In this document: one piece after another, positions 1 to 64,000 of the stretch | Numbering within the stretch: position 1 is the stretch's first letter | Layout: the number at the start of each line of letters is the position of its first letter | Source: Lytechinus pictus | Lineage: Eukaryota | Direction: 5' to 3' | Assembly: GCF_037042905.1 (NCBI RefSeq) | Contig: NC_087251.1 | Coordinates: 48,362,001-48,426,000, forward strand | Length of the DNA: 64,000 nucleotides | Position numbers and translations under genes: made by a program | Notes under the pieces: generated by a model | The model's input: only the letters and a program-made list of their open reading frames with translations | Databases searched by the model: none | What the model was told of the DNA's origin: nothing

Positions 1-665
1 TATACAAAAGAAAGGAGTGACGATATGAGTGTTTTGTTATGAATAAAACTTTAGTGTGCAATATATTTTAGATCTGGAAATTACAGAGGCACAAAGTTTG
101 ACAGCGCTCAGTCGAGAAACCTCCACACCAAACACCGTGGGGTATAGCCGGTTCATACGTTTTACTTCGATGTTAAATTTACAGTGTTACTTCACCACAC
201 ATGGATATTATTACAACCTTTTGTTGTTTAACACTTTATGTTGTCACGTTTAACATCTATGGTGTAAGTTTTAACACCCGATTGTGTTTACAGTGTAGGC
301 CATCATGTTGAGATCGCCGATATCATTGCGTTCTTTACTGAAAATTGCTTTGACTTATAATTTGTGGTCATTTTCAAGAAGAAAAAAACCCATTTTGTTG
401 TCAATATTGTTTTATCACTTTGATGCTATGTATAGGTTATGACTAAGTAAGTGCATAGGCCTGACATACGCGCTCGTTGCTTTCTATTAAAACCTTGCCT
501 TATTTATTTCATCTGATTCATTATCAATATTTATCACTATTCAGTTTTATATGTGTTGAATTCTCTTATAATTATTTTTGCAACTCACGTTTCTCGAATA
601 AGAATTTATTGTTTTCAGACTTTTCACACGTATTGTCTTGTAATCTGCTGGTAGTAGTTGTATAG

Positions 666-1950
666 TTTTTGTCTCGCCTGCGTAGCGGAGCGAGACATAG
701 GTATCACTATTTCCGGCGTCGGCGTCGTCAACAATTGTGTTGTACACCCAATAACTTTCTATAGCTTCGAGGTGGGATCACCAAATTCATACCAGAGGTC
801 CATCTCCTGAAGGCACAGGTCAAGTTCGAATACGAGTCGAATTTAAATAAGGTCAAAGGTCAATGAACTTTCCATGACTGGCACTGTGCTGTGTTGTACA
901 CACAATAACTTTCTATAGCTTCGAGTTGGGATCGCCAAATTCATACGAGAGGTCCATCTCCTGAAGGCACAGGTCAAGTTCGAATATTAGTCGAATGTGA
1001 ATAAGGTCAAAGGTCAATGAACTTTCCATGACTGGCACTGTGCTGTGCTGTACACACAATAACTTTCTATATCTTCGAGGTAGGATTGCCAAATTCATAC
1101 AAGAGGTCCATCTTTTGAAGGTGCAGGTCAAGTTCGAATGTGAGTTGAATTCGATTAAGGTCAAAGGTCAATGAACTTTCCATGACTGGCACTGTGCTGT
1201 GCTGTACACACAATAACTTTCTATATATTCGAGGTAGGATTGCCAAATTCATACAAGAGGTCCATATTTTGAAGGTGCAGGTCAAGTTCGAATGTGAGTT
1301 GAATTTTATTAAGGTCAAAGGTCAATGAACTTTCCATGACTGGCACTGTGCTGTGCTGTACACACAATAACTTTCTGTATATTCGAGGTAGGATTGCCAA
1401 ATTCATACAAGAGGTCCATATTTTGAAGGTGCAGGTCAAGTTCGAATGTGAGTTGAATTTTATTAAGGTCAAAGGTCAATGAACTTTCCATGACTGGCAC
1501 TGTGCTGTGTTGTACACATAATAACTTTTTATAGCTTCGAGGTGGGATCGCCAAACTCGTAACGGAGGTCCATCTCTTGAAGGTGCAGGTCAGGTTCGAA
1601 TGTGAGTTGAATTTGATTAAGGTCAAAGGTCAATGAACTTTCACACTACTTTGTTCCTCTAGTGACATAAACTTTATAATTTTATACTTTTTAACACTAA
1701 CATTTTACTTCAGAACTCAGTACTCTCTATACCTGAACCAGATTTTGTATTTTACTTGTTTATTCTTTAAAAACTGTTATTTATTTAATGAGCTATAGTT
1801 TTTGGCACCATTTATAATATTCACACACATTTGCCAATGGTACAATAGAAAAGCTGTCAAAGTTTCTTAAATGTTACCCTTCAGATTTGACATGCAGTCT
1901 CTTCATGACTGCAATATGCAGGCGAGACAACGCTTGGCGTTTGCCTTGTT
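666..1950 (+). mobile_element. Helentron/HINE (DINE-1-like) non-autonomous element, family A, with ~6 x 154-bp tandem repeats
   Basis: T-run start; subterminal inverted repeats TGTCTCGCCTGC...GCAGGCGAGACA; 5' hairpin; (GGCGTC)n microsatellite; central 154-bp array; 3' stem-loop AACGCTTGGCGTT; ends in TT. Confidence 0.75.
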
Positions 1951-2915
1951 AATTATATATGTGTAGTGCATTTGAATATTCTTTGAATCCTCACACACTG
2001 TATTGCATCAGTCAACTTTGCATTTGCCATTTTTTAAATCCTGTCGATGTTATAGAGTACTTTTCTTTGCAATTTATTTTGATATCGTTGATGTAATGTT
2101 GCTTTTTTCTGACACATTGTACCATAACGGTGACTGACATTGTAAATAATCGGATCCTGTAGATCATGATTAGTATAAAATGTGAATAATAATCTACTTT
2201 TTAATATAAGAAAAGGTTTTAAAAAAGTACATGAAATTAAGAGTTTTGTCGGTAAAGAACCGCTTCTTGGTATAAGATGAATCCCTGTGTAGCATTTTAA
2301 GTTGAAAATAATATACCGTAGAGTTAAAAATATAAACAAATAGACAATGATCGGTAGAATCATCTTGATTTTTATAATATTATGTTAGGTATTTTTTTTA
2401 TCAATCATCAGTTCACTTTGTCCACAGGGTTTATTCATTTATTTTGTTTATTCAATTGGTTTATTTTCTTAAACGAAATGTCAAGTGACTTTGAGCGCTT
2501 TCATAAGCTGAATGGTGCTTTTTCTATGGAGGAAATTGTGTGTCACGATAAATTTGTCTTGTATTGAATAATTGGTAAATCACACTGACAGGGGAGGTAA
2601 CAGTCATGATTATTCATTGATAAATGTTGTTGGGTATTGAATTTATTCGATTTATTTGTGCGTTCATTTTGCTTTTTTGGTTTGATATCATGTCAATATT
2701 ATTGCTCAAAACTGTCAGTACATACAGATATATAATAAAAATTCATGCAATCATGCTGTAAAATCCATTATATATTTTTTAATTTGTACATCTGCTTAAA
2801 CATATTAGAATTGTGTAAATATTACGAACTTATATGGTATAGTGCAAAAAAGGATAAAGGGAGATGAGTAGACTCGGGTCTAAGTGGGGGGGGGGGGGGG
2901 ATGGGGGGCTAAGGT

Positions 2916-3100
2916 TAGTCTGCTATGCAAACCCTTCACTCGAGTTAAGGGTCTGAATGTGCACCCTATACTCATGCCTTGTGTACTGAAGGCCCTCTCG
3001 CTCAATTGAAACAGCAAGTTTTGCATGTGCTTGTCTTTGCGTGGACTTACACTACGTCTTGCTGATCAAAGATTCAATCAGGGTCTGTGCCTGCAGACTA
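2916..3100. mobile_element. Small MITE, TAGTCTGC...GCAGACTA, 9-bp TSD
   Basis: TSD GGCTAAGGT on both sides; a related copy lies at 59755-59910. Confidence 0.7.
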
Positions 3101-3445
3101 GGCTAAGGTGGGCATAATGCCCCTCCACAGCTCTCAAATTACGATTCGGCGGGACAGACTACATGCTAAATTTGTTCTGGTCGCCCATCAAGATACAGAG
3201 AAAGGAGAGGGAGAGAGGAGATGTGTCTAGGCCTATGTGTGGGAGGGAAGGGGTTAATGTACTATAAAAATCAGTTGAATTACGAAGACTTCATTTTGAC
3301 TTTAATTAAATATTGTACTAAACATAACAGCATTTGAAAAGAATAATTATTGAACACTAAAAAATAAAAAACCGGGTCTGTTAATGCCTCATTCCGTTTC
3401 CGGTCAAAAAGGGTCCCGAAATAAGATCACATATGACGCATTTAA

Positions 3446-4046
3446 AGGACAAGTCCACCCCAACAAAAAGTTGATTTGAATAAAAAGAGAAAAATCCAAC
3501 GAGCATAACACTGTAAATTTCATCAAAATAGGATGTAAAATAAGAAAGTTATGACATTTTAAAGATTCGCTTAATTTCACAAAACAGTTCTATGCACATC
3601 CTGGTCGGTATGCAAATGAGGGGACTGATGACATCACTCACTCACTATTTCCTTTGTATTTCATTATATGAAATATGATTTATTCCAATATTCTCATTGT
3701 TCTTGAAACAAAGTTTCATTCTTCGCTGAACACATAGAATTATCATCGCCTTAACATTTTGTGGTTCAGTCAAGTTGGTCCTTATTGTCAAATCTGTAAA
3801 AATTGAAATATTCTATATTTCAAACAATAAAAAAACAAAAGAAATACTGAGTGAGTGACATCATCTACTCTCTCATTTGCATGTCATTGAGTTGTGCATA
3901 TAACTGTTTTGTGAAAAATAAGCGAAACTTTAAAATGTCATAACTTCCTTATTTTACATCCGATTTTGATGAAATTTTCAGCATTATGCTAGTTTGATTT
4001 TTCTCTATCTATTAAAATCAACATTTTTCCGAGGTGGACTTGACCT
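3446..4046. mobile_element. TTAA-flanked ~600-bp MITE (Kolobok-like)
   Basis: TTAA|AGGACAAGTCCACC...GGTGGACTTGACCT|TTAA with long imperfect inverted arms; four copies in the window. Confidence 0.8.
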
Positions 4047-5255
4047 TTAAGTTGAGACCTAATTCGGTAACAACAAAATAGTTTACCCTTCTACTTGATT
4101 TGTATTTTTGTGAGGCTGAATTAAATGTCGTGGTGATTTTCTGATGGGCTAGAGACAACATATCATATTATCGATTAACCAAAATGACACGTGTTTCAGC
4201 AAGCATGTAAATACAAATACCCCCCTCTTATTTCTATTAATGATACAAAAAAATATTACATATTTTCATTAAGCCCTAAGAAAGAATGAAAAATCATACT
4301 GCGGGAATCCAACTGTGATGGTATCAGAAAGTCACAACCACGATTTGTACTGTATCTGGGTTGATAAATGATTACAGAAAAAAAACGCATTTCACATCAT
4401 ATCTGTTCCTGAAGAATAAAGCTATCGGCGAGGATTGAATACTTCATTCTCATGGTTTATATAAAGTTTCCTACACCGTAGTATAATTGCAAGAGAGTAT
4501 TAAGTAGGACTTTTTATTAGGGGCGGTTCCATGGTTTCCTGATAAGGAGGGGGGGGGGTGTAACAGGTATGATTTAGTGTGTACACTATTCATACCTTAC
4601 ATTTTCATATTATAATTCTTCTTTCTCTTTTTCTTTCTTTCTTTCTTATTTTCTTTTTTTCTTTCTCATTTATTTATTTTCTTTCTTTCCTTCTTTCTTT
4701 TGTGTTTGTTTGTTTGTTTCTTTCTTTTCCCCTTTCTTCCCCTTATTTTTCCTTTCTTTTCACTCCACTTGGGGCGGTCACACCCTGCCCCCCATAGCAC
4801 TCCTCCCCGCTTAGGAGCGTCATTGATGACGAACATTTGCTCTCATATCAGTTGCTTTCAAGTCATCCATTTTCTGATCCTAATGCACCATTAAAATGCA
4901 AACCACTCGGATTTAACTGTTTTTGTTTCATCTCCGACGATGCATCTCCAAGTTTTACATTAAAACATGTGGACAATAGATAATCCTCGGGCTAATGTGT
5001 ATTATACTTTAGGCCTCCTACTAGCTCTTTTGCTTTCAAGAAGGCGCATAAAAAAGGAGAAAAAATATTTATGTGTTTAAACAACTCGTAATAAAAGTGG
5101 TAATATTTCTTCTTTTTAAAGATGAAACATATAAGCCTAGCCATCTTGCCGCGTGGGTTTCGGATTGAGTCTTGAACAGATACTTATCTCCGATGAATTA
5201 TAAAAAAATAATAAGAAACATGCATCCTTGAAAATAATGAAGGTATATGTTATCT

Positions 5256-5385
5256 CAGGGGCCGCGGAAGCGGGGGGGGGGGGGGCGGGGCTGGGGGGGG
5301 GGGCTTATGATTGTGATTTTTTGCATGGTCAGCCCCCCACTTTTGGCTCAGCCCCCCCACTTTGAAAACCGTTCCGCGGCCCCTG
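5256..5385. mobile_element. GC-rich mini MITE
   Basis: TIR CAGGGGCCGCGGAA / TTCCGCGGCCCCTG, flanked by TATCT on both sides. Confidence 0.65.
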
Positions 5386-6624
5386 TATCTTGATACGTGT
5401 TGATTTCCTTTTTAAGCAATGATGCATTTTTTCTCTTTTGAACAATCAAGTAGAATAAAGAAATACATGTATACACTGCACGTAATTTAGAAGACATGCA
5501 TTATACATTTACCCTATTGTGTTAGAAAGAAATCACGGTGGGCGTGCGTTGGGTGTGGGTGAAAATGAGTGTGCACGTGCGTTGGAGATTTAAAAAAAAA
5601 AGATGGGAAGAAAGAGAGACGGGGTGCGAACGTTTTTAGACTGGAGTTTCCAACAGACAAGAAATTCATTTAAGCATCTGTCCTTTTGAGCTTTTTCTAA
5701 ATACGCATAATTTCAAATAAAGATGTTCTTGACAAGAGAGCTTACTCGAAGCTTACCATACATATCAACAAGAAATGTAGGCAATCTGCATTAAGTACAA
5801 AGCCTGGTGCCTCTGATGTTCGACGTTCGGAGCCGCCCGTTCATGGGGAACACTGAGAAATATATTATTTTAAAGAAAAGTATTACTATGAATATGATAC
5901 TCACGTGGGTCTTTGAAAAAAAAAAAATGAAAGCAACAGTTTACCCATTTGAGACTGAATGCTTTTCCTATAAATCATGTTTTCCATAGACTCCAACCGA
6001 CCAGCCCAAATATATGAGGGCTCAGTCTCCAAAAAGATTAAAACAAGGTGTGTCGAAAATAGATTCACACTGTGTTAAGGATTTTCAGAAATTCAGGATT
6101 GTGAGGTCATATGCAAGTAGCTCCCCATATATCAAATGAATTCCATGAAACGCCATTTCATTAAATAGACAATGGAAACAATTTGGCATATAAATATCAT
6201 ATAGGCCTATTATCAGACACATTATTTATTTTACGATTCCATGACATTATGTGGCAGCTGCTCGCACGTGACGTCACAAAATAAACTTTGCAAAATCCTT
6301 ACACCTGGGGGGCGTTTCATGAAAGGACTTGTCGGACGTTTTATCCGACAAGTCCCATTTTATCCGACAGTTACCATAGTAACAGTACCTCTCAGCCAAT
6401 CAACATCAGAGAAAGATGTCAGATCTGACAACTTGTCGGATGAAAATGTTGATGAAACACTCCCCAGGTTCTTTAGTGGATTTCCAACAAACTGGTTTTC
6501 ATTATTGTTGTTTTGCTGGGTGAGCGAAAGTTTGTGTTGGAAACGAAATATAATGGTAAGATTCAAATTATTATTTTACTGCAAATGAAAGGTGAATTTC
6601 CAGATTCGGATTGGCGAGTCCGTC

Positions 6625-6954
6625 ATTCTTTGTTATTCAAATTTAGTTCGGCTTTGAGCCAGTTTTCGCGGTGACACGTCAGGCACCATATTTTGAAGGT
6701 GTTGGATTGGGACGCCTGTCAGTGTATGCTGCTTAGTGTGAAGGATTACCGAGGTTTTTTTACCTGACTGCTAAGAAAGCACGAATGCCTGTGAGCAAGC
6801 AACCAGCGGACCAACGGCTTAAGGTCCTCTCCGAGGGACCTGGTAATGAGGATAAATGCCTTACCAAAGGGCACTAGCGCACCACTTGGGAATCGAACCC
6901 GGGTCACCGGAATCCGAAACCCCCGCTCTACCGACTGAGCTATCGCGCCTCCCC
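6625..6954 (-). mobile_element. tRNA-derived SINE
   Basis: A box TAGCTCAGTCGG and B box GGTTCGATTCC, followed by a non-tRNA body; 3' boundary approximate. Confidence 0.7.
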
Positions 6955-8059
6955 TTATTGAGCCATCAACTTCACAAATTTAGTTAACAAGTCCCACTGG
7001 AAAAGAGTAAGTGTCAAAGACTACGATTTTACCTTTCCATATTAATAATGTTAAAGTATACTGAAATGAGGTTTATCATATGGATCTGCCCGTTCTAGCA
7101 ACAAAAGTATGGCGTGTCTGACTATTTCGGGTTGGTTTCGGGTAGTGAGTTATGGTATCGGTTATTCGAAAATAATTCTTATTCCATGAAGTTGAAATAA
7201 ATCCTAATAGATTTAATGTTGTATGAACAGCCGGATTAGATGAAAATACAGTGCTATTGTTCGTCTGACAAAAAAAATAATACTGGCAGGTCAATAAAAA
7301 AAGTTGCACTTAATTTAAGAAAGTATTCTGCTTGTTAGTTTTATACGTCATTATGAACAAATCTAATTTTGGCAGTTAGCTGGTTAATTTGCAGAATTGT
7401 TTTGTATTATTATTTATTTATCGCTATTGCAGATTGATATGATTGTATGGCACAAAGTGTCTGGTTATTATTCAAGAAGATTACACAAATTAAAGCAAAT
7501 TTATGATCAGGCATACGAAAAAGTAAAAAAAAAATTTTGTGGTGACTAAACCAAACAAATACTCTTTTATTATTATTTTACTTAAACGATAATCACACTC
7601 AAAACTTTTATTGGAAAAAAGTATTGATTAGTATTTAGTAGAAGAAAATATGTGCTATGATTTAGCGTATAAAATTCCAGAAAACTACATTCCAAACTTT
7701 TTTTTGTTTAAATGAGTAAACCTACTTAAATGAAAACGACAACAAAATGACAAGAAAGACTACATGATTACATGCCAAGTAAACTAAACTGTTAATCGTT
7801 CATGCATGCATAACTGAACAATATAAATACACACTACTAAATACATAAACACATAAATGTTGTTCATTGATTACTTCATGTCGATACTGCGAGATGTAGC
7901 TGTTTCACTTGTCAATTATCCAACCGCGTTTTGCAAATTTTCTGCTTCTCTTAAAATCTACTTTGTGTCAGGGTGAACCTCCTTCTAATTAAGCAAACAA
8001 CTGCTTACAAATTCATATTTCCCTTATAGAATGACTTTCATGCAATAACCGTTTTTGTC

Positions 8060-8985
8060 CATCATCATAATCATCATCATCATCATCACAAACATGTAAT
8101 ACAAAAATTACCATCATCCTCATTGTCGTCACCACCATCATCAGCACCATCACCTCATATATATCATAATCATGAAAATTATCATCATTTGACAATTATC
8201 GTCATCATCAACTCCATCACCTCATCATCATCATAATAATGAAAATTATCATATGATTATAACGATCATCGTCATCATAATCATCAACACCACCACTTCC
8301 TCCTTCTCATCATGAAAATTATTATGTTGACAATGATAACTGTCATTGTCATCTTCATCATCACCATCATCGTCATCATCAGCATCATCATCACCATCTT
8401 CATCATAATCACCATCTTCATCATCATCATCATCATCTTCTTCATCATCATCATCATCATCTTCATCATCATCATCATCACTATCTTCATCATCATCATA
8501 TTCGTCATCATCATCATCATCTTCATGATCATCATGATCATCACCATCTTCATCATCATCACCACCACCACCATCATCACCACCATCAACACTAGTCTGC
8601 AATCACAGACCCATATTTGACACTTAGAACCAATAACAGGTCTAGAGTTAAGACTATGCCAAAGGCTCTGTGTCAAATAGAGCCAGCCACAGTACCTAGC
8701 GAATCTAGTCTCACTACTTCAGTCTCTGCATTATGCACTATGCGAAGTGCAAAAACCAAGGGTCTTTGCCTGCAGACTACATCAACACCATCATCACACC
8801 ATATTTTCTACCATCACCACCACCACGATCATAATCATCACCACAACCACTACCAACACCACCACCATCTTCACTATCTTTAATTTTTACCACCACAACC
8901 ATCATCCTCATCATCATGACCATGACTACTACTATCACCACCATCACCACAATCACCAATAACACTAACATCATTAACATCTTAC
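8060..8985. repeat. Degenerate (CAT/CAC)n trinucleotide tract interrupted by a MITE
   Basis: Direct reading; generates poly-D/M/I/H pseudo-ORFs in several frames. Confidence 0.9.
8593..8779. mobile_element. Small MITE, TAGTCTGC...GCAGACTA, 9-bp TSD
   Basis: TSD CATCAACAC on both sides. Confidence 0.7.
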
Positions 8986-9948
8986 TCCTAATCATTGAAA
9001 ACTTTCTCCTGTATATAGCAGCAAATTAAAAAATACTCAAAGTAAATGAATATTCAAGTATACACATCTATGCCTTTACCTCCAATGTATCACCATCTAT
9101 CTTTGAAAGGAACAGAAACCATGCAATGTTTATGTTTTCAAATATTTTAATTAAGTACACAAAAACAGCTGTTACAAATATTGCACCATTCAATAACACT
9201 CATTTTCAATAAATAACTGCAATATTACAAAAAACCCAAAGAGGGCATACAAAATCACAATTTTCGATTTCACATTTGCACCTTAGCACTGATTATAACT
9301 ATGTAAGTAGATACGCAAGATGTCAATTTTTTTAAATGTGATTTCTCAAAATATGAGAAGAGATAGTCGTCGACATCGAATCGTCTTGAGAGACGATAAT
9401 GTATATAGCACTAGGCAAGGCTCTATACACTAGCTTTTTTTCTTGGTGGCCTGCAATGCAAATTTGGTGGCCCTAAAATATAACATATTCCAATTTATGA
9501 AAACTTTGGTAGCCCAACCGGGTCAAGCCCTGCACTAGGTATCACACTTTCTAGAGTCACTAAAATTAAGATAATCCGGCTTATATCAATTGTTAGACTT
9601 TCAAAGAAGTAAAGAAAATATACAAGAGTTACATCATTTACATCAGAATTGTAAATGAACTAAAATCCAATATTTTTTTTGTATAGGTTGTAATGGGATG
9701 TGTGTATGTGTGTGTGTGTGTGTGGGTGTGTGTGTGTGGGGGGGGGGGAATAAGGGTGTGACATGTTGCCCTGCCTGCACAGATAATGCTGGCTATTTAG
9801 GAGCCATAAGACAAACTGCTTTACATCCTCTCCAAAGGAAAATTCTAATACTCCACCAGTCACTGGCACATTGTATTCCTTTCAATCCAAGAGGGCTGGC
9901 TCATGGGGTCATTGTTGTATCAAATGAGCTATCACATCTAGTTATATA

Positions 9949-10683
9949 TAAACCGCTCAAAAAAGTTTGGAAATCTGAGTTTGGCCATTAATTTCTTCCA
10001 ACTCCCAATTTTACACAATGCATATTTGATATCATTCAAAAGATCATTTAATTCTCTTTAAAATGATACCATGCTTGTTATGATCATGCCATCACGAAAA
10101 GAGCAGGATTCAAAAGTGTTGGATGAGGTCTGAATTGAAAAGCTGCAAAACGAGCAGAAATAGTCATGAAGGGTCAATACAGAACATGATTCTTTGTCTG
10201 TGTCAATAGAGATGAAAGTCCATTCAAATCAAGCCACTGCTTCTTCATTTTTTATGTTTTGTTGTGGTTTATGGAGTGATGGTTCTGTGAGATAACATGG
10301 TTCGAGTCGTGGATTGAAATACCCATGCATGTTTGTTTGTTTGTTATGTGTTTGCTTGTGCAGAGATGTGTTTGATTCCATGTTAATGTTGATGTTAAGG
10401 TGCATGAAAACAATTAAAAAAACCGCTGAGAAACTCACTCATCACCACGGAAAAAAGAACAGCGACTTTCAATGTGTCATTTTGCAACTTGTGAATTTTG
10501 ACCTTGCCCTTCATTTCAAGGCACTGCATTTCCATGTGAACCATAATCATATCATGTAGGGTATCATTTTAAAGATAATTAAATGATCTATTCATTGGTA
10601 TTTACTACATACTGATATTTACTAAAACTGAGGAGGGATTATCAATCAAAATCAGATTTCCAAACTTTTTTTTGAGGAATTTA
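9949..10683. mobile_element. TA-flanked MITE
   Basis: Inverted termini CTCAAAAAAGTTTGGAAATCTGA / TCAGATTTCCAAACTTTTTTTGAG inside a (TA)n run; ends approximate. Confidence 0.6.
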
Positions 10684-13600
10684 TATATATGTTCACCATT
10701 ATGTAGCAATTTGTATGTAGTAGTTTTGGATGTAGCAATCTTTATTGCCAAATGAATCAAAGTTTTGACATCAAATGATTTTGCAACTGGACTAAACTAG
10801 CTCTTTTTATCTAGTTCACATAGGAATGTGGAAACATGTTGCTTAAACCAAATGCATTCTGAAAATATACATAAAATCAGTGCCTATGAGGTGAGCAAAA
10901 TAATTAAACACATCAGTATTTGCTATGAAATAAACTACAGTAGATATACACAACCAATGTTGCATAAAGTCAAATAAAATTGAGATGTTAATGAGTAAAC
11001 ATTTTTAATAAAGTTAAAAGTGTCAAAATGTGTGCTTAACAGTACAATGTATATTGATTGCATTTACTGATTAAATTGATTTATCCATTGAAAACTCATC
11101 CAAAAACATCCAAAAACAGTGTTTTCAGTTAGCCTGTGAACAATCATAGAAATGAAACATACTTTAAAAATAATTTCCTGTTTGAGAGGAATACAGGATT
11201 TGTAAGTTTGTATACATACTTTCATTTCACTACATGTTAATATCATCATTTACAATGGGTCTATTTGAAAAAAAAGACCATTGCAACATATAATAAATAC
11301 ATATGGAAAGTATTTGTTGACTGATTCCCTTCGATGTCATATATTTCAGTGCTGTATAATGAATATTCTTACTATTCTTTCAGTTTGGCAATAAAACAGA
11401 TTTATAGTGCCCTGATTTCAAAAATACAATTTACATGTAACTCTTTCAAGTATTCAAAACAATAAAATTCAAAAATTGACACAAAAGCAGAAATCAGACA
11501 AGATTCCAAAATTTCAAAGAATTACAGTACAATCAAAATACATTACACATAAAAAAGATGATTTGCTTGAAAATAAAGATATATCATCATAATTGCACAT
11601 AGTATACCATGATTACCATTGTAGTAGAATTGCAAATAGTATTGACTATATAGAGGACCAAAGTGATGATGTCATGGTCTTACGGGACTGTCACACCTAG
11701 ATGTGTTTCACAATTAGTTGAGCGTGAACTAGAGGGTTTTGCAAGAAATAAATTGCAATCAATTTAGAAGCTCAGATTCAAATTGACAATTAATAGGTCA
11801 ATTTCAACCAAAGCAGATCAGTTTACATTCCTTGATGCAAGGAGACCATCAATCAATTGCAAAGCTCAGATGCAAATTTACAAGTGATAGATTACTTCCA
11901 ACTAAAGCAAATCAATTTAAATTTGTTGATGTAAGGAGCAGACCTTCAATCAGTTGCAAATTTGCAATGAAATGCATGACTTTCAATCGATTTTAGGACC
12001 TGAAATTGACTTGAAATCAATTGCAAGTTCCTAGCAACACCCTATTAGAGTCATGCTTATTAAAACACCAATGTGCACATGGTATCCTAAGTGTAACATT
12101 TATTGAGGACTACACAGTAGGTTGCATCTTCTGCGCATGATCTGACTAAATGCGGTGATGCCTCGTACCATGCAAAACTGAAATTTTATGTGCCATTTTT
12201 AGTCAAACTTAAAAATATTTGTGAAACACCACACAGGGTGCCGTTTCATAAAAACCTATTATACTAACAAATGCAGAATTTTCATAGCAAGTTTCCAATC
12301 AGCCAATCAAATTGCATAATTTCAGTAGCTTTTAACTGTTATTGTTAATTTATTATTATGACAACTTTTAGAAAACAGGCCCCGGGTTTGACAGCCCCCA
12401 AGCAAGAAATCCCTGTGCAAGGCATTAATCAGCAAGTTGGAATTAGGAACTTGCATTATTAGCACCTCCTGTCATCACAGACATTTGAGACTGAAAACAT
12501 TCAGAAGCAGTTGCCATGGCAATGAATGACTGCAATATCACACTTCAGTACTTTAAGTCAGTTTCAAACGGAATATGAAAAGCATATAACAACCTACATG
12601 CCTATATGCACAGAACACTTTAAGTTATATTCACTCGTTGCACAAGAAAAAAATCTTACTTAAAACGAAACCATTAATGTGTGCACACATATTTTTTTAA
12701 TGCCAGCATTAAACGATCCAAACAGAGCTGTCTAAAACCAAAATCAACACAGCCTAATGATAATCAATACCTAATAATGCGTGGCCAGCTAGCTTTCATC
12801 TTGTACGCATGTAAGATGAAAAGATGAAAACTATTTCAAAACGTAGATAATTAAGGACTCTCAGGCAATAACAAAGAAAAAAGATCATTCTGAATAGAAA
12901 ATCAAGGATTTTACGTCAAGATAAATAGCTCAGAGCAGTGTATACAAAAACATCGAAATATCACATATGAATACTGGAAATTATAATTTCTAACTACTGC
13001 ATAGTTTGGTGTTACTCTAGTCGTACAATCATGAAAAACAACACACTTTATAGAACACTTCCCACATCAGCAAAATCAGAGGAAAAAATTCCAGTCAACA
13101 CTAATCATTTCTGATTAAAACACCAATTGTTAATCAATGACATAACAATACTACTTGAAACAAGGTACCAGCAACATTTAAACTTGCAACAGAATAACTT
13201 GGCTTTGCTACTAAAGGCATTAAATATTGCATACTGATTTGCAATCGCTTCCACATAGCAGAATATAAAAAGCTTCATCCCTATATTCATCTCACCCTAA
13301 GAATAAGAGAGAGAGAGAGAGAGAGAGGGGGGGGATATGAGTTGTTCACAGACATTAGCATTGCACAAACTGAGTCAATTACATTGTAAAGTAGTGAATC
13401 AATACACAAGAAATGAAAAAGACATTGAATGAGATCAAATAATTTAATATATGTTCATGAGTCACACCAATGAAACCAACTCTAAATCGACTGATACTAT
13501 ATTATTGGAAATAACATAGCTTTAATCGGTCTGGGGATCTTAGGATAGGGATCAGACATTTTGTGTTAGGCAATGGGTTAGCAGGATTATACCCTTGCCA

Positions 13601-13988
13601 CCAAATGAAAATGAAAATCCATATTTCATTGTTCAAAATAGAAATCTGAAATTGAAATACTCCATGATCGTGGGCCCTGCAACACCTCCTATCCATCCAC
13701 AAGAATCAGATTTATTTTCCCAATCTCGCTGTTCACCACGGCCATAGTGGATAAACATCTCTGTGCAAACCAGAGCAATCACTATCAGTCAAAAATTTAC
13801 CCACATTGTGCTGCTCTTAACCCAGGTGTGGTAAATAGGTACCCAGCCGGATTAATTCCTTGAATGCACCGAGTGCTGAAAATGAAAGCTCGAGCTAAAG
13901 CCGGGTAAGAATAATAGTGCGCCTTGGAATATACATGTATCATATCTTGATAGATGCCTATTATCATAATCAATTTTGATGATGATCA

Positions 13989-14176
13989 TCAGTCGTTGAC
14001 CTGGTGGTCATTCCAGGTAACCGGCTGGCAGCGGATGTTGTAGTACGGGGAGCAGATCTGCTGGTATAGTGGCACACGATGAAAGATACCGATGTTGGCA
14101 AAGACCAGCTCAGAGCTGTAGTACGTGAAGAAGGGGCCCTCGCAACAAGAGCACTGTCGGACATTCCGCAGCATTT
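13989..14176 (-). CDS. LRR gene coding exon 9 (terminal)
   Basis: TTGTAG acceptor; MLRNVRQCSCCEGPFFTYYSSELVFANIGIFHRVPLYQQICSPYYNIRCQPVTWNDHQVND*. Confidence 0.85.
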
Positions 14177-17100
14177 CTACAATAAGAAAGAATCATATTC
14201 ACCCAATCAAGTGAATCCGCCTCAGTAGAGGACCATGGAAATCTTAGGAAAAATTAAACTTAAAGAGAAGTAAATAACATAAATTTGCAGTTTCTGGTCA
14301 AGCGGAGTTTACTGTAATGTTGTAAAATATTTCTATAATGAAAAGGAAGTGATATTCACTCGATCAAGTACTATCCGTACATTATCACAGGCTTAGTAGT
14401 TAAAAGATCCCAGACCCAACAAAAACAGAAATTTAGGCTATCACTTAATTAAGCTTCACTGGCACAACACAATAACATATGTAATGAGGCATGATACATT
14501 CTACCCAACCCTCTTACTACATAGCTTCTACCCACACTATAAGAACACAGGGGGATGTTTCACAAAGCAAAAAGTCAATACGTTTTACTGACTAAATTGT
14601 GTTTAGCCAATCACATGGAAGAATTTAAGAGGTTTATTGTCAGTGAAAATCACTGATTGCTTGAAATGCTCCCCAGATGTACACCTGGGCCCTGTCTTAC
14701 GAAGAGTTACGATCGATCCAATCAATTGTAACTTTATGGAAATCCATCAGTGTCATAATTTTTTTCTACAGGAAATTTGCAAAATGTCCTTTTTAATCAA
14801 AGGAGAACACCCCAAATTGTCAAGAATTCATTGAATTTATGGATATGGATTCATATCTAGAATTTTTTTGGAACAAATATGCATTTCATATGTTGACTTT
14901 GCTGGCTTTCCATAGTTGCGATTGATTGGATCAATCGTAACTCTTTGTACAGTGGGGCCCTGGGCCCTGTCTTACAAAGAGTTACGATTGATCCAATCAA
15001 TTGTAACTTTATGGAAATCCATCAGTGTCATAATTTTGTCTACAGGAAATTTGCACGTCTTTTGTAAACAAAGAGAAACACAGCAAATTTTCAAGAAAAC
15101 ATTGAATGCATGCATATACATCATAGAAAATAATATGAACAATTTTTTTGGAACAAACATGCATAATAGATGTAGACATTGCTGGCCGTCCATAGTTGTG
15201 ATTGATCAGATCAATCGTAACTCTTCGCAAGACTGGGCCCAGTGCATATAATTGAATCTTTCACTGGTTGCTAATATCAGTTTTAACTTTTACAAGTTTT
15301 ACCACAGTCAACTTTCAAATTCAACGGGATTATGGCACATTCTTAACTTCAACAGACAAATTCAATTCACATGAATGAGATACATATAAAGATAATAGAA
15401 CGGCCTTCTAACTAATTTTTCAAACTTTAATTCAATACCTGTATGTGTACAACTTCTACACAAGTGAACGATAAATTCAAAGGGCATCTTTATTCTTCAC
15501 ATTGATATCAAATGAAAACTTGAAGTTCTCTAAAACCAAAGATAGAAGCAGAGAAGCATTTCATGAAGAGATTTTGACGGTGATTTTCACTGGCTAGCCA
15601 ATCGGATGCAAGGATTTGCAGAAGCTTATACATCTCTTGGCGAAAATCACTGACAAAAACTCTTAATGAAATATGCCCCTCCCCCTGGTTTGGATGATGC
15701 GAAACATTGCTTATTTCACAATTTCTTTGCCGGCTTACCACATAGATTTGCGGGTAGATCTCCCTCGTTCCAGTTGAGCCCATTGCTTGATATACATCGA
15801 GCTGCTAGCTCCTGTAAGGGTGGTACACTGGTCTCAGGACGGAATGTCATCTTATTTCGAGAAGGCTGGTCCCACTCACCTATAAGCTTGTCATGATTTA
15901 CTTTATAAAAGAAAAGAAAGGTACATGTATTAGACAATCATTTTAGTCATCTTCTTTATTATCATTCATTATTTTATTCATTAGAGCGGTGTTGGCTCAG
16001 TCGGTAACGCGTCTACCCGTCGAACCAAAGATCGTGGTTCGAGTCCACCCCGGGCGGATGACTGAAGCCAGTGCGTTGTGTGTAAACGTCTCTCCCATGT
16101 TTCATAGATGCAGGCTATGTTACAATGGAAAACACACCGTCCCTCGGATAGGACGTTAAATGGAGGCCCCGTGTAGAGGAGAGTCATTACCTTCGCACGT
16201 TAAAAACCCACTGCACTATTCGTTTAAGAGTAGGGGGAAACCCCGGTGTAGTGGTCCACCTGCATTCCCCCCAATCAGTTATATCGGGAGGAGAGACCTG
16301 AGGGTCATAGTGATTAAGTTCGCTTTTCGCCTCCCAGGCACAGGTGACGCCAAACAAATAATAATAATAATAATAATGAAGGCAAACTGATTCCAATGTC
16401 CTATTTGCATCACATTTCAAGGATGCTGCTATGATTGCTATCTTAATCTCCCAAATATATTTTCTCAAGATTTTAACTAATTTTTATGAGAAAGATTAAT
16501 TTTTTCCATTTCTATGTTTACTATTTATTGAAGTTTCACAACTTAAGTCTCAACCACAGGCACTTGAACCAAATGATCAGATAAAGAATGGGGGGGGGGG
16601 GGGGTTTAAACATTGTGTGTTAATGACGAATATTCTACCACCAATTAGTTTGTCGGGGGGGGGGGAGTTGTTTCACTAAGATTTAAGTGTGGATCGGTGT
16701 CGCACTATTATTTTAGTTGCGTGCGGTATATAACGCAGCATCGCATTGGTCAGATCATGCACATGGGATGCGTATTCATCAATCAGACCACGCATTAAAT
16801 TACATGGGCCCGTCGGTGTTTAAGCATGACTCTATTATTGTCTTACTTAACTCTTCCTGAAACACCCCCCCCCCCCTGGCCACAACTGGTTCCAATTGGT
16901 ATCTCTCAAAACTTTATTATTTCAATAAGTGATTGGTAATAGTTGAAGACATGTCTTACCACTGAATGTATAAAGTTGAAGGTATGAGAGAGATGCAGGG
17001 AAGTACTCCAGAGGGTTGTTCCTGACATGCAGTTCCTTGAGAAGGTGAAGACGTCCTATCTGATCTGGTAAGGATGTCAACCTAAAGAAGATGAAATGAT

Positions 17101-20100
17101 CATACACCAAATTTTTTTCTCTCAAATATTTCTATTTTGTGATCACTTTTGATTGATTATCAGGGTTTATTAATGATTTGCTGAACTCAGTATTGCAATG
17201 AGCAATGACAGAAAATTAAAAAAACATAAAAAAAAGAAGATACAAATCAATCTATGATATAGTCTAGAAAGGCATTCATTGTGGGCACAATGAGAATACA
17301 TGTAGATCGACAGAACTGCTACAATCTACTATTGGACTGTAAGAATCAGTAGAGAAAAAATAGAAACTAGATGAATTCTCAACCAGTCAAAATTTATCTC
17401 TCTGCCACTGCCAGATCAAGTATATATCAAAACCCAACTACTAAATTTGTCAAATAATGACCTCTATGAATTTTGACCTTGGACAATTTGACCCCAAAAC
17501 CTGACCAGATTAATAATAATAATAATAATATAGGGTATTTATATTGCGCACATATCCACCTTGTTAGGTGCTCAAGACGCTCCTATATTACCCGGCTAAG
17601 CTAGGCGTTCATAGCGCACACAGCTTTTTAAGGAATTACTTCCTACCGGTACCCATTTACCTCACCTGGGTTGAGTGCAGCACATTGTGGATCAGTTTCT
17701 TGCTGAAGGAAATTACGCCATGGCTGGGATTCGAACCCACGACCCTCTGTTTCAAAGTCCGAAGACTAATCCACTGGGCCACAACGCTCCACTAATTAAT
17801 CTCCATTAATCTCTCTCAACTAAGTTTGAAGTTTATACCTTGAACCATTCTTCAGTTATTGTGAGAACATACCTTTGGCCAAGATACATGTCCCTACAAA
17901 CTAATCAAATCATAGTTACTCCTATACATATTCTCAGACTGTCTTTGAAGTTGATTTGTTAAAATCATTCTATGTTTATTATGAGAATTAAAAGAAAATG
18001 GATAGAGTGAAGGAACAATCCAAACCCATAATGTCTCCGAAAACCACCTACAATGGGTGGAGGCATAAAAATAACATAAATGTATTCCGATCTGTGAGTC
18101 ATCAATTATGTCGCATTTACCAATGAATCACTGACTTTCACTTTGGCTCAATCTCACATCTTTTCCACTCAATTTTGAAAGACGTACATTTATAAAAATT
18201 TTCATGGGCTACTTTTAAACCAGAAGCCTTAATCGGTGACACTGGATAAGCTATAACATTTTAGTGGATGGAGAATTTGTGCGACTCATTTTTTTTTTAT
18301 TTTCCAGGGCTCTCTTGAGCAATGTGGGGGCAAAATCACCCAGGGCCCTCATGTCATTTTTCCCTGTCCATGAAACTGTACATACCTGTTATTTGAAAGC
18401 CAGACTTTGTTGAGCGATGTACACCTTGATAGAGAGGCAGGGAGGTGGGTTAGTTCACAGGATGACACATCTAATTCAGTCAGGCGTACAAGCCTCCCAA
18501 AGGAAGAGGGTAAACTATGCAAACGGTTCTCTCCTGCATAGAAAATGTTCGCCAATATGATTGGTCATTCTAGTACGTGATTTCATAGTATTGTATGGGT
18601 AGTGGTAGTCTCCAAAATGCTGTTTTCATCTTAATTTTTTTGAAATATATATTATTTGTTTTTTCCCCTTTTTTAATTATATTTCAATTTTTGTAGTTGT
18701 TTTTGTTGTAAATCCTTTCTCCTGGAACTTTTTCATCCATCAGAATAGTTAGAGTATAGTATCGCTATTGGTTGTCTGTAAGTCCTTCTTGTTTTCATCT
18801 CATTTTTTTAAGTTAAATATTGTAAAATACATGTAACTGTTTTCTTTTTATTTAATAATCATTTCATTTTCTGAAAAAATATGTTCAATCTACCTTTTGA
18901 TAATTTTACTAAGATTAGGTATATTGCAGTCACATACAAGTCAAAAATGTAATTAAACATACATAGGAAGGACAATGCATCAGACACTGCTTTATCAGAA
19001 CATGCTCTCATAAAAAAACAGAGAGGTAACTGTTTCTTTATGTGTTGTAATTTGCATGTAAACAAAATGAATTTCCATTAAGTTGGACAATAAAATAACA
19101 ATATAATAACTTACACAATATAAGAGCCTGGAAACCAGGAAATAGTGCCATATTGGAATACTATTCATACAATCTAACCTTGTGCTGCAAAGTCAGTCAG
19201 CATGTTCGGGTTCGGCAATTTTTTTTCTGAACTTTGGTTTGTTCCGGGTTCGGCAATGAATGCTAAATTAAATTATTAACATATAAAATAAAGGATCGCC
19301 GACCCTCGGACAAAGTAACACGTTAAAGATCTGTCATTTATTTATAATAAATTTTGTTTCTAAAAAGAATGGTTAAAAAAATTGTTGCATAACTTTCTTT
19401 TATTTATTGTATTCTTTTAACAAAAATATGAGTCATTTCTACTTTCATTTTTAAATTGAATAAACAAAAACAAAGAAAATAATATTGATAACGAAAGAAT
19501 GAGGACAGAAACATAATTTAAAAGAACAGAATTTTTTTTTTCATGATTATTTCATGTAGATATGATCACGATCAATTACAATGTCATTGCAAACGCATCT
19601 TCTCTGATTGGGAAGTGTGGATCGGGAATGTCAAAACAGTAGACAAACAACCTCCACTCAACTGTTATTATAATGGTAAAATTCACATTCCAAAGAATAG
19701 GAAATGTTTTAGAAAGTCTCTATTCTCTGAAAAGTGGTTAAATCTGGTCAATCAATTACGGCAGTTTGGCTACAGCACTAATCTAACCTTAAAAAAAAAC
19801 CTACATCTTGTATTGAAATTCTTCAAGGACAGTTTCTATGATCCACAAACAAATGGCACTCACCAACATAGAGAGCGGTCAGATTGACCAGGTTGCAGAG
19901 TTCATCCGGGAGTGCGGTAAGCTGGTTGGAATGGGCACAGAGCTCCTCCAGGTGAGTCAACTGACCGATGCTACTGGTCAGTTCGGTCATCAGGTTGTTG
20001 GTCACATTGAGAATGACCAGGACTGAGAGCCGTCCCAGGGTGGTTGGCAGGGATTGGAGGTGGTTGTTCTTGCAGTCAAGCTCCTGGAGACGACTGAAGT

Positions 20101-23100
20101 TACCGATACATTTCTGATGAGGAAAGAGGAAACAAAAACACCCGATGAAAATAGACTATTCTGGAGATATTGCAAACATACAGACGATTCCCAAAATCCC
20201 ACAGACTGTAGAAGTGATGTGGATCAGCGGAAAGGTTCCTAGGCTGTGCACTACAAGATCCTGAGCTGAATTCCAATACTAGTGCCCCTTACAAGACATT
20301 AATATGTAGGCCATATGATATATGATAAGCAGTTTTGACAGGGCAAAATTCATGTAGAAAGAGTTATTTCTGGAAGCTATCTGAAATGCAGCAATTTATA
20401 TAGATTGTCATTGAGACAAAGAGATAATCTGAGGTGAATAGGCAAGTATAGATAGTATTGACATCTACAATGGTTGCACTATGAATTTCAATAAAGGGAA
20501 GTGGATTCTAATTTAAGTAGGGCAACTTACTGGCAGCTTTTCAAGGCAGTTGTATTGCAGAAAGAGTTGCTCTAATCCGCCCAGCAGACCGATCTCTTCC
20601 GGCAATGAGACAAGGCGATTGTTAGACAAATTCAGTACAGTCAATTGACGACCAACATACCCGATCAGCTGAGGGCAGTATTTCAAATTCATGTAACTGC
20701 AGTTTACAGAGACAAGACGATATGTTTATCAATAACAGATACGCAAAAAAAAAGAAGTAAATATACTTGAATCCATACCAGGCCTGAGAGTGGCCCTTTT
20801 CAAAAATATCTGTTTTTTGTGAACGTAGGGAGCGAAGAGTCTCGCACCTAACGGCCGAGGGTCCAGGGGCAACGCCCCGGAGGGGGTCAAGGGGGCGAAG
20901 CCCCCCAAAGGTCATGGATTTGGGGGTTTTCAGAGGATCTAGAAGGCATCTCCTCAACACCATGAAGTACCTGGAATTTGCTGTACAAATAGGGAAAAAA
21001 TTGTGTTTCTGAGGCACAAAGTGCTTAAATTCACCAGGAAATATACTTTCATTGGTAGTGCATGCAACAATACCTCTCAATTATACATGTTAGAGGTTTA
21101 TGAGATTTTGAGTTCAATATTTCTGAATCAAATGCACAATACGTACATTAAATAATTGTATAGTAAATCTTGTGAGCATCATACATGTGCTGCTTGATCA
21201 TGCTCCAGCCGCCATTCGCGTACTTGACTTCTTTATTACACCACGTACATGTAGTAAGCTTTACCGGGTTCCTCAATTTTCCGTATGCACTCACTTGCCA
21301 CCCTTCCATCCACTGATTTTTCAACCCACTTCCAAGTCCATTTCTCACAAACTGAAGCGTCGATCCCTTTCACCCTCGCCTCTTCACCTCGATCAAGAAA
21401 TTTTGGTTGAAAAGCCATAATTTTTCTCAAACTTTTCTTGTTTTTCCGCTCGCACTAAAGAACTCCCGTATTGACAAATCACCGTAATCACGCCTAGCGC
21501 TAACCTAGGGAGCTCCCACCCGCTTCGCGGGCCAGAGTTCCCTGGGTTATCCTAGCGCCTGCATGCATGCATAAATTGAATGCAGCCATCGCGCATGCAC
21601 CGAGTGCACACTGTTTCCTCCACTGCAACGCGCGAACGGTCTGGTGGGTAATACAAAATGGCAGCGCCCATGATCAATACCGACCGTGTGCGATTAACTT
21701 CAAATAGCCGTCGAAGAATCAAGTTTTCGAATGCATGACGGCAATTTTTAAGATAAGTAACGACAGCAAGTTGCCAGAACTAATAACTTTGTGTGAATTT
21801 GGGCGCAATGTGTCCTTCATTTTCTAGCAATTTTTGTGAATAAGGCATTGAAAATAGACACCCTAACCCCTCTTAATTTTATACCGGATTTACATCGATC
21901 TCAGAGACCACCTATGTTGGTGAAAAAAAATCTGGAACCCGGTAAATATCGGGAGAATCTCAGGCCTGATCAATACCCATTGATATTAAGTATTGTAATA
22001 TATCGAGCGTCGGTGTCATCTCTTAAAAACCCTTTTTTTAGGCTACTGACTCATCACTTTCAATTCAAGCTAAAGCCGGGGTAATAATAATAAACAAGGC
22101 AAACGCCAAGCGTTGTCTCACCTGCATATTGCAGTCATGAAGAGACTGCATATCAAATCTGAAGGGTAACATTTAAGAAACTTTGACAGCTTTTCTATTG
22201 TACCATTGGCAAATATGTGTGAATATTATAAATGGTGCCAAGAACTATAGCTCATTACATAAATAACAACAGTTTTTAAAGAATAAACAAGTAAAATACA
22301 AAATATGGTTCAGGTATAGAGAGTACTGAGTTCTGAAGTAAAATGTTAGTGTTAAAAAGTATAAAATTATAAAGTTCATGTCACTAGAGGGACAAAGTAG
22401 TGTGAAAGTTCATTGACCTTTGACCTTAATCAAATTCAACTCACATTCGAACCTGACCTGCACCTTCAAGAGATGGACCTCTGTTACGAGTTTGGCGATC
22501 CCACCTCGAAGCTATAGAAAGTTATTGAGTGTACAAAATAGCACAGTGCCAGTCATGGAAAGTTCATTGACCTTTGACCTTAATCAAATTCAACTCACAT
22601 TTGAACTTGACCTGCACCTTCAAAAGATGGACCTCTTGTATGAATTTGGCAATCCTACCTCGAAGATATAGAAAGTTATTGTGTGTACAGCACAGCACAG
22701 TGCCAGTCATGGAAAGTTCATTGACCTTTGACCTTATTCAAATTCGGCTCACATTTGAACTTGACCTGCACCTTCAAGAGATGGACCTCTGTTATGAATA
22801 TGGCGATCTCACCTCGAATCTATAGAAAGTTATTGTGTGTACAACACAGCACAGTGCCAGTCATGGAAAGTTCATTGACCTTTGACCTTATTCACATTCG
22901 ACTAATATTCGAACTTGACCTGTGCCTTCAGGAGATGAACCTCTGGTATGAATTTGGCGATCCCAACTCGAAGCTATAGAAAGTTATTGTGTGTACAACG
23001 CAGCACAGTGCCAGTCATGGAAAGTTCATTGACCTTTGACCTTATTCACATTTCGACTCAATTCAAACTTGACCTGTGCCTTCAGGAGATGGACCTCTGG

Positions 23101-25681
23101 TATGAATTTGGTGATCCCACCTCGAAGATATATAATGGTAGAATCTGATTGGATGTCAGCAAAGTTCTAACATTTATTGACCTGAAGTATCATGAAACAG
23201 AGCTCGTTCCTTATTAGATGAGAAACTTGTGCACATAATTTTTACTATTTACAGGTTAATTACTATTTTATAATTGGAAATTCAAGAGTTTCACTAACCT
23301 GATATCTAGTTCTACAGGTTTTTCACCACACGCAGTCTTCACCATACCCTTGGCTTTGACATCCCCTGTCCCATGGGCTGAACAGATCGATAATTTGTTA
23401 GCTCGGCAACAGGCCCCACACTGCTTATACCTACACAATATGGAAACAATATTAAAAACTCCAGCTTGCTTGAAACTCATACGGACAACATCAATAAGTT
23501 CTGAATCTAAACTACATAAAACACAAAGGAATACAGGAAACTTACGAATGAAACATGTTCTTACATGTAAAGGTCAAGTCCACCCCAGAAAAATGTTGAT
23601 TTGAATTAATAGAGAAAAATCAAACTAGCATAATGCTGAAATTTTCATCAAAATCAGATGTAAAATAAGACAGTTATGACATTCAAAATTTTGCTTATTT
23701 TAAACAAACAGTGATATGCATAATTCAGTGACATGCAAATGAGACAGTAGATGATGTCCATCACTCACTATTTCTATTGTTTATTATTGTTTGAATGATA
23801 CAATATTTCATTTTTTTACATATTTGACAATTAAGGACCAACTTGACTGAACCATATAGTATCAAACAATGCTAATTCCACATGTTCGCGACGAATTAAT
23901 TGTTGTTTCACTTGGCAATGATGAGAAAATTAGAATATTTCATATTTCATTTCATAAAATACAAAAGATATAGTGAGTGGATGACGTCATCAGTCTCCTC
24001 ATTAGCATACTAACCAGAATGTGCATATACATGTAACTGTTTTGTGAAATTTAGCGAGACTTTAAAATATCATATCTTTCTTATCTTAAATCTGAGTTTG
24101 ATGAAATTTTCAGTGTTATTCATGTTGGATTTTTCTCTTTTAATTCAAATCAACTTTTAGTTGGGGTGGACTTTTCCTTTAAATGAGTGATGGGTTTGGA
24201 CAGCAAACTACTCACTTACCTCTATCAGTAACAACACAATACCCCCTTCCTTATCCCTCTATCTTTCTCGTCTCTCTATATCAATGACTCACTCACCGGC
24301 ACTTCCTCTTCGCTGGCAAAAGCCTGCAGCTCCTGCAGGAAAGGGAGGGTTGTGACCTGGGGATTTCCCTACAAGATATGATGACCTCACCACCGGAGCG
24401 CCGGGGACTGTCCCTCCTCATGTTAGATAAGAAGCGCTCATGTTTGCGGTGCTGCAAGTACAAAGAGGTGTGATGGCTCATTCAGTTTGGAACACTGACG
24501 GATCCAGGGGGGGGGGGGCAAAGCCAGCCCATGCCCCCCCCCTTTGAGAGGCACAATTAAAGTTTGCAATGTAAAAATACTGTTAAAACAGAAGTGTGCC
24601 CCCCGCCCTTTGGAATAGAAGACCCTTTTTTTTTGCTTGTCAAATATTTTTGTGGACGAAATCTCCCTATTTTTTTGTTGAAATTTTTTTTTGCCTAGAA
24701 AAATGTGCACCCCGCCCCCTTTGGAACATCCTGTATCTGCCCCTGGTTTGGAAATATAATTGTATCAATTGACAAACTTCACTCTATACTGATTAATGAT
24801 ACATGTAAGTTGATGTTGCAAAAGGGGTCCTACTGTACATGCAACATCTCCATGGAGGGGGGGGGGGGGGTCATAGGGTTTTAGTTTTGTCAAGAGGCTA
24901 GAAATTATCTGGTGTAAATGTAAATGTCTTCCACATAGGATATTCCAGATGACACCAATAGCTATTAAAGCCATGTTATGGTCCCTGCACACTAAAAACA
25001 ACTTTAATGCATGTGTGTCAAGGAATGATATTCCTTTATAAAATAACTTTGCCATCCAATGGTAGTGACCATGGTAACTAACGCTGATCTACAGCCTATC
25101 AAAATCAAGGATTCCATGCAAGTTACCACTGGATGGCAAAGTTACCATAATGGTAACTTTAATGCAACAGGGCCCTGGTATCGCATCACAGTTTGCTCCA
25201 AATTTGTCTATGACTGCTAAACAAAATTTCCTTTGACTGTGTTGCCATTTTCACACAAATGTAGGACTTTAAAATACATAATTGAAAGCTTTTCTCCAAC
25301 AACCACAAATGCTAATAAATCTCTGTATGTATCACATGGACGTATCTGGATAATAAAATCACTTGTACTTACTGTAATCCATCTCTTTGTATGGCCTGCC
25401 GTTACACCCGTTGCGGCAAACGCAACCTCATCTCCCCTGGCACCACACCTCCTCTTGGTCCCACCATGCCGCTCTGTTCCCCTCTTGGCTGGCACCCCTT
25501 TGCGGAGCAGCCCCCAAACCAGGCAGCCCACCGTGAAGGAGAGCAGACCCAGGATGAAGATGGCCAAGGCGAAGGACTGGAGGTCATCGGTGGTCAAGAG
25601 AAGGTCACTCAGTCCGGACATGATGTAATGCCATCCCGAAGGGAGGAGACTCTGGAAGGTGTCAAGCCAGCATGGCCCCAT
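13989..25681 (-). CDS. Spliced gene: transmembrane + Cys-rich finger + leucine-rich repeat protein with LRRC58/LRRC69-like C-terminus (543 aa)
   Basis: Hand-assembled join(25681-25373, 24451-24297, 23430-23299, 20696-20531, 20113-19864, 18533-18386, 17081-16960, 15900-15739, 14176-13989). All introns are GT-AG with matching phases, total 1632 nt, one open frame. About 10 LRRs of 23 aa (LxxLxLxxNxLxxLP) run across exon junctions. Confidence 0.85.
14686..15242. mobile_element. Two tandem ~275-bp MITEs (PIF/Harbinger-like termini)
   Basis: GGGCCCTGTCTTAC-AAGAGTTACGAT...ATCGTAACTCTT...GGGCCC occurs twice head-to-tail. Confidence 0.65.
15739..15900 (-). CDS. LRR gene coding exon 8
   Basis: Pyrimidine tract + AAG acceptor, GTAAGC donor; NHDKLIGEW...VPPLQELAARCISSNGLNWNEGDLPANLC. 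Confidence 0.85.
15984..16378 (+). mobile_element. tRNA-derived SINE with (TAA)n tail
   Basis: A box TGGCTCAGTCGG, B box GGTTCGAGTCC, (TAA)n tail. Confidence 0.75.
16960..17081 (-). CDS. LRR gene coding exon 7
   Basis: TTTAG acceptor, GTAAGA donor; LTSLPDQIGRLHLLKELHVRNNPLEYFPASLSYLQLYTFS. Confidence 0.9.
17511..17792 (-). mobile_element. tRNA-derived SINE with (ATT)n tail
   Basis: A box TGGCCCAGTGG, B box GGTTCGAATCC, core AACCCAGGTGAGGTAAATGGGTACC; relatives at 33058-33296 and a decayed one at ~13740-13970. Confidence 0.8.
18386..18533 (-). CDS. LRR gene coding exon 6
   Basis: TATGCAG acceptor, GTATGT donor; ENRLHSLPSSFGRLVRLTELDVSSCELTHLPASLSRCTSLNKVWLSNN. Confidence 0.9.
19864..20113 (-). 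CDS. LRR gene coding exon 5
   Basis: Polypyrimidine tract + CAG, GTGAGT donor; KCIGNFSRLQELDCKNNHLQSLP...LCNLVNLTALYV. Confidence 0.9.
20531..20696 (-). CDS. LRR gene coding exon 4
   Basis: CTGCAG acceptor, GTAAGT donor; YMNLKYCPQLIGYVGRQLTVLNLSNNRLVSLPEEIGLLGGLEQLFLQYNCLEKLP (not in the ORF track in this frame). Confidence 0.9.
20779..21968 (-). mobile_element. hAT-like deletion derivative with frameshifted BED zinc-finger transposase remnant
   Basis: TIR CAGGCCTGAGA / TCTCAGGCCTG; 8-bp TSD ATCCATAC/ATCAATAC; minus-strand MAFQPKF...IRKIEEPGKAY then, in another frame, CTWCNKEVKYANGGWSMIKQHMYDAHK. Confidence 0.75.
22093..23130 (-). mobile_element. HINE family A copy, inverted and 5'-truncated, ~5 x 154-bp repeats
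   Basis: Reverse complement of the 666-1950 element, including its ~250-bp unique spacer; 5' terminus missing. Confidence 0.75.
23299..23430 (-). CDS. LRR gene coding exon 3
   Basis: TGTAG acceptor, GTTAGT donor; YKQCGACCRANKLSICSAH...PVELDI; phase 2 to 2. Confidence 0.8.
23571..24178. mobile_element. TTAA MITE, same family as 3446-4046 (opposite orientation)
   Basis: Same TIRs and body. Confidence 0.8.
24297..24451 (-). CDS. LRR gene coding exon 2
   Basis: TTGCAG acceptor, GTGAGT donor; HRKHERFLSNMRR...CRSCRLLPAKRKC; phase 0 to 2. Confidence 0.75.
25373..25681 (-). CDS. LRR gene coding exon 1 (start codon, TM helix)
   Basis: Acceptor TTTCTTCCTTCACAG ends at 25706; in-frame TAG upstream of the ATG (GTCATGG context). 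Encodes MGPCWLDTF...FALAIFILGLLSFTVGCLVWGLLRK...RWIT; donor GTAAGT at 25372. Confidence 0.75.
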
Positions 25682-26436
25682 GACTGCACGCACTGGCTAG
25701 CGTGTCTGTGAAGGAAGAAACACAAATATAGTCAAACTTTAATGTTAAGTGTCTCATACATGTAGGAGAGAATAAAATTGGTCTTCATAAACCTAGAAGT
25801 TTGTCTTTATTGTACAAGGTTACATTTGTAACACAATATCTATATTTTCATTTGGTGACAAACATGTACATGTACTTACAAATTGCACAATTATGTAGCC
25901 ATGTAGGTACCAATATATCTCATTGTTACATTATTTAATATGACTTTTTCATCATGCAAACCGAATCAGCATCAATATTCCCTAGGGCTATAAAGTTTTC
26001 CAATTTACTCTATATAATGCCTAGTACCCACAAACACTCTTAAAAGATTTTGTCTGAAGAGGTGTCATACATGTACATGTAGTCTCTCCGGAGCATCATA
26101 AAACCTATTTTTATTACAGATCTATTTACAATCAACCCTATTCAATTCAAATTTATGTCCACAAATTAAGTATAAAAAAACACAAACAAACCTAAATACA
26201 ATCAAAATACATTTAAAATCAGTTTGAATATATTACATTAATACAAAAAATATCAAAATGCGCGTGTGTGCATGGGGGGGGGGTGGTATTGGTAAAGGCC
26301 ATATTGATCTACCAAGGTCAATCCCCAGTGACAACATAAATTTCATGAATTACAAAGAATGAAAATATTGAATATTAAATTTAGGAATGCAGACCTAGCG
26401 CAATAATGAAGAGCAAAGCTATCAAACAAATTACAG

Positions 26437-26660
26437 GAGGACATGGTGGCTCAGTGGTAGAGCGCCTGCCCCATGAACAGGAGGTCGTGGGTTCGATCCC
26501 TGGCCAAGTTATACCAAAGACTAAAAAAAAGGGATTTTCTGCCTTCTTGTCAGGCGCTTGATGTATGAGAATGGAAAAGGGTAATGTTATGCACCCCTGG
26601 CCTGCTGGAAGTTCACAGCTTACAGCTGAGAGTGCCTGGGTAAACTTTATTATTATAATC
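26437..26660 (+). mobile_element. tRNA-derived SINE
   Basis: A box TGGCTCAGTGG, B box GGTTCGATCCC, (TTA)n tail. Confidence 0.7.
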
Positions 26661-27625
26661 ATAAAGATCGGAGTGTGGGGAATGAGTGTGGGACAACCAA
26701 TTTAATCGCTTAAAAAGAGCAACAACATATACATGTAAAATATGTACATGTAGACAGCTTACAAGTTGAAGGACTACCAACATTTAAATCAATAGTACAT
26801 GTGAACACACATGTTGTTGAAGAGAGCAACAACTGAAATCTGTCATTGGAAAATGTTAAAACTTTCTACTTTAAAATATTAGTTTGACCAAGGATTTAAA
26901 CTGTAAATTTAATTTTCTTCATTTCTTTGTATACGATGGTACATGCATACTACGAAATGTGAGATACAGACACTTGGATATTTTTGGTAGGGTCTTTACA
27001 AACAGATTTAAGAAATCAATGAAAATTTATTTCGCATTTTAGGTCTTTCTTTTGTTCCTTTGGCCTCAAATGGTAGTCTACTACTGTCTTATGCAATCAA
27101 CAGCGCTTTGTATCCTCTGGAAAAAGCGCTATATAAATCCAATTATTATTATTATTATTATTACTATTGCACTCAAAAGACTGCTATGTTAGTTGAAATT
27201 ATCATGTTTCATAATTTATTTTGAAAATGTCAAATGAAGCAGGAATACCAATGAAATTATTTCAAATCTACATACTGTACTCTATGTGTGTATATAATAC
27301 CCTTTTAAGCTATTAAGAAGGTACTGTACAGCTTCAGGTACACATCCCTTGGGGCACAATTTTGAGGGAGTGTGATCCCCTTCCTCTTTGCGATTCAGGT
27401 CACCACAAATCTCGGATCCTATAATGATCTGGACCTACTCACGTCACTTTGTCCATATTTAGGCATGGGTTAGATTTCAGATTGGGTTATCACAGGTTGA
27501 ATTACACCTTAGCCTCTTGATAGATCTATGTACAGTACATGTAGATCCCCTAATAAGGCACACTGGACAGGTCATTCTCTTCAGAAGTAATGTTGCACAT
27601 TACTAAGGTCTGCACAAATCATTAA

Positions 27626-28213
27626 AGGGATGGTCCGGGCTAAAAATATGTATATCTTAATACATAGAGTAGAATTCACTGAGCAAAATGCCGAAAGTCT
27701 CATCAAAATCGGATAACAAATAATAAAGTTATTGAAGTTTAAAGTTTAGCAATATTTTATGAAAACAGTCGTCATGAATATTCATTAGGTGGGCTGATGA
27801 TGTCACATCTCCACTTTCCGTTTTCTTATGTTATTACATAAAATCATATTTTTGTCATTATTTCATACTTGTGTGAATACTATGTCTCCCTCATAATGAA
27901 ATAAGTTGCAGCAATACATATCTACCGGTAATGCACTTAATGAGTTGTCAATCCAATTTTTCTAGTTCTTGGAGGAAAACATTTGAATAAACCTAATTTC
28001 AAATAATAAAATACAAAAGAACAAGTGGGGATGTGACATCATCAGCCCACCTAATGAATATTCATGACAACTGTTTTCACAAAATATTGCTAAACTTTAA
28101 AATTCAATAACTTTTTTATTTGTTATCCGATTTTGATGAAATTTTCGGCATTTTGCTCAGTGAATTCTACTCTAGTTATTAAGCTATAAATACTTTCAGC
28201 CTGGACCATCCCT
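27626..28213. mobile_element. TTAA-flanked palindromic MITE
   Basis: TTAA|AGGGATGGTCC...GGACCATCCCT|TTAA with inverted arms of about 200 bp. Confidence 0.8.
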
Positions 28214-28400
28214 TTAAAGCCTGTATTTTTTGGTAAATCCCCCCCCCCCCAAACTGACTGTAACTATTCCAATTTATGACTAGATTATGAATAATTATAC
28301 ATCATGAATACTTACTTTGATTGGGAGCCTGTTGTGCACTGTGCACACCCCCCCCCCCCTCCCCTTAGGATGAGTTCTCAAGCACGGAATGACCATTGTA

Positions 28401-29050
28401 TGATGGGGTGTCCAAACTTCACGGACTTTTCAAAAATATTCTCAGGCTTAAATTTGTTCACAAAATATTCATAATTTATACAAAACTAATTCAAGAAATA
28501 GTGACCACATTGACGGCAAGAACCTAAACTATAAAATCATGGAAGAAAATGTAAAGTAGGTCAAGGGGTTTCGCCGGGATCGCGATCTCAAGATTCTATT
28601 CTGATCGGCGAATGCGCGCTATGCGCTGGAAAACCGTTCTGAAAAAGTGTGACCTAACTTCGCGGACCAAATTTTTTGTGGAGATTTAAACAAAAAATCA
28701 AGCTCAAAAAGTGAAATATTTATATCAGATTGACGGCAAAATGCTATAGAATCGGTTAGTACCACATTTAACTCACATTTTTGATGATTTCTGCTTGCTA
28801 AATGGTGATATCGTATATGCTTGTTCAGAATATCAGATTTCTTCAAAACGGGCGCTAACGGTGACAAATTTGCCGATCTTTTGTCAATATTTTCATGAAT
28901 ACTGAACTCATCCTAAAGAAACTTACACCAAAGGGTAATTTTCGGTCGCTTTTCACGTTGATGATGTCAGATTTTAAGGATGTTGGCTAGTTTTTTAGAT
29001 AATGACCGTCCGCGAAGTATGGACACGCGCGAAGTTTGGACTCACTGCCA
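28401..29050. mobile_element. TA-flanked MITE
   Basis: Inverted termini containing GTCCAAACTTC / GAAGTTTGGAC; TA on both sides. Confidence 0.6.
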
Positions 29051-29936
29051 TACAACATTTCTCTGTACATAGCTTTCTGATAGTCAATGCCTTCTACATG
29101 TATATGGGAGCAATTTAAACAAACTTATAATATTAAAGCAATCTTTTTATTACTTACGTGTACTTTGTACTCAAACGATGACAAATAATAGCTCATCAAA
29201 GCTACAATTCACAAGAAAAAACCCTGTCTTATTCATCAGATCATCTGCAAGAATTCTGATATGATTTTGCAAAACTGGGGGTTTATAAAAATGCAGTAAT
29301 CAGTGAACCGAGACGGCTATGCTATGGCTTATCCCCAAACCTCTTGTATGAAATTTCTGGATTTGAAATGTAATGCAGACATTTATTTTTAGAACTGAAC
29401 ATTGCACCATGTCATTTTAAAAGGGAATATTTTATATTGATACACTGAGTCAGCATTTTATTGCATTATCAACATTTTAGTTATTTATGTAAATACCAGT
29501 TGTGGTAATGATAAAAAAATGAGTTCCAATAGAAAATGACCTCCTATACAGTGCGTATCAAAAAAAAGTTTACACTTTAAAAAAGCCCTGGGAATTAAAA
29601 AATATACAACATGTGGGTAATTTTTTCACATATAATCTTGGGTTTGGGTCTCATCTATCCAATGAAAGTAAAAGTTTTGACAGAATGTTACACTTGAGTG
29701 AGCACTGTCCATTTTTGTAAAGCTCGCAAAAATCGGTTTGCGCAGAAATGCTTGTTTTCACGCTGTATTAAGGGGAAAGGGCGAAATCAAACTTACCCTG
29801 CGAAACATTTCTCATACATTTCCCTTGCACTTTTAGTCAATTGAAATAAAACTGATACATGTACATTCAAGCATTTTCTAACAATTTTGCCACCCAAATC
29901 GAAATTTCAACACTTAGTAGCTTGCACAACCTTTAC

Positions 29937-30581
29937 CCCGGGGGGGTCACTCTCCACATGGCCTGCTACGCACCCGCGTCCAGAAAAAGCGTCGAAAAGG
30001 GTCCCGTTTCAGGCACTCGGGCGGCGTTGACGTCTTTGGCAAAAAGGATTGCATTTCAGCACCATTCGCTCGTAAATCGCCGATAAGGGTAGTAGCCTTT
30101 TCTTTCTCTCTTCACGCCGTTTAGGGTTGCTAATTGGTTATGAAAATTACGCCATTTAGGGGTGCAAATTTAGGCAAATTTGAAGAAACCTGGGAGCAGA
30201 CCTAAGCTACACCATGAAAGGCGATTTACAAAACAATCCTCCCACACGCCGGCTTGGCCAGCGCAGCACTCGAGAGTTACCCCTGTCCAGTTCTAGTCTC
30301 TTAGTGCTAGTGTCTTACACCTAGCTCTATACTACATGTAGGCAGCATGCGTTACCCACACGGTCCACAGGTATCACATTATAATCGATTTTGATGATTA
30401 CGCCACTTAGGGTATCAAATTAGGGGATTTCCCTGTTCACGCCACTAAGGGTGGCTTTTCTCATGGGTTACGCCGTTTAGGGTTGCAAATTTACATAATG
30501 TCATTACGCCGTTTAGGGTGCATTTCTGAGGTTGTCTGACACGGGTGGGTAGCAGTCCATGTGGAGAGTGACCCCCCCGGG
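29937..30581. mobile_element. CCCGGG-terminated DNA element, 8-bp TSD
   Basis: TIR CCCGGGGGGGTCACTCTCCACATGG; TSD ACCTTTAC; internal repeats of ACGCCRYTTAGGG. Confidence 0.8.
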
Positions 30582-30921
30582 ACCTTTACCCCTTTTGTGC
30601 CAGCTGGATCTGAGGACATAACTGAATCTGAACAAAAGATTATATCAGAGATCTCCAGCATTTTTCACTAAGTTTTTATCATTTAAGGTGGGTTAACATT
30701 CAATTTTCATTTAATACTTGTTTCTCCACACTTTTCCCAAGCTTGGCAATGATTAACAAAATGAAAATCAAGCTTAAGCCATTCCATATAAATCACAGCT
30801 CAGTGTAAAGCAAATATCGTCACGATGGCCTCGGTGTGCGGGGAGTGGGGTGGGGCGCAATGCACTCTTTGAAGTGTTTTGGGCAAGGAAACAAGTTTAA
30901 AAAGGTAAAAGATATCTTTAA

Positions 30922-31516
30922 AGGGGAATCCAGCCTTGGCCATAAAATGTTTTGTTGGGAAGGAGAAAAATAAATTAAATAGAATGGTGAAAGTTTGAAA
31001 GAAATCGGACAAGCAATAAGAAAGTTATAGCTGCTTTAAAATTGGGATCACTAATAGTATGTACATTTCAAATTGGCAACTGGGTAAGTAAATTATGACA
31101 AGGGGCAAGGACAACTTTCCCATAGGCCATGTACTTTATTATCAGGGATTTGTGGTTTTCTCCTAAGTACCCATTCCCCTGGGGCAGTAATCTAAATATA
31201 ACCCAGGTAGTATATTGTTTAATGTCCTCATGAAAGAAAAATATAATTTGAAGTAAAACTGTTGGGAAAAATTACATTTTAGCCATAATATGTATTGGAG
31301 TACATGGAAGAGTAGTCCTTGCCTTACATCACTATGACATCCCATATGCGGCCAATTTGAAGTCTCCATGAGTATAGTGATTACTAATATTTACAACTTT
31401 TAAAAATTCATAACTTTCTTGTTGTTTGTCCAATATTGTTCAAACTTTCACCTATCAACTTGTCTGATTTTTCTTTTTCTTATAAAAAACAGTTTTTATT
31501 TGGGTTGGATTCCCCT
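30922..31516. mobile_element. TTAA-flanked MITE
   Basis: TTAA|AGGGGAATCCA...TGGATTCCCCT|TTAA; closely similar copy at 52935-53526. Confidence 0.85.
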
Positions 31517-33057
31517 TTAAATCAATTTTACTAGCTAAATTCCACGTGTTCTTCATGATTAAAGTCTGTTTTTATTCGCATAACAATTTCAGAGTTCTGC
31601 GCAAATCATTTTTTCACTAACTTTTCAAAAGTGGTGCTCACTCAAGCGGAAATATTTTTTGACAGTTATGTCCTCATTTGCTTAAATGGATCTGTACTAA
31701 TGCTAAAATGTGGAAAAATCTTCAGGATATCACAAATGTATAATTTTACAGGATTTTTTTCTAAGTGTAAACTTTTTTTGATATGCACTGTATATGTGCC
31801 AAATGGCTTTGGAAAAAAATAAATGTGTAATTGTTGGGAAATTAGCAAAATAAACACAGAATTCCATATGTCAGGTAAAAGAATGGGATTTCCCTTGATC
31901 TCCAGACTCTACTGTAGGAATACACGTAATGCAAAAAGGTGAATTTACAATGAGTTTACAAGACAAAATACAAATAAACAAATTTTTAATCATGAAAGAG
32001 TGGGGAAAAGAAAAATTATGTACACATTATCAAAATGAATGACATCATCAGATCATCTGGGTTGAGAATAATGAATGCAATTGTATTTAAGAAATTAGAA
32101 AAATATGGGTTACATATTCACCAAGTGTCCTAGAAAAAAAGTGGAATGTTCAGTAGTTTCAGCACTTTGTCTTCAAAAAGCTAGATTAAAAAAAGGAACC
32201 TCCTACTATTTAGGAGAATGATACCAAGATACATATTATTTTCAATCACTTTAAAACAAGTTTAGCGAGTGATCTCTGTCCTAAACGATGTTTCATATGA
32301 CCTGCATGATGTTTTTAGGGAAAATCTGCCTTTTTTTCCTTTTAACCATTCTTTTCTACTACATGTAGAAGCTTGTAAAATTTGAAAATAACTGAACCTA
32401 GTATATAATCAAAATTACTGCACCAAATTAAATGTAATTTAATCTTAATTAGATACATGTACATGTAGAAGATGTTTCAACAAACAATGCAAACAAAAAG
32501 ATTAAACAATCTGAAGGCAAAAAAAGAAAAATCATTCCGCCTTTATGGTGACCCATCATCATCCCATATTGTTTCAATTGATTCACGAGATGCAGTATAC
32601 TTTAGCCAAATCGGATATTTGAAACATCAAGAAATAAATGTACATTACATGTAACTAGGAATAGACCTATGCATCTGGATGAGAGAGAAAAATCAAAACA
32701 AAAAATGTAGAATACATATATGTATAAAGAATTATTATGTAGATTCAAAGTCCAAGTGTAGAAAATCGTACAAAACAGCAATAATTGTTTTTTTAATAAT
32801 TATTTCTGTACATCAATAAGTAATCATAATCACAATCATCTTTATCACCATAATCACCACTGATCCCTAACTAAACTTGGTAAGTTTTTTTTAAAGGATT
32901 CACCAAGCATGCCAAGGAAAAACATTTCCATTGTCTCGTAATACACCAGGCTGAAACTATATGACTTGTAACAGATTAATTGAATCAGACAAATAAAAAG
33001 CTGTAAAACTTATCAAAATCAGACAAGAAACAACAAAAAATTATGATAGTTTTCCTG

Positions 33058-33296
33058 ACAGGCTTCAGGTCAAAGCGCTCCTACATGTATATTACCCCGG
33101 CTAAGCTAGTCTACCGATTCTGGTGCTCACAGCTTTTTGAGGAATTACTTCCTGCCGGTACCCATTTACCTCACCTGGGTCAAGTGCAGCACAGTGTGGA
33201 TAAATTTCTTGCTGAAGGAAAACATGCCATGGCTAGGATTTGAACCCACGACCCTCTGTTTGAAAGGCGAGAGTCAGAACCACTAGACCACAACGT
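33058..33296 (-). mobile_element. tRNA-derived SINE (same family as 17511-17792)
   Basis: Aligns by eye with 17570-17790. Confidence 0.75.
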
Positions 33297-33524
33297 GTCA
33301 AATATGTTCGTCTGACCCCCTATATGTGGGACCTTCATGAAATTTTCTGTCTCTGATTTCTTGTTCTTTTGACAGTCTGTAATAAAGGACTTGGTCAGTT
33401 TATGAAGTGAAGTAAAGTAAAACTTGAGAAAAATGGGGGTCGGACGTACAAAAAGGTTGATCACTTTATGGAATTGCACATTCATGCTTAATACTTTGTT
33501 TCTAAGCACTTAACATTGTAATTA

Positions 33525-33990
33525 TTATCACCCCAGCTTGAATACACCTCAGAGGCATGGAATCCCAACACACTGACTGCTATCAGAAACCTTGAGCAAG
33601 TGCAAGAAACAGCAGTTTGGTTTGTTGCCCATGATTACAGGTGGTCTACGTCATCATCACACCTGTTGTCTGCTCACGGATGGGACACACTACATCATCA
33701 GCGACTCCTGGACCAATGCTCTCTTCTTTTCAAGATTCACTACAGACTAGTCAACATGCCAATGCCAGCTATAGTGACTCCGGCAACATATCTTGCAAGG
33801 AAGGACCATACACCAAAATTTGCTGTGCCAAATTGATTCCTACAAATGCTCCTTCTTCCCAAGGACAATCCGAATATGGAACCACCTGCCTGGCGAAATT
33901 GTATACAAAACAGGTGTACCAGCATTCAAAGACGCTGCGCTTCCCATTATTAGAAATCTGCAGCCTCCAACTGGGACTCTTGTTCTTTAA
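33525..33990 (+). mobile_element. Non-LTR retrotransposon (CR1/L2-group) ORF2 3' remnant
   Basis: PSLEYTSEAWNP...LEQVQ...GWDTLHHQR...LLFKI, then frameshifted YKCSFFPRTIRIWNHLP; motifs typical of the CR1/L2-group ORF2 C-terminus. Confidence 0.85.
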
Positions 33991-34643
33991 GATTTATCCA
34001 GGTTTTTACTTGCACATCGCACTCTCCTTTTATTGTAAAATTGAGATCTTCACTATGACACCAATCTTTCACGACATATTGCAAAGTTCATTCCAGTTTA
34101 GCTTTTTGGAACTGCAAGAGGAATTATCGTATCAAGACCCCAGCCATCAATCCTTCCATGCCCGCACATAATGTATACATGTATGCACTTTCTCCACTCC
34201 CTGAGGAGTATTCAAACAAGAGTTTCAGGAATCTATTGCTAGGAATACTACACAGGATTTCCCATCTTACCGGATACCAATTTAACACTGGGGTGAAGAG
34301 TGGCAAAATGTGGAATGATGCCACTTGCTCACTGCAACCATCCAGCCTGTGGGGAATCTACAGGTAGGACTATGGTATGACAATGCAGACACACATTTCA
34401 AAAAATCATTAAAATAACACTTTTGCGACCAAAAAATACTAATTTCTATATAGTTGCAATTCATTTTTCATTAGTAACTTGGGAATGATTTTTGTATTCA
34501 CCAGAGCGCTCAAAACTTGAATTTTGTCCATATTTTTGTATACGCCCTCTATTTGGTGGAAAGTAATATGGCAAGAAAATTTTCATTTATCAATCATTAT
34601 TTTTAATTTAGAAAAAATAATAAAAAGAATCAAATTTACTTAA

Positions 34644-35377
34644 AGGACAAGTCCACCCAAACAAAAAATTGATTTGAATAAAAAGAGAAAAATCCAACAA
34701 TTAAAACACTGAAAATTTTCTCAAAATCGGATGAAAAATAAGAAAGTTATGACATTTTAAAATTTCGCTTAATTTCCCCAAAACAGTTATATGCACATCA
34801 TGGTTGATATGCAAATGAGGGGACTGATGACATCACCCACTCACTATTTCTTTTGTATTTTATTATATGAGATATGAAATATTCTAGTTTTCTCCCCCTT
34901 GTCATGTGAAATCAAGTTTTGTTCCTTCCTGAACATGTGGAATTAACATTGTTTAACATTATGTGGTTCAGTTAAGTTGGTCCTAAATGTCAAATTGGTA
35001 AAAATTTAAATATTGTTTAATTCAAACAATAAAATGTGAAATCGAGTTTTGTTCCTTCCTGAACATGTGGAATTAACATTGTTTAACATTATGTGGTTCA
35101 GTTAAGTTGGTCCTAAATGTCAAATTGGTAAAAATTGAAATATTGTTTAATTCAAACAATTAAAAAAAAAAGAAATAGTGAGTGATGGACATCATCAACT
35201 CTCTCATTTGCATGTTACTGAATTGTGTATATAACTGTTTTGTGAAAAATAAGCAAAACTTTAAAATATCATAACTTTCTTATTTTACATCCGATTTTGA
35301 TGAGGTTTTCAGCATTATGCTTGTTTGATTTTTTTCTATTGATTCAAATCAACATTTTTATGGGATGGACTTGACCT
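34644..35377. mobile_element. TTAA MITE, same family, with internal 130-bp tandem duplication
   Basis: Same TIRs; segment at ~34905-35034 is repeated at ~35035-35164. Confidence 0.8.
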
Positions 35378-36057
35378 TTAAGAGCCAAGTTATATGATCA
35401 TTAGCTGTAATGGAAACTGACAGTGTCAAAAATCAAGCATTTGTTCCAAAGAAACAGAGAAAAAAAGCCAAGCATTGCAAACCTTATTTTGCCACACATG
35501 GAGTAGTTAACAGAGAACAAGGTTATATCCTAACCTTGTTCATTGAATGAGTGGATTGATGCCTTGCCATTGGATGTAGGTTGCGGTAGGATTCGAACAC
35601 ACGCCCCTCTGATTACAAGGTGAGAGTCTGAAACCCATCATCATGATGCATACATGTAAGTTGACTATTTTTTTTCAGACATGAAACATGACAGCAGCAG
35701 CATTTAACCCATTGAAACTCACAGAGCTTCCGAGTCTGAATTTTGTCTTTTTCATTATTTTCTTTTTAAATTGTTTTTGTTCACTCATGCAGTATGAGAA
35801 ATCATTGAAATTATCTTTCAATCCAATTAATTTTCCACTTTTAAAGAACATTACAAAACAACAAATTACAATATTCAATACATACATATCAAGGGGGTAA
35901 AAAGAGCAATTTTATTGTAAAAAGAGCAGAAAAAATAATTAAAATTATTAGTGAAGGTTTGAGGGAACTGCATTAAAGAGTAAGAAAGTTATTTCAAATT
36001 GAAGTTATTGATTTGTGGCATCATAAATACAATTACAAGCAGCAGCAGCTGCCCCAT

Positions 36058-36688
36058 TACCTCAGGCGATGTTCGTGCAGGCTCCACCCCACTTTACTAC
36101 CGCTACACTACGCTCCACCTACCCAAACATTAGGACAGTGAACTCGATCAGATATTTCCGAGTCACAAAGGTGGGATGGCAATCAAGGTTATCGTAAAAA
36201 TTAAAGAAAAAAAATATAACAAGGGATATAAATGACTTAATATCTTACTCTACACCCGTATTTCACTCCTTGTCCATCCTCCGGTTATCCAAAAAATTGG
36301 TGATTTTGGGCCAGTATCTTTTTCCTCACACGTATTATTCACGGCCGATTTCAAAACATTGCATGCGATTGCGATCGATATCAGCGACCGATCGCATGCA
36401 ATGTTTTGAAATCGGCCGTGAATAATACGTGTGAGGAAAAAGATACTGGCCCAAAATCACCAATTTTTAGGATAACCGGAAGATGGACACGGAGTGAAAT
36501 ACGGGTGTAGAGTAAGATATTAAGTCATTTATATCCCTCGTTATATTTTTTTTCTTTAATTTTTACGATAACCATGATTGCCATCCCACCTTTTATGACT
36601 CGGAAATATCCGATCGAGTTCACTGTCCCGATGTTCGGGTAGGTGGAGCGGTAGTGAAGTGGAGCCTGCACGAACATCGTCTGAGGTA
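36058..36688. mobile_element. Foldback element (near-perfect 631-bp palindrome), 9-bp TSD
   Basis: TACCTCAG...CTGAGGTA; arms of ~300 bp around a ~20-bp loop near 36380; TSD CTGCCCCAT. Confidence 0.9.
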
Positions 36689-39600
36689 CTGCCCCATATA
36701 TATAAATTTCAATTTTTTAATGGTTCAGAACTTCAGGATAACTAAAATTTTATTTTTCTTTCAGATGTGAAATAATTTGTCTGTTGACTTGTCTACTAAA
36801 CTTAGATCTAATGTTAGTCTACATTGTTTTACAAATTAGAAAATAACATTTCAAATCATGGTCATTAAGCCAAAAGGTTTTTGATTTACAATGTAACTTT
36901 TAGTACATCAGCTGCTAGCATGTGACGTCACAAATACAAAATAAAAAATGCTAATAGATCTAACTTTTAAAATCTTTGTCTTTGAAAGGATTTTCCTCAC
37001 TTAGCTTAACAGTACCGTACGCTGCCCAATCGTCGCTCAGTTTACGTATTTTCCTTTATGTTTCATTCAATTAGCTACGATATGCTTACTTCCATATGTC
37101 ATCTGAAAGCGAAAATACTGGAAAATCGTTTCATAGGATAATAATTATATGTCTTAGAAGCCCCGCTGCGTAATTCGCCGTTTTTGGCACCCCTTGCGCC
37201 TGCCCAATCGCCGCTCACCATTGCCCTAACTCCGCTCGCTTAGCGCGCGCATTCATACATGTAGTTTATAAGGCCTGATACTGTCTAACTCTTTTTTCTA
37301 CCCTTTTTTCTTGCACTTCTGAGTGAGAAAGTGAGTAATTTTGTTGTGATTAAATGTATTGTTTACAAGTTTTATAGTACTATACACTGTATAAAATGTT
37401 TCTTTCGCCAAGTGCAATTATTTTTAGGGCCTCAAACTTTTTGTTACTGATCTACGCCTATATATCGGTTTTTTTTATCCTCCAAACTTTATTCCGTATT
37501 TTTTATAAAATACATATTTTCAAAAAACCTTTCCCGACAAACTTTTAACTGATTTCAATTGTCTAATAATATGAATATGATTCTAATCCATTCATGAATT
37601 TATGAGTATATTATTATTTATTTATTTATTTCGGAAATGAAAAGTATATGAAATTGGAACAATTAATGTAATACAACATTAACAGAGTATATAGATTGAG
37701 CACCCACTGGGTCAAATAAATTACTGTTGTCAATAAAGACCATGACCCTAACCAGTGCTATAATAAAGGTGCTTACAAAAAATCGGAAGCGGATAAAAGA
37801 GTCAGCATGAACAAAAATGTTTAAAGAACAATATATATAATAGAATAACATGTTTGATATAGTTAAGTTAACTTAATTAACTTAAAATATCAATATTGAT
37901 GAATTTACATTCTTATGAATAAAACGCTATAAAGCTCTTTTAGCACATTCGCCATTCAAAGTAATCATTTTCGCCACTCATCCAACTTGAGTGCCCCCCA
38001 CCCCCTTGTCGTCCCTTCCGCTCATCGACCCCTGATGCCAGTGACCATTGATTTCCATTATTATTTTTTTATTATTAGAAATAATTATTTGCATCCTCCT
38101 TCAGGTTCTAATTCAAATTTGTTGCTTTTACACTATCTTGACTCATTATTTATCAAGTATATGTATTCGTGTATCCCACTTTTTTGTTTACTCTTTACTT
38201 TTTCTTGTCGTATTGATATTTTTATGGGACTCTCACTGCATAATTCTTTGGAGCCTTCAACCAACAAGCTTTGCTTTTACTTTTAGCTCCCTCATATCCA
38301 CATCTCTCATTTTCTTTCTTTGTCATAATAGAACCAATTACAAGAATACATTCTAGTATTTTTTTCTATTGTTATATTATGTACACGTTTCATATTTTTA
38401 CGATGTTTATTTATGCTTATCTATGAAAACTTGTAGGCCTATTGTATAATATTATTGTTTGTATTGAATTGTTGATTTTTTGAAAATGTGAAATGTTGAT
38501 GTGCATAAACCTTGAACCCTGAACTCCGATAATATTTTTTTTGGGGATTCCCTTATATTGACTTTCATTAAATAAAAGCTCATCTTGAAAAACAACAATA
38601 AATATTTAATCACCTCGCTGGTTTAAGTTCATATTCGAACTTCCGTCAATAATAGGAGAGGGAAAAAGGCACTCAAGAAAATTCTATTTGTTCAAAATAA
38701 ATTGGTCAATTTAAATCCTGTTCCGTTTTCAAACAAAACACAATAAAAAAAGGAAATCTCCAGAAACATGACAAAGTTTCATCTATTCAAATCAATCAGG
38801 AAACTACTGACCGAGTTCAAAAGGCCAATGATATAGGCCCATTAGTGGGAGATTTTTTCTTATTTATTCATTTAAATTCTTTATTTTATTTAGATTTATA
38901 GATATGAATCAGATAGGCATGCAGATAATGCGTATGGGCCTACCATAAAATATATGTATCATTAGGCTCATAAGTTATCACATATAGGCCTATAATTACA
39001 CATCTATTTCCATCATTCCAATTAAATTATCCCTAAATGTCATACTCTGAGTAAATAATATTGGTAATCATCAAAATATGAATACGCCACATAAAAAAAC
39101 AGTATTACGATCGATAATAGCCTAGAAGACATGCCAGCCTGCATGCCAGGGGCCGCGGAACCGGGGGAGGGGCTTCACCCCAGAACAAAAAAAAAACTAT
39201 CCCTATATATCTAAGTTGTTTGTACGTCGGTATTTAGTGATAAACATCGAAGTCTCATTTTTTAGCATTGATGACCCTACGATTCGTTATAGAGCAAGAT
39301 AATTTTTGTAAAACTTTTTCCCAAACACTTTGGGCCGGGACAATGATTACAATTAAATCTCGAAATATTTATGGTGAACAGTGACAAACTCTTTTGATCA
39401 TCTTTCAACATTTCTGTAAACGTCAGCTTATCTGCCTGCTCCATGATAAATCGTTGACGACCGAGGGGCTTTTATTTGCCATCACCCTCAGCTAAACGGA
39501 GAGAGAGGGTGAGATAGAAAAGAAATCATAGGAGAAGTGAGAGAGGAAAATGTAAAAGAGTATAAAGAAGAAAAAATGGCCGCGTCGCAAAAAAGACAAC

Positions 39601-40620
39601 AGAAGAGGTATCAATCAAGGCCGGAATAGGAAAATAATGAAATGAAAAAAAAAGAGGAAGGAAAATAAAAGGAAGAAGACAAGACGAAAATGAGAGTTGG
39701 GGGACCGACAAATACCTGTACCCTTCATTTAGAACAAAATAACTATTCAGCCTGCGCTTCGCACCCGCATTGCCCGTTTGTTTCATTATTCATGTCTTGT
39801 TTTCAAGTCATTCTCGGTTTGTAACATAAAACATCATGACAAAAGTGCTTAAAATGTCTCGTTTTTTCTCTGAATCAGGGGCGGAAATCTTTCCCAAAAG
39901 TAGGGGGGGGGGGCAAGGGGCTGGAAAATTTGACAAGCAAAAAATTATGAATTATGACCTGAAATAAATTCAGACATTCCTACATTGTTTACACTTAATT
40001 TTCATCTCATATTAAATTCACGAGTTGAATTAGTAAAGTAATCAGGCGTTACCATGGCAACATACCATTATCATGCATTCAAATGAACTTATATCCATGC
40101 AGAACACTCTGTTGTTTTCGATATTTAATTCAAACGAATTGGTCAAACCTATATGATTTTGGCATTTTAATTGTCATTTTCCACCATTAATCTTTTCCCA
40201 CCATAATGTTGATTTATGATGCCAATTCAATAAATGCCCCCAACGTCATTGGCCAAAGTTCCGTCATTGACCTCACTATAGGATTTTCACTGAATCCCTT
40301 ATTTCGAAGTTTCATGATAGCTATAAAAACCTGTAGGCCTATTTCAAACTTATGATTACATTTCACAAACTTATCCTGTTTTAAGATTTCAATGTTTACG
40401 ACGCCGCCCGCGCGGCACCGTCGGAAAAGCGCCCTGTCTCTGCAGGCAATCAAGACAATTGTATTTTTCTGCGGGAAAGATAAGCCGTTACAATGGCAAT
40501 GGATCTTTTGCAAATACTTTGATGACTTGATAGGCCTATATCTAGAAATTGAATTTGGAAGGCTTAAGAATGATAGATTGGACCATTTAAATTGACAGGG
40601 TAATGTGCCATATATATAGG

Positions 40621-43600
40621 CAAGGCTCGACATTAGCGGTGGCCCGGTGGCCCGGGGCCACCAAAAATTCACCTCGGGCAACCATTATTGATAAAATGTT
40701 AAGTTTTGGTGGCCCGAATCGGGCAACCAATAATTTTCAAAGTAGCGCAATTTTTCTCCCAATTTTGCACGCATTTATCAACTTTCTACAGCTCAAATTG
40801 CAAGCCAGTTCGTCATGCGCCCTTTTTGTTGATCTACACACAAATACACACACACAAAGTTTGCATATTAGGCCTACAGCTATAGCATACAGTAGCTATT
40901 ATCCAGCCAGACGCGCCGGCCGGCTGGCGTGAGCTTTGCATGAAGCCACTGCATACAGCTGTGCTCTAGATGTAGCTCAGCCTATTCAGACTCAGGGAGC
41001 TGCGATAAAAAATGTTGCTGCTGAGAAATCTTCCACAGAACTTTGAAAATCTCAGTCAAAGTCACATTTTACACCAATGAAATGCAATTCTACAGTCTAT
41101 ATTACGAAAATCTGGTGTATCCTGATTATTTGCAAGTATTAAGAAGAGGAATTATGACCTCTCTTTTGACTCAAAAAGACCGATTTCCACATTAATTAAT
41201 ACACATAAAACACATAGGCAAGTACATCACAGTCCCACGTGTGCATTTGTATGTATGTTGATACTTGGTTTCTTTCGAAGCTGTGTATTTTCTAGCCAAA
41301 AACAAACGACAGTTTCTTTCTTTCTTGTTTATAAATGACTTCTTAAACCACTCTTGAGAAAGTAAATACTTTGGGAAGGCATTTCATTGATATGAAATGT
41401 GATTTTTTTCCCCAACATTTTGGCAAATATAGGGAAGGACTTTTCTCACACTTTTTTTCCAGATATAATTTTTGCCGTTTCCTTTTTTTTTTTCCTTTCA
41501 TTTTTTTTTACAGTGGTTAAACCATTTATACCCCTTCCCATTGAATATGCCTGATTAAAAAATATGTTTCTACTGAAAATAAAATAATACAAACTAAAGG
41601 ATATAAAAATAAAAATGTGCCATTCCCAAAAAGTAAGTGAAAATTATTTGCTTGGCTTTTAATTATATTCCAGTCAGAATAGACTGTTGCCACAGCTGTT
41701 AAAAAATATATGTAATGGCTTCTTAATTTTCCCCTTTTCCCCATTTTTTGTCTCACCTGCATAGCAGAGTGAGATTATAGGCGCCGCTTTTCCGACGGCG
41801 ACGGCGGCGGCGACGGCGGCGTCAACACCAAATCTTAACCTGAGGTTAAGTTTTTGAAATGACAGCATAACTTAGAAAGTATATGGACCTAGTTCATGAA
41901 ACTTGGCCATAAGGTTAATCAAGTATTACTGAACATCCTGCCTGAGTTTCATGTCACATGACCAAGGTCAAAGGTCATTTAGGGTCAATGAACTTAGACC
42001 ATGTTGGGGGAATCAACATCAAAATCTTAACCTAAGGTTAAGTTTTTGAAATGTCATCATAACTTAGAAAATATATGGACCTAGTTCATGAAACTTATAC
42101 ATAAGGTTAATCAAGTATCACTGAACATCCTGCTTGAGTTTCACATCACATGACCAAGGTCAAAGGTCATTTAGGGTCAATGAAGTTTGGCCGAATTGGG
42201 GGTATCTGTTGAATTACCATCATAACTTTGAAAGTTTATGGATCTGATTCATGAAACTTAGACATAATAACAATCAAGTATTACTGAACATCCTGTGCAA
42301 GTTTCAGGTCACATGATCAAGGTCAAAGGTCATTTAGGGTCAATGAACTTTGGCCAAATTGGGGTATTTGTTGAATTACAGCCATAAATTTGAAAGTGTG
42401 TTGGTCTAGTTCATAAAACTTGGACATAATAGTAATCAAGTATCACTGAACATCCTGTGCGAGTTTCAGGTCACATGATCAAGGTCAAAGGTCATTTAGG
42501 GTCAATGAACTTAGACCATGTTGGGGGAATCAACATCAAAATCTTAACCTAAGGTTAAGTTTTTGAAATGTCATCATAACTTAGAAAATATATGGACCTA
42601 GTTCATGAAACTTATACATAAGGTTAATCAAGTATCACTGAACATCCTGCTTGAGTTTCACATCACATGACCAAGGTCAAAGGTCATTTAGGGTCAATGA
42701 AGTTTGGCCGAATTGGGGGTATCTGTTGAATTACCATCATAACTTTGAAAGTTTATGGATCTGATTCATGAAACTTAGACATAATAACAATCAAGTATTA
42801 CTGAACATCCTGTGCAAGTTTCAGGTCACATGATCAAGGTCAAAGGTCATTTAGGGTCAATGAACTTTGGCCAAATTGGGGTATTTGTTGAATTACAGCC
42901 ATAAATTTGAAAGTGTGTTGGTCTAGTTCATAAAACTTGGACATAATAGTAATCAAGTATCACTGAACATCCTGTGCGAGTTTCAGGTCACATGATCAAG
43001 GTCAAAGGTCATTTAGGGTCAATGAACTTAGACCATGTTGGGGGAATCAACATCAAAATCTTAACCTAAGGTTAAGTTTTTGAAATGTCATCATAACTTA
43101 GAAAATATATGGACCTAGTTCATGAAACTTATACATAAGGTTAATCAAGTATCACTGAACATCCTGCTTGAGTTTCACATCACATGACCAAGGTCAAAGG
43201 TCATTTAGGGTCAATGAAGTTTGGCCGAATTGGGGGTATCTGTTGAATTACCATCATAACTTTGAAAGTTTATGGATCTGATTCATGAAACTTGGACATA
43301 ATAACAATCAAGTATTACTGAACATCCTGTGCAAGTTTCAGGTCACATGATCAAGGTCAAAGGTCATTTAGGGTCAATGAACTTTGGCCAAATTGGGGTA
43401 TTTGTTGAATTACAGCCATAAATTTGAAAGTGTGTTGGTCTAGTTCATAAAACTTGGACATAATAGTAATCAAGTATCACTGAACATCCTGTGCGAGTTT
43501 CAGGTCACATGATCAAGGTCAAAGGTCATGTAAGGTCAAAGAACTTTGGCCACGTTGGGGGTATTTGTTGAATTGCCATCATATCTCTATAAGTGTATTG

Positions 43601-44485
43601 GTCTAGTTCATAAAACGTGGAAATAAGAGTAACCAAGTATCACTGAACATCTTGTGCGAGTTATAGTAGTTTTCAAAATCAGCACTGCTGCTATATTGGA
43701 TCGCGTGATGCAGGTGAGACGGCCAGAGGCATTCCACTTGTTTATTAACTTTGTTTTATTAGTTTTTCTTTCATTTTCTTTTCTTTTTTCTCTCTAATTT
43801 TTTTCTTTTCTTTTTTTTCCCTGTTCCCTGTTCTTTGTTTTTTCTTTCTTCATTTTCTTTCTTTTGTTTTATTTCACTAATTTCTTTTATTATTTTTGTT
43901 TTCTTTTTGTAATATACTTTTTGAAAATTATTTTCGTTTGTTTCCCCCTTTTATGCATTGTTCTAATTTTGCAGCATATTTTTCTGTGATTTTCTCCTTC
44001 TATAATATGCTGCAAAAGAGAAAACAGAAATAAACTGGATTTGGGGCATGCATATTCTAGGTTTTAGGATTCAAAGAGGAAGGAAGGAAAAACCATTGTT
44101 TTGTACATCTATCTGAATTTGCTATGCACTATTTATTTACTTTACCATTATCTCTATACAGAGATTTTAAAAAAAGTCCACACAACCTGCGAACAATACA
44201 ATTAATTTATTCTCTTTCAATCATTTCATTTTTACAACGATAGAAACATTTATCAATTAGCAAAGTAAAATAACAGCAAACAAGGTTTACATGTATAAAG
44301 TAAAAGTAACATAGTGGTAGTGGCTGCAGAATTAATATTTCAGAAGTTTGTTTTATTCATTTTTAATGTTTTTCTTTATATTTTTCGGGCCACCAAACTT
44401 TAATATCGGGCCACCAAAAAATTTTTTTTGATGGTTTTGGTGGCCCGAACGGGCCACCACCAAAAAAAGTTAATGTGGAGCCTTG
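40621..44485. mobile_element. hAT/P-like non-autonomous element nested in 37015-45178
   Basis: TIR CAAGGCTCGACATTA / TAATGTGGAGCCTTG; GGGCCACCA subterminal repeats at both ends; flanking duplication ATATAGG. Confidence 0.7.
41745..43742 (+). mobile_element. HINE family B element with ~10 tandem monomers of 162-192 bp
   Basis: Subterminal inverted repeats GTCTCACCTGCAT / ATGCAGGTGAGAC, (GACGGC/GGC)n microsatellite, central array; same layout as family A with a different monomer. Confidence 0.75.
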
Positions 44486-45606
44486 ATATAGGGATCAACT
44501 TTTTTTTTAAACATATTAATCAGTTGCCATGGCAACGGCGGAAGGAGGCATTTATGAAACTGGCAACAAGCGGATTCATGTTCAGCACCATCAAAATAGA
44601 GGAAATGACACAAAAAATCAGATTCTAAAGAAAAGTCTACTTGAAAAATTATGACAATTCCGTTTAGGCCCTATATACTCTTACAATGATTATCATACAC
44701 AATCAGGGTGAGCGGAGTTAGGGCAGGCTGCTATCTCAAGGTATGCCCTCGCTAATTCATTCACACAACAAATATTCATTCTAGAAAAAATTGTCATGAC
44801 GACATATCAGGACCTCCCGCACCTGCGACTCTCACATTTTCATTCATCATATAAGAATATAACATTTTTCACTGTTTTTAGGAGTTTTTAAAGTGATTGA
44901 AAAAAAAACGTAATTTGGTGCAGTTGCGGTACAGTTGATCGAAGTTCAAACAGTTATCGGGTTACTTTACATTTAAAGCAGTATTTCACGATGATTAATT
45001 AAGGGATTGATTTTATTTTTCCACACTTTGTTTTTTCATGTAATGGTCTCCTCTTGGGTGCTTAATTATGCGAGTATACTAAACAATAAGGAATTTGGGA
45101 CGAATTTAAAATGATAATCATAATAAGCAGCGTGCGCATCGCGCTTGTGAGGGTGAGCGAGAATTGGGCAGCGTACGGTACATCCAACACAAAAAATCAA
45201 ACTCAAAGTCAAACCAAGGCCAAGGGCAAGGCTTCACCATTTAAAAAAAAAATAAATAATAATTTTTCTGCTCTTGAATAAACTTAATTTAACTCAGTCT
45301 CAGGGACAGGGTGAACTTCCCTTTAAGTACGTGAAGATTCTATGACTAGATCATAGATCAAATGGAAGTTAAAACTTCAATTTGGGGTAGGCCCTATAAG
45401 AAATTAATTAATACTTATCGACGTCAAGTCTGCTAGTTAGCTACATCTGGCAATTTAGCTCCTTTGCAATTTGAATACATTTGACACGGAACCGTGATTC
45501 CTGTATTTGAGATGTGTGCATTCGAATCGCACACGCTGGAATACGATATTTCTACCTCGAACTATGATCTACGATCTAGTAAAGCAAGAAATAAACGGTA
45601 TCTTAC

Positions 45607-46153
45607 CATTATTTGCGTTGAATTTTTGCAGTGAGCTCGGCTTGCAGTCTCAAAGAAAAATATACGGGTTCACAAATATTTAGGCACATGTACTATCTAA
45701 TAATGATTGTGGATTGGCGGCGGAAGTCGGGAGGAGATGGAGGCTGCTCAAGTCAAGGGAACCCGACTGGGTCGCTCGCTATCGCGGAGCGTTTGTAGCT
45801 AGTCGCGGATAATATTGGATTACAGCCAATTTGATTTTTTTGAATATAATAATGATTCCATCATAATTTCTATAAGATATATATTTTATTAATGAAAAAA
45901 AAATTAATTTTTTGAAAATGAATATATAATAATAAGACTAAATACATTCCTAAAGTATTTTTTCTGCAAAAAATATTTGTTCTCGTTTTAATAAATATTG
46001 TCCATTACTATACCGTAAGTACTAAGTAAACTGATCGAATTTCGGCGGTTACTTCACCACGCGGGGGCGTGACCTTATGCGTTGTGATTGGAATCCATCC
46101 ATAATTGCATTGCCATTGTTTGGACCCCCAATTCCCTCTCACTCAGTCTCAGA
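45607..46153. promoter_or_regulatory. Putative bidirectional promoter and non-coding first exon of the minus-strand LRR gene
   Basis: Locally CpG-rich non-repeat sequence. Minus-strand donor G|GTAAGA at 45607/45606; ETS-like CGGAAGT at 45721; CCAAT boxes near 45713, 45826 and 46087; YY1-like AATGGCGGC over the PEX6 start codon. Confidence 0.5.
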
Positions 46154-47776
46154 ATGGCGGCTTTTATGAGTTTTCCTGTCACTCGGACCCACGCGAAATT
46201 TTCTCGATTTAACTTTCCTGTAGACCACAATGCTCTCCACCTTGGCATATCTAAGAGTGCATCTAGTAGATTTCTAGGAGATAAACTTGACAATTATGGC
46301 TATGCAATTGTGTCTCTGGTTACTGAACATGAAAGCTCAACTGCAGAGGACAGGGAGCTGTTTGTTTGTTTACAGATTTTAGATGATGCGGTGGTGAAGA
46401 AATCCATCTCACTTTCTCAAGTGTCAGAATGTCCAGATACTGTTACTGTCTATGCAACTGAAATGTTTCATAAACACTACAAAATATTAGATCATGAAGA
46501 CGTCTACATCAGACCCGTCAAATCGTTTCCTCTCGCAAAGGCTGTATTTGGAGCAAGGACAAGCAGATGCTACGAATGGTCAAAGAAGAGGCTTTTTAGT
46601 ACAGGACTCCTTGTGTCGGCATGTCAACAAAAAGTCTTAGTGCGGGCAAACGATAGATTTCTTGCACCTGTTATCCCAGTGTTTAGTGGGGATGAGACGT
46701 ACAGCCTAGCGAACTACATGGATTTGATTGCCTTGGAATGCGAGCCTGTTACGCAAGGGATAATTTCAGTCAACACCTCAATTGTGATCACAGATATTTC
46801 TAGTAGTATTGGCTTCCCAGATGAGACACATATCAGCCCTAGACCAAACAGAATTGACAGAAAAGATGGATCTGAAGACGGAATGGAATCACCTTGTTTT
46901 GAGCTCCCGGAACCTCGCATCATGTCTGATTTTGCCCAAGGACTGCTTGAGATTGAAGACCACCATACAGTACAAAATCAGCACTCTGATTCTGGTACAG
47001 CTGATGACATGTCTCTTTCATCTGGAACTACGATTAACATGAATGGTGAACATCGTACTGCCTCCAGTCTTCTGTTGAGACCAGTGTTGATGCCAACATC
47101 TTCTGCACATCGGAATACCTTTGGAAAAGGGAACAGATCCATTTCTAGTTCATTCATTGGTGACCAATGTGAATTAGCTTATAAGCTTGGTGTGACAAAA
47201 GATACACTCGACAAACTTCATGCGTACAATGGTAGTTGGGTCACAGTAACATTGGCAGAACATCCATCAGAGACGGAAGATGAAACTGTGAGAGCAGACC
47301 TAATCAATACGGACGTTGAACTTGACGAAGCTGCCGTCTCAATACTCGTCCCAAGACCTGGTAATCTGGACCACATTCAAATATCCACCCCTAAAAATTT
47401 GCCTGTGAAATCAGTCTCGTCAAAGCCACCAATGTCTGACCAAACAGCCTCTGATTCACAGAATGATGTCATTGATTCCAAGGAGGACAAAAGAAATGAA
47501 CAAAAGGATGAAAAGACATTGGATCAACCTCTGCTTCCATCTCAAGAAGGTCAACAAAAGCGAGCCCATCTCGCTCAAATCTTTGTTGTCAACCCCAAAC
47601 TCTTCCCAAATGGTGATAAGAGGGGTAGGAGAAGTGGAGCCCATGTTCCTTTTAACTCAAATGAAGTTGAATTTATTGTGGAAAACGATTCAGTGGCGAT
47701 ATCCCCACAGCTTTGGTTCAACATCCAAGATCACCCTTCTCAACTCATACAACCAGATACCATGGTGTCTGTAAAG
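46154..47776 (+). CDS. PEX6: PEX6 exon 1
   Basis: Long ORF from ATGGCGGCT; donor AAG|GTAGTT; 541 codons. Confidence 0.85.
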
Positions 47777-50700
47777 GTAGTTGTTTTATGGTTTGAACCT
47801 TTTAAACTTGATTTTTTTTTTAACCCATGTTGGTTCAGTATCCAATGTGAACTAATGGTATGAAGTACTTGTACTTTTGTAGTTTGTTGAATTCCATATA
47901 GAAAAGGGATTAATTAGCTACTGTATTATTGTCCAGTTTACAAATTTCTTGTTTGGAATGATTTTGAAATTCATGTATTTTCTAATTTTTGTCTCGCCTG
48001 CGTAGCGGAGCGAGACATAGGTATCACTATTTCCGTCGGCGTCGTCGTCAACAATTGTGTTGTACACCCAATAACTTTCTATATCTTCGAGGTGGGACCA
48101 CCAAATTCATACGAGAGGTCCATCTCCTGAAGGCACAGGTCAAGTTCGAATTTGAATAAGGTCAAAGGTCAATGAACTTTCCATGACTGGCACTGTGCTG
48201 TGTTGTACACACAATATCTTTCTATAGCTTCGAGGTGAGATCGCCAGATTCATACCAGAGGTCCATCTGAAGGCACAGGTCAAGTTCGAATATGAGTCGA
48301 ATTTGAATAAGGTCAAAGGTCAATGAACTTTCCATGACTGGCACTGTGCTGTGTTGTACACACAATAACTTTCTATAGCTTCGAGGTGAGATCGCCAAAT
48401 TCATAACAGAGGTCCATCTCTTGAAGGTTCATGTACAGGTCAAGTTCGAATATGAGTCGAATTTGAATAAGGTCAAAGGTCAATGAACTTTCCATAACTG
48501 GCACTGTGCTGTGTTGTACACACAATAACTTTCTATATCTTCGAGGTGGGATCACCAAATTCATACCAGAGGTCCATCTCCTGAAGGCACAGGTCAAGTT
48601 CAAATATGAGTCGAATTTGAATAAGGTCAAAGGTCAATGAACTTTCCACGACTGGCACTGTGCTGTGTTGTACACACAATAACTTTCTATAGCTTCGAGG
48701 TGAGATCGCCAAATTCATAACAGAGGTCCATCTCCTGAAGGTACAGGTCAAGTTCAAATTTGAATAAGGTCAAAGGTCAATGAACTTTCCATGACTGGCA
48801 CTTTGCTGTGTTGTGCACACAATAACTTTCTATATCTTCGAGGAGGGATCACCAAATTCATACCAGAGGTTCATCTCCTGAAGGCACACGTCAAGTTCGA
48901 ATATGAGTCGAATTTTAATAAGGTCAAAGGTCAAAGGTCAATGAAGTTTCCATGACTGGCACTGTGCTGTGTTGTACACACAATAACTTTCTATAGCTTC
49001 GAGTTGAGATCGCCAAATTCATAACAGAGGTCCATCTCTTGAAGGTACAGGTCAAGTTCGAATTTGAATAAGGTAAAAGGTCAATGAACTTTCCATGACT
49101 GGCACTTTGCTATGTTGTGCACACAATAACTTTCTATATCTTTGAGGTGGGATCACCAAATTCATACCAGAGGTCCATCTCCTGAAGGCACAGGTCAAGT
49201 TCGAATATGAGTCGAATTTGAATAAGGTCAAAGGTCAATGAACTTTCCATGACTGGCACTGTGCTGTGTTGTACACACAATAACTTTCTATAGCTTCGAG
49301 GTGGGATCGCCAAACTCGTAACAGAGGTCTATCTAAGTCATATAGCATAGTTTTGACATGCAGTCTCTTCATGACTGCAATATGCAGGCGAGACAACGCT
49401 TGGCGTTTGCCTTGTTCTTAAAACTAGAACCAGTAGTAAAAACAATAACTTTATTCAAATTTTTGTCAACTTTTATTTTTTAGATTTCTAAATTTTCTTT
49501 TTCTCAATTTCATTGTCTCAGTTATCATTTTCCTCCACTGACATCTTTTGATATTCATTTAGCTTGCCACAGATGAACTAGAAGAATACTCTAGTATTCT
49601 AGCCACATCACAGAGTATCACAACAAGCTGCAAACCTCCTATTGCCACTGCTGTTCATCTCTCCCTCATCAAGTCACCACACTATCCAATGACAAGCCAG
49701 TTTGATGATGCAATAAAGAAGTACTTCTCTGTCACAAGGCAAGTCAATCAAAATTCAATACATGCTGGTGATTTACAAGCAAGAAATTTGATGACAACAT
49801 ATCTTGTCATGTTAGCAAAATGGAGTTGTAGATTGCTCAACTCATTTTTGACATTTTACATCTTAGTGAACTAAGTTATTCTGAATTTCATGAATTAGTT
49901 CAACTAATACACAAAACCAGAGCAACTTTCGCAATGTAGGCCTATCTGTATCTGCTTCAGCGATGTACTTGTACACAAGAACGAATGGCCCGTGCTATGG
50001 AGATTACCTTCATAGAGATAATGTAGTCAATCCCATCAGCTTATTACAAACATGTAAATTTGTTGCTTTCACAATATTTTTATTTTCTTAAATGACAAGT
50101 CCACCCCAACAAAAAGTTGATTTAAATAAAAAGAGAAAAATTCAACAAGCGTAACGCTGAAAGTTTCATCAAAATTGGATGTAAAATAAGAGAGTTATGA
50201 CATTTTAAAGTTTCACTTAATTTCACAAAACAGTTATATGCACATCCTGGTTGGTATGCAAATGAGGGGACTGATGACGTCACCCACTCACTATTTATTT
50301 TTGATTCTATTCCAAGAAATATGAAATATTATGATTTTTTCCCGTTTGTCATGTGAAATCGAGCTTTATTCCTCCCTGAACATGTGGAATTAACATTGTT
50401 TAACATTATGTAGTTCAGTCAAGTTTTTCATTATTGTTGATTCTGTAAAAATTGAAATATTGTAAAATTCAAACAATAAAAAACAAAAGAAATAGTGAGT
50501 GATGGACATAATCGATTCTCTCATTTGCATAACACTGAGTTGTGTATACTGTTTTCAGAAAAATAAGCGAAACTTTGAAAATGTCATAACTTATTTTATA
50601 TCCGAGAAGGAAGAAATTTTCAGCGTTACGATTATTAGATTTTTCTGTATGGATTCAAATCAACAATTTTCTGGTGTGGATTTGACCTTTAACCTTGCTA

Positions 50701-51726
50701 GTTATTTTCTATCATTCAATTCTTTACAGGCTGCTATCCAAAGGGGATGTGATCAGCTTCAGCACAAGAGCATTCCCAGAATTCACCCAAGAAGCTGGAG
50801 AAGGGGGAGGTCAACGTCTGCCCAACATTAACTTCCTGGTCAACAAGATAGTTTCACCAGTGGAAAGAGCTTCATCCTACCTTGTCAATGTCTTGCACAC
50901 AACAGTCTATCAGGTTTGTATGAAAGTAATGGGTTGGGGGTATTCATAAAAATATTTGAAATGTTTCAAATACACTGTATAAGCTACTGCAATATTTATA
51001 AGGAAGGCTGAAATGGGTTTTTCTATCACCTTCTGATAGCCACATTAATTTGAAGCTGAAAGATGTTATACAGATTTTGATTATCATACACTCTGTTAAT
51101 GTTCACTTCGGTACAAAGTATAATATTTGTCAAAATTTCATTTTCAATGTAACCATTTTGCATGCTCAAAGAAAAAAAAAGAAAAAAAAGGCAGGCTCGT
51201 TCTGTTTACTTTACATGTACCATATTGAAAAACACAATAACCTCCTATAATATCACGTTTTTGAAATCAATATGTCCATGAAATTGATTTCATATAGTGT
51301 ATAATTTACTTTCAAAATGGTATTTTCTCAAATAATAGGAATGCCTTCTATGAATGTTAGAGGATTCAATAGCTGAGATGACCCAATGCATATGATTCTC
51401 AGTAGTGTATGCACTTGTAAACTTTAAGAGGGTTACTACAACATGTAATGAAGACTTGGTATACTATGACCATGTTAAAACAATGTGCTGTAATCAATAT
51501 TGAAAATTGATCATAAGTTCTGTTTGAATGATATGCTGCCGCCTTTCATTTATGATCCATTGTACTGGGATTCCCTTATCATCATAATACTTGAAATTCA
51601 ACACAAAAGAAAAGATAAGACCTACTAATTACAGAGCTGCCGAGTAGTACGATTATTCCGTATTTAGTACGTTTTTGCAACCAAAATACGGGAGTACGTT
51701 TTTTCTTTAAAAAAATATGTTTTTGG

Positions 51727-51761
<35 letters not shown>

Positions 51762-54700
51762 CTATATGTCTCTATTTCATAAAACGTACACAAATATGGT
51801 TATTAGATCAATGTAATTTCAGGTAACTTGTTTTTTTTTTCAATCATTTTGTAAAAACCAGGGTGAGATATACACAAGTTTCAATGTTTTTTTTTTTTCA
51901 TCTGCAAGAGCAGTGCACATTTTAGCTTGCATGCAGCTTGAGCGCCGTGATGGGCGAGTGCGCCAAGCATTTTATTATGAAATACACTTTTTTGGGGGAA
52001 AATACAAAATATTTATCTCACACTGTAAAAATATCGATTTTTTTGGTCAAAATACTGATTTGGGGGGATAAGAATACTGAAAATGCAAAATACAACTTGG
52101 CAGCTCTGTAATTATACAATAATAAAGCATTCTCTTTCTCATGTGAATAGGAAGGACCAAAGCCAAGCTTTATTCCAGTGACATCAGACGTCTATCTTAG
52201 CAACAAGTTAGATCCACTGTGGGCATCACCGGTCCCCACAGGGATCAGTAAATATCCATTTCAATTGGAGCAACTCATTCTTCCGTTTCTTTTTGGCAGG
52301 TTTGTAATTAAACAAAATATTCTCAATTATCATTTTAATAGTTTGATGTATTTTGTAGAATGCTTCCAAAATCATTGAATGTCTTTTAAATAATGACTTT
52401 GAATTTTTGAGGGATATCATGAACTCCTCACCCCAGCCGCCCCCTTAATAAATGAAAGGTAAGGACAAAACTGATCATCCCTTTCTATTTTTTTAAAGAT
52501 TTTTCTTGAAAGTTTTCCCCAAATCCACTCCGAAGTATGCAACAAATTATGCAGTTTCAAGAAGAAAAAAAATGCCTTAATTTCCACCTGAAAAATATTA
52601 GCTTATATATCCTAAAGGGAAATCAATCCATTGAAAATATATTGGTTTCATGATTGAGCGTGAAATGCAAGGGGGATGATGAAGTGTATATGTCATAATG
52701 AAACATATATCACCAACATTTTACTCTCATTTTAAGTTATTCTGTAAAAGTTTGTTTACATTATATCATTGAACATCAAATTGGTTTTTTTCTGAATAAA
52801 ACAGGACATTTCTAAATCCTTTAGAGGTTGCTTCTGTGAACATCCTATTCCTTAACATTTTAGGATGTCACTTGAAAAATTGGACCAAGGGAGCATGTCA
52901 TGAAGAGTATTGATCAGTAATTTTCACAGATTAAAGGGGAATCCAGCCTTGGCCATAAAATGTGTTGGGGAGGAGAAAATTAGATTAAACAGAGTGGTAA
53001 AAGTTTGAAAGAAATCGGGCAAGCAATAAGAAAGTTATAGCTGCTATAAAATTGAGATCATGATACAATGTAGATTTCAAATTGGCAACTGGGTAAGTAA
53101 ATTATGACAAGGGGCAAGGACAACTTTCCCATAGGCCATGTACTTAATTATTAGGGATTTGTGGTTTTCTCCTAAGTACCCATTCCCCTGGGGCAGTAAT
53201 CTAAATGTAACCCAGATAGTATATTGTTTTATGTCCTCATGAAAGAAAAATATAACTTGAAATAAAACTTTTGGGAAAATGACATATTAGCCATTATATG
53301 TATTGGAGTACATGGAAGAGTAGTCCTTGTCTTACATCACTATGACACCTCATATTCGGCCAATTTGAAGGCTCCATTGGTATAGTGATTACCAATATTT
53401 ACAACTTTTAAAAAAATCATAACTTTCTTATTGTTTGTCCAATATTGTTCGAACTTTCACCTATCAACTTATCTGATTTTTCTTTTTTCTTATAAAAGCA
53501 AGTTCTTATTTGGGTTGGATTCCCCTTTAATTTGCTCTTAGCCAATCAGATGCAAGGATTACCTAGAGCTTATAACCTCACTGACAAACATCTCCATTGC
53601 AGGGTCCAGTGTGAAAGACTACCCTCATCCATTCTCTTGACCGGTCCTGCTGGGAGTGGTAAAGCTACCGCTGTGAAAGCCGTTTGCCGTCAGCTCAACA
53701 TGCACTGCATCAATGTCAACTGCTATGATCTTCTCGCTGATACCTCTGCAGCTACTGAGGCTAAAGTCAGGAATACATTCTTTAAAGGTAGCATGAAAAA
53801 CTGGTTAATTATTTCAGTTTTAATTCAGTTCAAATAAACATAGTTCAGATTGTAAATTTCCCCTAAATACTAAATGGCTTATTAAACTTCAGCTCCACGA
53901 TCTCCTTGCTGACATCTCCGCAGCTACCAGGCTAAAGTCAGGAATACATTCTTCAAAGGTAGCATGAAAAATTGGTTAATTATTTCAGTTTTAATTCAGT
54001 TCAAATAAACGTAGTTCAGATTGTAAATTTCCCCTAAATACAAAATGGCTTAACTTCAGCTCCACGATCTCCTTGCTGACACCTCCGCAGCTACCAGGCT
54101 AAAGTCAGGAATACAGTCTTCAAAGGGAGCATTCAAAATTGGTCAATTATTTCAGCCTGAATGCAATTTAAATGAACATATCACCAAATTTAACCTTGCC
54201 CCTAAATCAAAATGGCTCAACTTGTCTTTTTTTGCCTAAATTAATTAAATTGTTCTTGCACTAGTTGACAAACTTCTGGGAGGACAAATTAAAAATATAT
54301 CCATTTGATCATACATTTGTCAGCCCATGTAAGGCAAAATTGCTATTTTTTTAAATTCACAAGATTGTTTGTCAGAATTGATATTGGCATACTCCTTTCC
54401 TGATGAATATTCAAGGGTTGTGCTTGTTTATATTCTCACTATCTTGGCTCATTCTTGAACTATCAGATTTTTAATAGGAAAATGAATGAACACAAGTTTG
54501 GGGGGAAATTGAAGTCAGGCCAGATCTTTAAAAGATAAGTTGAAAAAGAAACAGACCAAACAGTTAAAAACATTATCAAATTATGTTTTATAAACATATG
54601 ATGTAATTTTGATTTCATGGTTTAATGATTACATGTTGAAATAACAATAAATATAGTATTTACTTGTCTGCTGTGCCATGAACTGTTAAAAATGAATAGT

Positions 54701-57700
54701 GATAGCTTTAAATTTTGATGTGTGCTCTCTGGTGTGGCTTCAGATATCAATTTCATTCTTATAATAGAAAGTGAGTGTGGAAACACTTTTACCAAGTCAC
54801 TTTGCTCAATTTTTTTTTGTTAAAATACTTTGCCATTTTGATTTTTTAGGGAACTTAATTTTTGTGTTGTATTGAGGTTTATTTGCAAACTGATGAAAAG
54901 GCTTATGTCTTGATACAAATGGCAGCTACAGTGTTGATGCATTTTTTTATATATATATATATAAGTTTTTTAGGTAGAGATATACTTTGTAATCAATGTG
55001 CTCCAACACTAAACAAGAACATTACTGATTCAATATCTTAAAAAGAAAAGAATTTGAAGTTTATAGTCTATATATTCAATCTTTGATTCGTCTGATAATC
55101 TATCAGGTTTAGGTCACAAATGATGGACAGCAGAAATTTCTTTGAAGGAATTATCCTACTGTCCTAAGACTAAACGGGCTTATTGAATACATCCTGTTCA
55201 TTGTGATACCTTACTTTCAAATAATTCAAAATCAATATAGTGTAATAGCACAGCCACCTGTAATTGCCTCAGCTTAAGTTCTGAAGTATTCACATTGTTC
55301 AAGACTATATTTATACCCACAATGCAATATTTGGTCATGTGGTCACATAGTCTCAGAATATACCTATTACTTTATAAATAATTCATTGCCACACTTTGTC
55401 ATTGATTCTACAAATTAATTGCAATGGTACAAATGTAAATTATTGGTAATCAAAGTGTGAGAAGTACTTGTATTGAGGGTCAAAAAGTTAGTTAGGTCTA
55501 GATAATAAGATTATACAGATATTACCTACTTAGAGTTTGAATATAACATTTCTTCTCCCCGACGGAGTTATATTTTTCCCAAGGGATTATATTTTGCCCA
55601 AAGCGCACAGCGCTGAGGGAAAATATTCTCCCGAGGGAAAAATATAGGTTCGGAGGGGAGTTGAAATGTTATTTATTTAAACGATAGACCAGGCAATATC
55701 TGTTATATTATAGTCTATGTGGATTCGCCATCAGAGATTGCATTCATCATCTGGCTTCAACCTGAAATTCTTGCTACAGCTCTGATCCATCTACGTCATA
55801 ATGGAATTTAAAAATAAAATACATCAAGCGCGTTCTTCATGCAATCGACGCGTTAACACTAGCGTTTACACCCTGATTACGCAACTTGTGAGCAACTAGT
55901 GACGTCACCTTAGTGAATATAATGACGCAATTGACAATACAACGCAGTTATATTCACTGAGGTGACGTCAAAACCTACAATATAACAAATGTGATCCTCG
56001 CAGCTATGGTCACGTGTTGGCGTATTGACCTATCACTGATTCGAATCTACATAACCTATGTAATATAAATCAATAAAGCATTTCAACATTCCTACTAAAA
56101 CGCCTTATCTGAACTTTATTGATGCATAACAGAAGTACAGGGAACATTCATAAAAGGAGTTGGTGCTTCTCAGCCAAATCAAAATGAAGGAAATTAATGG
56201 GTCACATAGAACTATTTATACCCACATTGAGGCCATTATTTTCTTCTTTTTTATTCTCAGCTGGTATGAGTGTCCCCTGCATCATTCTACTTAGGAACAT
56301 ACATGCTATAGGCAGAGACCGAGAAGGGTCCGGAGATGGTATGTATGACAATAACAATAAAAAAAATAACAAAAACAATGATAATGATAGTAATATGCAA
56401 CATTTAAATTTGTTAGTACAATGTTTCTATTAAAGAGGAAGTTCACCCTGATGATAATTTTGTTTTAATACAAGCAGAAAATTTGAGAAAAATATTTGTG
56501 AAGGTTTGATGAAAATCTATCAAAGAACAAGAGAGATATGAATTTGATTTTTATTCCATTTGTGATGTCATATACTTGTAGCTCCCCCATATATCATGCA
56601 AATTTAATTCAATAAATTCCAATTTCATTGGAACATGATGAAGCGAAATCCCGGGGTGGGGGGGGGGGGAAGTACTTGAATTATAACATGATACCTATGT
56701 CCCACGCCAAAGTAAAAAAACATGGGGGCTCTGGAACTAAAACTTGGTCTTAAAACGGGGTTCTCCGAAACGGCTCTTGGATCTACGATTGCTAAAAATG
56801 CAATGCTCCGGAACTGACTACATAAAAACGGGGGTCCCCGGAACTCATTAGATCGTAGGCGTAATTGGTAGCGGCTGTGGGATAAAACATGCGCGTCTTG
56901 CTAGATTCATATAGACTAGCACTAGCTATTTTCTGGCGCGGGGAGCTTCAGGGATACGGCGCTGTGGCTCTGCGCTGATCGAGCTCGCCGCTCCGACCGG
57001 CTGAGTGGTTCATAATTGGCGTGCATTGGAACGAGAAATCACAAATTTGAGGGTCTCCGTAATGGGGAAATATAGCAATTTATATGGATTTCTGAATTGG
57101 TGATGCTCTGGAGTGGAAAATTGGCTGAAGGCTGAAAATGGGGGTCTCAATGGCGGCACATACGTACAGGTGTATCATGCATTTATACTTAGATCCCCCA
57201 GGAGCAAAATATATTCTTTTAGAAAAGGATATGAAATTATATGTCTCATGATGGCATATCTTCCTCACAATCAATTTTTTTAGAATTGCATTTTTGGAGT
57301 TCATATAATGCAACATATTGAGGAGCTGCTCGTATGTGACATTACAAAATCAGAACTTTGAACATTCGTAAATCTATAGTTCTTTGACTGATTTTCATTA
57401 AACCTTCAACATTTTATACATTATTTTTTAATCTATAAAATTACTTGTATTATTTTGTAGATGCCTAATTTGAATTTTTTGTGTCTTTTAAATCAAATTG
57501 TAAACTGTGACTTTTCAGAACTGAATGAATTATAGATTTAAAAAAAATGAATAGGTAATTCCTGGCAAAGCAACTTTTGTCACAGAAGTAAGAACCAGTT
57601 TTTAAAATCTCATTCATGAATAACATCTTGAGTATTGATTGTAGTCAAGATATAGATTTGAAATATTATCAATTTTCTTCACAATTACATGTACATTATG

Positions 57701-60700
57701 TTCACAGCCTTATCTTCAAAGAGTTGCGATAGATCTGAAATTACGAAGTTAAGGACGTTCCACAGTTATGTTTGTGCGCATTATGATCTGCGCATAGTTT
57801 ACACTCTGCGCGCTGACGTCACAATGGATGAACAAGTGATTAATTAGATGCGCGTATGTGCTGATTTTTCTCATCTTCTGCACTTTAACTGCAGATCCGA
57901 TGCGTTATTTCATGAAGCTAAAAAATGGAATTATTCCATGGACCATTCAAAAAAAGATTCTCTACAATTTCAAAATACTTTACTCTGCAGTGCTGCCAAG
58001 AATCACGAATATTACCCCGAGTTTGAATAAATGGTAGAGTGGTTTTGATTTTTTCTTCACATAGATACAAAGCATTCGGCGCATTTTTGGTGTTTTAAAA
58101 AGCACATTTGCTCTAATAAAATACTGATAGTTTAAAAACAAGCACATGAACCCCTATTTTTTAATGTTTGTTCCTCTTAGGTATACCTTCCTCTACAACT
58201 CTACAAATTTTGGTGAAAAGGACATGGATTTTGAATAAAGTGCAGCATTTATTGTACTTTTGTAGTTTGTTACTGAAATTTCACATTTTTTAGATTGGGA
58301 TTTTGTTATCTTTTACGCCATTTTTAAGAATTGACAGTGCTGTTAAACTTAAAATTGCAAACAAATAGCACTATAAATATATTCTCCATTCTAACGATAC
58401 AATTATTAACTCTCTTGCGAAATTTGATGACTTGTTCATGTATTTTGACTGAGTAATAGAGGTTTAAACTCATTGTAGTAATCTTGGGCGGTCTAAAAAT
58501 GCCAAATTCTTTTGAATGCGCAATTCTTAAGAACATCAATTTGGGTGAACTTTGAAGTTCTATAGCAAAAAATCAAGCACATGGACCTATGTTAATTTTT
58601 GCATATTTCGAATATTAAGGTTCTAAAGTATCTGTGTGCAAAGTTTGGTGAAAATGACATGGATTTCACTTTAACTGTGGAACGTTCTTAAATGATTTTA
58701 AAAGCCCTGTCACATCAGTCCCTTCAAGCCTTGGTACCCGCAGGTCGCCAGCAGTTGGTCCGCATTGACGGTATCTCGCACATATCTCACACGCAGTTGC
58801 CCGCAGAAGCGCACAGAAGTATGATTTGCACGCAGTAAAGTTTGGAGCATGCTCTAATTTGAATCTTTCACAATTTTTTAGTAAGATCTGGTAGGAATGA
58901 TGTTCTCGATTCAAGTCTCTTGCATGTGATTCATTGGGTTTATTCGTCAAATGCCAATTCGTCCAATTGTCAACTTGTCTACTATCATCTGGTCTACCAT
59001 CGGTTTGCCCACTCACCACATTGTCTACTGTCATTTAGTCTAATGCCATTCCGTCTAATAATCAGTTGGTCCAATCGCCATTTAGTCCATATACCATTTG
59101 GTCTAATTGAACTAAGGGTTAAATTGTGCAAAATGAATGAAAATGACATGGATATTAGACCAACTGGTTATGGGACGAAATGGTCATAGGTGACCATTAG
59201 ACGAAATGTTGATGGACAGAATGGCATTAGACTAAATGAAAGTAGACCATGTGGTGAGTGGACGAGTTGGCAGTAGACAATTTGGCAATTTACCTCCATA
59301 TGTACATGTACTGTATGTTACCTTTCTTTGTTTCAGACCTGAGAGTAGCAGCATACCTGAAAGAGACTATTAACAATCTCCATTCAACATATCCTGATTG
59401 GCCAATGATAGTCGTGGCAACAGCACCTTCGGCAAAGCGTGTGACAGCGGACATCCAGAGCTGCTTCCTACACCATTTGGGAATGGAGGTATTTTTCATT
59501 TAATTTTTGTTTTATTTTCATACTAATAGCTTCAATATGAAAAGTGTTTAATGTGTTGGTGAATGTATTAATCGTCAACATCAGCCTAGATTTATCAGCT
59601 CATATTGTTTAAATAGTGCACAGTCCACCATGAACTATTCGGTTTCTAGAAATCAAATGCAACTTGGTCTTTATTTAGTAAAACATGCCATTTAGGGATT
59701 TCAGCTTGATTTTGAGTGCTGTATTTAAATGCAACTCTTCTGCGATGGGGCCCTAGTCTGCTGGGCAAACCCTTCACTCAAGTAAAGGGTCTGAATTGCA
59801 GCCTACTCATGCCTTGTGTACTGAAGAACAGCAAGTTTTTATGTGCTAGTCTTTGCATAGAGGCGCACTTGTTGATCAAAGTTCCAATCAGGGTCTGTGC
59901 CTGCAGACTAAAGGCCCCTGATGTTATAATGATAGTGATAATAATAAATATGATAATAATATGGTGCCAAATTTAATCTGTAAAGTGCTCAAGGTGCCTT
60001 TCAAGAATAGTTAAAGGAAGTTAAGAGGAATTGAACAGAAATCTTGTACAAATCACCTTTCATATTCGTCTTTATCGCTCCATCACAAGTGCAGCACTGA
60101 ATACAGCTATAACAATCATCTTGCACATAACATGATGCAATTTTAACCCTTTGAACCCGTTAGGCCGGAATACCGGCCCACCAGTAAACGCACATATACC
60201 CGATAGGCCGGAATACCGGCCTACAGCCATGTGACTTCAAAACATGGATTCTAAATGTCAGGTGATCTTTTCAAAATGACGTCATCTTTCTAGTACGTGT
60301 AGGAATATTTAGTCGATAATTTCAGTCAAGGTTGGTGATGATTTCGGAAGGATTTAGCATAAAAAATGGCCCAAATATGCCACTTTTTTATGGTTGCTCG
60401 TGTCGTGTGTGCGGTAACACACGGTGTAATATGCGGCGAGTCACGTGCTTACTATGGGGAAACAATTGGTATATCTGACTTTGGTGAAAACAGTGATTTT
60501 GAGCCCAAAACAGACACTAAAGTTGATATTTCTGTTTGTAGACTAGGTCTACGAGAAGGTAAATAACGTCAGCCGGCTCGGTCCGGGTACTAGCGGGGGG
60601 AAGATGCCGTTGGATCTCGAATCATGGGAGTTTGTGAATGTGGTCAATATGTGCAAATAATTCAGGGTATAGGTCACCACCGCCCCTAATAATTCAGGGT

Positions 60701-61074
60701 TCAAAGGGTTAACCAATCACAATGCTTATTTCACATTCACAATTACATACTATTAGTAAATGTATATGATATGTATTTTCTTCCACTTATAACTTTTGTT
60801 TGCACTCTGCCTTGCTTTTTCTGTTTCATTGATCATCTTATGTCTCTTTCACTACCTCTTTCTTTCCCTTCTCTCCACCCTTATTTTACTCTCTTACTTT
60901 TCTCAAATTCTTCCAGTTCAGTAATATCTCCTCCAATATATGTATTTTCTTTCTTCCGATGTATTTTCCAAGGTTCCCAATGAGCAGGAGAGGTGTGACA
61001 TATTGCAAGCCCTTTGTGAGAAGGTGTCTTTGGCAGCTGATGTTGAGATACCCCACATTGCTAAAAGAACAGCC
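46154..61074 (+). CDS. PEX6: Peroxisomal AAA+ ATPase PEX6, first 8 coding exons (3'-partial, 883 codons in window)
   Basis: join(46154-47776, 49563-49738, 50730-50913, 52151-52299, 53603-53787, 56261-56338, 59337-59488, 60973-61074) with consistent phases. PEX6-like segments: PPIATAVHLSLIKSPHY, RLLSKGDV, LLTGPAGSGKAT, IGRDREGSGDDLRV, ERCDILQAL...IAKRTA. The D1 Walker motifs are degenerate (Walker B region IILLRN), as expected for PEX6 D1. Confidence 0.92.
47986..49416 (+). mobile_element. HINE family A copy in PEX6 intron 1, ~8 repeats
   Basis: Same termini and monomer as 666-1950; lacks the unique spacer. Confidence 0.75.
49563..49738 (+). CDS. PEX6: PEX6 exon 2 (GC donor)
   Basis: TTTAG acceptor; LATDELEEY...KPPIATAVHLSLIKSPHYPMTSQFDDAIKKYFSVT; donor AG|GCAAGT. 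Confidence 0.85.
50092..50688. mobile_element. TTAA MITE, same family
   Basis: Same TIRs and body; TTAA on both sides. Confidence 0.8.
50730..50913 (+). CDS. PEX6: PEX6 exon 3
   Basis: TTTACAG acceptor; LLSKGDVISFS...YLVNVLHTTVYQ; GTTTGT donor. Confidence 0.9.
51632..52108. mobile_element. MITE CAGAGCTGCC...GGCAGCTCTG
   Basis: Short TIRs flanked by TAATTA on both sides. Confidence 0.65.
52151..52299 (+). CDS. PEX6: PEX6 exon 4
   Basis: AATAG acceptor; EGPKPSFIPV...PLWASPVPTGISKYPFQLEQLILPFLFG; GTTTGT donor. Confidence 0.85.
52935..53526. mobile_element. TTAA-flanked MITE (same family as 30922-31516)
   Basis: Same TIRs and body. Confidence 0.85.
53603..53787 (+). CDS. PEX6: PEX6 exon 5 (D1 Walker A)
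   Basis: TTGCAG acceptor; SILLTGPAGSGKATAVKAVCRQLNMH...NTFFK; GTAGCA donor. Confidence 0.92.
53727..54220 (+). repeat. Three tandem ~170-bp units covering the PEX6 exon 5 3' end and donor
   Basis: GCTAAAGTCAGGAATAC recurs at ~53760, ~53931 and ~54097. Confidence 0.9.
56261..56338 (+). CDS. PEX6: PEX6 exon 6
   Basis: TTCTCAG acceptor; GMSVPCIILLRNIHAIGRDREGSGD; GTATGT donor. Confidence 0.9.
56650..57202. mobile_element. CCCGGG-terminated DNA element nested in a decayed MITE
   Basis: 8-bp TSD AGCGAAAT/AGCAAAAT; repeated GGGTCTCCGGAAC-like motifs; host MITE starts TTAAAGAGGAAGTTCACCCTG at ~56430. Confidence 0.6.
57753..58687. mobile_element. TTAA-flanked element (Kolobok-like)
   Basis: TTAA|GGACGTTCCACAGTTA...TAACTGTGGAACGTTC|TTAA. 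Confidence 0.75.
59337..59488 (+). CDS. PEX6: PEX6 exon 7
   Basis: TTTCAG acceptor; LRVAAYL...WPMIVVATA...IQSCFLHHLGME; GTATTT donor. Confidence 0.9.
60147..60708. mobile_element. piggyBac-like MITE
   Basis: TTAA|CCCTTTGAACCC...GGGTTCAAAGGG|TTAA. Confidence 0.8.
60973..61074 (+). CDS. PEX6: PEX6 exon 8
   Basis: TTCCAAG acceptor; VPNEQERCDILQALCEKVSLAADVEIPHIAKRTA; GTAAGT donor. Confidence 0.9.
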
Positions 61075-61093
61075 GTAAGTAATCATGATTTAA

Positions 61094-61891
61094 CCCCTAT
61101 TGAAACTTAAACGGGGGGGGGGGGGTCAATTTGTCCCCCCTCACCAAATTTCATCGCTATTCCGCTGCACAATTTTTTTTTACCGCGCCGCTCGCTGACT
61201 TTTTACTTTCAAGTCTTGCGCATATTTTGAGACCAAATTTGCGACGCCCGGGTACGCGGTTTCGAAATTACGCAATATTTGTAAGTGCATGTCAGTCCCA
61301 AAATTGCTCAAAAACGTGATTCCATGTACAAAGTCAATGCAAATTGTGTTTATCAACCAAAAATCATAAATGTATGATTATGTTTACTTTTGTTGGTTTA
61401 GATGGATTTATTTTATGTCATTTATGATCGCTTACAAAATAAAACCTTCGTTTTTTATTGTTTTTTATGAACAAAGTTCATAAAAAACAATAAAAAACGA
61501 AGGTTTGAAAAAAAACAAAGAAATACATAAGAATATAAAAAAAACAATGAAACACATTATTTTTGGGCAATCATTTTTTTCGATGTTTGATAGAAATGTA
61601 AAAATTGACATGTTCACCAAAAAATAGCATTCTACTAGCTACATTAAGTGAGTTAAAGGCAAAAACATATACAAAAAAACAAATTAAGAGCAAATTTCAT
61701 ACGCTTATTTGCATAATTAATTGATAAGAAAATATAAGCAATTAATTTTTTTTTTAATTTTACGATACAGTCTTGTAGATTTCATCTGGCTCCACGCGCG
61801 TGCAAATTTTTGAGGCGATCGTTCGATCAACGGCTGAGATCTTAGGGGGGCTCAGTATATTCTGGTCTGAAATAGCCCAGTTAAGATAGGG
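61094..61891. mobile_element. piggyBac-like MITE
   Basis: TTAA|CCCCTAT...ATAGGG|TTAA. Confidence 0.7.
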
Positions 61892-62695
61892 TTAATATCT
61901 TGGGCCCGTTTCATAAAACCTGTTTTAATAACAATTTTACAATAACAGTTTAAAGCTACTAAGATGATTCAGTTTGATTGGCTGACAGTGAACTTGTAAT
62001 TTACATGTAAATTGTACATAAGATATTCAATTCCTTTGAAACGGGACACAGAGTACCTTATTTGGTTTGCAGGAGGCAGCAGCATCTATAGGTTCACAAC
62101 CTCCGTGCGCATGCAGGAAACTCGGGATTCATACTGCAGTGGATGGTGGCAGTTCGGCCGTTGCTAACCATTTGCTGAGCAATTAAGCATGTGCAGATCG
62201 ATATTGTTCATCTTGGTTTAAGATGCTCAGCTGAGCAAGGAGATTCACGCACCTACACATGCTCGAAGCAGCATTCATTCACCAGGCAAAATACTATGTT
62301 ATTTTGGGGACTACTTTTCACGACCTACTACATGTGTACCTAAATCTGCAACATTGGATGGGTTTTAACATTGCAGTGAATGAGGACTTCAAGGTCTCTA
62401 TTTCATTTTCCAGGCCTCTCTTGAGCATTTTAGGGGCAAAATCGCCCCCAGCTCACCTGTAATTTTTTCCCTGGACCCCATTCTGTGCCGACGAAAGGAA
62501 TTTGTAAGAACCTTTGCGTTAATTAGTTGCTAATGCTTGAATTAATGTTTGTTTACTAAGCCTAATTTGTTTACCTTGACAGTAAATCACAGCTCATCAT
62601 TTCGCGTCCACAGTATTTTTCAATTCTATATTGTTTTTTTTTCAAGCTTTATGTTTATTCATTCAACTGTATGTTGAAAAACTTCATTATATCAG

Positions 62696-64000
62696 TTTTT
62701 GTCTCCCCTGCATAGCAGAGCGAGACTATAGGCGCCGCTTTACCGACGGCGATAGCGGCGGCGTCAACATCAAATCTTAACCTAAGGTTAAGTTTTTGAA
62801 ATGACATCATAACTTAGAAAGTATATGGACCTAGTTCATTAAACTTCGACATAAGGTTAATCAAGTATTACTGAACATCTTGCCTGAGTTTCAGGTCACA
62901 TGACCAAGGTCAAAGGTCATTTAGGGTCAATGAACTTAGACCATGTTGGGAGAATTATTTTCAAAATCTTAACCGAAGGTTTAGTTTTTGAAATGACATC
63001 ATAACTTAGAAAGCATATGGACCTAGTTCATGAAACTTGGGCATAAGGTTAATCAAGTATTAGTAAACATCCTGCTCGAGTTTCAGGTCACATGACCAAG
63101 GTCAGAGGTCATTTAGGGTCAAAGAACGTTGGTCAAGTTGGGGGTATTTGTTGAATTACTATCATAACTTTGAAAATTTATGGATCTAGTTCATGAAACT
63201 TGGGCATAAGGTTAATCAAGTATTAGTGAACATCCTGCTCGAGTTTCAGGTCACATGACCAAGGTCAAAGGTCATTTAGGGTCAATGAACTTTGGCAAAG
63301 TTGGGGGTATTTGTTGAATTACCATCATAACTTTGAAAATTTATGGATCTAGTTCATGAAACTTAGACATTAAGTTAATCAAGTACCACTGAATATCCTG
63401 TGCGTGTTTCAGGTCACATGACCATGGTCAATGGTCATTTAAGGTCAATGAACTTTGGCCGTGTTGGGGGTATTTGTTAAATTACCATCCTAACTCTGAA
63501 AGTTTATGGATCTAGTTCATAAAACTTGGACATAAGAGTAATCAAGTATCACTGAACATCCTGTACGAGTTTCAGGTCACATGACCATGGTCAAAGGTCA
63601 TTAAAGGTCAATAAACTTTGGCCATGTTGGGGGTATTTGTTGAATTACCATCCTAACTATGAAAGTTTATGGATCTAGTTCATAAAACTTGGGATACAAG
63701 AGTAATCAAGTATCACTTAACATCCCCTGTGAGTTTCAGGTCACAAAACCAAGGTCAAAGGTCAGTTAAGGTCAATAAATTTAGGCCATGTTGGGGTAAT
63801 TATTGAATTGCCATCATAACTTTGAAAGTTTATGGATAGAGTGAATGAAATGTGGACATGGGTGTAGTTGACAAGTCTTAAGTCACCGTTCAAATGTCAT
63901 TTATGGTCAATGAATGTGGTATTATGTCATTATATGAATGGTGTTTTTGTGAATGATTATTTTATAGTAGTTTTCAAAGTTAGCACTGCTGCTATATTAA
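62696..64000 (+). mobile_element. HINE family B copy (3' end just beyond the window)
   Basis: Same 5' terminus and ~163-bp monomer as 41745-43742. Confidence 0.75.

Follow-up and report, generated by a model that had tools for sequence, protein, structure and literature searches.

A recurrent octamer at TA sites in Lytechinus pictus DNA, read as a probable footprint of transposon excision

A stretch of 64,000 nucleotides of Lytechinus pictus DNA (NC_087251.1, the window) contains 33 exact copies of the octamer TACATGTA, or 31 sites once two tandem pairs are merged (Table 1). Most probably they mark places where TA-targeting cut-and-paste transposons of the IS630-Tc1-mariner type, with CA…TG ends, were excised in the germline and the break was closed by 2+2-nucleotide end joining. 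The original prediction had taken them for Tc1/mariner footprints, and that reading is supported by insertions relative to sister repeats, by target-like flanks, by footprints stacked on one another and by a mobile element whose ends match. The kind of scar is known; its scale here is unusual.

Abundance and insertion of the octamer

Base composition predicts 2.2 copies of TACATGTA in the window, and Markov backgrounds of orders 1–4 predict 1.6–4.1. At order 5 the expectation is 10.7, which is high because the octamer itself inflates the background; after removal of the motif from the background it is 1.3–2.1. The 33 copies observed against about two expected amount to a ~15-fold excess and bear out the earlier count of ~30 against 2–3, and TACATGTA is the commonest palindromic 8-mer of the window. 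Seven of the eight example coordinates given earlier are exact, the copy placed at 17298 really starting at 17297, and the doubled forms announced at 26068 and 32454 are both present. The one-mismatch shell around the octamer holds 61 words against 41–46 expected, pointing to decay, which comes to ~6% among the scars. Many of the scars are old, and five octamers at four sites are common to the window and a ~5.6% diverged allele.

Informative sister copies exist for four of the 31 exact sites, the other 27 having none. Wherever there is a close sister, the octamer is, on comparison of the repeat copies, a derived 6-bp insertion at TA. A sister without the six letters accompanies five places (24028, 33082, 23562, 29856 and, with one substitution, 48428), and at the four exact places and the substituted one the TA is duplicated on both sides and the scar appears to have arisen at a single TA. 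At 24028, in a MITE, the insertion proposed earlier is seen as a clean 6-letter gap in four of nine spanning alignments; the other five have a 4-letter gap, a 9-letter gap or scattered gaps (one each) or, in two alignments with a remoter MITE family (72–75%), no such gap. The conversion of a TTAA target also holds: seven of the eight ends of this MITE family keep TTAA, and the end at 23562 reads TTACATGTAA instead. So does the insertion in the SINE-like repeat at 33082, a comparison with one sister (17580). At 29856, the 6-letter shortfall in X11 record 9 was measured over the whole 113-bp piece containing the scar rather than placed within it. The satellite monomer at 48428 is six letters longer than its sisters, as had been stated, but reads TTCATGTA, one letter off TACATGTA. 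Across all repeat alignments within the window, which cover 16,260 bases, just two 6-bp gaps occur, at 24028 and 48428.

Table 1. Features of the window (positions counted from its first letter)
Feature	Position	Strand	Basis or content
TACATGTA sites, first part	5464, 11432, 13932, 15922, 17297, 18828, 21246, 23562, 24028, 24800, 25757, 25867		exact match
TACATGTA sites, middle part	26068+26074, 26730, 26745, 27536, 29095, 29856, 30333, 32360, 32454+32460, 32646, 33082		exact match
TACATGTA sites, last part	34176, 35651, 37256, 44288, 51212, 57686, 59303, 62002 (whole span 5464..62009)		exact match
Second palindrome TAGGCCTA	3228, 6202, 38434, 38985, 40334, 40531, 40869, 49937 (span 3228..49944)		exact match
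Scar in TTAA-flanked MITE	24028..24035		exactly six letters missing from 4 sister arms
Scar splitting that MITE's TTAA target duplication	23562..23569		sister ends
Scar in head of SINE-like repeat	33082..33089		absent from sister at 17580
Scar inside CAGTG element	29856..29863		multi-copy family contig (X11 record 9) six letters shorter
Decayed scar TTCATGTA in one 154-bp satellite monomer	48428..48435		six letters longer than sisters
Compound scar TA-TG-TA-CAG-TA-CATG-TA	27527..27543		sequence
Compound scar TA-TG-TA-CATG-TA-CTG-TA	59299..59315		sequence
Doubled scar	26068..26081		sequence
Doubled scar	32454..32467		sequence; also in X6 allele
Non-autonomous TA-flanked CAGTG…CACTG element	29549-31790		TA both sides, matching ends
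Dense scar patch	23001..37000		18/31 sites on 1057 TA dinucleotides
Leucine-rich-repeat gene	15719..20725	-	exons in frames 20516-20725, 19826-20155, 18352-18564, 16925-17131, probably 15719-15937
AAA-ATPase gene, PEX6-like	46088..61107	+	Pfam AAA E=4e-10; DPBB_PEX6 E=0.002, below cut-off

Flanks, compound scars and a candidate source

The flanks of TACATGTA resemble the Tc1 target CAYATATRTG, a consensus taken from Table 1 of PMC2577343: the score is 106 against 84.7 (p=0.002), or 87 against 68 (p=0.002) for the 25 non-compound sites, and the match exceeds that of 305 other TA-N4-TA control words (p=0.0003). Left and right flanks are alike: position -3 is an A at 14 of the 31 sites on one side and at 15 on the other. 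Compound chains with CA, TG, CAG or CTG units number five against 1.1 expected (p=0.004). The +6 form is dominant (33 against 2). The window does not have a C. elegans Tc1-type spectrum, dominated by +4 forms (TACATA/TATGTA are hardly raised, 66 against 56 expected, and have no flank bias, p=0.14), nor a Sleeping Beauty-type spectrum dominated by +5 forms: TACAGTA/TACTGTA, the canonical 7-mer footprint of Sleeping Beauty and ZB, is weakly raised (14 against 9; no flank bias, p=0.24). TAGACTA/TAGTCTA (11 against 3.7) was rejected as a scar class, having no flank bias and two copies internal to one repeat.

The central letters of the scar are the ends of a TA-inserting element in the same genome. 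This CAGTG…CACTG element, proposed earlier and verified by its ends and inverted repeats, sits within the dense scar patch. Its inverted repeats are degenerate and some 215 bp long, its ~1 kb core is accompanied by nested inserts at about 29920-30581 and about 30916-31514, and its target fits CAYA-TA-TRTG at seven of eight places. Pfam detects no transposase domain in it or in 23 frames of the window, and its end pattern has no match in the metagenome or viral contigs. Summed depth, which is not true copy number, puts related copies at thousands to very roughly ten thousand. The element is missing from one X1 allele, in which one contig (record 3) joins across; the joint comprises 28 unseen letters, for which an empty site predicts three and a scar nine. 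The family is or was mobile and is a candidate source of the scars, as other CA-ended families may be. Against ~30 scars, the window contains one extant element of this kind.

The steps would be as follows. It is established that such an element inserts at TA and that the TA is duplicated, and two-nucleotide staggered cleavage has been demonstrated for ISY100 (PMC2170065). End joining that retains both overhangs would give TA-CA-TG-TA, six letters more than the original site, as the product itself suggests. Because the scar keeps a TA in a favourable context, it could be reused, giving doubled and compound scars that slippage may lengthen. Being small and nearly neutral, scars would accumulate over long periods as complete elements disappeared, and local hopping or open chromatin might produce patches.

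Other origins and comparison with known systems

The single dominant form, and the restriction of the excess to palindromic centres, would also be accounted for by an element with CATG ends cut with four-nucleotide overhangs, which pair and ligate always to TACATGTA (GGCC likewise to TAGGCCTA); Minos is known to leave a footprint of 6 bp. We consider this origin improbable. No CATG- or GGCC-ended element was found in the window, the element that is present starts CAGTG, the four-nucleotide forms expected from its ends (TACAGTTA/TAACTGTA) have a count of zero in the window, and CA, TG, CAG and CTG units are mixed in the compound scars.

Three further origins appear very unlikely. Replication slippage could duplicate a hexamer and seed a (TACATG)n microsatellite: doubled forms are present, ten of the 31 sites are perfect (two) or one-mismatch (eight) tandem duplications, against 5.2 expected, and long metagenome arrays are often in TA/TG microsatellites with a fixed TG-left/CA-right edge. 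However, at 21 of the 31 sites at least two changes would be needed and the adjacent copy is lacking, the inserted letters are absent from the sister context at 33082 and 48428, and nothing in slippage would make it settle on a single word.

Similarly small is the probability that the octamer is a selected transcription-factor site of Irx or Myb type. According to passages of PMC3520976, Phytophthora promoters are rich in TACATGTA, described there as the site favoured by Irx, and passages of PMC11134190 report binding by PsMyb37; in the window, the copy at 37256 is at a likely promoter, and the octamers common to the diverged allele would fit as well. Yet the copies are single-copy derived insertions in MITEs, a SINE, a satellite and a target duplication, selection is unable to supply a 6-bp insertion repeatedly, and the one-mismatch shell indicates decay. 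Finally, a retroelement with a (CATGTA)n tail might insert very short pieces, or another repair process might leave templated patches; by our own inference, either would yield the same insert at TA-rich cuts and need no large excess of excision. This, too, we regard as hardly probable: the bias in the flanks is symmetric, none of the scars that have a sister is at the 3' end of a retroelement, and further TA-XY-X'Y'-TA words are also raised.

The excision footprints proposed here resemble C. elegans Tc1 in TA target, CA…TG ends, the TACATGTA footprint, the CAYATATRTG consensus and end-joining repair. Passages of PMC13148408 give +4 as the usual Tc1 scar (78%), and those of PMC3520976 document TACATGTA as a Tc1 footprint called rare; both papers cite Eide and Anderson 1988 for the Tc1 footprints. 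Unlike Tc1, with its typical +4 scars in the soma and germline restoration by homologous repair, the window has a dominant, inherited +6 form. Sleeping Beauty and ZB, in passages of PMC7913693, PMC2874221 and PMC2577343, share the TA duplication, element letters between TAs and the same target motif, but their footprints have zero to three element letters. Passages of a rice species comparison (PMC4423477) likewise treat excision, on the basis of comparative alignments, as a mutational force that shapes genomes; there mariner insertions outnumber excisions ~2:1 and excisions are mostly messy (clean in 8/94), whereas here one stereotyped scar exceeds extant elements in the window ~30:1. The Phytophthora motif-1/AM-20 is the same octamer and is highly abundant outside coding DNA, with a tandem-like example tabled, but is interpreted as a transcription-factor site (PMC3520976, PMC11134190). 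The same passages raise a footprint origin, dismiss it on abundance alone and contain no indel test.

Excisions normally leave no record, and a stereotyped scar per 1–4 kb would allow past transposition to be counted, dated and mapped. It would also show that end joining, not homologous restoration, follows germline excision in this lineage, and would account for a word among the most over-represented ones, liable to be taken by motif finders for a binding site.

Distribution, alleles and a second palindrome

TACATGTA marks 0.6–1.7% of TA sites. The earlier figure of one scar per 2 kb is right as an average, but the distribution is patchy: 18 sites are in 23–37 kb and 13 in the remaining 50 kb, and the densest 14 kb contains 19 of the 31 (p=0.0002). 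In the dense patch 1.7% of TA sites are scarred and CpG observed/expected is 0.50; read by eye, it is probably intron DNA of a minus-strand transcript starting near 37.2 kb. Long accumulation of scars with local hot spots fits better than the very frequent insertion-excision cycling of the original prediction, because many scars are old and common to alleles.

The inserted six letters keep the reading frame and contain no stop in any frame, so that a scar could add two residues to a protein; none is seen in the exons checked. The leucine-rich-repeat gene has no scar in its exon frames, and the PEX6-like gene, whose later exons were assigned by eye, has three in introns, one just past the gene and none in exons checked. 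As to exon depletion, ~3.1 kb of roughly delimited coding DNA contains zero sites, a test without power since 1.5 were expected.

For alleles, contigs of four runs were compared with 23200-36100 at 85% likeness, leaving aside runs with small word shares (X7-X20 except X11), and high-copy repeats swamped the comparison. Among the indels listed (12 of 235), swamped by repeats, none coincides with a scar, and in these contigs no site was seen in all three states, empty, filled and scarred. Usable data come from length arithmetic on 32 listed pieces, in which scar-holding pieces have no clear excess of letters missing from allele records over scar-free ones. X1 is exactly six letters shorter over the piece containing 27536, a gap located to the piece as a whole.

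A second palindrome, TAGGCCTA, occurs eight times against 0.4 expected, with the same flank bias as TACATGTA (33 against 21.8, p=0.0015). None of its eight sites has a spanning sister copy in the window, in which no TA-flanked GG…CC element was found. Like TACATGTA, it may be a scar, probably left by the same excision process acting on elements with GG…CC ends. TACATGTA sites tend to be in CpG-poor DNA (median local ratio 0.42 against 0.56). The two classes sort by CpG (Mann-Whitney p=0.012, Fisher p=0.015), though circular-shift p=0.06–0.19 leaves this sorting a hypothesis only. CpG decay of another footprint (TACGCGTA, TACACGTA or TACGTGTA) in methylated gene bodies would suit the CpG-poor setting and the count of TACACGTA/TACGTGTA (3 against 0.7), but we reject it as next to impossible, as sibling products should match in frequency and TACACATA/TATGTGTA occur five times, TATGCATA once and TACGCGTA never.

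More tentatively, and with the balance of probability against it, many marine animals and protists might keep both 2-nt overhangs in the repair of germline excisions of TA-targeting transposons, writing a family of palindromes (TA-CATG-TA, TA-GGCC-TA, TA-CCGG-TA, TA-GATC-TA, TA-CTAG-TA), one per element end and at up to 1–2% of TA sites. Chromatin might then separate the classes, with TACATGTA in CpG-poor gene bodies and TAGGCCTA in CpG-rich intergenic DNA. Together they could allow insertions that have since vanished to be mapped and dated, and could supply ready-made factor sites in large numbers; the Phytophthora AM-20 motif would be a co-opted scar.

In 120 viral loci further independent TACATGTA copies number 13 against 18.5 expected. 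The 116 metagenome loci, chosen for a triple repeat of the motif and hence motif-selected, have 129 such copies against 17.4; many of these loci are in TA/TG microsatellites, and none of the 116 resembles the window. Also raised in these loci are TACCGGTA (20 against 2.1), TAGATCTA (20 against 3.1), TAGGCCTA (16 against 2.3) and TACTAGTA (12 against 3.2). In the window, the TACCGGTA at 17644 is a SINE-internal variant and was rejected as a scar. One metagenome site reads TAGGCCTA-CATGTA.

Excess of TACATGTA and its insertion in repeats

The palindromic octamer TACATGTA occurs 33 times in the window, at 31 sites, while 2.2 occurrences are expected from composition, 1.6-4.1 under Markov models of orders 1-4, and 1.3-2.1 once the motif is taken out of the background. 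The original prediction of an excess is thus borne out (33 versus 1.3-4.1), with a Poisson tail of ~1e-23 at 2.9 expected and 4e-8 at an inflated expectation of 10.7. The sites are patchy, the densest 14 kb holding 19 of the 31 versus 11.3 when TA sites are drawn at random (p=0.0002).

We aligned all 33 octamers to the remainder of the window, which gave spanning sisters only for the MITE copy at 24028. Here the proposed insert is supported by a clean 6-letter gap in four of nine alignments; three have other gaps, and two, from distant relatives, have none. The SINE copy at 33082 was likewise proposed to carry an insert, and its single close sister does lack the six letters. At 23562 (originally placed at 23561) the scar splits the TTAA duplication of a MITE, as predicted, with TTAA intact at seven other ends, and the satellite monomer at 48428 is indeed six letters longer, though the word there reads TTCATGTA. 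A multi-copy contig from sequencing run X11 has 107 letters for the window's 113 at 29856, with six gap letters. The alignments between repeats within the window, which together cover 16,260 bases, contain just two 6-bp gaps, at 24028 and 48428. The comparison rests on sites with sisters, 27 exact TACATGTA sites having no informative one; where it is possible, TACATGTA is an insertion.

Target sites, proposed footprint formation and rival explanations

Tc1 inserts at the consensus CAYATATRTG and Sleeping Beauty at RCAYATATRTGY, as listed in Table 1 of PMC2577343. With each scar reduced to a plain TA, matches to the Tc1 consensus over the 62 half-sites total 106, versus 84.7 at random TA (p=0.002). 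For the 25 sites without an adjoining unit the score is 87 versus 68 (p=0.002), and p=0.0003 is obtained with 305 other TA-N4-TA words as the control. The flanks are alike on left and right, and TACATGTA is found where Tc1-type elements insert. In five chains CATG adjoins other TA-bounded units (CATG, TG, CAG, CTG), versus 1.1 chains expected when 33 scars are placed on random TA (p=0.004); two of these chains are plain doubles, for which slippage is an alternative source.

That this superfamily inserts at TA with duplication and leaves an end-joining footprint is established (PMC2874221). Retention of both CA overhangs would yield TA-CA-TG-TA; from this product we infer that both overhangs are retained here, that this takes place in the germline, and that it is the prevailing outcome. 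The excess of TACATGTA is real, and the octamers are most likely transposon excision scars, a footprint type that is itself already known. The spectrum nevertheless differs from that of C. elegans, where scars four letters longer than the TA site (+4) are described as typical (PMC13148408) and TACATGTA as rare (PMC3520976), and from that of ZB and Sleeping Beauty (PMC7913693). In the window, +4 forms number 66 versus 56 and +5 forms 14 versus 9. In the open-access literature searched, neither sea urchins nor other animals are reported to carry TACATGTA as a genome-wide signature.

An element cut with four-nucleotide sticky ends is a possible alternative source, although the window contains no candidate. 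Selection for a binding site has a precedent in PsMyb37, which binds TACATGTA in Phytophthora (PMC11134190), but cannot explain derived insertions within repeats. Slippage fails at 21 of the 31 sites. CpG decay fails too, its expected sibling products being missing.

Candidate source element and age of the scars

The originally noted TA|CAGTG…CACTG|TA element is present, and its target agrees with the consensus at 7/8 places. Family contigs omit its two nested inserts, leaving a core of ~1 kb. Of 23 frames compared with transposase families, including 19 that lie within or overlap the element, none gave a match. One X1 allele lacks the element, since a contig from that run connects 29543 to 31791; the joint holds 28 unprinted letters, matching neither the 3 predicted for a clean empty site nor the 9 for a simple scar. 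Summed depth reaches 2-7 x 10^5 across the element, versus 30-50 for contigs present in single copy. This suggests that related copies number around ten thousand, depth not being true copy number. A scar at 30333 sits inside one nested element.

One-mismatch neighbours of TACATGTA number 61 versus 41-46 expected, implying decay of ~6.5% per letter (95% range 1-13%). The average divergence between the window and organism-A contigs is 5.6%. In three pieces from run X6 too few letters are missing for a scar to be absent, so the scars at 24800, 27536, 32360 and 32454/32460 are common to the X6 allele; 10 other scar pieces of organism A are uninformative. Given this decay and the scars common to a diverged allele, the scars accumulated over a long time. 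The predicted density of one scar per ~2 kb holds as a patchy, accumulated sum and not as the present rate of frequent cycling. Rice mariners make ~2 insertions per excision (PMC4423477), whereas scars outnumber extant elements ~30:1 in the window. This excess is the main unexplained point, for which long accumulation with element loss is the simplest account.

A second palindrome, other contigs and further features

The next most raised TA-N4-TA word in the window is TAGGCCTA, a candidate scar of elements with GG…CC ends (8 versus 0.4, ~20-fold). Its flanks have the same Tc1-like bias (33 versus 21.8, p=0.0015). Within-window alignments gave sister copies for 0/8 sites, the window yielded no TA|GG…CC|TA element, and the literature searched held no report of the word. 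Five of the eight sites lie at 38-41 kb, a stretch without any TACATGTA. Median local CpG ratios are 0.76 for TAGGCCTA and 0.42 for TACATGTA (p=0.012); chromatin sorting of the two is only a lead, because circular-shift tests give p=0.06-0.19.

Scanning metagenomes for the triple repeat gave at least 116 loci, selected on the motif, partly redundant and often within TA/TG microsatellites; among the matches listed, further sites lying >50 bases away from the selected run total 129, versus 17.4 expected. The 120 loci from a viral-contig scan for the double gave 13 versus 18.5. Among the metagenome matches listed, the flank bias recurs at 104 isolated sites (367 versus 314, p=0.0006); TACCGGTA, TAGATCTA, TAGGCCTA and TACTAGTA are enriched 4-10-fold, TATATATA 4-fold, and TATGCATA, TAATATTA, TATTAATA, TAAGCTTA and TAGCGCTA ~2-fold, the remaining 5 of 15 words being at or close to expectation. 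At L017:4024, in a metagenome contig, TAGGCCTA and TACATGTA are fused at one site, sharing TA. Scar-bearing metagenome contigs also contain small inverted-repeat elements that are flanked by TA and end in GGC or CA (L045:1212-1299, L057:7029-7116, L063:7-501, L044:310-493, L030:2143-2445).

Scar sites and other features of the window
Feature	Position	Strand	Description
TACATGTA sites	1-8 kb; 8-23 kb; 23-37 kb; 37-45.7 kb; 45.7-64 kb		1; 6; 18; 2; 4 sites
TAGGCCTA sites	3228-49944		eight, five in 38434-40876
TAGGCCTA near-variants	38834; 38935
CAGTG…CACTG element	29549-31790		TA both sides; degenerate inverted repeats ~215 bp
Element nested in it	29920-30581		ends CCCCGGGGGGG…CCCCCCGGG; apparent 7-8-bp target duplication
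LRR gene		minus
PEX6-like AAA gene		plus
Exon-like frames	25220-25696; 23271-23573	minus	between LRR exons and likely promoter at 37.2 kb
AAA exon piece	53575-54236		recurs ~3 times immediately downstream, spacing 167-171 bp (tandem exon-end duplication)
Palindromic element	36060-36686		near-perfect; 203-bp arms at 98%, 21-bp spacer, within longer outer arms
154-bp tandem satellite	736-1956; 22087-23100; 48056-49410		one inverted
Second satellite	41851-43701; 62793-63859		163/192-bp units, 517-bp higher-order repeat; copies in first array reach 100% identity
(CAT/CAC)n microsatellite	8051-8990		long, degenerate

The window is AT-rich eukaryotic DNA (36% GC) in which MITEs, SINE-like repeats and satellites are all numerous. 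The two exon-like frames have no Pfam matches and may be parts of a small separate gene. The palindromic element, with no Pfam match in the single frame tested, could by its sequence form a long hairpin. Two copies of the 154-bp satellite also have an inverted flank in common (1775-1956 with 22087-22268), which suggests a putative mobile unit that carries the array.

Follow-up and report, generated by a model that had tools for sequence, protein, structure and literature searches.

A leucine-rich repeat protein with a predicted membrane anchor and a BC-box/CUL2-box tail in echinoderms, hemichordates and amphioxus

Gene structure and genomic neighbourhood

In the window, i.e., the whole stretch of 64,000 nucleotides of Lytechinus pictus DNA that was analysed, nine coding exons on the minus strand are separated by GT-AG introns and give a single open frame of 543 amino acids. 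Coding exon 1 (25373..25705, ATG at 25681; aa 1-103) encodes a short N-terminus, a predicted transmembrane (TM) helix and a basic linker, coding exon 2 (24297..24451; aa 104-155) the end of a disordered linker with the first three cysteines of a Cys7-His finger, and coding exon 3 (23299..23430; aa 155-199) the remainder of the finger and the N-cap helix of a leucine-rich repeat (LRR) domain. The LRRs occupy coding exons 4 (20531..20696), 5 (19864..20113), 6 (18386..18533) and 7 (16960..17081), the latter carrying the last of them. Coding exon 8 (15739..15900) encodes an insert of about 25 residues, a BC-box and the start of a CUL2-box, and coding exon 9 (13989..14176) the end of the CUL2-box, four invariant cysteines, a C-cap-like two-stranded sheet and the stop codon, past which the 3' UTR runs on.

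The 543-aa product shows no difference from RefSeq XP_054758106.2 (stored protein P0014, named "LRRC58-like", L. pictus). One 1864-nt contig of run X1 matches 13886-14176, 15739-15900, 19863-20113, 20531-20696 and 25373-25706, with unlisted gaps corresponding in length to exons 7 plus 6 and 3 plus 2, and with 104 additional bases at its 5' end; a 1823-nt contig of run X15, from a separate study, presents the same exon chain. Introns are absent from the contigs of both runs, X1 being taken as RNA by guess only and X15 being of unknown kind, and raw RNA reads (X22, X23) exhibit the strand bias expected of a minus-strand transcript. A reading made earlier from the sequence only (hereafter the sequence-only reading) had proposed nine exons, the TM exon being spliced to those that encode the LRRs and the tail; GT-AG boundaries, RefSeq identity and intron-free contigs bear out the exon number, and single contigs from two studies the splicing.

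Upstream of the coding exons, a mostly non-coding first exon may lie on the minus strand at 45558..45711, with an approximate 5' end and a donor at either 45606 or 45557. It was placed by two 4-residue words from the N-terminal extension of isoform P0013 of L. variegatus, each with a sole match in the window, which stand in order, 34 nt apart, and end at a donor; an ungapped scoring scan did not locate this exon. On the plus strand, the first coding exon of PEX6 (46154..47860) matches Pfam DPBB_PEX6 at E 0.0019, below the cut-off, and the gene continues, with an AAA exon at 53.5-53.8 kb (AAA, E 4e-10). The region in between (45712..46153), which contains CCAAT, CGGAAG and GC motifs, is probably a bidirectional promoter region shared by the two genes, and the CpG observed/expected ratio reaches 1.55 at 45501-46000. 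The head-to-head position with PEX6 put forward earlier holds for the putative first exon at about 45.56-45.71 kb, some 450-600 bp from PEX6, but not for the coding start, which is 20 kb away. The caution then voiced about a link with PEX6 was apt: the promoter region is probably shared, and nothing here ties the functions of the two genes.

Conservation across species

The whole architecture, namely an N-terminal hydrophobic helix, a basic linker, a Cys7-His finger, about 10 LRRs and the tail, is conserved in this order in 18 named species of echinoderms, hemichordates and amphioxus. The gene is shared by sea urchins, sea stars, acorn worms and amphioxus; database searches of limited reach found no named vertebrate or protostome match. 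The tree puts LRRC58 on a very long separate branch and, with 7 of its 14 inner branches open, does not settle how the phyla relate to one another or where the pair P0043/P0026 belongs. Searches of the L. pictus genome with exon 3, exon 9 or a divergent tail, in which few candidates were scored, found this locus only; exon 8 retrieved this locus and LRRC58, and the LRRC58 tail retrieved LRRC58 itself and this locus. No LRRC28 or LRRC69 paralogue surfaced in these own-genome searches, which score few candidates.

All the parts listed in the sequence-only reading, i.e., the hydrophobic helix, the basic stretch, the Cys/His cluster, about 10 LRRs and an LRRC58-like tail, are present, and the question it raised of whether the fusion is conserved across metazoans finds a positive answer in echinoderms, hemichordates and amphioxus. 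For the architecture, which it did not recognise, no characterised orthologue group with the same parts was found; the literature searched yielded neither an earlier description of the family nor an experiment on any of its members.

N-terminal helix and Cys7-His finger

The hydrophobic helix at aa 37-55 scores 2.56 as a Kyte-Doolittle 19-mer, the next best segment reaching 1.23, and a single TM helix is predicted at aa 37-59 (25505..25573, minus strand) from hydropathy, charge bias and an AlphaFold2 helix at aa 34-60. An N-terminal hydrophobic segment occurs in 21 of the 24 proteins examined (KD19 scores of 1.98-3.01, where no other segment exceeds 1.42), the N-terminus being missing from the remaining three, although this and the other 21- to 24-row counts overstate independence because many rows are near-identical species pairs. 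A helix with acidic residues ahead of it and basic ones after it has the charges expected of a signal-anchor whose C-terminus is cytosolic; here, the net charge is positive after the helix in 18 of 21 proteins and before it in none. Taking hydropathy and charge as the two measures, we infer single-pass membrane insertion with the C-terminal side in the cytosol.

The Cys7-His finger (aa 142-174; 23373..24337, minus strand) is split by intron 2 and follows the pattern C-x2-C-x8-C-x4-C-x2-CC-x7-C-x2-H. The C-terminal finger of tRNA enzymes of the DUS1L type may be similar. All six finger stretches submitted matched DUF702 (PF05142) and no other family, the best of them marginally (E 4.2e-4, 21.3 bits for a cut-off of 20.6); with whole proteins and E up to 10, DUF702 appeared in 9 of 12, and in three of four further ones (P0043, P0023 and P0030) it did not. 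Among the matches listed, the alignment covers the 151-position profile no further than position 35 for P0001 and the stretch from P0002, and position 55 for P0039. The fold of the finger is predicted at low confidence (pLDDT <50 in one AlphaFold2 model, about 57-64 in another), its profile gave only chance matches in the PDB (best E 0.16), no usable match was obtained in the Atlas, and the search for DUF702 in the same genome returned two weak matches below cut-off, unlike the Cys7-His finger. Respective to the plant SHI/STY/SRS finger, for which the available text of PMC10576376 gives CX2CX7CX4CX2C2X6C, the Cys/His order is common to both, whereas each of two loops holds one residue more here. 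SHI/STY/SRS proteins are nuclear transcription factors with a C-terminal IXGH/IGGH domain, which is absent here, the finger being placed instead in a predicted membrane protein whose remainder consists of TM helix, LRRs and cullin boxes. On the whole, the finger appears to resemble the plant SRS/SHI (DUF702) finger weakly but consistently, and the protein would bind zinc; a finger of a type described as plant-specific would thus stand in an animal membrane protein.

LRR domain and C-terminal tail

The LRR domain comprises nine regular 23-aa repeats flanked by one N-terminal and one degenerate C-terminal repeat, and its solenoid is predicted at pLDDT >90. In 12 diverse rows, the concave-face positions x5, x7 and x8 are 94-95% conserved vs 34-67% at convex x positions. 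By region, identity to P0014 amounts to 70% in the LRRs, 71% in the Zn tail and 44% in the BC/CUL region. That echinoderms, hemichordates and amphioxus all keep this binding face nearly invariant suggests a single conserved substrate.

Pfam has no family for the tail, and its single exons matched nothing relevant in the PDB. As a profile, it matches residues 257-341 of human LRRC58 at E 9.4e-11, followed by LRR1 (E 6e-4 and 0.013) and FEM1C (E 1.1), so that the four best of eight PDB matches are all CRL2-type receptors. Whole-model fold searches listed generic LRR proteins, LRRC58 and LRR1 not being among the matches listed, and the nearest named Atlas clusters for the tail, by language-model features, are LRRC28 (0.97), LRRC58 (0.95) and LRRC69 (0.95).

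The BC-box consensus reads (S/T/P)-L-x3-(C/A/S)-x3-hydrophobic. At aa 455-464 (15820-15791, minus strand, within exon 8), the BC-box aligns gap-free to LRRC58 261-270, with L456, E458 and R462 invariant in 21/21 rows and position 460 occupied by A, S, T or C. The CUL2-box, searched for as phi-P-x-x-phi-x-x-x-phi 8-23 residues past the BC-box, is found at aa 476-484, about 12 residues past it, and keeps the consensus in all 21 rows. In the accessible part of the LRRC58 literature, mutation of A267, L282 and L290 abolishes function, these residues being needed for Cul2 binding; they align to A461 (Ala in 19 of 21 rows, Gly in two), L476 (hydrophobic in every one of the 21 rows) and L484 (kept in 21/21), respectively. 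The four tail cysteines (490, 493, 523 and 531) are invariant across 21 rows, the first three aligning to LRRC58 C296, C301 and C331; since C531 aligns to C339 and not to C335, the Zn site differs in detail from that of LRRC58. In the AlphaFold2 model, residues 456-466 form the BC helix and 478-485 the helix of the cullin box, while 502-510 and 514-522 pair as a two-stranded sheet, with block pLDDT of about 71-86, a layout like that of LRRC58 as described in the available text of PMC13156300. When the tail (aa 445-535) was modelled in complex with two pieces of Elongin C encoded by exons of the same genome, the score was 0.54, against controls of 0.00 and 0.00 with the partner replaced and 0.52 with chain 1 replaced, an outcome that counts neither for nor against binding.

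Relation to LRRC58 and other receptors

The canonical LRRC58 gene of the same genome lies elsewhere (G000:C8, about 1.80-1.81 Mb), keeps the cysteine-sensing residues and the terminal VLLG, and shares about 30% identity with the 543-aa protein. In the family described here, LRRC58 P297/N298 are deleted, D317/F318/C319/Y329 are changed, Y322 is replaced by His or Phe and the terminal VLLG is absent; at F318 and L330, the hydrophobic class alone is kept. Identity as the LRRC58 orthologue was considered and rejected, the true LRRC58 being on another contig and the cysteine-sensing residues being lost.

The present protein and human LRRC58, the CRL2/CRL5 receptor for CDO1 (PDB 9T7V), have the same succession of parts in common: nine LRRs in collinear register, a BC-box, a CUL2-box and, past the cullin box, a Cys4 loop plus a two-stranded sheet or C-cap. 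Added here are the TM helix, the basic linker, the Cys7-His finger, an extra repeat and the insert of about 25 residues before the BC-box, while the residues that sense cysteine and the closing VLLG are missing. The combination of LRRs, BC/CUL2-box and Cys-rich tail is also that of LRR1 (a CRL2 receptor), LRRC28 and LRRC69. To our knowledge, these three are soluble and have neither TM helix nor finger, as the sequence-only reading also stated of vertebrate LRRC58, LRRC28 and LRRC69 regarding their N-terminus. By its action at a membrane, ASB11, an ER-associated and Elongin BC-dependent CRL5 receptor for ribophorin 1 in the available part of its description (PMC4812663), comes close, but it combines ankyrin repeats with a SOCS/CUL5 box and no finger, compared with LRRs and a CUL2-box here.

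Discussion

The protein possesses sequence features of a substrate receptor, namely a BC-box, a CUL2-box and a separate LRR domain with a conserved concave face, and, since both boxes align to the Cul2-binding residues of LRRC58, the membrane-tethered cullin-RING receptor suggested earlier is the best reading, homology of the tail being what favours it. We put at roughly 65% the probability that it sits in a membrane as an integral Elongin BC-CUL2(/5) substrate receptor whose substrate is conserved. Weighing against this are the lower conservation of the BC/CUL region compared with the LRRs and the Zn tail, the low-confidence fold of the finger with its marginal DUF702 match, and the shifted fourth cysteine of the tail. 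In such a single-pass protein, the short N-terminus would be lumenal or outer and everything past the helix cytosolic; the C-terminal BC-box would bind Elongin C and the CUL2-box cullin-2, possibly also cullin-5, for ubiquitylation. A Zn-stabilised two-stranded sheet may cap the LRR solenoid as in LRRC58, and the conserved concave face together with this cap may recognise a single, specific and conserved substrate on the membrane or close to it, the disordered basic linker of about 70 residues giving reach. The SRS-type finger beside the LRR N-cap could serve as an extra binding module for a partner, nucleic acid or lipid.

Cullin-2 receptors are normally soluble and have to reach clients in membranes from the cytosolic side. 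One that carries a TM anchor of its own would concentrate CRL2 at a single membrane, as is known mainly for RING ligases; the literature searched offered no example of a membrane-anchored LRR/CUL2-box receptor. The conserved substrate could be sought in a tractable model, i.e., L. pictus embryos. A bolder version, which seems improbable, makes it an integral-membrane CRL2 ligase of ancient origin that vertebrates have lost, located on the peroxisome (or ER) membrane, co-expressed with PEX6 via a shared promoter and ubiquitylating a conserved membrane client for extraction by an AAA ATPase. Were it true, the SRS-type finger, described as plant-specific, would turn out to be a binding domain general to eukaryotes and put to new use in the quality control of membrane proteins.

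Alternatively, though this is unlikely, the protein could be a membrane-tethered SHOC2-like LRR scaffold for a signalling complex, the BC/CUL2-box serving mainly to control how the protein itself folds or is turned over, and not the degradation of a separate substrate. By sequence and by structure (Z 32.3 and an rmsd of 1.4 over 257 residues), SHOC2 ranks with the best LRR matches, and LRRC58 is controlled by auto-ubiquitylation through the same boxes in the accessible part of its literature. However, the likeness to SHOC2 is that of generic LRRs, at about 30% identity, level with bacterial LRRs, and does not cover the tail, while a full CUL2-box kept in all rows fits a working ligase module.

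It is less likely still that the helix is not a stable anchor but a cleaved or import targeting signal, or amphipathic, with a mature protein that is soluble or intra-organellar and a cullin box that is a relic or acts only on un-imported protein. Hydropathy is the sole measurement, AlphaFold2 places an additional helix (aa 4-30) ahead of the hydrophobic one, and both the N-terminus (24%) and the TM segment (43%) are poorly conserved, all of which would suit such a signal; against it, 20-40 net-acidic residues precede the helix and basic ones follow, and a Cys-rich finger and cullin boxes make sense only in the cytosol.

A membrane-bound functional duplicate of LRRC58, degrading CDO1 or a related cysteine-metabolism cupin enzyme, is very improbable. 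The repeat register is collinear with that of the same-genome LRRC58, and two of four named CDO1-contact residues, Y172 and R243, are apparently kept as Y336 and R407, an equivalence drawn via the repeat register with no direct alignment to the human LRRs. Yet the genome has a canonical LRRC58, complete with all the regulatory motifs, at another locus, the paralogues match at only 8 of 27 concave x5/x7/x8 positions, and the changed or deleted residues listed above, the absent VLLG, the extra repeat and the insert ahead of the BC-box all stand against this activity.

That gene prediction fused an unrelated membrane exon onto an LRR gene, as exons 1-3 without a Pfam match of their own and the truncated or mis-spliced models P0004, P0022 and P0024 might suggest, is already refuted, unless the contigs are chimeric, by the joining of all exons in intron-free contigs from two studies, the identical order of parts in echinoderms, hemichordates, amphioxus and the divergent protein P0043 pointing the same way. 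The database entries of this family named "LRRC58-like" are mislabelled, in that they do not correspond to the cysteine-sensing ligase and are not to be read so in expression studies.

Gene Structure, Expression and Conservation

The LRRC58-like gene comprises nine exons on the minus strand, running from 25681 to 13989, with GT-AG introns and a single open frame whose 543-aa product shows 0 differences from the stored Lytechinus pictus protein (P0014, i.e., RefSeq XP_054758106.2, "LRRC58-like"), which bears out the nine-exon model of the sequence-only reading. Four sequencing runs were placed on window positions 13500-33400, the splice joins being read from contig alignments and lengths. A 1864-nt contig of run X1, guessed to be RNA, aligns in ordered blocks, namely 13886-14176, 15739-15900, 19863-20113, 20531-20696, and 25373-25706, its unaligned gaps being exactly as long as exons 7+6 and exons 3+2, and carries 104 additional bases at its 5' end. 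A 1823-nt contig of X15, a run of unknown kind from a separate study, is consistent with the same exon chain, and both contigs join the TM exon at 25.4-25.7 kb to the LRR exons. In raw RNA reads (X22 and X23), first mates fall on the plus strand in quiet exon-bearing bins (e.g., 2.1 vs. 0 at 25452-26115), the pattern that a transcript from the minus strand should give. The fusion is a genuine product of splicing, and the gene is expressed and conserved. Two intronic repeats of very high read depth, at approximately 15990-16390 and 17530-17790, look tRNA-like by eye and are probably SINEs.

Orthologues were collected by three word-indexed searches (12/12, 8/123, and 18/135 candidates passing) and by cluster look-ups. 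As for conservation of the fusion across metazoans, named orthologues occur in 12 echinoderm species (urchins, sea stars, crinoids, and sea cucumbers), 3 hemichordates and 3 amphioxus species, together with more divergent unnamed relatives (~53% identity) such as P0043, a full-length protein that has the finger, the tail and a hydrophobic N-terminus. When exon 3 by itself was searched exhaustively, seven proteins matched, namely one named orthologue, five unnamed finger fragments, of which P0030 has a hydrophobic N-terminus too, and one repeat protein rejected as spurious. In the family counts given here and below, where many rows are close species pairs, the hydrophobic N-terminal segment is present in 21, the full finger in 20 and the BC-box in 23 of the 24 proteins examined, parts being absent because of truncated or mis-spliced models. 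These searches, limited in reach, matched no named protein from vertebrates, tunicates or protostomes, and the family was likely lost in vertebrates. The Cys tail and the LRRs are closest in sequence to the urchin protein (71% and 70% identity), the finger and the helix less so (60% and 43%), and the linker least (12%); conservation of 94-95% at concave-face LRR positions, against 34-67% at convex ones, points to one long-kept binding partner. In Ptychodera, isoform X2 (P0008 vs. P0009) lacks 44 residues equivalent to focal exon 3, an in-frame loss that takes out the N-cap helix and the greater part of the finger. This suggests that the intron position is conserved and that a splice form without the finger may exist.

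Protein Architecture

The sole strongly hydrophobic segment, aa 37-59 (Kyte-Doolittle 19-mer of 2.56, next best 1.23), has an acidic N-terminal and a basic C-terminal flank, as the proposed helix followed by basic residues had implied. The Cys/His cluster corresponds to a finger at aa 142-174 (C-x2-C-x8-C-x4-C-x2-CC-x7-C-x2-H), and the "about 10" LRRs to nine regular 23-residue repeats (217-423) with one irregular repeat on each side. AlphaFold2 predicts a helix (34-60), disorder (61-125), an N-cap helix (176-191), and an LRR solenoid of pLDDT >90, with no confident fold for the finger; the tail is folded with a 21-row alignment of family members (block pLDDT ~71-86), most of it being at pLDDT <50 with 12 rows.

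All six finger stretches match Pfam DUF702 and no other family (best E 4.2e-4, 21.3 bits for a cut-off of 20.6 bits), while whole proteins match it weakly in 9 of 12 cases in one set and 1 of 4 in another. The DUF702 finger is RING-like (CX2CX7CX4CX2C2X6C), belongs to the SHI/STY/SRS transcription factors and has been described as specific to plants (PMC10576376). Literature matches for DUF702 in animals all concerned plants. The ligand order is identical in the focal finger, two of its loops being one residue longer, and the two fingers are probably homologous. The IXGH domain of plant SRS proteins is absent, and the focal protein does not qualify as a member of the DUF702/SRS family. DUS1L-type enzymes presumably carry a similar finger.

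The C-terminus had been likened to that of LRRC58, and a profile of nine tails matches human LRRC58 257-341 (9T7V) at E 9.4e-11, followed among its eight PDB matches by LRR1 (6e-4 and 0.013) and FEM1C (1.1). In the Atlas, a resource of protein clusters scored by language-model features, the LRRC28, LRRC58, and LRRC69 clusters score 0.95-0.97 for the tail; a literature search on LRRC28 with BC-box or CUL2 gave no match. The LRRC58 tail is described as a BC-box, a canonical CUL2-box also engaging CUL5, a zinc loop, and a two-stranded LRR-capping sheet (PMC13156300). Its residues A267, L282, and L290, needed for activity (bioRxiv 10.1101/2025.09.23.678073), align to focal A461 (kept in 19/21 rows), L476 (hydrophobic in 21/21), and L484 (21/21). 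The CUL2-box consensus, as given in PMC3355856, is satisfied in all 21 rows, the four tail Cys are invariant across them, and the AlphaFold2 model contains both helices and the sheet. Judged by its sequence, the protein qualifies as a candidate CRL2 substrate receptor.

Proposed Function and Relation to LRRC58

With a probability of roughly 0.65, we read the protein as a membrane-anchored substrate receptor. It would be signal-anchored with its C-terminus in the cytosol, the tail would recruit Elongin B/C and CUL2, perhaps CUL5, the LRR face would present a conserved substrate for ubiquitylation, and the finger, flexibly tethered, would provide a further binding module. The membrane-tethered cullin-RING receptor of the sequence-only reading is thus supported, in this conditional form, by BC-box, CUL2-box, LRRC58-like tail and helix. 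ASB11, an Elongin BC receptor at the ER, offers a precedent (PMC4812663). A survey of the human ubiquitin system lists RING ligases and E2s with transmembrane segments but, in the survey text available, no cullin receptor of that kind (bioRxiv 10.64898/2026.03.13.711689). No description of the family was found among the matches listed, in titles and abstract openings, on LRRC58-cullin, LRRC69, the DUS1L zinc finger, membrane-anchored BC-box proteins, transmembrane cullin receptors, ASB11, and LRRC58 with echinoderm or amphioxus, subscription literature lying mostly outside this scope. It is apparently an undescribed paralogue group of LRRC58/LRR1-type receptors, marked by a TM anchor and an SRS-like finger.

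That the protein is instead a membrane scaffold using its boxes for its own turnover seems unlikely, and a helix that targets without anchoring somewhat less likely still. A membrane-bound duplicate of LRRC58 function is more doubtful again: the two sets of repeats align in register, and the CDO1 contacts Y172 and R243 of LRRC58 apparently persist as Y336 and R407 (by register), but an exon 8 search of the same genome located the canonical LRRC58 orthologue on another contig (C8, ~1,804,000-1,808,300; loci L005 and L010), sharing only 8/27 concave positions with the focal protein. This three-exon gene keeps intact cysteine-sensing/regulatory motifs and the terminal VLLG, whereas in the focal protein P297/N298 are deleted, D317, C319, Y322, and Y329 changed, and VLLG absent; the LRRC58-CDO1 pathway is likely present in sea urchins. 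With ~30% identity between the two and a long separate branch in the tree, sequence comparison makes the focal protein a separate paralogue, not an LRRC58 orthologue. An artefact has a negligible chance, as contigs X1 and X15 join the exons and the architecture is conserved across species. The Elongin C gene of L. pictus, with three exons, lies on contig C17 (~4,463,400-4,467,500; L008 and L011).

The PEX6 Neighbour and Repeats

The claimed head-to-head position with PEX6 stands only through an inferred first exon, PEX6 starting at 46154 on the plus strand, 20 kb from the focal ATG. In L. variegatus, the longer isoform P0013 is extended at its N-terminus by 22 residues. Two 4-residue words from this extension each have a single match in the window, ordered on the minus strand at 45609 and 45575 and adjoining donors at 45606 and 45557; donor 45606 plus the 104 unplaced X1 bases reaches ~45711. 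Very probably, then, only 450-600 bp separate the focal first exon from the start of PEX6, around a CpG-rich region with CCAAT and CGGAAG motifs. Its two putative donors (45557-45609, minus) would be alternatives, and the extension frame kept in L. variegatus is broken in L. pictus by a frameshift and stops. Genes are frequently paired head to head, often without any relation in function, so a peroxisomal role is improbable.

At 53727-54223, a 167-bp tandem repeat (2.9 copies) spans the 3' end and donor of a PEX6 AAA exon; this partial exon duplication could allow alternative splicing. A 76-aa open frame at 550-777 (minus) resembles a coding exon of another gene, with no above-cut-off Pfam match. 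Three arrays in introns or intergenic DNA share a 154-bp unit (736-1642, 22404-23132, and 48146-49334), and RNA reads at 22.1-23.4 kb, strongly strand-biased, may derive from other copies outside this region. Units of 162-192 bp make up a second repeat family, which occupies 41822-43662 and 62772-63837.
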